Shown here: positions 1-20,000 of the stretch, one piece after another | Numbering within the stretch: position 1 is the stretch's first letter | Layout: each line of letters begins with the position of its first letter | Virus record (IMG/VR): IMGVR_UViG_3300032608_000348 | Reading direction: 5' to 3' (one strand) | Length of the DNA stretch: 20,000 bases | DNA from: an uncultured virus (IMG/VR IMGVR_UViG_3300032608_000348) | Taxonomy: Duplodnaviria; Heunggongvirae; Uroviricota; Caudoviricetes | Made by a program: the position numbers and the translations under genes | The notes under the pieces: generated by a model | Told to the model about the DNA's origin: nothing | What the model saw: only the letters and a program-made list of their open reading frames with translations | Databases searched by the model: none

Positions 1-346
1 CTTCATCGGCGCGTTCTGGGTCTGACATTGCATACCACGCCAGCGCGTTGGCAGCGATTCTCACTGCCGACTCGGCCTCACACCATGATTGGCGCTCGTG
101 ACCACATTGCCTGATAAGTTCTGCGTTTAGTTCTTCAGCACGATGCGCCGCTGCCATTGCTACCTCTGCCGCGTCACGAGCGCCTTGCCAGCTTTGGCAA
201 GCAGATTCTAAGCATTGTTCCAATTCCTTCATCTCGGCCTGGTAGCTTGTAGCCCACGACCGCCACAGGACTACCTCCAATTCTAGCTTCTCAATCCGTT
301 GCGTACAAAGGTCATTTTGGTCACTCAATAGTGCCTCTGTGCTCAT
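1..346 (-). CDS. hypothetical coiled-coil protein (3' end outside window)
   Basis: ATG at 346 with SD AAGGAGG; frame stays open to the window edge (MSTEALLSDQNDLCTQRIEKLELE...); lies directly behind the promoter at 389-417; not in ORF track. Confidence 0.75.
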   Translation of the reverse strand, partial: MSTEALLSDQNDLCTQRIEKLELEVVLWRSWATSYQAEMKELEQCLESACQSWQGARDAAEVAMAAAHRAEELNAELIRQCGHERQSWCEAESAVRIAANALAWYAMSDPERADE

Positions 347-388
347 TGTTCCTCCTTGGATTCTACTTCGGCCCATCAACTTGTTCTT

Positions 389-417
389 ATCTTACCACAT
401 TATTGCGCCGTTGTCAA
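389..417 (-). promoter_or_regulatory. sigma70-type promoter, leftward
   Basis: reverse complement reads TTGACA-17 nt-TAAGAT with extended -10 TG; spacer GCGCAATAATGTG is shared with the promoter at 5012-5039. Confidence 0.8.
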
Positions 418-423
418 TACTTT

Positions 424-687
424 TCACGCTGCGGGTATCTTGCCGCAGTTCTCACCGTCAATTTCATTGTCTGGGCCATAGCGTCGTTCTCGCGCCATTG
501 CCACGCTTTTTGCCAGCCGATTGCTTATTTCCGCAGAGTATTCAGCAAGTGTCCATCCCCCGTCACTAAAAATGCTCTCCGCGTTCTCAATATACGCTCG
601 GCATATTTCATCATTGTAGCACGCGGCATCCCCAGGCCAGATAGCATCTATCGCCTCGCCAAGCTGTTCAAAGGTCCACTTGTCCAT
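424..687 (-). CDS. hypothetical protein
   Basis: ORF with GGAGGAG SD ahead of MDKWTFEQLG. Confidence 0.7.
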   Translation of the reverse strand: MDKWTFEQLGEAIDAIWPGDAACYNDEICRAYIENAESIFSDGGWTLAEYSAEISNRLAKSVAMARERRYGPDNEIDGENCGKIPAA

Positions 688-726
688 TTCATCTCCTCCA
701 ATTATTGCCACGTTTCCTCCCACTAA

Positions 727-906
727 CTAGTAAAGACCTGACGGGTCTCCACCTTCTGGAATTCCTTTCCTGTCATTGTAAATCAGGTTTTCACCCACGC
801 AATCTTCATTGTGGCAAATGTACAGACGGTACTCAAGTTTGCCTGTAGTTCTATTTACGATATTATCCAGCCAATCCATTTCCTCACCACATTCAGGACA
901 TTCCAT
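727..906 (-). CDS. small zinc-ribbon protein
   Basis: CPEC...CHNEDC cysteine pairs; start could also be 915. Confidence 0.7.
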   Translation of the reverse strand: MECPECGEEMDWLDNIVNRTTGKLEYRLYICHNEDCVGENLIYNDRKGIPEGGDPSGLY

Positions 907-1180
907 TTTGTCCATCCCCCATCGCATCCAGCACCTCCCCAAATATTTCCTCAAACCCGCACAGTGGGTATCCAATGTCACGGTAGAATTGCATATATTC
1001 TCCGAGGCTGAATTCACCTTGGTTATACGCCCGCGCCATATCATTCAAATCTATTCGGCCCCAAATCCACCGTGCCAATGGGCTTGCTTTGTATCTGAGC
1101 ACGCCGTCAACCTCTACTATCTGGTGACTAGTCAGTCCCACCTGGAACCGCGCCCATTCTGGAATTTCAATTCTTGCCAT
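893..1180 (-). CDS. hypothetical phage protein
   Basis: 95-aa ORF with SD, packed in the minus-strand operon. Confidence 0.75.
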   Translation of the reverse strand: MARIEIPEWARFQVGLTSHQIVEVDGVLRYKASPLARWIWGRIDLNDMARAYNQGEFSLGEYMQFYRDIGYPLCGFEEIFGEVLDAMGDGQNGMS

Positions 1181-1195
1181 GTGCCACCATCCTCA

Positions 1196-1221
1196 ATTTC
1201 TATCCAGCGCTAGAGTGATTT
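1196..1221. promoter_or_regulatory. Box A 26-bp palindrome, copy 1
   Basis: ATTTCTATCCAGCGCTAGAGTGATTT, intergenic; matches 5 other copies. Confidence 0.75.
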
Positions 1222-1226
1222 GCGTC

Positions 1227-1436
1227 TCACAGCGCATCATGAGACTGCTTGAACGCTATCCCCGCCTCAATCATCTCTAGCGCCCAAGTGTAGAGCAAGC
1301 GGAATTCCTGCGTCTCGTTTTTTGTCAGCGCAGGCATCGGTGTCATAGCAAGAATTAAAAGACGCCTCAGTGCTGCTGTGGGCCATGTGTTACCCCAACA
1401 TGCCTGTAGTTCGCGCAGCAGTTCCTCAATTGTCAT
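1227..1436 (-). CDS. hypothetical protein
   Basis: SD AGGGGG ahead of MTIEELLREL. Confidence 0.65.
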   Translation of the reverse strand: MTIEELLRELQACWGNTWPTAALRRLLILAMTPMPALTKNETQEFRLLYTWALEMIEAGIAFKQSHDAL

Positions 1437-1665
1437 TTTCAGTCCCCCTCTTTGCTCTGTCATTACTTGGCAAGAACTGGTCAGTGACCAATTTGATGAC
1501 TACAACTGCGCACCCGTCCCGACCATTCATAACATCCTCAATCATGTGTTCGTCACAAAAAGAATTGTATATGCCACTAAAACCTTTGTACCACACATGC
1601 CACCGCGCAGGGCCATCGCACTCCAAGCAGTTCAGGCTATGTGTCATTTCTCTCCAATTGCTCAT
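1426..1665 (-). CDS. hypothetical protein, possible Zn-binding (CLEC...CDEH)
   Basis: overlaps both neighbours in operon fashion; SD weak. Confidence 0.55.
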   Translation of the reverse strand: MSNWREMTHSLNCLECDGPARWHVWYKGFSGIYNSFCDEHMIEDVMNGRDGCAVVVIKLVTDQFLPSNDRAKRGTENDN

Positions 1666-1852
1666 ATTCTGAATATAGGGATGCCAGGCGCTTCGCGGAG
1701 CAGTAGCAAGACCAAAGAGCACCCACTACACCGCTAATCATAAGCACAACATAGGGCGGCCAGTCTGACTTGCAATAGGCCACCCCAAGAACACCTCCTA
1801 TAACGCCCCCAACAAAGAATTCCCATTGTATATCACTAAGTATTTGTTTCAC
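1637..1852 (-). CDS. small membrane protein (2 hydrophobic segments)
   Basis: GTG start after GAGGAG; FFVGGVIGGVLGVAY and YVVLMISGVVGALW segments. Confidence 0.7.
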   Translation of the reverse strand: MKQILSDIQWEFFVGGVIGGVLGVAYCKSDWPPYVVLMISGVVGALWSCYCSAKRLASLYSEYEQLERNDT

Positions 1853-1862
1853 CGTTCTCCTC

Positions 1863-2339
1863 TCACCCCCACATACTTGAAAGCCACCATCTGGGCTTGT
1901 CTTCTGCCTCAATGTTATGCTCTTCACAGAAATTAACCAACAAATCACGCTCCTCCTGCGTAATGACCATCTCACTTGGCGTTATCTCTTCTGGATAGCC
2001 ACGGGATGCAACCTTGACGGTCCTGGGCACAGCCAATATGTACATTGGAAAATCATAACTGCAATGGAGTACTAATGCAATCGGAAGCGCAGGACGTGAC
2101 TCTTTGAAATCATGCCACAATTGATAATACTCAGCAATTCTCTCTCTAGAAGGACAGATACCTTCCAAATACTCGCCATCAGCGTCAAATATCTCAAAGG
2201 GGCGCTGGTATCCTTGTACTGCATAAATCCACCAATCTTCTATATCCCCGTCGTACTCATCCGAATCCCAAGGGAACGTTGCGCCTTCCTCATTAAACGC
2301 AATCCCAAAGCAAATTTGTCCATCTGTTGAAACACCCAT
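1863..2339 (-). CDS. hypothetical acidic phage protein
   Basis: 158-aa ORF, SD AAGGAG. Confidence 0.8.
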   Translation of the reverse strand: MGVSTDGQICFGIAFNEEGATFPWDSDEYDGDIEDWWIYAVQGYQRPFEIFDADGEYLEGICPSRERIAEYYQLWHDFKESRPALPIALVLHCSYDFPMYILAVPRTVKVASRGYPEEITPSEMVITQEERDLLVNFCEEHNIEAEDKPRWWLSSMWG

Positions 2340-2351
2340 TATTCTCTCCTT

Positions 2352-2585
2352 TCAATACTCACGGTCATAGTGCCAATCTGACGTATCCTGTGCCGCATCA
2401 GCAATCACGGCTTGCGCCTCTTTCAACTGTTTCTCAAGCTCCTCTATCCGCACCCTTGCCACTGCCAATGCCATCTCTGCCTTGGCCCAGGCTTCCTCAA
2501 GCAGCGTTTCTCTTTCCACCTCTTGCTCAAACTCCTCTGTCCTCTGCGCCACCTCTCTTGTGGTGGATTCGTTTATCTTTGACAT
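2352..2585 (-). CDS. hypothetical coiled-coil protein
   Basis: 77-aa E/A-rich ORF, SD GGGAG. Confidence 0.75.
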   Translation of the reverse strand: MSKINESTTREVAQRTEEFEQEVERETLLEEAWAKAEMALAVARVRIEELEKQLKEAQAVIADAAQDTSDWHYDREY

Positions 2586-2586
2586 T

Positions 2587-2985
2587 TTACTCCCTTGTTA
2601 TCTCTTCTGTGTTCAAGTCTACTACCATCCCAACCTCAAAGGCGTTGTAGCCCTTCTCAGTCGTGATTGCCACTGAAACAACGACCTCGTAGTTGTGGCG
2701 TGTTCCGCGCACCCGCCAACCAAACACTGCTGCTGGCACGCCCTCTTGCTGCTCTATGGCGGCTCGTGCCGCTTCAACAATCTTGTCACTCAGTTTCATC
2801 ACACCTTCGCCGCCCGTAGTCGCAAAAAGCGCGGCCGCGGCTCTATTCGCAAAAAGCGCACACGCGGCCCTATCTGGGCTGACGGATTGCCCGGATTGGA
2901 GACATTGGGAAACGTATTTGCTCGTGTGCCCAATCCCGTGCGCCCTCGTTTCTATGTGATAGCAGTCATTGCAGGTTGCACTCAC
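2587..2985 (-). CDS. hypothetical protein, possibly fusion of two small genes
   Basis: GTG start with GAGGAGGTG SD; Cys-rich N-half, 13-bp direct repeat, then internal SD-like GAAGG + ATG (MKLSDKIV). Confidence 0.6.
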   Translation of the reverse strand: MSATCNDCYHIETRAHGIGHTSKYVSQCLQSGQSVSPDRAACALFANRAAAALFATTGGEGVMKLSDKIVEAARAAIEQQEGVPAAVFGWRVRGTRHNYEVVVSVAITTEKGYNAFEVGMVVDLNTEEITRE

Positions 2986-3039
2986 TCGTCACCTCCTCAG
3001 TGTTGTATCAGTAACCCCATCTAATGCTATTCTACCACA

Positions 3040-3513
3040 TCATTGCGCCTGTGTCAATGCTTTCGCCACAGCATTTTGCCCTTCCACTACTTGGTCCCAC
3101 CTGTCACATATTTCCAGCATTTCATCATCGTGGTCTCCGTCCCACCATCCAAGTTCTTCGCAGTGTTGATACATAGCGTTGATTTCTGCAACGAGTTCAG
3201 GGGGACCAGCCAGCGCCTTCTGTGGCTCTGCGTATGCAGCCCCACCTCCCTCAACGAGTAGCGTGCCTGCGGGGAATTCATCGCGCCAGACCTGAAGGGC
3301 CTTGGATACCACATCGCTTTCCAGGTGAAACGATATAGAATCGTCACCAGCACTATACAAAGTAAATCCTCTCTGTTGATTGATAGTAGCCGCCTCAGTA
3401 GCACTGAGTTGTCTCATAACATCAATGTGCTCATCACCACATCTCAATCTGCCATAGTAATGCTGGCCCAATCCCAGAAAACGGTATGAACTGATTGTCA
3501 AGTATACAATCAT
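3040..3513 (-). CDS. hypothetical protein
   Basis: AAGGAG SD ahead of MIVYLTISSY. Confidence 0.75.
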   Translation of the reverse strand: MIVYLTISSYRFLGLGQHYYGRLRCGDEHIDVMRQLSATEAATINQQRGFTLYSAGDDSISFHLESDVVSKALQVWRDEFPAGTLLVEGGGAAYAEPQKALAGPPELVAEINAMYQHCEELGWWDGDHDDEMLEICDRWDQVVEGQNAVAKALTQAQ

Positions 3514-3666
3514 ACATCTCCTTTTCACTTGCCCTATCCCTACCCGTCCAGAACACAGGGTATGTGTGTCCCAGCAGTGAAGGGAGCATATATATCGAGA
3601 TTCTGGCCAGTAGGGAACGGTGATGTGCCCCCTCACGTAATGAAAACCTGTCCAACGCTGGACTGC

Positions 3667-4089
3667 TTAGCACGCCTGTTCTAATGAGACGGCAAAAACA
3701 AGTGGAATCTTAAACCCATCAGGCTGTTGTCCCGCCCTAAAGCCTGGAGTCCCTACAACGATATGAGAGTTTTCATCACTCGTGCAAAACACAAAGGCAA
3801 ATAAATACCTGTCCAAATCTACATCGTCATCACCGCCGCCATACGCGATTTTCTCACCAAGATAGCAGATTCTGTCTGTGTGTGTACTCTTTGCCATTTC
3901 CTCTGCCCTACAGGCTACAATGATTCTCCGGCCTGGAAAGCAATTGTCCAGAGAGGATACCAATTCGTGAGTGTGTTTGCCGCCCATTTCCCAATTAGGC
4001 GGCAATCCTTCCTCATAACCTAATGCCAGTCTCATGGTTGAGATTGCTCTTGCACAACAGTTGTTGTCACTCGCCTGTGCTATTTTCAT
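3667..4089 (-). CDS. hypothetical protein, possible C39/papain-like cysteine peptidase
   Basis: first gene after the leftward promoter; N-terminal Q-x5-C (QASDNNC) and later HIVVG resemble C39-like catalytic motifs (by eye only). Confidence 0.5.
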   Translation of the reverse strand: MKIAQASDNNCCARAISTMRLALGYEEGLPPNWEMGGKHTHELVSSLDNCFPGRRIIVACRAEEMAKSTHTDRICYLGEKIAYGGGDDDVDLDRYLFAFVFCTSDENSHIVVGTPGFRAGQQPDGFKIPLVFAVSLEQAC

Positions 4090-4145
4090 TTGTCAATCTT
4101 CCTCTGGCGTCCCATCCTCTTTGATTGGTTTGTCCACCTGATGCT

Positions 4146-4174
4146 ATCATACCACACGCTGCTAGCTTTGTCAA
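4146..4174 (-). promoter_or_regulatory. sigma70-type promoter driving the left arm
   Basis: reverse complement TTGACA-17 nt-TATGAT with extended -10 TG. Confidence 0.85.
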
Positions 4175-5011
4175 TACTATGTGTTACACCAGTTTTTGTT
4201 ACCGCTATGGGGTTTCAACCCCTTGTGCACGCCGCGCGTCGCGCCAAGTTTTTTGGGCCACACCCCTGTGGCGGCAAGAAGGGTTGCAATCGCGCTGGCC
4301 ACAAGGATTGCGGTATGGCTCGGTCGCTATCATTGCGACTACCGCCCTTGCTATGGCAGGGAGAGCAACAGCGATTGCGACTGTGGCTGCTACTGCAACG
4401 CAAGTCAACTTCTGACTACATTGTTTATGTCAACCAGACTGTAAACTGGCGCAAGACCACTGCCAAGGGCAATAGAGATGTTGGTGTAGCAATGACACCA
4501 ACTACCGCTGCCAACCTGGTTGCAGACGTAGCCAGGCCACCAGGTTAGAATTTAGTGTATGCGTGACACTAAGCCTATCAGTAGCCACAACGTGTTTTGC
4601 AAAAGGCTTGCGCATAGTGATATAAGCACATGCAATTGCTAGCAAATTAAGGCTATTGGCACCAACAGCTACACAATAGCCTACACGTTAACGTTTAAGG
4701 GCGCTTTTTGTGGCCTGTTTCTAACACGGTAGCGTCTATTCAACAAACTGCATATACTCTTACACGGTAACGGATAAGAACTGGACAAAGCGACGGTAGA
4801 ATTTGGCAAACTGCAATGAGACATTGCCAAGATTGCGACGGCCGGTGCAATAGAATGTTGCAAGGCACAAGGCACAAGGGTGCTGGCAAGGGCTGTAGGG
4901 CCACAAAGAGGGCGCTTCTGCAATGCTTTATTGCAAGGCGGTGACAATCAAAGTGGTATTGACAGCAACCTTAAGGCTGGCAAGTGACACGCTTTCCTTA
5001 AGGTTAGGCTA

Positions 5012-5039
5012 TTGACAAAGCGCAATAATGTGCTACACT
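5012..5039 (+). promoter_or_regulatory. sigma70-type promoter driving the right arm and ncRNA candidate
   Basis: TTGACA-16 nt-TACACT with TGn extension; TATTGACAAAGC is shared with the promoter at 4146-4174. Confidence 0.75.
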
Positions 5040-5044
5040 TAAGT

Positions 5045-5600
5045 TGAAGGTGAAGGAAGGAAAGACAGGAACTTAAAAACTAGAAATAGAAAAACTCAAA
5101 ACTCTCAAGATAGGGAGAGGCGAACAGCCAAGGACCCGGGGCTCGCAAGAGAAGAGAAAAGGTAAACGAAGGGGAGGCTAACCGAAGGGGAGAGCAGAGA
5201 GGAATAAAATAACCGCAAGGCCGACAGACAGAGACGATGGAAGCGATTGGCCCGGAGACTTGGCGGTGACCTGAAAACTGGGAGAGACGCGCTGGCAACA
5301 GTGGAAACCTCTACCACCTAGTAAGAGAGCCAAGCAGCGTAACATACAATCGCGGATTCACCTGGGATAGGCCGACAGCGAGTAGCGAGAGAGTGAAGAC
5401 AGGCAAACTCATTACACTATTGTAACGGAGCTCAACTTGACATACTCCACACAATAGGAACGCAGAATGAGCGAGTTTGATTTCACTTTGGCGCACACAA
5501 ACGAAGAGGCGACAATTCCTGTAAAATAATAGACACAGGGGCAAGTCAAGCCAGGCTTGCATAGTTTGTGTGCAGCAAAGTGCGATCAAGCACTTGAGCA
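5045..5600 (+). ncRNA. large structured non-coding RNA candidate (family unassigned)
   Basis: no credible + strand ORF; nested helices 5243-5249/5347-5353, 5392-5397/5482-5487, 5404-5410/5473-5479, 5417-5423/5451-5457, 5493-5502/5564-5573; several GNRA-capped hairpins; sits right behind a promoter. Confidence 0.6.
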
Positions 5601-5634
5601 AAAAACAGAATCACAATCACATAAGGAGACGAAA

Positions 5635-5946
5635 ATGACAAGGAATAAGAGACTACTTCTGTTGAGCGTAGCACTATTGGCAATCGGACTGGGTAACGGC
5701 GCGTGCGGCGCGTCTGATGACTTGACAGTTGAGGCGGTAGTTGAGCACCAGACCGAGTCTGCGGAAAGCGGTGTAGAATGCGAGTACACGTTTATATCAA
5801 CAGAGATAAGCGTACGGCTAGCGCATTATCGTATCTGCGAAGATGACGATAATGACAAGCGTTTGGCCGCTTTGCAGAACGCTATAGATGATTGCGTGAA
5901 GGTGTGCGCTGATAACGCTGATTGCTTGGCGCAATGTGGCAAGTAG
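5635..5946 (+). CDS. putative lipoprotein
   Basis: TAAGGAG SD; basic n-region, hydrophobic h-region and GAC lipobox-like site (MTRNKRLLLLSVALLAIGLGNGAC). Confidence 0.7.
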   Translation: MTRNKRLLLLSVALLAIGLGNGACGASDDLTVEAVVEHQTESAESGVECEYTFISTEISVRLAHYRICEDDDNDKRLAALQNAIDDCVKVCADNADCLAQCGK

Positions 5947-6005
5947 TATATACACCGCCTGCGTGAGAGATTGCGCAGGCGGTACAGATCACAGGAGAGG
6001 ATAAA

Positions 6006-6350
6006 ATGACACATGCCATAGCACGTGCGTTACAAAGGTGTAACCCTTGTGCTTTCGGCCTAACAGCGGAAAGCGCAATCAGGAAAGCACAAAGCACAAT
6101 CGCAAGGCTGGCAAGTGAAAGGCCGGAACTTAGAGAATATTTGCTGATTGTCGCAAAGAGCAACAGGGTTGTAGCGGATAACGAAAAAGGATCACGCCGT
6201 AGCAATGGCGATCTGCTATGCGCAATTGTGCGCAATCGCAATGGTCGGCGAGTGATTGCTACAATGATACTCAGGCGCTCGTCACAGCCTACACGACTTG
6301 ACGGATTGCGCTATGTTATAGTGCAAGGCAATCAAGTCATTATTCTATAA
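6006..6350 (+). CDS. hypothetical basic protein, possible RelE/DUF4258-like fold
   Basis: N-terminal THAxxRxxxR and C-terminal beta strands ending VIAT; family assignment is a guess. Confidence 0.55.
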   Translation: MTHAIARALQRCNPCAFGLTAESAIRKAQSTIARLASERPELREYLLIVAKSNRVVADNEKGSRRSNGDLLCAIVRNRNGRRVIATMILRRSSQPTRLDGLRYVIVQGNQVIIL

Positions 6351-6364
6351 AGGGGAGGTATAAA

Positions 6365-6553
6365 ATGGGAAGCAAAGAAGCATCAAAAAAGTACCAGGAA
6401 CGGCAACGGGAAATATATGCAAAGTTGGAGTGCATCAAGGTTTCGCTTGAGAATCATCAAGAAGTTGCTGCCACGGTGCATTATGGGCACGTTGGAGACA
6501 TGGCGTATGTCAGTGGGCAACTTGATGAAATACTGACCTTTCTGAGAGTGTGA
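6365..6553 (+). CDS. hypothetical phage protein
   Basis: GGAGGT SD; 62 aa with HYGHVGD motif. Confidence 0.75.
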   Translation: MGSKEASKKYQERQREIYAKLECIKVSLENHQEVAATVHYGHVGDMAYVSGQLDEILTFLRV

Positions 6554-7074
6554 GAAGCATAATGCTAACATACAATCAGATTAGGAAACTGGCAAGGGCG
6601 TACTCGGACAAGCAAATGCTCAACAAAGATATGCGCTTGACACAGGGTGCTGGATGGTGGTCAAATGGCTTTGTCATGTTCCTGGAAAAAGAGCCAAAGA
6701 ACAAAAGCGACAAGTGTGAGGTCGCAGACGGGAAACAAGAACACCTTGACGACGTTATGCGCCAAGCGGAAGGGAGTGAGCAAGCGTGGCCAGTGGAGAT
6801 GCGCGCGCATGGCGACAGACGAATAAAGGCGTTTGTGCGATTTGAGACGATGGATGGGCAGCCCAATGTCATACTCAAGGACAATGCTTTTGCCGTTATG
6901 GAACTGGCAATCCATGAGATGGCGCATTACAGCGAAGCAAACCATAGCGCGCCTTACGAGAGCGCAAGATTTGAAATTGCCCGCAAGGTTGGCGTGGCGG
7001 CTCCTGCAATCCTGGCAACAATTGTCAATCTACAGGCAAGGCCAGCAAAGCGGGGGCGCTACTGGGAAAACTAG
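6550..7074 (+). CDS. hypothetical protein with C-terminal HExxH zincin motif
   Basis: GTGA overlap with upstream stop (alternative ATG 6562); LAIHEMAHYSEANH. Confidence 0.65.
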   Translation: MRSIMLTYNQIRKLARAYSDKQMLNKDMRLTQGAGWWSNGFVMFLEKEPKNKSDKCEVADGKQEHLDDVMRQAEGSEQAWPVEMRAHGDRRIKAFVRFETMDGQPNVILKDNAFAVMELAIHEMAHYSEANHSAPYESARFEIARKVGVAAPAILATIVNLQARPAKRGRYWEN

Positions 7075-7080
7075 GGAAAA

Positions 7081-7104
7081 GGGCAGGGTAGTACCTGCCC
7101 GATC
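7081..7104 (+). repeat. hairpin-GATC module
   Basis: GGGCAGG-GTAGTA-CCTGCCC then GATC; second copy at 7156-7178. Confidence 0.75.
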
Positions 7105-7181
7105 ATGGGCCTCGGCCGGACCACTGCCAGTCCACATCTACAGCCACGGGCAGTCGGCAGGGTAAAACCTGCCTGATCAAA

Positions 7182-7200
7182 TGTAGTATATGATACTACA
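7182..7200. promoter_or_regulatory. Box B 19-bp palindrome (inverted copy)
   Basis: TGTAGTAT-ATG-ATACTACA just upstream of an SD. Confidence 0.75.
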
Positions 7201-7221
7201 AATTCACAAAGAGGAGACAAA

Positions 7222-7410
7222 ATGACACCAGAAGAAAAAAGAGAAAAGTACTCGGGCGTCAAGGTGACGCTTGACGGTCAAGCAGCAGAAATTATCGGAT
7301 ACCGCCACAAGTTTGCGGCAGTCGCAACCTTGCCCACTGGCGCGGCTTACCAGTGGACATGGGACGCTGTTGAGCTCGTCGTGAGCAAGGGCGGAGATTT
7401 TCGGAGTTAG
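7222..7410 (+). CDS. hypothetical phage protein
   Basis: GAGGAG SD, 62 aa. Confidence 0.75.
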   Translation: MTPEEKREKYSGVKVTLDGQAAEIIGYRHKFAAVATLPTGAAYQWTWDAVELVVSKGGDFRS

Positions 7411-7432
7411 TCAAGAATCCAAAAGGAGAAAA

Positions 7433-7663
7433 ATGACAGGATATGAGTTAATCAAAAGAATCAACAAAATGGCAAAGAGTCCAGTGCAATATAGGGCAAA
7501 CTGGAAAAAGCCTGCGGAGAGAATAGCAGGTCAAGTTGAGGATATAATCAGCAGACTGCGCGCGTTTGCCAATCACCACAAAGAGGGTTGTGTTGCTGAC
7601 CGCTGCAACAGTGTGGCGGCCGACCTGGAAGCCAAGCTACAAGAATCCATGGCACAATTCTAA
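7433..7663 (+). CDS. hypothetical protein
   Basis: AAGGAG SD, 76 aa. Confidence 0.75.
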   Translation: MTGYELIKRINKMAKSPVQYRANWKKPAERIAGQVEDIISRLRAFANHHKEGCVADRCNSVAADLEAKLQESMAQF

Positions 7664-7678
7664 GGAGAGGAGGTCAAG

Positions 7679-7906
7679 ATGACTTGGCAAACAAGGAAAC
7701 TGGGATATGGGACGGATGTACCGTTGGAAGACTGGCACATTGTTACAGAGAAATTCTTTCGATGCAATATGGGACGCAAGCGCACACACATCAAAGCGGA
7801 CTTGCTGGCATTTCTTGAAACCCATCCTGGCACTGCATTCAAAACACTATTCCGAGAATTCAGGTTTATGTCTTTCCCAAAGGGAGGAAGCAATGAGTCG
7901 GGATAA
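7679..7906 (+). CDS. hypothetical protein
   Basis: GGAGGT SD, 75 aa. Confidence 0.7.
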   Translation: MTWQTRKLGYGTDVPLEDWHIVTEKFFRCNMGRKRTHIKADLLAFLETHPGTAFKTLFREFRFMSFPKGGSNESG

Positions 7907-8084
7907 CCTACGACAGAAACAGGATAGAATCCTGGAACTTGTGGACAGTCTAGGGATAAACAGGAACTTGCGCATATCCTCAGATTTTCCTGGCTCCCCG
8001 CAGGTCTGGGAGTTGGCGCATTTCGTTTTTCCAGAATGGGAAGCTGCCATAAATGCAACATTGCGTTACCTTGAGCAAAAGTAG
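7893..8084 (+). CDS. hypothetical protein
   Basis: GGAGG SD ahead of MSRDNLRQKQ. Confidence 0.7.
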   Translation: MSRDNLRQKQDRILELVDSLGINRNLRISSDFPGSPQVWELAHFVFPEWEAAINATLRYLEQK

Positions 8085-8111
8085 GCAAAAGTCCAAAAAG
8101 GAGAGAATAAA

Positions 8112-8354
8112 ATGATTACAAAGGCACAGTTGCAGGAAATCCAAATCGGTCAGCGCATCGGGTCAGTGACGGCTCCATGGTTTTTTCCCTCCCCTGGGTT
8201 GTGCGAAAGAGAGGGCAGGGTCATCGACAAAATCTCTGGCAAGTGGGGCAATTACCTGATGGTGGAACTTGATGACGGCGAGGTGACGACGGCATACTCC
8301 TGCTATGACGCCAACAAGCGTGAGGGAATTGGCTGGTATGCGTTGGAAGGATAA
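8112..8354 (+). CDS. hypothetical protein
   Basis: AAGGAG SD, 80 aa. Confidence 0.75.
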   Translation: MITKAQLQEIQIGQRIGSVTAPWFFPSPGLCEREGRVIDKISGKWGNYLMVELDDGEVTTAYSCYDANKREGIGWYALEG

Positions 8355-8413
8355 ACTCAGACGGTCCAGAAGTCCAAAGACACACACAAGAAAAGGCTGA
8401 AAAGGAGATAGGA

Positions 8414-8572
8414 ATGGAAACCAAATACATCAAATACGAGGGTGAAGTTTACAAGGTGCTGGCCTCGCGCTGGCTGGGAGACTTTTCGTTCTACAAACTG
8501 GAAAGCCAATTCAGCGGCGGCGCGCCCTTTGGCGCGAAAAAGGCAGAATGCAAGGAGGCGGGCGCGTCGTAA
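8414..8572 (+). CDS. small hypothetical protein (52 aa, METKYIKYEGEVYKVL...)
   Basis: AAGGAG SD; absent from ORF track; TAA lies in the loop of the 8559-8582 hairpin-GATC module. Confidence 0.7.
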   Translation: METKYIKYEGEVYKVLASRWLGDFSFYKLESQFSGGAPFGAKKAECKEAGAS

Positions 8573-8625
8573 GCGCCCGATCTGGGAAAATCCAGAATCA
8601 CATATCACAAGAAAAGGAGATGGAA

Positions 8626-9132
8626 ATGAGAACCAACTTGACAGCATCGGACGTAACGCAGGAACTGGTTGACTTGGTGACCGAGTACTTGGCAATGCGA
8701 GTGATTGCGGAAGTTACGCGGCAGGAAGTTGACAAGGTGCAGCGCGAGATATTGCAGGACATCATCCTGATGAGTACGCCGCACGAGTACCCACATGGCA
8801 GAAGTCAAGCGCCTGAGCGAATTACCGACCCCAAACGGACTTACCGCTGCGAAGATGACGCCACCACACAGGCATACTGGAACGCGGTTGATGCTCGGTT
8901 GCGTGCTGAAGGCATCAAGCCAGAGAGCATGGAAGCGGATTACTGCCCTGCCTTGGTAGCAGAAGATGTTCAAGTAAAAGCGGAGTGGGCAATCCTGGAT
9001 GAAGCTGCCAAAATGCTTGACACCTTCACGGGAAAAGGTGAGATGAATAACGCGCTGCTTTGCCAGAAAGACGGATTGGCAAAGCGGCAGGAGTTTATAG
9101 ATTTGACCGTTGGGCTAGTGTTGAATCTATAA
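8626..9132 (+). CDS. hypothetical protein
   Basis: AAGGAG SD after Box C; MRTNLTASDV. Confidence 0.8.
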   Translation: MRTNLTASDVTQELVDLVTEYLAMRVIAEVTRQEVDKVQREILQDIILMSTPHEYPHGRSQAPERITDPKRTYRCEDDATTQAYWNAVDARLRAEGIKPESMEADYCPALVAEDVQVKAEWAILDEAAKMLDTFTGKGEMNNALLCQKDGLAKRQEFIDLTVGLVLNL

Positions 9133-9175
9133 AGTGAAAGTCCCAAACATATCACAAAAAAGGGGAAAAGGTAAA

Positions 9176-9589
9176 ATGAGTGCATACGTAGTGGATGACA
9201 GAGTAATTAACAAAGTAGTGGCGTGGTTGGGTTGCAAGGCGCTGGGCAGTGGGTACAACAGCTATCCTGTTGCAGGATACAACCTTACCATAAGAACCGA
9301 GTGCCAGCGATTGGCTGAGGACATGTTCGGTCTCAATGTCAAGGCCGTGAACGCTCGGTATGGGGAAGGTGAAGCGGAAAGGTTCCGCCCACCTGATTTT
9401 GAGTACGTTCCCAGAGTTCCTGGCAATCGGTTCTCTGTTATCCGTGCGCTGGAAAATTGGCACTACCAGTGTGCGGAAGGCGATGTACCTGAAACAGCGC
9501 TGTACAAAGCAATGGGCGCGGTGCTACGGGCACTGTACCGCCGCGTGGTACAGAGTTTGCCCGAGTATGAGCGGGAACCTTTGCCATAG
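9176..9589 (+). CDS. conserved-looking phage hypothetical protein
   Basis: MSAYVV...NVKAVNARY...YQCAE pattern; purine-rich SD. Confidence 0.75.
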   Translation: MSAYVVDDRVINKVVAWLGCKALGSGYNSYPVAGYNLTIRTECQRLAEDMFGLNVKAVNARYGEGEAERFRPPDFEYVPRVPGNRFSVIRALENWHYQCAEGDVPETALYKAMGAVLRALYRRVVQSLPEYEREPLP

Positions 9590-9644
9590 TCCAAAAGTAG
9601 GCGACTGGGAATCCAAAAGCATATCACAAAAAAGGAGATGAAAA

Positions 9645-10064
9645 ATGTACTACAATCTGGAAAGTTCACAGGCTGACAGAATCAACTTTGACGAAATGGT
9701 AGAACGGTACGCGCGCGCCATGGTAGGCACATTGTCAGATTCCGAGGCGCGGGGAGTGGACATGGACGAGTACATCGCCTTGGCCTGGGACAACTTTGAC
9801 GCCGACGTGGTAGATGATATTGCAGAAGCAAGGGCGCGCTTTTTCCCCACCTTCCGCGATGAAGTCGCCAGTATTATTTTCGAGGCCCACGGCGCTGAGT
9901 TTAGCTTCTTCCGAGACCTGCCTGCACCAAGGGGTGAGCGCGGCGGCTGGGTTTGGTGCTTGAGTGGCGAGAAGGGGGGGCTGCTCTGGGAAACAGACAA
10001 CTACGAGGCTGACAATCGGGTGGAGGCACAAGCTGCCGCGATTGACTACCTACAAGCCTTATAA
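9645..10064 (+). CDS. acidic hypothetical protein
   Basis: AAGGAG SD after Box C; D/E-rich. Confidence 0.75.
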   Translation: MYYNLESSQADRINFDEMVERYARAMVGTLSDSEARGVDMDEYIALAWDNFDADVVDDIAEARARFFPTFRDEVASIIFEAHGAEFSFFRDLPAPRGERGGWVWCLSGEKGGLLWETDNYEADNRVEAQAAAIDYLQAL

Positions 10065-10320
10065 AGTACACGGCTGGCAAGTCCAGCCGATCAAGGGGCT
10101 TTCCCCTCCCCAGCTTGCGGTGACTGGAATACCAGACCAGTAGTCTCAACAAGACTGCCCAACAAGCCCGCAAAGGTAGCATACAAGCTGGGGTGGGGTG
10201 TGTCCCGATCACTAAAAGGGAGCGCCGTTCGATTCGGCACTGCGCATTGAACCTTTTGCGTCGCAGACAAACGGCTGTTAGGCCAGCATGCTGCCAGCGG
10301 GGCAGGCTCCTGATCCTGGA

Positions 10321-10346
10321 GAATCACTCCAGCGCTAGACAGATTT
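10321..10346. promoter_or_regulatory. Box A 26-bp palindrome, copy 2
   Basis: GAATCACTCCAGCGCTAGACAGATTT immediately before SD. Confidence 0.75.
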
Positions 10347-10360
10347 TGAGGAGGAAAATA

Positions 10361-10762
10361 ATGGGCAACTATGGCAATACCGCAGAGTTGAAAGTGACAA
10401 TCACGGGGCCACATGCGTATATGCTGGAACGCTATGCTGAAGTGCAAGAACTCCTTGCCCAGAAGATTAGCGCGGATTTATGGGATGTGATGGGGCAGGC
10501 CATTGGCACGACTGCGCCCGCCAACTACACTGTCAAGATTGAAAGTGAAGACTTGACCAGTGAAGCCAACGCAGGTGCAGTAGTTAAGAGCAATGAAAAC
10601 AAGGCGCTTTCTGATTGGCAGTGGCCCAAAAGCTGGCCTGTTGAACGTGACCAAGAGTTTGTGGAGTTTTGCCAATCGCTCGTCCGAGAACATGGCGAAG
10701 ACTTGAGCGCGTGTGATTATCAAGACATCAGGGACATTTTTGTGCAGTCTGGTGGATGCTGA
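10361..10762 (+). CDS. hypothetical protein; C-terminus shared with 13839-14207
   Basis: GAGGAGG SD ahead of MGNYGNTAEL. Confidence 0.75.
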   Translation: MGNYGNTAELKVTITGPHAYMLERYAEVQELLAQKISADLWDVMGQAIGTTAPANYTVKIESEDLTSEANAGAVVKSNENKALSDWQWPKSWPVERDQEFVEFCQSLVREHGEDLSACDYQDIRDIFVQSGGC

Positions 10763-10779
10763 AGGGAAAGGGGGGAAAG

Positions 10780-10962
10780 ATGCAACTGACGCTAGAAAAT
10801 CTCAAGGAAAATCCGGAAGGGTTTGAGCAAGAACTGGCACGGCAGGGCAGGGTGTTAATGTACGCTGTTGGCAATGGGTTGGTTTATCCTACGCCAGAGG
10901 CTGCGCTTGAAGCATCAAGCAACCCTCAAGCCGCTGAACTACTGGCGGCTGTTATTGTGTAG
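10780..10962 (+). CDS. hypothetical protein
   Basis: G-rich SD ahead of MQLTLENL; stop TAG lies inside Box B. Confidence 0.7.
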   Translation: MQLTLENLKENPEGFEQELARQGRVLMYAVGNGLVYPTPEAALEASSNPQAAELLAAVIV

Positions 10963-10976
10963 TATCATATACTACA
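10958..10976. promoter_or_regulatory. Box B 19-bp palindrome
   Basis: TGTAGTAT-CAT-ATACTACA abutting SD. Confidence 0.8.
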
Positions 10977-10987
10977 AGGAGACGAGA

Positions 10988-11182
10988 ATGACAGTAGCAG
11001 AGTTAATTGAAAAGCTCTTTGAGTGCAATTTAGATGCACCGGTGACGGTGTTTTTCGACCGCTACAACGGCGGTGACTATAGACAGGGGGAAGAATCCCC
11101 AGTGCTAGTTGTGGATGGGGACTATGTAATGATTGCTGCTGAAAGTGAGAAAGATGCAGCAGAGCATTGGGTGGGCGCATAA
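10988..11182 (+). CDS. hypothetical phage protein (MTVxELIEKL type)
   Basis: AAGGAG SD; stop in hairpin loop GGGCGC-ATAA-GCGCCC. Confidence 0.75.
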   Translation: MTVAELIEKLFECNLDAPVTVFFDRYNGGDYRQGEESPVLVVDGDYVMIAAESEKDAAEHWVGA

Positions 11183-11191
11183 GCGCCCGCT

Positions 11192-11214
11192 CTTGTAGTA
11201 TCATATACTACAAG
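11192..11214. promoter_or_regulatory. Box B palindrome (10-bp arms)
   Basis: CTTGTAGTAT-CAT-ATACTACAAG. Confidence 0.8.
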
Positions 11215-11236
11215 CCTACAAAAAGGAGACGGAAAA

Positions 11237-11431
11237 ATGAGAGCGCAGTTGATTTTCAAGATTGAAAGCGACATTGAGGGAATAGCCGTATTGTCAGAGG
11301 CTGCGCCCAGATGGGAAGCTCACGGTTTTGAGACGTACAAAAAGGCGGTCGCGCTGAACGGCAATTCCGCCTTTGTGGAAACGGTAGAGGCGGGATGGCG
11401 GCTTGTTCGGGCTGCTGAGTCCCAACGGTAG
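11237..11431 (+). CDS. hypothetical protein
   Basis: AAGGAG SD, 64 aa. Confidence 0.75.
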   Translation: MRAQLIFKIESDIEGIAVLSEAAPRWEAHGFETYKKAVALNGNSAFVETVEAGWRLVRAAESQR

Positions 11432-11465
11432 AAATCCGGCAGCATATAATACAAAGGAGTCTAAA

Positions 11466-11771
11466 ATGATAATCGCTACCATAGAAATCCAGAAGACCCG
11501 CAAGGGTTGGGGTTGCTGCACTGTCGTTGAGTATCCTGGTTGGCCCCATCCTGCCAAGACACATGAGGGATTTGACACGCTGAAAAGTGCGCTGTGGCAT
11601 TTTGTACTAGATTGCATTGACTATGACTGGGCAATTGAATCAGTCACGGTGAAGGGTGAGAACATGCCACTGGCGGAGGTCTGTGAGATAGTTGAGAAGG
11701 CGCTGCGTGACGGGGTGCTTAAGTACCGGCTGCCTGGTGTACGCGAGGCGCTTAGGCCAAAGGGCGCATAA
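11466..11771 (+). CDS. hypothetical protein
   Basis: AAGGAG SD ahead of MIIATIEIQK; stop in hairpin loop GGGCGC-ATAA-GCGCCC. Confidence 0.75.
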   Translation: MIIATIEIQKTRKGWGCCTVVEYPGWPHPAKTHEGFDTLKSALWHFVLDCIDYDWAIESVTVKGENMPLAEVCEIVEKALRDGVLKYRLPGVREALRPKGA

Positions 11772-11788
11772 GCGCCCGATCATGGGTA

Positions 11789-11814
11789 AAATCTATCCAG
11801 CGCTAGAGTGAATT
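11789..11814. promoter_or_regulatory. Box A 26-bp palindrome, copy 3
   Basis: AAATCTATCCAGCGCTAGAGTGAATT between hairpin-GATC and SD. Confidence 0.75.
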
Positions 11815-11831
11815 CTAAGAATTAAGGAGAT

Positions 11832-12176
11832 ATGATGAACCTAACATTGAAACAAGCGCAGAAAATGGAATCCAGCGGGATTATCACCTTCAAGGGGTTT
11901 AGTGGTATAGTCGCTACCGCTGAGATGGCGTCGGTCTGTCCGCAGTTGTGCCAAGTGTATGCCTCAAGTGGAAATGTCTATGACGTAGAGTTTAACGGCA
12001 CCTTCACGCTGGTGGAAGCAGAAGCGCCAGGGCCAGCCATTTGTGAGCGATGCGGAAAAGAACCAGCCACAAATGACTTTTGCGGGGTTGCGACTTGCTG
12101 GAACTGCTTGGTACGTCCACCCTACCGTGAGAACTGGGATGAGGATAGAGGGGAACTGACGGAGGAAACAAAATGA
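11832..12176 (+). CDS. hypothetical protein with C-terminal zinc finger
   Basis: TAAGGAG SD; CERC...CWNC. Confidence 0.7.
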   Translation: MMNLTLKQAQKMESSGIITFKGFSGIVATAEMASVCPQLCQVYASSGNVYDVEFNGTFTLVEAEAPGPAICERCGKEPATNDFCGVATCWNCLVRPPYRENWDEDRGELTEETK

Positions 12177-12625
12177 AAGACGCAAAAGAATCAGCGCAGA
12201 AAGTGCGCAAGGTCCTAAAGGCAAAGTATCCAAAAACAAAGTTCAGCGTGTGCTCAAAACACTTTGCTGGAGGTTCATCTGTTGATGTAAGATGGACGGA
12301 TGGCCCGACTGAGAAAGAAGTAGAGGAAGCCACAAAGCACCTGAAGGGCTACCATAACGGCTACTATAATGACTACATTTGCACTGCTCGGCACACAAGC
12401 CGCGCCGTGATGGTGGCTGCGGCAAAGGCGGTATCCGAATTCTACGGGGTGCCTATGCCAGAGGTGCTTGGTGATGAGCACTTCTATCTCACTGACTTGA
12501 CGCGGGTGGGAGACGAGGCGCTTTGTGATGAAGTGCATAGGGCAGTTTGGAAAACCAACACTTACGACAAGACACCAGAGGAAGCATTTGCTGACTGGGG
12601 TGCTTGCGGGGCGCTGTTTCGGTAG
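12173..12625 (+). CDS. LPD29 (large polyvalent protein-associated) domain protein
   Basis: recognised signature VRKVLKAKYPKTKFSV...GGSSVDVRWTDGPT; ATGA overlap. Confidence 0.75.
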   Translation: MKDAKESAQKVRKVLKAKYPKTKFSVCSKHFAGGSSVDVRWTDGPTEKEVEEATKHLKGYHNGYYNDYICTARHTSRAVMVAAAKAVSEFYGVPMPEVLGDEHFYLTDLTRVGDEALCDEVHRAVWKTNTYDKTPEEAFADWGACGALFR

Positions 12626-12700
12626 CAATCAGGGCAGGATGAAAAAAGCCTGCCCCGATCATTGGGTAAAATGTAGCATCATACTACAAAGGAGGATTTA

Positions 12701-13768
12701 ATGGCAACAATGTCACAACAAATTGAGAGTGTCACCGCCAGCCTAGGGATTCCTGTGCGGGTTGTGGGAGTCACTGATGCCGCGCAGGTGACCAAGTACC
12801 AGGTCAAGCCTCTGCCCCGCGTTCTGGCGTCTGGACGCAAGGGGAAAATGACCTATGTAAGCGCCATTATGACCAGGGCGCTTGACATCGGGGTTGGTCT
12901 TGGCGTGGAAAACGTCACGGTATCAGCGAACGGGCAACTCTTTATTGAGGTGCCCAAGTCCAAGCCGCAGGCTGTTTTTACGCCTGCGAGGGTATACACC
13001 AATGGTGAGGAGTTGCCCATCATGCTGGGCGTGGATACCGCCAATGAGCAAGTGATTCTTGACTTGGCAAAGTGTCCTCACCTGATGATAGCTGGTACAA
13101 CTGGCTCTGGCAAGTCAGTGTGCCTGACCAATGTGCTGACGGGCCTCATCAAGTACCGTGATGCCAGTCGCGTCCAACTGGTGCTTATTGACCTGAAGCA
13201 CACTGAGTTGAGCCAGTTTGCAGAAGTGGAGCACCTGGTCCGTGACGTAGCATATACAGCGGAAGAAGCAGAAGCAACCCTGTCCTGGCTGATGGCAGAA
13301 GTTGACCACCGCTACCGTATGATGAAGAAGCACGGGGCGCAAGACATCTCGGAAATCGCCAGCAACAGGATTGTGGTAGTGGTGGATGAATTTGCCAACC
13401 TGATTTTACAGGGAAGCAAAGAACTGAAGAAAAGGTTCATTCACATTGCCCAGGGCGGACGGGCTGCGGGCGTGCACTTTATCGTGGCAACTCAGCGCCC
13501 ATCCCGTCAAGTTGTGGATGGTCTTTTCAAGGGCAACTTTGCCACGAGGGTATGCTTCCGCACAGCGGACAAAACCAACTCCCGAATTGTTCTTGACCGG
13601 AATGGCGCGGAAGCGCTGATGGGCAAGGGCGACGGACTGCTATTGCACAATGGCAAGCCGCGTAGGTTTCAAGGCTTCATGATGCCTGACGCAGAGATAG
13701 CACGAGTGGTTGAGCGCAACCGTAAGCGCAATCTGGTGGGGCGCATCTGGAAGCGCTTGACCGGTTAG
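12701..13768 (+). CDS. FtsK/SpoIIIE-family ATPase (motor domain only)
   Basis: PHLMIAGTTGSGKS Walker A, VVVVDEFA Walker B, GRAAGVHFIVATQRPS, GAEALMGKGDGL. Confidence 0.93.
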   Translation: MATMSQQIESVTASLGIPVRVVGVTDAAQVTKYQVKPLPRVLASGRKGKMTYVSAIMTRALDIGVGLGVENVTVSANGQLFIEVPKSKPQAVFTPARVYTNGEELPIMLGVDTANEQVILDLAKCPHLMIAGTTGSGKSVCLTNVLTGLIKYRDASRVQLVLIDLKHTELSQFAEVEHLVRDVAYTAEEAEATLSWLMAEVDHRYRMMKKHGAQDISEIASNRIVVVVDEFANLILQGSKELKKRFIHIAQGGRAAGVHFIVATQRPSRQVVDGLFKGNFATRVCFRTADKTNSRIVLDRNGAEALMGKGDGLLLHNGKPRRFQGFMMPDAEIARVVERNRKRNLVGRIWKRLTG

Positions 13769-13838
13769 TGCAACAAGGCAGGTGAAAGCCTGCCTGATCT
13801 GGGAAAATCCAAAATCATATCAAACAAGGAGATGAAAA

Positions 13839-14207
13839 ATGAAAGATGAGGTTCTTTTTATTGAGGGCTGTCACGAAATGAAACGACCCGATAGTATACC
13901 TGAAAGCTGGACAATTTACAACGCGCCCCGCCCGCTGCTCGGTCACGAGAGATGGCAGGCCGGATTCCGGCATGGCATTTTCTACGCCGCTGTCACTCCT
14001 GTTGGTGACCCAGCCGATGAGTTCAACGATGCACCTGAGTTTCACAGGCGCAATCGTGAACTAGACGGGCATGTATGCGTGTGGATTGGCAAGGAGCACG
14101 TAATGGAGTATGGCAAGGCACTAGCTCGGGAATATAACGTAGACCTGAGCGAGTTTGATTACCAAGACATTGTGTGCAGCTTCTTGGATGACAGAAGCCG
14201 CAATTGA
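13839..14207 (+). CDS. hypothetical protein
   Basis: AAGGAG SD after Box C; C-terminus similar to 10361-10762. Confidence 0.75.
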   Translation: MKDEVLFIEGCHEMKRPDSIPESWTIYNAPRPLLGHERWQAGFRHGIFYAAVTPVGDPADEFNDAPEFHRRNRELDGHVCVWIGKEHVMEYGKALAREYNVDLSEFDYQDIVCSFLDDRSRN

Positions 14208-14244
14208 GAGACGTGGCATCATACTACAAAAGGGAGGCAAAGTA

Positions 14245-14589
14245 ATGGTAACACTTACACTGTACAAAAATCTTGATGAAGACCAGCCTATAACATTCAA
14301 GGCGCGAACGATGGGAAAGGTTACGCTCAAGTTATCCGAGTGGATGGACAAAAACAACGGCACATTTGACCCACGCCAAGGGACTTATCCAATGGGTTGC
14401 GACGGGCTGACCGTTTTCTTGGAGGATTGGCCTGGGGATATTGTCCTATGCTATATGGAAATCTACAAGGAATGGGAAATCACCTTTGACCAAGACCCCG
14501 CCAATCCAGAAGGATACACGAACTATGCCGATGCTCGCGAGCGATTTGTCCAGCTAGCAGATGATTGGGGAGAATGGGAGGAAGCATGA
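14245..14589 (+). CDS. hypothetical protein, paralog of next gene
   Basis: GGAGG SD; MVTLTLYKNLDEDQPITF. Confidence 0.8.
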   Translation: MVTLTLYKNLDEDQPITFKARTMGKVTLKLSEWMDKNNGTFDPRQGTYPMGCDGLTVFLEDWPGDIVLCYMEIYKEWEITFDQDPANPEGYTNYADARERFVQLADDWGEWEEA

Positions 14590-14918
14590 TACTAACACTG
14601 TACCGAAACTATGATACCACGCAGCCTGTGAAGTTTGAGGGACGGTCCAAAGAAGGATTGCTCTACAAGCTCCAGCAGTGGCTGGACAACGCCAACGGTG
14701 AGATTGACCACGGGAAACAGCGCCACAAGCCGCTTTGGGCGGATGGGCTTGCCATTGTCCCCAGCGGACGGGGGGCAATTGTACTGATGCGAAATGGCAA
14801 GAAATGGGAGGTTTGGAAAGGCGCAACGTCCAAGCCACTGGCGTCTGCAAGCTGGGTTATCGCTCGTGCTATTTTCCTGCACTATGCATACACCCACTGC
14901 AAGGAAGAAACCCCTTGA
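14586..14918 (+). CDS. hypothetical protein, paralog of previous gene
   Basis: ATGA overlap; MILTLYRNYDTTQPVKF. Confidence 0.8.
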   Translation: MILTLYRNYDTTQPVKFEGRSKEGLLYKLQQWLDNANGEIDHGKQRHKPLWADGLAIVPSGRGAIVLMRNGKKWEVWKGATSKPLASASWVIARAIFLHYAYTHCKEETP

Positions 14919-14949
14919 CAAAAGCGCAGAAATGTAGTATCATATACTA
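14915..14949 (+). promoter_or_regulatory. sigma70-type promoter overlapped by Box B
   Basis: TTGACA-17 nt-TATCAT; the -10 lies inside TGTAGTATCATATACTA. Confidence 0.75.
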
Positions 14950-15019
14950 AGGGATTGGCGTGGGGGCTAGTAAAATCTGGCACGGATGCGCAGTCCATAT
15001 TTTAATGATAGGAGGCAAA

Positions 15020-15190
15020 ATGGAAAGGCAAGATTGTGAGTTTTGCAGAGAGACTGACGGGGAACATGCTTCTTGGTGTCCATATACGGTGGAAAGACAA
15101 GATTGTGGGTTTTGTGGCTGGACTGATGGGGAGCATGCCCCAGGCTGCCCACGCGACCCAGAGGAAAACGGCCTGAGCGGGGACTGGTAA
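15020..15190 (+). CDS. small protein with two tandem CxxC-H-C zinc-binding repeats
   Basis: AGGAGG SD; 69-bp period duplication ERQDCxFCxxTDGEHAxxCP. Confidence 0.75.
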   Translation: MERQDCEFCRETDGEHASWCPYTVERQDCGFCGWTDGEHAPGCPRDPEENGLSGDW

Positions 15191-15303
15191 AATCCAGCAC
15201 GCAGGCAAATGTGAGCGCTTACGGAGAACATCCGCAGATGGGGAGGCCAGATAGGGGGAACTGGCAACGCCAATCGTGAGAGCAAATCGTAAAGGAGCAA
15301 AAT

Positions 15304-15609
15304 ATGGAAAATGAAGAGTACCTGTGGCTCAACCTTTCAGACCTGAGCGAAATGGGCAGCGTAGGCAACTTGTGCAACCCTATCTACTTTATGGTATGCC
15401 CTGACCTTGGAGATGAGAATGTTGGCACGTATGCTCACGCTGACAAACTTGATGAAGTCTATATTGTACTCAAGTCCAGTGCTGAACGATGCAAGGCAAT
15501 TCGTGAGGCAATGGAATTGATTGGGGAAAAGAAAATCGGGCGCAAGGTCCGAACACGAACAACCAAGAACTCCCCGCGCGCCAACTGGCGCTGGCTGGGG
15601 AGTTGGTAG
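15304..15609 (+). CDS. hypothetical protein
   Basis: AAGGAG SD, 101 aa. Confidence 0.75.
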   Translation: MENEEYLWLNLSDLSEMGSVGNLCNPIYFMVCPDLGDENVGTYAHADKLDEVYIVLKSSAERCKAIREAMELIGEKKIGRKVRTRTTKNSPRANWRWLGSW

Positions 15610-15634
15610 TCCAAACAGGACAAAAGAAAGAACA

Positions 15635-15826
15635 ATGGAAGACATACAAATAGTGGAACAAATCTTCGTAGAAGTTACCGCAATCTACAGATTGAAGCAT
15701 CAACAGGTGAAAGCCCAGAAACTAGCAGGGCATATCCGCCATCTCAGGCATCTGGCCTGGAACTCCCTGACCCCAAAGGAGAGATTGATGATTCGGGAGG
15801 TGTTAGACTATGTGAACAACCAGTAG
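15635..15826 (+). CDS. hypothetical protein
   Basis: MEDIQIVEQ; purine-rich leader, SD weak. Confidence 0.6.
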   Translation: MEDIQIVEQIFVEVTAIYRLKHQQVKAQKLAGHIRHLRHLAWNSLTPKERLMIREVLDYVNNQ

Positions 15827-15891
15827 TCCAAAAGACATTGGCAGAAACAGGGGCAATTGAGACCTCACACACACGAAAAGGAGGTAGGGAG

Positions 15892-16164
15892 ATGATTGAC
15901 AGAGAGCTTTTTGCCAACACTAATACAGTTCCGATGTGCCCTGGTGGCTTGGACGCAATCGTAAATAAGAAGTTTACGGTTGTGTACTGGAAAAAGTACA
16001 GCGATGCCCTGGTCATTTACCAGTGCCAAATGGCGGACGGGCGGCGCGAAACAGTGGCACAGTTCTCGCTGGAGAGCGAGCGCTTTCTGGAACGTTCCAG
16101 CCTTCCAGTACGGGCGCGGATGAGCTGGGATGGTTGGCGCTATAAGCTAGTAGTGGGCGACTGA
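15892..16164 (+). CDS. hypothetical protein
   Basis: AAGGAGGT SD ahead of MIDRELF. Confidence 0.75.
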   Translation: MIDRELFANTNTVPMCPGGLDAIVNKKFTVVYWKKYSDALVIYQCQMADGRRETVAQFSLESERFLERSSLPVRARMSWDGWRYKLVVGD

Positions 16165-16214
16165 GACCCCCAATGACAAAGGGCGCAGAAGCGCCCGATC
16201 CAGGAGGAGCAGCA

Positions 16215-16379
16215 ATGCGCAAGAAAACCAAGTCAGAAAAGCGGGAAGAGGCGCGACGCAAGAAGCGGTACGGCATGCGCGTCTCTGGACGCTCAACCAA
16301 AACCTTATTGGCGCTTCTTGCGTCCAAGTCCAAGCCACGACGCAAGAAAAAGAAGAAAAAGAAAAGGAGAAAACGATGA
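16215..16379 (+). CDS. small extremely basic Lys/Arg-rich protein
   Basis: AGGAGGAG SD; MRKKTKSEKREEARRKKRYGMRVSGRS...RRKKKKKKKRRKR. Confidence 0.65.
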   Translation: MRKKTKSEKREEARRKKRYGMRVSGRSTKTLLALLASKSKPRRKKKKKKKRRKR

Positions 16380-16600
16380 ATCTCAAAGATGTACGTCCTG
16401 GAACGGTTGTACAATTGGATTGCGGCTGTATAGTGGTCACTTCAGCGCTGGGCGACCGCAAACACCGCTACGTGATGCAAGAAAGCGGTGTGCCGCTCCG
16501 TACTGCGTCCAACCAAGAAGTGGAAGTCTTTGGCGTGGCGTGGGCTGCTGACCTTGCGGCTGTGCTGATTGCGCACGTGAAGAAATCACTCCAGCGCTAG
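16376..16600 (+). CDS. hypothetical protein
   Basis: AAGGAG SD, ATGA overlap; stop TAG inside Box A copy 4 (16583-16608). Confidence 0.7.
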   Translation: MNLKDVRPGTVVQLDCGCIVVTSALGDRKHRYVMQESGVPLRTASNQEVEVFGVAWAADLAAVLIAHVKKSLQR

Positions 16601-16631
16601 ACAGAAACTGAAAAATCCAAAGGAGAAAGCA

Positions 16632-16844
16632 ATGACAAGTCCAGATTTTAGATTGAGAGTGCATTTTGGAGAAATGGAAACGACCTATGAGATGCTTGTT
16701 GGAGAGCAATCACTGGGAAGCCGTTATTGGCGCTGCCATAGTCCGCTTCCTGCCACCAGGAAGACAGCCATTCTTTTTGAAGAGCTTAAGGCAGCCCTGG
16801 GGCGGTTTCATAATAGGGTTAGGGAGGAGGGAAAGTCCAAATGA
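16632..16844 (+). CDS. hypothetical protein
   Basis: AAGGAG SD, 70 aa. Confidence 0.7.
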   Translation: MTSPDFRLRVHFGEMETTYEMLVGEQSLGSRYWRCHSPLPATRKTAILFEELKAALGRFHNRVREEGKSK

Positions 16845-17016
16845 AGTCCAAACTTACTATCATTCTTCTGGTGTTGCTCTTAGTGGCCTGCGGCGGCACA
16901 GTGGCCACGCCCACGCCAACACCTACGTCATACGAGGTGGCTATAGTGGACGTGCTCAGCCAGTATGCCCAAGCGATAACGCGCCTCAAGAAATCTATCC
17001 AGCGCCGGAGTGATTT
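16841..17016 (+). pseudogene. lipoprotein N-terminal fragment ending at Box A copy 5
   Basis: LVAC lipobox + ATPTPTPT linker; frame runs through the palindrome and the tRNA to a stop at 17143. Confidence 0.5.
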
Positions 17017-17038
17017 TAACACTCTCTCTCAACCAAGA

Positions 17039-17110
17039 AGGGGCGTAGTCCAACTGGCAGGACAGTGGCCTTTGAAGCCAAAGATGCAGGTTCAAATCCT
17101 GCCGCCCCTG
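17039..17110 (+). tRNA. tRNA-Gln(UUG)
   Basis: cloverleaf: acceptor AGGGGCG/CGCCCCT, D stem GTCC/GGAC, anticodon loop CTTTGAA, T arm GCAGG-TTCAAAT-CCTGC; no encoded CCA. Confidence 0.92.
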
Positions 17111-17139
17111 TTGCGCAAAAATTGCCACACGCTAACCTC

Positions 17140-17168
17140 TTGACAGGAACAGGGAAGTGTGGTAAGAT
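17140..17168 (+). promoter_or_regulatory. sigma70-type promoter
   Basis: TTGACA-17 nt-TAAGAT with extended -10 TG. Confidence 0.85.
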
Positions 17169-17175
17169 AGGAACA

Positions 17176-17306
17176 GTTAGGGGGAGCTACGGCGCGGCAG
17201 ACGCCGGTGAAGAGGAGCGCTCGTGCGGAGCTTCGGGGACTCGAAAAGCCTGCCACTTCTCCGTGGCAAGGCTAGATGACAGGGGAAGGACCTGTCTCCC
17301 CCTAAC
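17176..17306 (+). ncRNA. structured small RNA candidate 1
   Basis: perfect 11-bp closing stem GTTAGGGGGAG/CTCCCCCTAAC starting at the predicted TSS, with three or more internal hairpins. Confidence 0.6.
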
Positions 17307-17318
17307 AAGTACAATCAA

Positions 17319-17422
17319 GATTCCCCGCGCTGTTTGAGACGGCGGTACGCTCAATAAAGAGCAGGGGCCTAGTTGGAAGAATGGGGAAAGGGAAAACCGG
17401 GTAGACGGCAGCGCGGGGAATC
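17319..17422 (+). ncRNA. structured small RNA candidate 2 / long inverted repeat
   Basis: perfect 14-bp stem GATTCCCCGCGCTG/CAGCGCGGGGAATC enclosing 76 nt. Confidence 0.5.
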
Positions 17423-17456
17423 CTGAAAAATCAACAAGGCAGGAAAGGAGCGCAAA

Positions 17457-17810
17457 GTGATAAGGTTCTACTGTGAAAGATGCGGGAAAGAGATGTGGGA
17501 ACTGGCAGAGGAACTAGCAGGATGGGATAGCCTCCGCCATATTCCGCTTGGTAAAGTAAAACAGTTGCTTGTCTGTTCTGATTGCTTGCTTGCTGAGATG
17601 CGCGGGGGCGCAGTGCCCGTGAAGGTGAAGAAAGCCCAATACGCAATCCAGTGGGTGGATGATGAGTGCGTAGGCTACCTGTGCGCCTGTGGAGAAAAAG
17701 AGGTGCTGATTGTGTCTATCTATGAAGATTCACCTGCGCATTGCCCGACGTGTGGGAGGGCCTATGTGCTGCGCCAGTCCAACACGGTAATAGAACTTGC
17801 TCACGCATAA
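17457..17810 (+). CDS. zinc-finger protein
   Basis: AAGGAG SD, GTG start; CERC, CSDC, CAC, CPTC. Confidence 0.7.
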   Translation: MIRFYCERCGKEMWELAEELAGWDSLRHIPLGKVKQLLVCSDCLLAEMRGGAVPVKVKKAQYAIQWVDDECVGYLCACGEKEVLIVSIYEDSPAHCPTCGRAYVLRQSNTVIELAHA

Positions 17811-17857
17811 TGTATTACACCCATTTTGATGCTGCGGTGGGATTTTTTGTAGCATCA

Positions 17858-17883
17858 TAATCACTCCAGTGCTGGAGTGAAAA
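17858..17883. promoter_or_regulatory. Box A palindrome, copy 6, fused to a Box B half-site
   Basis: TAATCACTCCAGTGCTGGAGTGAAAA preceded by TGTAGCATCA, abutting SD. Confidence 0.7.
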
Positions 17884-17894
17884 GGAGACAAGCA

Positions 17895-18095
17895 ATGATG
17901 ACAGTGGAAGATATTCTGAAGCGGGTAGAGAGAATCAGGAACAGCGATGGCGACAATGAAGATATGCACTTTGATGAAGACGTGTTGTGGGAGAATGTGC
18001 TAGAAGCCATTGCGCGTGGTGCCCCCAACGCCCCAGAATTGGCACAAGCTGCCCTGCGCACAAAGGAACTGAAGTTTACGCGGTGGTATGCGTAG
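17895..18095 (+). CDS. hypothetical phage protein
   Basis: AAGGAG SD; MMTVEDILKRVERI...FTRWYA. Confidence 0.75.
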   Translation: MMTVEDILKRVERIRNSDGDNEDMHFDEDVLWENVLEAIARGAPNAPELAQAALRTKELKFTRWYA

Positions 18096-18169
18096 CAGTC
18101 CAAGGTTCAGCGCAGCAAGTGTGCATAATCTGATTGTGCATACCACCTGCGCCGAACCAAGGGGGAAAG

Positions 18170-19090
18170 ATGACATTCAAGAAGTGGCCCAATATTGAGA
18201 ACCACTACCGGGACAAGTTCATCCAAGGAGTCCTTGACCAATATCCTGAATTGGCAGATGAGGAGTTCGTGATTACTGAAAAGCTACATGGCGCTTGCCT
18301 AACTTTGGTCTTCACGCCCCATGAATCAATGCGCGTCGGCAGCCGCAACCGCTTTCTTGAGCAAGGTTCCAGATTTTATGATGTCTGGAATACACTAGGG
18401 AAATATCAAGAGATGCTTGACCACTTCCAAGAATGCGTCAACTATCGTCCCGCTACTTACCGCTGGTTCGGGGAATACTTTGGGGGCAACGTCCAAAAGG
18501 GCGTCAACTATGGGCCTAGGCATCGCATCTTGTTTTTTGGGTTAATGGTTGATGACATTCTCACGCCTTTTAATATCACGGAAACCTATGCACAGGCGTG
18601 GGGCTTTCCACTTGTCCCCATTGTTGCGCGTGTCCAAGGACTGGATAGTGCCCTAGCAATAGACACGCGCTTCAATTCTCTCATTGGCATAGGCACGGAC
18701 AATCTCTGTGAGGGTGTGGTAATTATGCCAGCCAATGGGGTTTATCACTGGAATCACAGTATCTTTATGCTCAAGAAGAAGAATCCAGAATTTGCTGAGC
18801 GCCAAAAGTCCAAACGTCCAAAGATAGTTGATGATGAAGCCATGCGCCTAAATATGCTCTTCCGAGAATATATCACTCTCCCTCGATTGCAAGGAATCTT
18901 CTCAAAGTACGGGGAGATTCAAGAGCCAGCACAAATTGGGCAATTCATCCGCTGGATGCTGGAAGATGCGCTGGAAGACTTCCTCCAGGACTATGGTGAG
19001 GAGTTCGGTACAATGGACAAGAAACAGCAAAAGCAAGTGCTCAATGTCGGTGGTCTAATTGCTGACATGTTGAAGGGGGGATACTTATGA
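18170..19090 (+). CDS. rnl2: ATP-dependent RNA ligase, Rnl2 family
   Basis: N-terminus FKKWPNIENHY (T4 Rnl2-like), motif I EKLHG, GSRN, FGEYFG, EGVVI, motif V LKKKN-x-x-F-x-E, Rnl2-like C-terminal domain. Confidence 0.9.
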   Translation: MTFKKWPNIENHYRDKFIQGVLDQYPELADEEFVITEKLHGACLTLVFTPHESMRVGSRNRFLEQGSRFYDVWNTLGKYQEMLDHFQECVNYRPATYRWFGEYFGGNVQKGVNYGPRHRILFFGLMVDDILTPFNITETYAQAWGFPLVPIVARVQGLDSALAIDTRFNSLIGIGTDNLCEGVVIMPANGVYHWNHSIFMLKKKNPEFAERQKSKRPKIVDDEAMRLNMLFREYITLPRLQGIFSKYGEIQEPAQIGQFIRWMLEDALEDFLQDYGEEFGTMDKKQQKQVLNVGGLIADMLKGGYL

Positions 19091-19302
19091 AAAGCGAATG
19101 CGTTATATCTGTTCCATACACCATTACCACCACCATTTTATGGCTTGGCATTGCTGCGAGTTTCATCATGTGGCTTTACAGCATCATTGGCGCTGACCCG
19201 CGCTTGCTGTACCTTGCGGGCGCGACGCTGGTCCCAGCAGCGGCAACGTTGTTGGCCCCTTGGCTATGCGCATACAGAAAGTCCAAAAAGGAGGGAAAAT
19301 GA
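19087..19302 (+). CDS. small membrane protein (2 hydrophobic segments)
   Basis: ATGA overlap; hydrophobic ILWLGIAASFIMWLYSII and LLYLAGATLVPAAATLLAPWL. Confidence 0.7.
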   Translation: MKSECVISVPYTITTTILWLGIAASFIMWLYSIIGADPRLLYLAGATLVPAAATLLAPWLCAYRKSKKEGK

Positions 19303-19598
19303 ACAAGAAGGAACTCCAAGAAAGGCTGTTTGCTCTATGGAAATTGGATGACTATGAACTAGAGTCTCTTTGGAGACAGGGTGAAGAATCGCTTGACATA
19401 AATATTCTGCAAAAATGGCCCAACACTGCTGTCCAGATTACATATCGGGCCAATCCGCATCAACATTACGATGGACTGGGATTTACCAAGGTCCGGTATC
19501 CTGACAAGTGGGACGCTGACTACGGCATTGGCCTGGCCGTAAAGAAGGCGCTGGCGTCCATTGCCCGCCAAATTGTGGAGGATGAAGATGGAGAATGA
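19299..19598 (+). CDS. hypothetical phage protein
   Basis: AAGGAGG SD; G-x-x-K...PD-x-WD...G..LA..KA motif. Confidence 0.75.
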   Translation: MNKKELQERLFALWKLDDYELESLWRQGEESLDINILQKWPNTAVQITYRANPHQHYDGLGFTKVRYPDKWDADYGIGLAVKKALASIARQIVEDEDGE

Positions 19599-19806
19599 TG
19601 AGGGCTGGGCACGCCCCAGCGGGTTTCACAAATGGCACTACTTCATAGAGGCACGCCCTCTCTGTGAACTAATCATAGTGGGAGCAGATGTTGCGCTGGT
19701 GCTAGAACAGGGCAATGATAACTCCCCGAATAACTGTTCTTTTTGTAGGGAGACATTGACTAAAATAAGGATGGAGAAAAGGGAGAAGAGCTATGTTGGT
19801 CATTGA
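19588..19806 (+). CDS. hypothetical protein, possible Zn-binding (WHYF...LC...CSFC)
   Basis: GGAGG SD ahead of MENDEGW. Confidence 0.7.
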   Translation: MENDEGWARPSGFHKWHYFIEARPLCELIIVGADVALVLEQGNDNSPNNCSFCRETLTKIRMEKREKSYVGH

Positions 19807-20000
19807 CATTGAAACAACCGCGAACCAAGAAATGCTGGACTTTGTAGAAGTTCCCAAAATGGTGGGTCCAGGAGATGCGCCGAAGAGTTACAAGAAGCCT
19901 GAATCCATCGCGGGGTGGATGGAAAAAGAAACCGCCAAGCGCGAGGCCGCTTATCAAGAACGTCTGAGCAGGATGGCGTTGGACATTGACTGTGCAAGAA
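19793..20000 (+). CDS. 3'-5' exonuclease, DEDD/PolB-type (N-terminal part, truncated by window)
   Basis: GGGAG SD; MLVIDIETT ExoI motif, then PKSYKKPESIAGW...ALD; frame open to the window edge; not in ORF track. Confidence 0.7.
   Translation, partial: MLVIDIETTANQEMLDFVEVPKMVGPGDAPKSYKKPESIAGWMEKETAKREAAYQERLSRMALDIDCAR

Follow-up and report, generated by a model that had tools for sequence, protein, structure and literature searches.

Why would a phage that has purged GATC from almost all of its genes keep the word between them, directly behind stem-loops? The 20,000-nt stretch of an uncultured freshwater phage analysed here (the window) raises this question. Our recount found 14 GATC, at 5584, 5987, 6190, 6210, 7101, 7175, 8579, 10089, 10207, 10312, 11778, 12657, 13796 and 16197, which matches a preliminary description exactly, as does the lack of any copy in 1–5583 or beyond 16200. 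Dinucleotide-preserving shuffles of the window (n = 200) gave an expectation of 66.0 ± 8.3, with at least 14 copies in all 200 shuffles, and a second-order Markov estimate gave 68.7. The reported depletion therefore stands at 14 against 66–69 expected; the earlier expectation of about 78, which assumed equal base frequencies, was slightly high. With an observed/expected ratio of 0.20, GATC ranked lowest among all 256 four-letter words in the window.

We compared coding with intergenic sequence, as the preliminary description had proposed, on a gene map of the window based on open reading frames (ORFs) and Shine–Dalgarno sites (16,161 coding and 3,839 non-coding bases). Genes held 2 GATC against 55.5 expected, and intergenic sequence held 12 against 13.2; no other depleted palindrome in the window was purged from genes yet at expectation between them. 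This independent map agrees with the earlier assignment of 12 sites to intergenic sequence and two to one CDS, and overlooked coding copies, which might have undone the contrast, did not turn up in the window. The product of the exceptional CDS, a protein of 114 aa, belongs to an uncharacterised family that a distant relative also has, and its predicted fold weakly resembles RelE/ParE toxins.

T7 and other enterophages avoid GATC, and the ratios of 0.20 in the window and 0.27 in the relative are of the same kind. Many unrelated phage loci that we compared had 0 GATC against 40–87 expected. In none of the other depleted loci compared were the survivors concentrated at one structural position, and we know of no described case in which they are. 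Phage phiX174 has zero GATC, according to an excerpt of PMC5014478. Most simply, the genome-wide loss is ordinary avoidance of GATC-directed restriction: the GATC left in the coding sequence of the relative show no sense-strand asymmetry, so that the depletion looks like a DNA-level effect that is separate from the retention of the hairpin copies. The link between depletion and retention that the preliminary description implied is thus not established.

On the coding strand, a GC-rich stem-loop or helix has its 3′ foot next to ten of the GATC and, as a weak case, next to one more (Table 1). The earlier figure of 11, two of them weak, essentially holds, except that 10207 is not a weak case but lies at the foot of a long helix. 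When the 33 nt upstream were folded, 10/14 GATC on the + strand and 3/14 on the − strand ranked in the top 5% of random positions for stability. Under a strict rule (a perfect stem of at least 6 pairs, at least 5 of them G–C, with its foot −1 to +2 nt from GATC), 8/14 sites qualified on the + strand and 0/14 on the − strand; in unrelated viral loci totalling 1.73 Mb, the background per strand was 34/9,994 (0.34%), giving a binomial P of 5e-17 for 8/14. Strong hairpins were found at 9 of the 35 + strand gene ends, eight with GATC and one with GCTC, and a weaker gene-end hairpin at 19604–19620 lacks GATC. All elements share one orientation and one strand and lie at the edges of ORFan blocks. The stems lack a U-run behind them, and the window has no excess of terminator-like sites (27 versus 22.3 ± 5.3 in shuffles).

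Table 1 Hairpin-associated GATC sites and related features of the window.
Feature	Position	Strand	Details
GATC 5584	5579..5594	+	In loop of small 5- to 6-bp hairpin, divergent-promoter gap; no foot element
GATC 5987	5954..5990	+	10-bp GC-rich stem-loop, then 3 nt, then GATC; starts 7 nt past stop 5946; MFE -22.1; Shine–Dalgarno and ATG 6006 directly 3′
CDS with GATC 6190 and 6210	6006..6350	+	Sole CDS holding internal GATC
GATC 7101	7081..7104	+	7-bp stem-loop GGGCAGG/CCTGCCC, GATC directly at foot; starts 6 nt past stop 7074
GATC 7175	7156..7178	+	6-bp stem-loop GGCAGG/CCTGCC, TAA in loop, then 1 nt, then GATC; AT-rich palindrome, then Shine–Dalgarno, downstream
GATC 8579	8559..8582	+	7-bp stem-loop, loop holds stop of CDS 8414-8572; last paired base is G of GATC
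GATC 10089	10071..10092	+	7-bp stem-loop, ~7 nt past stop 10064; last paired base is G of GATC
RNA domain, ~115 nt	10093..10210	+	Long helix 10095-10120 with 10182-10206, including one G.U pair; begins right behind GATC 10089, ends at GATC 10207 (3′ foot of helix)
GATC 10312 (weak case)	10292..10315	+	5-bp hairpin, then 6 nt, then GATC, then repeated word AATCACTCCAGCGCT
Sister element	11173..11192	+	Stem as in 11762, stop in loop; GCTC (11189) replaces GATC
GATC 11778	11762..11781	+	6-bp stem-loop GGGCGC/GCGCCC, loop holds stop of CDS 11403-11771; GATC at foot
GATC 12657	12632..12660	+	7-bp stem-loop, 6 nt past stop 12625, then 1 nt, then GATC; orthologous to element upstream of FtsK-like gene in relative
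GATC 13796	13776..13799	+	7- to 8-bp stem-loop, GAAA-type loop, GATC at foot; starts 7-8 nt past stop of FtsK-like gene (13768)
GATC 16197	16181..16200	+	6-bp stem-loop GGGCGC/GCGCCC, 16 nt past stop 16164, GATC at foot; Shine–Dalgarno and ATG 16215 directly 3′

The relative is a 119-kb viral contig (G001) that looks like a large siphovirus and shares 35–41% protein identity with the window phage (41% for the FtsK-like protein). Among its 123 GATC are four strict elements (P = 9e-4), all on the + strand in an early-type region. One occupies the orthologous site before the FtsK-like gene, where stem, loop and downstream palindrome have all been replaced and GATC is unchanged. The preliminary description had named loss of GATC beside hairpins in related genomes as a possible refutation; in this relative it is conserved there. 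Close relatives, at 80–89% protein identity, are recorded as proteins only.

Across both phages the stems vary, forming unrelated sequence families (at least four in the window, another four in the relative), and GATC is invariant. Its offset from the stem is fixed at −1 to +3 nt; the next start codon follows at 14 to 50 nt, and the spacing to downstream motifs varies. Enrichment at the foot, the coding/intergenic contrast, stem diversity and recurrence in the relative together make positive selection on the hairpin-foot GATC, as proposed earlier, well supported. The converse reading, that GATC hitch-hiked on a duplicated cassette or that hairpin-adjacent sites are poor restriction substrates, is close to refuted. 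Some copies did arise by duplication, judging from the near-identical stems GGGCGC/GCGCCC at 11173, 11762 and 16181, but unrelated stem families in both phages all end in GATC. Relaxed selection would also predict random offsets on both sides, whereas the strict count is 8/14 at the 3′ foot and 0/14 at the 5′ side, and the orthologous site kept GATC while everything around it changed.

The elements are coupled to stop codons. Among 14 elements with an ORF end nearby, taken from both phages, the stem begins 6–9 nt past the stop in nine, a TAA stop lies inside the loop in four and the gap is 16 nt in one; a fifteenth, at 26408 of the relative, has no nearby ORF end. We note that short intergenic gaps account for part of this nearness to stop codons. 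Behind GATC 5987 and 16197 the next start codon lies within 14–15 nt with a Shine–Dalgarno site between, leaving no room for a promoter, so transcription of the next gene must pass the hairpin. Such passage is easier to reconcile with a site of processing or stabilisation than with full termination or with a DNA mark tied to a promoter.

Our leading reading, held tentatively and at somewhat less than an even chance, is that hairpin plus GATC is a gene-end punctuation element acting on the transcript of an ORFan-rich region of small genes that is probably early. A stable GC stem-loop would form either 6–9 nt downstream of the stop codon or with that codon enclosed, and would cap the upstream message against 3′ exonucleases, attenuate read-through or both. 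At its 3′ foot the invariant CCY-GAUC-A would be single-stranded, and a phage- or host-encoded factor could then read it and cut or end the RNA there. The sites would in this way split polycistronic transcripts into units of one to seven genes, with either a fresh promoter-like cassette or immediately the next ribosome-binding site behind every unit, and the hairpin GATC would survive because their function outweighs the cost in restriction avoidance. The data show the anatomy, the statistics, the coupling to strand and stop codons and the recurrence in the distant relative; action on RNA, cleavage or 3′-end formation at GAUC and the identity of its reader we infer. The retention of GATC behind block-closing stem-loops points to a punctuation signal without earlier description.

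Of the three mechanisms that the preliminary description offered (a methylation switch, a programmed cut or recombination site and an RNA processing signal), none has specific support, and indirect evidence leans towards the RNA level. Among features of the sense strand, the relative has a cUUCGg tetraloop, and the GAAA loop of the 13776 element is closed by U.G. The 296-nt gap holding the GATC 10207 helix has a fold z of −2.99 sense versus −1.77 antisense, and GAUC on both sides (10089 and 10207) of the ~115-nt structured domain is a pattern as for processing sites. Summed over 19 elements, the MFE is −339 kcal/mol sense versus −323 antisense, a small margin, most stems being perfect Watson–Crick helices that would form equally in DNA. 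Against an RNA signal, the sister element at 11189 works, or at least persists, with GCTC. A full-text literature search found no GAUC-specific nuclease, and the 109 coding GATC of the relative mean that any GAUC-cutting RNase must depend on hairpin context.

Several RNA-processing systems offer partial parallels. Early mRNA of T7 has intergenic hairpins at which RNase III punctuates the polycistronic transcript into units ending in a protective 3′ hairpin. The stems that RNase III cleaves are long and irregular, and the cut falls inside the double strand, whereas the window stems have 6–10 bp, with the conserved word in the single strand behind them. The T4 endoribonuclease RegB likewise reads a tetranucleotide in early-gene intergenic regions at the RNA level, cutting GGAG in early transcripts; its word is the Shine–Dalgarno core and, unlike GATC, no palindrome. 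The window ORFs include no recognised relative of RegB. Cas6/Csy4-type enzymes cut a short GC-rich CRISPR repeat hairpin at its 3′ base, at the double-strand/single-strand junction, so that the processing point is again the 3′ foot. CRISPR repeats are identical and separated by spacers, however, whereas the stems here vary and follow stop codons, with the flanking GAUC alone constant.

Dam-family methylases, DpnII/MboI/Sau3AI-type nucleases and MutH, all of them DNA enzymes, have GATC as their classic target; that this very word has been retained may not be chance, a point in favour of a DNA-level reading. The retained sites could be Dam-type methylation sites at the upstream edge of promoter cassettes, forming a timing switch for a gene class: fully methylated on entry and hemi- or unmethylated after replication, they would tune termination, the use of promoters or the formation of cruciforms. 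The relative has genes for a D12-class N6-adenine methyltransferase (PF02086, 32 bits versus a cut-off of 22) and for at least three further DNA methyltransferase families, its coding-sequence depletion is strand-symmetric and hence DNA-level, and sigma-70-like −35 boxes lie 15–20 nt past GATC at three of its elements (L057 3794, 6484 and 15063). We nevertheless consider a methylation mark unlikely. The preliminary description had suggested looking for a dam-like gene in the phage: none of 51 window ORFs scanned is a methyltransferase, and the D12-class enzyme of the relative scores 50 bits against a Dam subfamily cut-off of 115, leaving GATC specificity unproven. GATC is tied to the hairpin foot rather than to a promoter element, the elements at 5987 and 16197 leave no room for a promoter, and a 6–9 nt spacing from the stop codon is meaningless for a DNA mark. 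Known methylation-sensitive promoters have GATC within the −10 or −35 hexamer, unlike the position here at about −55.

Strand-specific nicks occur in T5-like phages, and here the inverted repeat might guide a nickase or nuclease directed to GATC, which would nick one strand at module boundaries, or the cassettes might be hot spots of module exchange. The single orientation and strand of the elements and their place at ORFan-block borders are compatible with this, and public assemblies fork into alternative flanks in 3 to 4 of 4 runs. The branch points are in shared regulatory words beside an element (10321–10357) and at 17017; they fall in the downstream repeated word AATCACTCCAGYGCT (seven copies), not in the hairpin or GATC, and branching may just be a by-product of repeats at which short-word assemblies break. 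Neither the window nor the 110 scanned ORFs of the relative (of 159) yielded a recognisable gene for a nickase or for a MutH-like or Sau3AI-like enzyme. A transcript signal would equally be expected in a single orientation, since that strand carries all genes of the region, and the stop-codon spacing is left unexplained. We regard nicking or exchange as decidedly improbable.

Exchange has a precedent in the PeSL (promoter-early stem-loop) cassettes of the T4-type phages RB49, phi1, PST and nt-1, which have a similar build and mediate shuffling, according to excerpts of PMC2839356 and PMC4122927. In the architecture given there, which our element resembles, small composite intergenic cassettes lie between ORFans: a stable stem-loop of G-runs then C-runs right behind the upstream gene is followed in turn by an AT-rich stretch, promoter, Shine–Dalgarno site and start codon. 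Consensus sigma-70-like promoters 3′ of three elements in the relative, and assemblies that branch at shared cassette words, extend the likeness. Most window elements, in contrast, have no recognisable sigma-70 promoter, and neither of our phages is T4-type. The terms ‘GATC’, ‘Dam’ and ‘methylation’ have 0 occurrences in the text of PMC2839356. In RB49 1–50,000, GATC is not depleted (297 versus 284 expected), and of 14 GC-rich coding-strand hairpins none has GATC behind it and two have it inside the stem.

Finally, a phage or host protein may bind CCYGATCA beside the inverted repeat, on DNA or RNA, independently of any methylation or cutting; it might be a roadblock that helps termination, or an antiterminator. 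Over 17 elements, all with GATC, the foot consensus is indeed wider than that word: 16 have C at −2, 16 have a pyrimidine at −1 and 11 have A at +1, where G never occurs, and +3 to +5 are G-rich. Both phages share the 10-mer GCGCCCGATC. Phage intergenic regions are known to hold repeated words without a known reader. No candidate binder is known, however, and for an arbitrary binding word to contain the most avoided tetranucleotide of the genome would be a striking coincidence; we think such a regulator site rather unlikely. It overlaps with the RNA gene-end signal if the binder acts on RNA. Cluster K mycobacteriophages reportedly carry start-associated sequences, short conserved gene-boundary words that are repeated genome-wide, have no known reader and are said to lie at gene starts and to include the ribosome-binding site. 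The window likewise has a start-associated word, (A)ATCCAAAAG, ahead of many Shine–Dalgarno sites, whereas hairpin plus GATC marks gene ends, with the word behind the hairpin.

A recount gave 14 GATC sites in the window, exactly those listed in the preliminary description, where dinucleotide-preserving shuffles predict 66.0 +/- 8.3 and a Markov model predicts 68.7. Among the 256 tetranucleotides none is more depleted than GATC (observed/expected 0.20), and TCGA (0.38), CCGG (0.44), CATG (0.48) and AGCT (0.49) are further low palindromes. On our own gene map, 2 GATC fall in coding sequence against 55.5 expected and 12 in intergenic sequence against 13.2 expected; the word has therefore been purged about 27-fold from genes but not from the sequence between genes. 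Only GATC shows such a contrast. The other low palindromes are depleted about equally in coding and intergenic sequence, as CATG (38/71.9 and 5/17.1, observed/expected) and AGCT (29/58.8 and 7/14.0) illustrate, and the lows of TCGA, CCGG, CATG and AGCT indicate that palindromes in general are avoided, as would be expected if the host range includes several restriction systems. The two coding GATC sites can pair with each other, in a fold no better than those of shuffles (z -0.88). In contigs from four runs of two studies, which are almost identical to the window, every GATC is unchanged; as hardly any position differs at all, this comparison is uninformative.

GC and AT skews and the ORF map place leftward genes at about 1-4,500 and rightward genes from about 5,600. 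A PHROG family matched 5 of the 51 window ORFs scanned, and a Pfam family matched 4 (see table). Megablast of 9 kb of the window against 50,697 phage records found no deposited phage matching at the DNA level. The DNA is present in seven runs from two studies, labelled as freshwater and viral metagenomes, with no RNA run listed among them, and the FtsK-like protein is also recorded on a contig of 75,786 bp. Close relatives at 74-89% protein identity (P0002-P0004 and P0122-P0126) are known as proteins only; P0002, P0003, P0124 and P0126, at 74-80% identity, are encoded on contigs of 20-29 kb. The FtsK/SpoIIIE-like ATPase is only 355 aa long and has no match to PF09397, the winged-helix gamma-domain family, which many cellular homologues in the same search carry; its closest named phage homologues, at 38-39% identity, belong to cluster J mycobacteriophages.

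Genes and repeated words of the window and of the distant relative L057.
Feature	Coordinates	Strand	Record	Source or remark
FtsK/SpoIIIE-like ATPase	12701-13768		window	PHROG/Pfam scan
Rnl2-type RNA ligase	18134-19090		window	PHROG/Pfam scan
LPD29 domain protein	12173-12625		window	PHROG/Pfam scan
DUF2688/zinc-ribbon protein			window	PHROG/Pfam scan
tRNA-Gln (UUG)	17039-17110		window	one tRNA-Gln gene
GTAG(T/C)AT palindrome	about 5940, 7183, 11195, 12672, 14218, 14935, 17851	+	window
Analogous, different palindrome	9955-9975		L057
Word AATCACTCCAGYGCT	1206, 10322, 11790/11799, 16584, 17001, 17859	both	window
(A)ATCCAAAAG/CATATCACAA	7411-7432, 8085-8111, 9590-9644, 13800-13838, 16601-16631 and others		window
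(A)ATCCAAAAG/CATATCACAA	about 3020		L057

The printed flanks of the retained sites show a GC-rich stem-loop that ends directly at GATC. On the plus strand, the 33 nt upstream fold among the most stable 5% of random positions for 10 of the 14 sites; on the minus strand this holds for 3 of 14. Under a strict rule (a perfect stem with 6 or more pairs, 5 or more of them G-C, and its foot -1 to +2 nt from GATC), 8 of 14 sites qualify on the plus strand and none on the minus strand. The background per strand is 34 of 9,994 GATC in 1.73 Mb of unrelated viral loci (P = 5e-17), counted without L001-L055, the loci that had been selected by the hairpin-GATC pattern itself. Seen from the genes, a strong hairpin with a stem of 6-10 pairs stands behind 9 of the 35 plus-strand gene ends, 8 times with GATC and once with GCTC (11189), and a weaker gene-end hairpin at 19604-19620 has neither. 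Site 10312 is weak. GATC 10207, at first counted as weak too, stands at the 3' foot of a long helix, in which 10095-10120 pairs with 10182-10206; the domain of about 115 nt enclosed by this helix starts immediately behind GATC 10089. GATC 5584 lies within the loop of a small hairpin.

A profile of the FtsK-like protein, run against IMG/VR, found one related record, L057 (here G001), of 119,094 bp, which the collection estimates to be 91% complete. It has three genes in common with the window, at 35-41% identity. G001 looks like a large siphovirus, with genes for a tape-measure protein, major head protein, portal, ribonucleotide reductase, DnaB-like helicase and several DNA methyltransferases; no phage RNA polymerase was recognisable among the 110 of its 159 ORFs that were scanned. 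GATC is depleted throughout this genome as well (123 against 464 expected). Four of its GATC follow the strict rule, all on the plus strand (29726, 30532, 34611 and 39725) and none on the minus strand (P = 9e-4). All four lie in the region of small genes at 24-40 kb, each 6-9 nt behind a stop codon. Another two copies are found where a 45-nt repeat ends, in CCCGATCT. The element upstream of the FtsK-like gene occupies an orthologous position in both phages, with the same order of stop, 7-bp GC stem, GATC, AT-rich palindrome, Shine-Dalgarno sequence and ATG. Between the two, GATC is kept, and stem, loop and palindrome have all been replaced. The preliminary description had looked to related genomes for GATC conserved beside the hairpins, and G001 has it.

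G001 encodes at least four DNA methyltransferase families (loci L139-L144), among them a D12-class adenine enzyme, one of the phage N6A type and a Dcm-type cytosine enzyme; a CcrM/ParB-type methyltransferase is present as a pair of fragments split by an HNH gene and a transposase. There are two FtsK-like genes. Among its 109 coding GATC, a following C (6) and a preceding G (8) are both especially rare.

Other searches for relatives gave little. Single-protein IMG/VR scans with the FtsK-like protein, the RNA ligase and an early ORF of G001 returned nothing or G001 alone, and a metagenome scan returned one unrelated contig of 30% GC with normal GATC content. IMG/VR pattern scans with GGGCGC-N4-GCGCCCGATC and GTAGTATCATACTAC gave 55 and 31 single matches, respectively, all of them attributable to chance; the loci so found share no genes with the window, save one LPD29 match in L004, a locus of normal GATC content.

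Across 17 elements of the two phages, C stands at -2 in 16, a pyrimidine at -1 in 16 and GATC in all 17; downstream, +1 is A in 11 and never G, and +3 to +5 are G-rich. The stems belong to unrelated families (GGGCGC/GCGCCC, GGCAGG/CCTGCC, CGGCTGG/CCAGCCG and ACCGCCTGCG/CGCAGGCGGT in the window, four others in G001), with loops of 4-10 nt. A MAFFT alignment of 13 elements did not bring the 5' arms into register, and stem tables were used in place of a formal pair count from the alignment. The stem starts 6-9 nt past the stop codon in 9 of 14 elements, carries a TAA stop within its loop in 4 and follows a gap of 16 nt in 1; thus, in 13 of 14 elements from both phages it either spans the stop or begins 6-9 nt behind it. 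Downstream, one layout places the Shine-Dalgarno sequence behind a repeated promoter-like word, with 37-50 nt to the start codon; in the other, found at two elements, the Shine-Dalgarno sequence follows at once and the start codon is 14-15 nt away. Between 5,635 and 16,164 the elements delimit blocks that contain one to seven genes each, and the window has none in its leftward genes or past 16,200. The position of GATC is fixed relative to the stem and not relative to these downstream features.

Neutral survival predicts GATC at random offsets on either side of a stem, which is not what is seen, and duplication accounts for at most the three near-identical GGGCGC stems. Given these offsets and sides, the limited duplication and the conservation in G001, positive selection on the foot GATC, as proposed in the preliminary description, is well supported; that the sites have no function at all is hardly tenable. 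The pattern is genuine, its statistical support is overwhelming, and it has been conserved over a deep divergence.

The selected sites may be read in RNA or in DNA. We tentatively favour, at a little short of even confidence, a gene-end signal at the RNA level, which would act on the transcript. The elements occur on the coding strand only, and in both phages they keep close to stop codons in a tight coupling, although their orientation cannot separate transcription from an absolute strand rule, because the genes of the region all lie on one strand. At two elements there is no room for a promoter, so that the downstream gene must be read through the hairpin. Loops typical of RNA are present (cUUCGg in G001 and GAAA closed by U.G at 13776), and the long helix at 10095-10206 contains a G.U pair. 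The 296-nt gap folds better in sense (z -2.99) than in antisense (z -1.77), and the summed fold of 19 elements is -339 kcal/mol in sense against -323 kcal/mol in antisense, a small sense advantage. GAUC also flanks the structured domain of about 115 nt on both sides. This helix-closed domain (10093-10206, plus strand) lies within the 296-nt gap, which is free of ORFs; it has no Rfam match and may be a small RNA released by a GAUC-acting factor.

GATC is a classic word of DNA methylases and nucleases, and some observations favour DNA. Depletion of coding GATC in G001 is strand-symmetric, with no sense-strand asymmetry (A after GATC 38, T before GATC 45), so at least the depletion is an effect at the DNA level. 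G001 also has its D12-class methyltransferase, which scores 32 bits against a Pfam cut-off of 22, but 50 bits against a cut-off of 115 for the Dam subfamily. No Dam-family enzyme was found among 51 ORFs of the window, which covers 20 kb of a contig whose length is 75.8 kb or more. That the retained sites carry a methylation mark is doubtful, and that the element is the site of a regulator, with GATC present incidentally, is unlikely. Use of the sites for nicking or recombination is quite improbable. Contigs of three to four runs branch at shared words at 10321-10357 and 17017, which is no more than a hint of recombination between cassettes. Full-text searches of the literature found no account of GATC kept at hairpin feet, nor of a GAUC-specific endoribonuclease.

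Several familiar elements were considered and rejected. Intrinsic terminators do not fit, as no U run stands behind the stems (tails GATCATGGG, GATCTGGGA, GATCAAATG and so on), and no element is among the plus-strand terminator-like sites, which are not enriched (27 against 22.3 +/- 5.3). RNase III sites have stems of about 20 bp or more, often with internal loops, and are cut inside the stem; here stems have 6-10 bp, and only the helix closing 10095-10206 is longer. CRISPR repeats or Cas6 substrates, which are near-identical copies set apart by unique spacers of constant length, are rejected on the differing stems, the spacing of 74-2,400 nt and the genes between. A KOPS-like word, considered because of the FtsK-like gene, occurs 6 times against 2.4 expected (GGGNAGGG), with no orientation bias. 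GATC as a -35 element gives, by our own reading of the alignments, 2-3 of 6 matches at shifting registers. Pairing of GAUC with the 3' end of 16S rRNA, as an extended Shine-Dalgarno sequence, fails because GATC lies 5' of the Shine-Dalgarno sequence and not 3' of it. As functional analogies, early mRNA of T7 is processed by RNase III, RegB of T4 cuts GGAG, and Cas6 cuts at the 3' base of the repeat hairpin.

In layout, the elements resemble the promoter-early stem-loop (PeSL) cassettes of T4-type phages. In these, a stem-loop of a G-run and a C-run, which works as terminator or attenuator, is followed by AT-rich sequence, by a sigma-70 early promoter and by a Shine-Dalgarno sequence with its start codon; the cassettes are recombination-prone units between ORFans (PMC2839356, PMC4122927). 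Our elements likewise have a stable stem, G-rich in its 5' arm and C-rich in its 3' arm, immediately behind the upstream gene, and sit preferentially with ORFans in a plastic region. Where PeSL cassettes have the sigma-70 promoter, the window has no consensus promoter behind any element and other repeated words instead, whereas in G001 -35 boxes begin 15-20 nt past GATC at three elements. One of these promoters is a 12/12 match, and sigma-70-like consensus promoters are enriched on the plus strand of G001 (24 against 12.6 +/- 2.8); the host polymerase therefore probably transcribes this region in G001. GATC is nowhere mentioned in PMC2839356. In the first 50 kb of RB49, GATC is not depleted and stands behind none of 14 GC-rich coding-strand hairpins; the foot GATC is thus not a PeSL trait. 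In architecture, the element varies a known theme, the stem-loop-plus-promoter cassettes found in ORFan regions of phages; it is distinguished by an invariant copy of the genome's otherwise avoided tetranucleotide.

One gene product could be a reader of the signal. The CDS at 6006-6350, the sole one to keep GATC, comes immediately after the first element, and G001 carries a homologue. Its 114-aa product defines a small family, with 7 close matches and 19 representatives at E <=0.001 among 1.84 billion. R11, G68, R76, T86 and R90 are invariant in the family, and H3, S66, N67, L89, R91, Q94 and L101 nearly so. None of 22 members has a Pfam match at E <=0.001; against PDB, the family profile reached at best E 0.76, to an unrelated designed protein, and an 8-member profile reached uL14 at E 0.057, which is not significant. 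Two AlphaFold2 models (pLDDT 79.5 and 82.1) have three N-terminal helices packed on an antiparallel sheet; in the RelE/ParE fold, as defined here, a helical hairpin at the N terminus packs against an antiparallel sheet of 3 to 5 strands. A structural search of the all-against-representatives type gave best matches of Z 4.4-4.5 and rmsd 3.2-3.4 A over 68 residues, below the tool's meaningful level. Among the 20 best matches of the second model, 16 carry entry titles that by our reading denote RelE, ParE, YafQ, HigB, YoeB or similar toxins. Foldseek found no PDB match at E <=0.001, and the ESM Atlas gave sub-threshold hints of the RelE kind (for the product of 6550-7074 it gave no usable match). 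The models are consistent with a small RNase-like protein; the fold match is no evidence for reading of GAUC and serves as a lead only. It would be a long shot that GAUC at the hairpin foot is the target of a phage endoribonuclease of a new RelE-like family, with this product as candidate, cutting early polycistronic transcripts into hairpin-capped units. If so, coding GATC would have been driven out by restriction together with the phage's own nuclease, and the GATC retained inside the CDS could possibly serve autoregulation.

Short palindromes such as GATC are usually read in phages solely as avoided restriction targets. Here the avoided tetranucleotide doubles as a conserved signal with a defined place in the structure, and about ten retained copies must each pay for themselves, since the cost is visible in the purge from genes, which makes the pair a clean natural experiment. 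Were the signal to act on RNA, it would be a sequence-plus-structure punctuation of phage early transcripts that uses neither RNase III-type stems nor U-tract terminators, and it might bring to light a new family of small nucleases. Were it to act on DNA, methylation or nicks would mark the boundaries of gene blocks. On both readings, a hairpin foot plus an avoided palindrome is a searchable signature for regulatory elements in ORFan-rich uncultured phages.

The window contains further repeated words and structured sequence. An AT-rich palindrome, GTAG(T/C)AT and ATACTAC separated by 1-3 nt, stands just 5' of Shine-Dalgarno sites and is likely to be a promoter or operator of this gene class; its copy at 14915-14943 is an 11/12 sigma-70-like match, and G001 has an analogous but different palindrome upstream of its FtsK-like gene. 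Many rightward genes have the start-associated words (A)ATCCAAAAG and/or CATATCACAA immediately 5' of their Shine-Dalgarno sequence, and the relative has such a word as well. The word AATCACTCCAGYGCT has 7 copies with at most 2 mismatches against 0.1 expected. Contigs branch to other flanks at its 10321 copy in three of four runs and at 17017 in all four, which suggests one cassette in several contexts or genomes. The tRNA-Gln gene is overlapped by a mechanical ORF (16841-17143). Run contigs have loose ends at 17066 and 17101 that enter other tRNA-like sequence, so the tRNA sets of related genomes probably differ here. Behind this tRNA, the gap 17111-17456 (346 nt, plus strand) has a fold much more stable than those of shuffles (z -5.49), and Rfam holds no match to it; associated with it is a promoter-like site, TTGACA-17-TAAGAT, at 17140-17168, and the gap is a candidate for a structured non-coding RNA or a long leader of the gene at 17457-17810.

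Follow-up and report, generated by a model that had tools for sequence, protein, structure and literature searches.

A purine-rich tract and a folded module as a possible untranslated 5' leader of the first rightward operon in an apparent freshwater phage

The stretch between the promoter at 5012-5039 and the first rightward gene, at 5635, is non-coding and consists of a purine-rich part followed by a folded part. We give roughly an even chance to the reading that it is an untranslated 5' leader of ~590 nt heading the first rightward operon, with the roles proposed below for the purine tract and for the folded module, and the choice of a leader over a free RNA is held more firmly than these mechanisms. 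Transcription would proceed from the promoter at 5012-5039, with a start near 5046, and read on into the lipoprotein-like gene at 5635. The suggestion of the sequence-only reading that this is the first transcript of the right arm is probably right, as the non-coding stretch directly follows a credible promoter.

The window, meaning the whole 20,000-nucleotide stretch of DNA that was analysed, appears to belong to an uncultured freshwater phage. Besides the FtsK/SpoIIIE-like protein, the RNA ligase and the tRNA-Gln listed in Table 1, it encodes an LPD29-domain protein, and the remaining genes are small orphans. Cultured phages are all distant, the FtsK-like protein reaching 38% identity in its best match. 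Genes lie on the minus strand left of 4089 and on the plus strand right of 5635, and the 1.5-kb region between these divergent arms holds no convincing gene. Seven DNA runs, drawn from two studies of freshwater and viral metagenomes, contain the stretch, with no RNA run among them, and the four DNA runs that were compared (X3, X5, X6 and X7) have no differing bases. Regarding the first rightward gene, its lipoprotein-like product has relatives at 71% (P0002) and 49% (P0003) identity in the protein collection and no match in Pfam or PHROG.

Table 1. Positions of the features discussed in the text (window coordinates)
Feature	Position	Strand	Details
Promoter	5012..5039	+	TTGACA-16-TACACT, TG before the -10 hexamer; score 10/12
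Purine-rich leader part	5046..5390	+	T-poor, G>C, mostly single-stranded, SD-like tracts; from composition and folding
Helix	5243-5249/5347-5353		GCGATTG/CAATCGC
Hairpin A, long irregular	5392..5487	+	base AGTGAA 5392-5397/TTCACT 5482-5487; top CTATTGT/ACAATAG
Helix	5404-5410/5473-5479		CAAACTC/GAGTTTG
Helix	5417-5423/5451-5457		CTATTGT/ACAATAG
20-codon ATG ORF	5467..5529	+	longest in 5040-5634; within the folded module
Alternative 26-bp imperfect helix	5477..5589	+	arms 5477-5502/5564-5589; 5+7+10 bp, two 2x2 internal loops
Domain B, three-way junction	5493..5573	+	closed by a perfect 10-bp stem; hairpins 5517-5540 and 5541-5560
Helix	5493-5502/5564-5573		GCACACAAAC/GTTTGTGTGC; 10 bp, perfect
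Hairpin C	5578..5595	+	AAGTGC/GCACTT; no U-run after it; absent from the terminator-like list
A-rich open translation initiation region	5601..5637	+	SD AAGGAG 5623-5628, ATG 5635
First rightward gene	5635..5946	+	103-aa secreted, lipoprotein-like; signal peptide, Cys after it, 4 further conserved Cys
FtsK/SpoIIIE-like protein	12701-13768		
tRNA-Gln	17039-17110		
RNA ligase	18134-19090		

The promoter at 5012-5039, as claimed in the sequence-only reading, was recovered with a score of 10/12 and an extended -10, and it is believable because it is a member of a family. Four look-alike promoters occur in the window, at 4146-4176(-), 5010-5039(+), 14915-14943(+) and 17140-17168(+). Beyond the hexamers, TATTGACAAAGC, TTGACAAA(A)GCGCA..AATGT and GTGTGGTAWGATAG are each found twice among the four; the two copies of the 12-mer TATTGACAAAGC, one at the 5012-5039 promoter and the other (4165-4176(-)) at the divergent leftward promoter (4174-4146), are identical, and spacer motifs are common to the promoters at 14915-14943 and 17140-17168 and the two divergent ones. 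The scan found no other plus-strand promoter-like site between the 5012-5039 promoter and the gene at 5635. In addition, all four strong promoters carry an SD-like site of -7.9 kcal/mol or lower no more than 30 nt beyond the -10 hexamer; among 27-nt windows of the background, a fraction of 0.14-0.22 has such a site. This count is post hoc and made on n=4 promoters. A DNA pattern scan of IMG/VR with the promoter motif returned unrelated loci only; the promoter at 14915 has a look-alike in IMG/VR locus L012, where no related genes occur. Directly after the promoter at 14915 lies a small Cys-rich ORF (15021-15191) with a strong SD and an internal repeat, RQDCxFC...DGEHA..C, in two copies, which appears to be a genuine zinc-ribbon-like mini-protein.

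Between the two divergent promoters, the ~830 bp at 4176-5010 hold no convincing gene and fold with z = -2.9 on the plus and -2.6 on the minus strand. The sequence around 4200-4400 is GC-rich (0.60) with many inverted repeats, a GC hairpin followed by a T-run near 4225-4256 could end a transcript of ~100 nt, and there is a weaker plus-strand promoter-like site at 4121-4150, whose span overlaps with that of the leftward promoter. In run X3, the 61 bases of 4218-4278 have a match, with 10 differences, in a 244-nt contig from another organism, which diverges from the window on both sides of them; 4218-4278 is, as judged from this match, a short conserved island. Some 80-200 bp upstream of the rightward promoter, TGCAA-N7-TTGCA recurs as a 17-bp palindrome at 4812 (imperfect), 4846 and 4919, and these three may serve a phage regulator as operators; three of the seven TTGCAA occurrences in the window fall in 4501-5000.

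The stretch 5040-5634 is non-coding. It contains no plus-strand ORF of at least 100 aa, in agreement with the earlier claim that no credible ORF is present, and each of its three plus-strand frames is broken by mixed TAA, TGA and TAG, so that recoding opens none of them; stop-codon recoding was rejected on this mixture of stop kinds in every frame. The longest ORF, of 20 codons, has its ATG and its SD-like AGGAA inside the helices of hairpin A and is probably untranslated. A decayed gene was likewise rejected, as the 45 proteins of the window compared with 4090-5640 by tblastn gave E = 0.014 at best, the search space being tiny. On the minus strand, the 96-aa ORF at 5311-5601 has no relative but itself among 5.8 billion proteins.

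The folding signal has a narrower location than had been supposed. All five helices listed in the sequence-only reading are present where it had placed them, and stems are more frequent than in shuffles: counting pairing partners within 130 nt, 5040-5634 has 13 perfect stems of at least 6 bp compared to 6.15 +/- 2.44 (4 of 300 shuffles reach 13), and six of at least 7 bp compared to 1.41 +/- 1.23 (0 of 300), a 10-bp stem being seen in 4 of 300. The minimum free energy (MFE) of the whole stretch gives z = -3.65 on the plus and -2.11 on the minus strand. The comparison with shuffles, which had been proposed as a check, divides the stretch in two: 5385-5600 folds above chance, with z = -5.36 on the plus strand (0 of 200 shuffles as low), while 5040-5385 folds like shuffles (z = -0.22; 41 of 100 fold equally well). 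In a plus-strand scan with 200-nt windows and a step of 100, covering 182 of 199 windows, 5401-5600 has the minimum (z = -6.3) and the next lowest window lies inside the FtsK-like gene (z = -5.8), although a z-score on a single sequence cannot separate function from accident. Thus, nearly all of the signal comes from the 3' third, and the proposed ~550-nt highly structured RNA gives way to above-chance folding confined to the last ~210 nt (5391-5600). Six of the 64 module pairs on the plus strand are G-U and the minus strand of 5385-5600 reaches only z = -3.83 vs -5.36, which favours structure at the RNA level on the plus strand.

Other details of the earlier description fared unevenly. The helix CAAACTC/GAGTTTG was correctly located, but the pair probability of this register is 0.01, ViennaRNA preferring a neighbouring register within the same hairpin. 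The GNRA-capped hairpins are no signal, because GCAA is not enriched (5 and 6 per 500 nt vs 191 in 20,000 nt). The reported repetition of AGGCCGACAG amounts to two exact copies, or four with at most one mismatch where 1.2 +/- 1.0 are expected (6 of 200 shuffles), and that of CGAAGGGGAG is a real pair but has just two copies.

The folded module, at 5391-5600, is predicted to take two forms. In one of them, the top helix of hairpin A has pair probabilities of 0.87-0.94 and its base helix 0.42-0.47, the latter being low because the extended helix B competes with it; domain B, with pair probabilities of 0.99-1.0, is found in the MFE and centroid structures of every context folded. In the other, the 26-bp helix, 22 of whose 26 positions are paired (arms 85% complementary), extends stem B and excludes the hairpin A base and hairpin C. 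The fold forced to contain the 26-bp helix reaches -68.8 kcal/mol vs -68.9 for the MFE, 0.1 apart, with ensemble shares of 0.53 vs 0.45. The module would thus flip between hairpin A, junction B and hairpin C on the one side and the irregular 26-bp helix on the other, 35 nt upstream of a ribosome-binding site that is predicted to be open, the probability of being unpaired in the full-length context being 0.80 both for 5601-5637 and for the SD.

Regarding the end of such an RNA, 5040-5635 has one terminator-like site, a weak one at hairpin 5541-5560 (7 bp, tail ATAGTTTGTG), and the scan found no terminator at the 3' end before 5635, so that the own 3' end that marks a free-standing ncRNA gene was not found. 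Since no convincing terminator precedes 5635, a 5' UTR is the simplest reading. The expression platform of a riboswitch or attenuator was not found either, there being no convincing terminator and neither fold touching the SD or the AUG, and the module is probably not a ligand switch; without such a platform, its likeliest roles are processing, stabilisation or protein binding. A processing, stability or protein-binding element is accordingly what the module most likely would be, for instance an RNase III-type site setting the mature 5' end, by analogy with phage early leaders. The processing or stabilisation role is suggested by the resemblance of the 26-bp helix to the RNase III sites of those leaders, as the modelled helix has the form of such a site, an irregular double helix of ~20 bp or more.

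The module also has two exact matches elsewhere in the window, in the same order and on the same strand, of 15 nt (5468-5482/14146-14160) and of 11 nt (5566-5576/14170-14180), and 14146-14160 and 14170-14180 lie at the 3' end of the gene at 13839-14207. The motif concerned, LSEFDYQDIVCS, is also present near the end of 10193-10762. The matches between the module and 13839-14207 may be due to chance (E 0.009 for the 15-mer) or may be a trace of shared origin.

Upstream of the module, 5046-5390 is distinguished by its composition. It is 70% purine, with G 0.319, C 0.197 and T 0.104, and its first part, 5046-5240, is 76% purine (G 0.323, C 0.159, T 0.077) with a probability of being unpaired of 0.64-0.70. 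The purine maximum of the whole window (0.767) and its T minimum (0.067) both fall at 5051-5091, the purine mean of the right arm being 0.574 +/- 0.048. Eight SD-like sites lie in 5046-5390, or 2.32 per 100 nt vs 1.13 in the right arm, a doubled density that is expected from purine richness alone. The first of these tracts, GAAGGAAGGA, binds ACCUCCUUA with a predicted -7.9 kcal/mol, lies ~13 nt after the -10 hexamer and has no ORF starting after it, which is the sequence arrangement of a polypurine or STAB-SD 5' stabiliser.

A study of Bacillus subtilis (PMC13323073) describes Rho targets there as longer than 150 nt, with C>G and rich in T, and purine bias as keeping ribosome-free RNA from Rho termination. 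Both 5046-5240 and 5046-5390 have the Rho-evading composition given in that study (G>C, low T, more than 150 nt). This composition is the opposite of what Rho requires, so that a long ribosome-free RNA could form here without premature termination; 5046-5390 would act as an unfolded polypurine spacer, and the antisense strand of the tract would be an ideal Rho target. Meanwhile, ribosomes bound at an SD stabilise the mRNAs of phage SP82, gsiB and aprE, translation not being needed, according to the review PMC7509114. By analogy with polypurine and STAB-SD stabilisers, the binding of 30S subunits to the SD-like tracts near the 5' end may shield that end. A sponge for CsrA or Hfq was rejected, as the GGA count in 5001-5500 (16 per 500 nt) is inside the right-arm range of 6-21, and on this ground the sponge idea is kept only inside the reading, given below, of the tract as a platform for 30S subunits or a host protein.

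A second leader of similar kind lies further to the right. Right after the tRNA-Gln, the promoter at 17140-17168 (TTGACA-17-TAAGAT with TG) is followed up to the GTG at 17457 by ~285 nt of ORF-free, purine-rich sequence with z = -4.06. This sequence contains a perfect 14-bp helix (17320-17333/17409-17422), the pair GGGGGAG 17181/CTCCCCC 17296 and an SD-like tract at its 5' end, and has no match in Rfam. Its presence makes structured purine-rich leaders look like a habit of this phage and strengthens the reading of 5046-5634 as a leader over that as a unique ncRNA gene.

Searches for homologues returned little. With cmscan against Rfam 15 at gathering thresholds, only tRNA was found in the whole window, and at E up to 10 the region 4600-6000 gave four chance-level matches of 10-16 bits. 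Rfam thus offers no family for the stretch, ROOL, GOLLD, OLE, HEARO and the riboswitches included, even at E up to 10. The comparison of 4900-5700 with 50,697 phage records by blastn ('distant') gave no match, and in the searches of phage records, IMG/VR, GTDB and JGI no homologue of the RNA was found. In IMG/VR, the lipoprotein (alone and as a three-sequence alignment), the FtsK-like protein and the gene after the second leader led to no confirmed locus, and pattern scans for the CGAAGGGGAG pair and for the 10-bp stem pair returned unrelated loci. A 25-sequence alignment of a left-arm gene family led to two IMG/VR loci at 30-33% identity, both being co-directional gene arrays with neither a divergent region nor nucleotide similarity. 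Among the GTDB genome contigs, just a Bartonella FtsK was found, at 30% identity, the other two queries giving nothing.

Two JGI metagenome contigs, L003 and L004, carry relatives of the lipoprotein gene (54% and 39% identity), and a comparable leader is absent upstream of both. In L003, the relative is preceded by a paralogue with 40 nt remaining upstream of it to the contig end, and this locus therefore says little. In L004, a promoter-like region and a small helical ORF lie ahead of the relative. The non-coding sequence at 170-480 of L004, upstream of the relative, also carries an iteron-like repeat, GGTAACGAACC.G.TAATTTGG.TAGC, in three copies.

These results argue against the large ornate ncRNA like GOLLD or ROOL that had been suggested, as two thirds of the stretch fold like shuffles, no convincing terminator comes before 5635, and the downstream gene has relatives, in L003 and L004, without such a leader. 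A smaller version of that idea can be formulated, in which 5391-5600, alone or with the purine tract, would be a free-standing or processed trans-acting ncRNA of a third of the proposed size. It would account for the strongest folding signal in the window, for the preference for the plus strand (-5.36 vs -3.83) and for a three-way junction as well-defined as P = 0.99-1.0; given that Rfam has no match, it would be new, and the modelled 26-bp helix could be the RNase III site releasing it. We consider it unlikely, as the sequence has neither a terminator nor another defined 3' end, the RNA is absent upstream of the L004 relative of the gene, and no second copy occurs within the 20-kb window of one phage. 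The two exclusive folds, 0.1 kcal/mol apart and sharing the ensemble at 0.45 and 0.53 immediately upstream of the ribosome-binding site, also bring to mind a cis switch, responding to a ligand, to temperature or to a protein and controlling the lipoprotein operon. This is quite unlikely in our view: the SD and AUG lie outside both folds (0.80 unpaired), a convincing intrinsic terminator that could serve as expression platform is missing, riboswitch families are unmatched at E up to 10, and predictions from a single sequence often give alternative folds of nearly equal energy.

An inert spacer, in which the general purine bias of the sense strand is taken to an extreme without coding constraint and the hairpins are due to chance or are relics, has a small though appreciable probability. 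The right arm is purine-biased throughout (mean 0.574), no conservation was found, the relatives of the downstream gene lack the leader, and a coding window also reaches z = -5.8; against this, folding and stem counts are matched by 0 of 200 to 300 shuffles, 590 nt are costly in compact phage genomes, and a second, similar leader exists. The stretch might instead act as DNA, as a replication origin or an R-loop-forming primer region within a divergent control region, considering that the 1.5-kb gene-poor region between divergent operons is where the cumulative GC skew turns, that the purine/pyrimidine asymmetry of the strands is extreme directly downstream of the promoter, and that two short direct repeats are present. 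We regard this as highly improbable, since 5040-5634 contains no tandem or iteron array (the one repeat reported by TRF is a 19-nt CAAGGCA repeat at 4861-4879), no DnaA box with at most one mismatch occurs in 4000-5700, the two matches of the window lying elsewhere and below expectation, the skew turn coincides with the switch of transcription direction, and the strand-specific G-U pairs favour RNA.

A more far-reaching interpretation, to which we assign a low probability, takes 5391-5600 as a new two-state phage RNA class, which would serve as a switch sensed by a protein of the phage or of the host, or else act in trans after processing, joined to a 345-nt polypurine platform. The polypurine tract would bind 30S subunits or a host RNA-binding protein preferring GGA/A-R-N motifs, and the early leader would be self-protecting and would also titrate host factors as infection begins, 17170-17456 being its second instance.

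In several well-studied phages, early operons are headed by long untranslated leaders. To our knowledge, the escape of ribosome-free leaders from Rho and from decay at the 5' end has rarely been examined outside model phages. Read as a leader, the present stretch shows two parts with unusual clarity, first a polypurine tract of extreme composition and then a folded module with sharp boundaries, and the window has this design twice. If the readings of Rho avoidance and of a stabiliser are true, the purine-bias principle of bacterial genes would extend to phage leaders and would offer compact parts for expression design. As a case built on a single sequence, it is a lead rather than a discovery.

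Compared to known systems, the stretch shares with ROOL, GOLLD, OLE and HEARO, of which ROOL and GOLLD can be phage-borne, a non-coding length of several hundred bases without a known function, but it differs from them in having no model match, only ~210 nt folding above chance and no 3' end of its own. The resemblance to phage early leaders is closer. In coliphage T7, the promoters A1-A3 are followed by a long untranslated leader with the RNase III site R0.3 just before gene 0.3; likewise, strong promoter(s) of host type here open the early region, followed by several hundred untranslated bases and, immediately before the first gene, by an irregular double helix that makes about two turns. 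The sequences are unrelated, one promoter is present here compared to three in T7, the extreme purine content belongs to this leader, and RNase III cleavage is here inferred.

The polypurine 5' stabiliser of the Bacillus phage SP82 and the STAB-SD of the cry3A leader, reportedly the subject of Hue et al. in 1995 and of Agaisse and Lereclus in 1996, likewise place SD-like polypurine near the 5' end of a long leader with no start codon, and the SP82 case is, as here, a phage early RNA. Those systems have a single short tract, whereas ~345 nt are purine-rich here, with eight SD-like sites. In Dierksheide et al. 2026 (PMC13323073), Rho avoidance is described for bacteria with runaway transcription, in the coding genes of Bacillus subtilis and relatives; although the present case is a phage leader, it has in common with them ribosome-free RNA with G>C and low T and a pyrimidine-rich antisense strand.

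Follow-up and report, generated by a model that had tools for sequence, protein, structure and literature searches.

The window analyzed here, a stretch of 20,000 bases from an uncultured virus (IMGVR_UViG_3300032608_000348), carries 37 plus-strand and 11 minus-strand genes as called in the present analysis, together with 2,617 nt of intergenic DNA. The small early genes of this freshwater phage are set apart in groups by reusable signals composed of a hairpin, GATC and a box, and this pattern is genuine, far exceeding chance. By the present gene calls, 1–8 genes lie between successive hairpins, instead of the single-gene units that a first-pass annotation had proposed. The rightward cluster is probably driven by a sigma-70-type early promoter at 5012..5039 (+).

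A scan of the plus strand for hairpins with a perfect stem of at least 6 bp, at least 4 GC and a loop of 3–10 nt found 31 in the window, 10 of which are GC-rich and located at gene ends. GATC follows nine of these 10, starting 0–4 bases past the stem or using the last G of the stem, and the tenth (11173) has GCTC instead, whereas none of the remaining 21 plus-strand hairpins has an adjacent GATC (binomial P = 2e-16 for the window and 7e-14 for intergenic DNA only). The 10 hairpins are 16–30 nt in size with perfect stems of 6–10 bp and a conserved GATC tail, and they have five different stem sequences, all perfectly paired. Across their six outer stem pairs, every one of the 60 cells is Watson-Crick, and each column shows 2–4 pair types, indicating that the fold, rather than the sequence, is under selection. 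The GGGCGC stem and the GGCAGG stem each occur in four near-identical copies; the former is followed by Box C, Box B, Box A or SD only, and the latter by nothing, Box B, Box B′ or Box C, so that both stem types are indeed paired with more than one type of box, as had been claimed. Placement relative to the upstream gene is precise: the stop codon TAA lies inside the loop in three cases, and the stem begins 6–7 nt past the stop codon in another three. The three genes that terminate in the 5′ arm of a hairpin with TAA in the loop are unrelated, and their products end in GA, GA and GAS.

The hairpin-bearing modules all lie on the plus strand. The first (5954..5990), a hairpin with a 10-bp stem followed by ACA and GATC, comes after gene 5635-5946. 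The second (7081..7104), GGGCAGG/CCTGCCC with GATC, begins 6 nt past the stop codon of gene 6562-7074 and is followed by an "empty" unit of 74 nt having no box (7105-7178). At 7156..7199, GGCAGG/CCTGCC is followed by T, GATC, AAAT and Box B, the last of which (7183-7199) is a loop-inverted copy. The module at 8559..8625 is composed of a hairpin with TAA in the loop, GATC, TGGGAAAAT, Box C and SD, and that at 13776..13838 has the same succession of hairpin, GATC, TGGGAAAAT, Box C and SD. A gene-free stretch of 296 nt (10065..10360) holds three hairpin-associated GATCs, then Box A (10323-10343) and SD, and includes a gene-free unit of 118 nt (10098-10215). Two further hairpins with TAA in the loop lead to GCTC and Box B (11173..11211, Box B at 11195-11211), the sole variant lacking GATC, and to GATC, ATGGGTAAAAT, Box A (11791-11811) and SD (11762..11834). 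The module at 12632..12700, located before an FtsK-like gene, consists of a hairpin, C, GATC, ATTGGGTAAAAT, Box B′ (12673-12689) and SD, and the last one (16181..16214) of a hairpin, GATC and SD. The seven modules cited in the first-pass annotation (7156, 8559, 11173, 11762, 12632, 13776 and 16181) were all found as described, the box at 12632 being Box B′. Hairpin-associated GATC occurs in addition at 5987, 7101, 10089, 10207 and 10312. The fixed order of hairpin, box and SD can also be observed, but it is a trivial consequence if a hairpin marks the end of a gene and a box the start of the next. Boxes B and C occur also without a hairpin and Box A also outside the flagged range of 5954-16207 (1199, 16585, 16993 and 17860). 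Nearly all intergenic gaps in the window bear some motif.

No U-tract follows the hairpins on the plus strand, where a terminator scan gave no hairpin-GATC unit, and they are therefore not canonical intrinsic terminators; on the minus strand, three units qualify (7081, 10071 and 16181). A promoter scan found neither a −35 element nor a full sigma-70 promoter in the hairpin-GATC modules. Thus, promoter and terminator activities of the modules are putative. The distance from GATC to the box varies between modules, which shows GATC to be a part of the hairpin rather than of a promoter.

Three boxes alternate downstream of the hairpins. Box A, a 21-bp palindrome, has six sites in the window versus 0.00 in shuffles, and Box B has four versus 0.01. 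The symmetric positions of Box A are invariant, with no covariation: 69.5% of cells pair versus 75.9% in shuffles, 500 of 500 of which score equal or higher, and one cell is changed on both sides versus 4.9 expected. Compensatory changes thus do not keep a stem paired, which speaks against reading Box A as an RNA hairpin. As a palindrome without covariation, it resembles a protein-binding site, probably one at which a dimeric regulator binds the DNA. It is found in either half-site orientation relative to the gene. Beyond the copies in hairpin-bearing modules, Box A lies at 1199..1219 (−) before the minus-strand gene 893-1180; at 16585..16605 (+), overlapping the stop codon of gene 16376-16600; as a variant at 16993..17013 (+) upstream of tRNA-Gln; and at 17849..17880 (+), where a truncated Box B′ runs directly into a Box A palindrome (17860) that is almost perfect and is followed by SD. 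Box C is an A/C-rich leader reaching the start codon. Its copies are alike as far as ATG, 16 bases ending with ATG being identical at 9632-9647 and 13826-13841, and it occurs with SD but without a hairpin at 9133..9175 and 9590..9644 (both +).

Box B and Box B′, GT(A/G)G-(T/C)ATCAT, occupy the same place as the −10 region of a promoter family, TTGACA-N17-(GTGG)TAnnAT, which has six members in the window and eight in contigs of relatives. Besides the promoter at 5012, the family is found at 389-417(−), 3029-3057(−), 4146-4174(−) and 17140-17168(+). A near-consensus sigma-70-type promoter, TTGACA-17-TATCAT (14915-14943, within the feature 14915..14950 on the plus strand), has its −10 (TATCAT) within a Box B copy (14934-14950). 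Judged from these motifs, Box B corresponds to the −10/start region of the sigma-70-type promoters predicted for the phage itself and, where it has no −35, probably works as a factor-dependent promoter. No hairpin accompanies the consensus promoters at 5012, 14915 and 17140; of promoter elements, the hairpins are followed only by −10-like ones (Box B and TGGGWAAAAT). Box B′ (GTGG + CATCAT + ACTACAA) lies also at 14213..14229 (+) before gene 14245-14589. At 10959..10975 (+), Box B overlaps the stop codon of gene 10780-10962 and abuts the next SD; a transcription start there would fall inside SD, which counts against the promoter reading of this copy.

GATC is rare in the window, with 14 copies, all between 5584 and 16197, versus 76.9 expected from base composition or 68.7 from a Markov model. 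The plus-strand genes contain two, versus 34.5 ± 4.5 in 300 synonymous shuffles (minimum 20), and the minus-strand genes none, versus 9.9 ± 2.3. The other 12 are intergenic, and all 12 are hairpin-associated. The depletion extends to other 4-base palindromes (TCGA 8 versus 21 expected, CCGG 20 versus 46, CATG 43 versus 89, AGCT 36 versus 73), which points to avoidance of restriction at the DNA level. The nine matches to CCYGATC are all on the plus strand, and thus the hairpin-GATC units share one orientation relative to transcription; GATC being a palindrome, this strand asymmetry cannot tell RNA-level from DNA-level selection.

Relatives are represented by three metagenome contigs of 1.1–3.7 kb (L060, L092 and L096), which are short and come from one assembly, leaving room for chimeric assembly at repeats. 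The modules are seen in them as islands of 93–100% identity, whereas the adjoining coding DNA is 70–86% identical and the neighbouring genes are swapped, missing, rearranged or 60–85% identical in protein. These islands among differing genes bear out the earlier claim of a modular, reusable intergenic grammar. L060 has the order of another gene, Box C, a homologue of 8626-9132 (70% in amino acids), hairpin 10071 with GATC (34 nt at 97%) and, further on, GATC with Box A (48 nt at 96%) and a homologue of 14245-14589 (85%); absent from this contig are 9176-10064, the 118-nt unit and 10361-14207. Gene 14245-14589 lies behind Box B′ in the window and its homologue behind Box A and a TCCAAAAGG leader in L060; boxes have thus been exchanged in the course of evolution. 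In L092, an island of Box A and SD (32 nt, 97%), corresponding to the site at 1199, has unrelated genes on both sides, and L096 shows gene replacements, with Box A at the place of window gene 3667-4089. In four runs, contigs match Box A islands only and then diverge (loose ends at 1221, 10321/10347/10357, 16965/17017 and 17859).

Does recombination take place at the motifs? Strains 99–100% identical to the window (four runs, two studies) are collinear over all hairpin-GATC junctions, and their only two joints are outside 5954-16207. Two indels are resolved to the base, and both lie at microhomologies of 4–6 nt, with no crossover in GATC or a box: the 118-nt indel between the window and L060 has AAGG at its flanks beside GATC units, and a 469-nt deletion (705-1173), a variant present in a single low-depth contig of run X6, has TGGCAA (6 nt). 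Active capture at the motifs, as the first-pass annotation had it, is not borne out; its interpretation overall is partly supported.

From the motifs, their statistics, the conserved hairpin structure and the mosaic junctions in relatives, we infer the following functions of the modules and their causal role in recombination. The 10.6-kb stretch would be a plastic early-gene region rich in genes without known family. The GC-rich hairpin overlaps or adjoins the stop codon and bears the fixed GATC at its 3′ foot; it is most likely a fold of the sense transcript that may act as an attenuator, a signal protecting the 3′ end or a processing signal. An optional −10-like TGGG(T/A)AAAAT would come next, then one of the three boxes (Box B as a factor-dependent promoter, Box A as a dimeric-regulator site or Box C as a portable leader), and a strong SD with a start codon would close the module. 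Identical short modules recurring between unrelated genes would account for near-identity islands where the gene content of relatives differs, and shuffling would likely proceed by recombination through their short homologies, as with the PeSLs of T4-type phages. We prefer this reading, in which mosaic junctions carry composite, PeSL-like regulatory cassettes and groups of 1–8 genes are bounded by modules of independent short elements, and give it about an even chance of being right. The reading does not account for the fixed GATC.

Phages are expected to have mosaic junctions at their gene boundaries in any case. The modules might be purely regulatory and conserved for their control of expression, with illegitimate or microhomology recombination occurring anywhere and selection retaining junctions at gene boundaries, so that coincidence with modules is a by-product. 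The AAGG and TGGCAA junctions agree with this, as do the near-identical strains without rearrangement at modules and the motifs in nearly all gaps, which any boundary junction would touch. Yet the contrast between islands and adjacent coding DNA, the different boxes of one gene in the window and L060, and the three unrelated genes ending in a hairpin 5′ arm, as expected of junctions formed within the hairpin, speak against it, as do the crossovers mapped within the loop of PeSLs (PMC2839356). We consider it a weaker but substantial candidate. Rather improbable, though not in conflict with the regulatory side of the PeSL-like reading, is that hairpin and GAUC form a cleavage signal for a phage or host GAUC-specific endoribonuclease. 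The enzyme would cut the long early transcript at the boundaries of gene groups and leave messages whose 3′ ends are protected by the hairpin, and GATC would be purged from genes so that the messages stay intact. Such an enzyme would give a single cause for the purge from genes (2 versus 34.5) and the 12 hairpin-associated intergenic copies, and would suit the single orientation of the units (9/9) and the conservation of fold rather than sequence; RNase III sites between the early genes of T7 are a functional analogy. However, we know of no GAUC-specific endoribonuclease, none was found in the window, the orientation is uninformative for a palindrome, and the depletion of other palindromes points to DNA.

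An integron-like or other site-specific cassette system, in which a dedicated recombinase encoded beyond the window acts on hairpin-GATC or Box A and so excises and inserts gene cassettes, is very improbable. attC and HUH-enzyme sites are generally laid out as a hairpin with a short fixed core, and the gene-free units 7105-7178 and 10098-10215, the latter absent from L060, resemble empty cassettes. Nevertheless, a search of Pfam and PHROGs found no integrase, recombinase or HUH domain among the 50 ORFs of the window, the indel junction is at AAGG rather than GATC, units contain as many as eight genes, contigs of the four runs show no excision or joint at any unit, and recombination at an unoriented Box A palindrome, six per 20 kb, would scramble the genome. 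Equally remote is a spread of hairpin-GATC units into intergenic DNA as selfish REP- or MITE-like elements whose GATC is part of the element or target and as yet unpurged: their near-identical copies (four of each main stem) recall REP elements, with a conserved tetranucleotide beside a GC-rich palindrome, but the precise placing by stop codons, the lack of a transposase among the 50 window ORFs and the 97% conservation of hairpin 10071 where the relative's genes are ~70% identical speak against it, the last of these arguing for function.

How do the modules compare with known systems? Integron attC sites are imperfect inverted repeats of 57–141 bp that contain extrahelical bases and have GTTRRRY as their core. 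The units here could likewise be bounded by a folded site of recombination type, and gene-less units exist, but all of these attC features are missing from the short, perfectly paired hairpins, the units have their own expression signals, and no integrase was found in the window; the proposed attC analogy is therefore rejected. Stoperators are repressor sites of 13–14 bp oriented with transcription. In Cluster A mycobacteriophages (L5 gp71 type), they are described as asymmetric and as the target of a monomeric repressor (PMC9283540). Box A is similarly a short regulator-type site with many genome copies in short gaps near gene starts and stops, but it does not match a stoperator so described, being palindromic, 21 bp long and found in both half-site orientations. 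Counter-selection of palindromes in phages, as described for phiX174, which has no GATC (PMC5014478), and for restriction-site avoidance in phage genomes (PMC4687349), resembles the strong depletion of GATC and several other 4-base palindromes, but here the surviving GATCs are not random remnants, 12 of 14 being intergenic and hairpin-associated, for which no description was found in the literature searched.

The analogy with T4 PeSLs is apt. PeSLs (promoter-early stem-loops) of the T4-type phages RB49/phi1, T4/PST and KVP40/nt-1 consist of a stop codon, a stem-loop of variable position, a promoter, SD and a start codon, and their copies recombine (PMC2839356; PMC4122927). The window modules likewise are cassettes that are short, composite and intergenic: they begin at the stop codon, continue with a GC stem-loop and a promoter-like element and end with SD and start. 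They are dense among small genes of no known family, and the positions of their elements vary in a mix-and-match manner. All 10 hairpins are stable stem-loops at or near an upstream stop codon between such genes, every module having a downstream gene ends in SD and a start codon, and cassettes coincide with the points of insertion, deletion and replacement that distinguish the window from L060, L092 and L096, three short contigs of one assembly. In contrast to PeSLs, no module has a −35/−10 pair, and the hairpins have no neighbouring −35 box or AT-rich upstream element of a strong sigma-70 promoter; T4 core genes are absent from the window; and PeSLs are characterized also by measured promoter and terminator activity and by mini-circles from cassette-to-cassette recombination, all of which are putative for the present modules. 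PeSL-like cassettes are thus a known kind, and what differs here is the GATC fixed at the hairpin foot in an otherwise GATC-purged genome and the choice among three boxes, of which one, a palindrome, resembles an operator.

The window has a GC content of 50% and matches none of 50,697 phage records at the DNA level; its FtsK-like protein resembles those of cultured phages only at less than 60% identity. Two studies contribute the seven metagenome runs, from fresh water or viral fractions, in which it is present. By our own gene calls (ORF plus SD), a minus-strand gene cluster (1-4090) and a run of plus-strand small genes (5635 to the window end) diverge from about 1.4 kb without genes (about 4190-5630). 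A scan of the window assigned only four of 50 ORFs to Pfam families: LPD29 (12173-12625), an FtsK/SpoIIIE-type ATPase (12701-13768), a DUF2688/zinc-ribbon protein (17457-17810, starting with GTG at 17457) and an Rnl2-type RNA ligase (18170-19090). The sole tRNA gene of the window is that of tRNA-Gln (17039-17110), beyond which Rfam gave nothing in the window, either at the gathering threshold or at E <= 1. An ORF with a lipoprotein-like signal peptide (16841-17143) spans both a copy of Box A (16993-17013), one of the three intergenic boxes, and the entire tRNA-Gln gene, and run contigs with partial matches at 17066 and 17101 carry other tRNA genes. Genes 14245-14589 and 14586-14918, which overlap, are paralogues with 33% identity across 105 amino acids.

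Six near-consensus sigma-70-type promoters form one family, in which TTGACA is followed by 16-17 bases mostly ending in GTGG and then by TAnnAT; they lie at 389-417, 3029-3057 and 4146-4174 on the minus strand and at 5012-5039, 14915-14943 and 17140-17168 on the plus strand. The early promoter (5012-5039) is situated between CCTTAAGG palindromes (4969 and 4996), and CTTAAG recurs at 5038. The leader 3′ of it (5041-5400) is purine-rich (A 137, G 115, C 69, T 39), with 14 GGA and numerous SD-like words, and contains neither an ORF nor an Rfam match. The stretch 4190-5630 could be an operator region together with an RNA sponge or a long leader. The promoter at 17140-17168 is likewise followed by a GC-rich, hairpin-rich leader of about 290 nt up to the zinc-ribbon gene, and the leader within 17140-17456 has no Rfam match at E <= 1.

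When the plus strand was searched for perfect hairpins (stem of at least 6, at least 4 GC, loop of 3-10), 31 were identified, 10 of which are GC-rich hairpins at gene ends. In 9 of these 10, GATC lies 0-4 bases 3′ of the stem or shares its last G, the exception being the hairpin at 11173, which has GCTC instead, whereas GATC follows none of the 21 hairpins located elsewhere. The binomial probability of this association is 2e-16, or 7e-14 under an intergenic-only null. Script-computed pair counts over the six outer pairs of the ten stems gave 60 of 60 Watson-Crick cells with 2-4 pair types per column, among five different stem sequences, and therefore it is the fold that is conserved. The hairpin-GATC association noticed in the first-pass annotation is thus confirmed. 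In three unrelated genes the TAA stop codon lies inside the loop and the last codons make up the 5′ arm. A U-tract on the plus strand is absent from all hairpin-GATC units, and a terminator scan lists three of them, on the minus strand only. A fourth small element, TGGG(T/A)AAAAT, occurs four times, always intergenic and always 3′ of GATC. Successive units are separated by 1, 4, 6, 3, 3, 2, 2, 1 and 8 gene calls, so the proposal that single genes lie between the motifs does not hold; inside the units, genes are tightly packed or are provided with Box B or Box C, but no hairpin. Directly 3′ of the last hairpin-GATC-SD unit, gene 16215-16379 encodes an extremely basic protein of 54 residues with Lys/Arg runs, possibly a nucleic-acid-binding one.

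GATC itself is rare: 69-77 sites would be expected in 20 kb, but only 14 are present, and these are confined to 5584-16197. The 37 plus-strand gene calls contain two, compared with 34.5 +/- 4.5 in 300 synonymous-codon shuffles (minimum 20), and the 11 minus-strand gene calls contain none, compared with 9.9 +/- 2.3. The 2,617 nt of intergenic sequence, by contrast, hold 12, every one of them hairpin-associated: besides those at the gene-end hairpins, the site at 10207 follows a 15-bp long-range stem, that at 10312 follows a 5-bp stem and that at 5584 lies in a small loop. Other 4-base palindromes are also below Markov expectation (TCGA 8 vs 21, CCGG 20 vs 46, CATG 43 vs 89, AGCT 36 vs 73). The depletion of several such words suggests avoidance of restriction or repair at the level of DNA, a subject on which PMC5014478 and PMC4687349 bear. 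In the nine loci of the assembly that yielded contigs L060, L092 and L096 (below), GATC sums to 22 against about 77 expected. In contrast, two distant phages that have only the LPD29 gene in common with the window (L138 and L139) show near-expected numbers (48 vs 60.5 and 33 vs 52.1), and hairpin-linked GATC was not found in either; the feature is therefore lineage-specific.

Box A is a 21-bp palindrome whose symmetric positions are invariant, with six copies in the window, four of them beyond the flagged range 5954-16207, against none in shuffles. Does it act as RNA or as DNA? Across 16 copies from the window and its relatives, stem pairing amounts to 69.5% of cells against 75.9% in shuffles, all 500 of which equalled or exceeded the observed value. 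The RNA hairpin reading thus fails, and therefore a putative DNA site for a dimeric protein is the better reading. Box A lies 4-25 nt 5′ of SD, upstream of a consensus promoter (in contigs L080 and L098), or beside Box B in either order; a sigma-54 element was dropped because its spacing or order did not fit the consensus. Some run contigs match Box A islands only and then diverge from the window, and therefore the boxes are dispersed repeats elsewhere in the genome or in its kin. A Box A scan of genome contigs returned 39 loci, in none of which a window protein has a homologue, and a degenerate pattern gave two single matches in IMG/VR, neither with a window protein at E <= 1e-5. The same type of search in metagenome contigs gave 55 rows, corresponding to 54 distinct loci, of which three are homologous to the window. 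Eight further loci have window-like Box A contexts, six on contigs whose prefix is common to L060, L092 and L096 (three short contigs of 1.1-3.7 kb from one assembly, belonging to a relative of the window phage), plus L072 and L098 with different prefixes; the remaining loci look like chance or sites within genes.

Box B, which reads GT(A/G)G-(T/C)ATCAT-A(TA)CTACAA, is present in four full copies, with variants at 11443, 12673, 14213 and 17849. Its TATCAT serves as the -10 of the promoter at 14915-14943 (TTGACA-17), and its GT(A/G)G corresponds to GTGG in the promoter family. Box B and its variant form Box B′ differ in length by two bases, which is more compatible with a promoter than with a dimer site or an RNA stem. 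As Box B has neither a -35 nor an extended -10 TG, such a promoter would presumably need a factor. An N4-type hairpin promoter was set aside for unfit spacing or order relative to the consensus, and the exact Box B word had 42 single matches in IMG/VR, none accompanied by a window protein. Box C is a leader rich in A and C, copies of which are alike as far as the start codon; those at 9632-9647 and 13826-13841 are identical in 16 bases. TCCAAA is another intergenic word (3.8 per kb, vs 0.68 per kb in genes), found at 7418, 8092, 8373, 9590, 9612, 13808, 15610, 15827, 16616, 16836 and 19282, often immediately 3′ of a stop codon (TAGTCCAAA, three times) or immediately 5′ of SD (TCCAAAAGGAG). It may be a leader/translation element or a processing word.

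The first-pass annotation had proposed that genes are shuffled at these junctions. In near-identical strains (four runs, contigs of 99-100% identity), every hairpin-GATC junction is bridged and collinear, for example by pieces 4925-6662, 6637-7870, 7931-9505, 8291-11810, 10489-13482 and 13472-18908; these strains are uninformative but negative on shuffling. Only two joints were found in them (704->1174 and 19818->19972), both outside 5954-16207. The former, a 469-nt deletion in one low-depth contig of run X6, removes two minus-strand gene calls; it is a natural gene-sized variant with a 6-nt repeat, TGGCAA, on either side, about 20 nt downstream of Box A and its SD. More is seen in L060, L092 and L096, which encode homologues of window proteins at 54-85% identity. 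L060, in the orientation of the window, carries, in order, an unrelated gene, Box C, a homologue of 8626-9132 (70% amino acid identity), the 10071 hairpin with GATC (34 nt, 97%), a 28-nt block (100%), GATC with Box A (48 nt, 96%) and a homologue of 14245-14589 (85%). Genes 9176-10064 and 10361-14207 are missing from it, as is the 118-nt unit 10098-10215. Upstream of gene 14245-14589, the window has Box B′, whereas L060 has Box A with a TCCAAAAGG leader. On paper, the 118-nt unit folds into a 15-bp long-range stem (10103-10117/10184-10198) with one mismatch that encloses about 65 nt and is followed by GATC; it is possibly a small structured RNA. In L092, an island of Box A and SD (32 nt, 97%) has genes unrelated to those of the window on both sides, with a second Box A next, and L096 shows gene replacements, Box A standing in place of window gene 3667-4089. 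Homologues were also recorded for LPD29 (81%), FtsK (80% and 77%) and gene 13839-14207 (n=21). In IMG/VR, neither the FtsK-like protein nor its alignment retrieved a relative.

Thus modules are indeed flanked by swapped or missing genes in the three contigs, but the resolved junctions lie at microhomologies. For the junction of the 118-nt indel, the best explanation is an AAGG repeat located 2 and 7 bases 3′ of the two GATC, not a crossover in GATC. Are the modules the cause of the shuffling, or do they simply mark boundaries? The comparison covers three short contigs only, and the base-resolved junctions favour microhomology.

What, then, is the role of GATC? Its survival precisely at hairpin feet implies a function, for which an RNA cleavage word, a methylation-sensitive signal and a directed DNA break site are candidates. 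The idea that the 16S rRNA tail pairs with GAUC was discarded, as was a T7 class II terminator word, since spacing or order did not fit the consensus sequences. We regard it as unlikely that GATC is a programmed cut site, either the target of a GAUC-specific RNA endonuclease or a DNA nick/break site. In the RNA version, the endonuclease would dice the early transcript into hairpin-capped messages. In the DNA version, a nick or break at GATC (e.g., by a host nuclease directed to GATC in phage DNA that is unmethylated) would focus breakage, and hence recombination, on cassette boundaries; if so, the phage would direct the shuffling of its genes to safe positions. A word nearly gone from genes yet fixed at the feet of boundary hairpins is a clean signature of a sequence-specific process, be it RNA cutting, methylation-dependent control or directed breakage, and no description of this contrast was found in the literature searched.

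Two known systems had been offered as analogues. The integron analogy is dismissed, since attC anatomy and unit content do not fit; no recombinase was found in the window. The likeness to promoter-early stem-loops (PeSLs), the composite intergenic cassettes of T4-type phages, has fared better, and to this extent the cassette interpretation is partly supported. As defined in PMC2839356, a PeSL comprises a stop codon, a stem-loop variable in position, a promoter, SD and a start codon. PMC2839356 and PMC4122927 describe PeSLs as favouring the neighbours of genes without a known family, as lying at junctions between relatives, and as having crossovers mapped inside the cassette. The anatomy of the window modules fits the published definition, but the hairpins here have no -35 or UP element, and the window has three alternative boxes and a fixed GATC; therefore the modules are classed as working like PeSLs, not as members of the PeSL family. 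For a phage group without cultured members, the three boxes supply candidate parts of three kinds: promoter, operator and leader. Descriptions of PeSL-type cassettes have until now come from T4-type phages, whereas the window belongs to an unrelated, uncultured freshwater phage. Portable boundary modules may thus be a general means by which phages keep variable-gene regions expressible and exchangeable, which would extend cassette-mediated mosaicism beyond T4-type phages.
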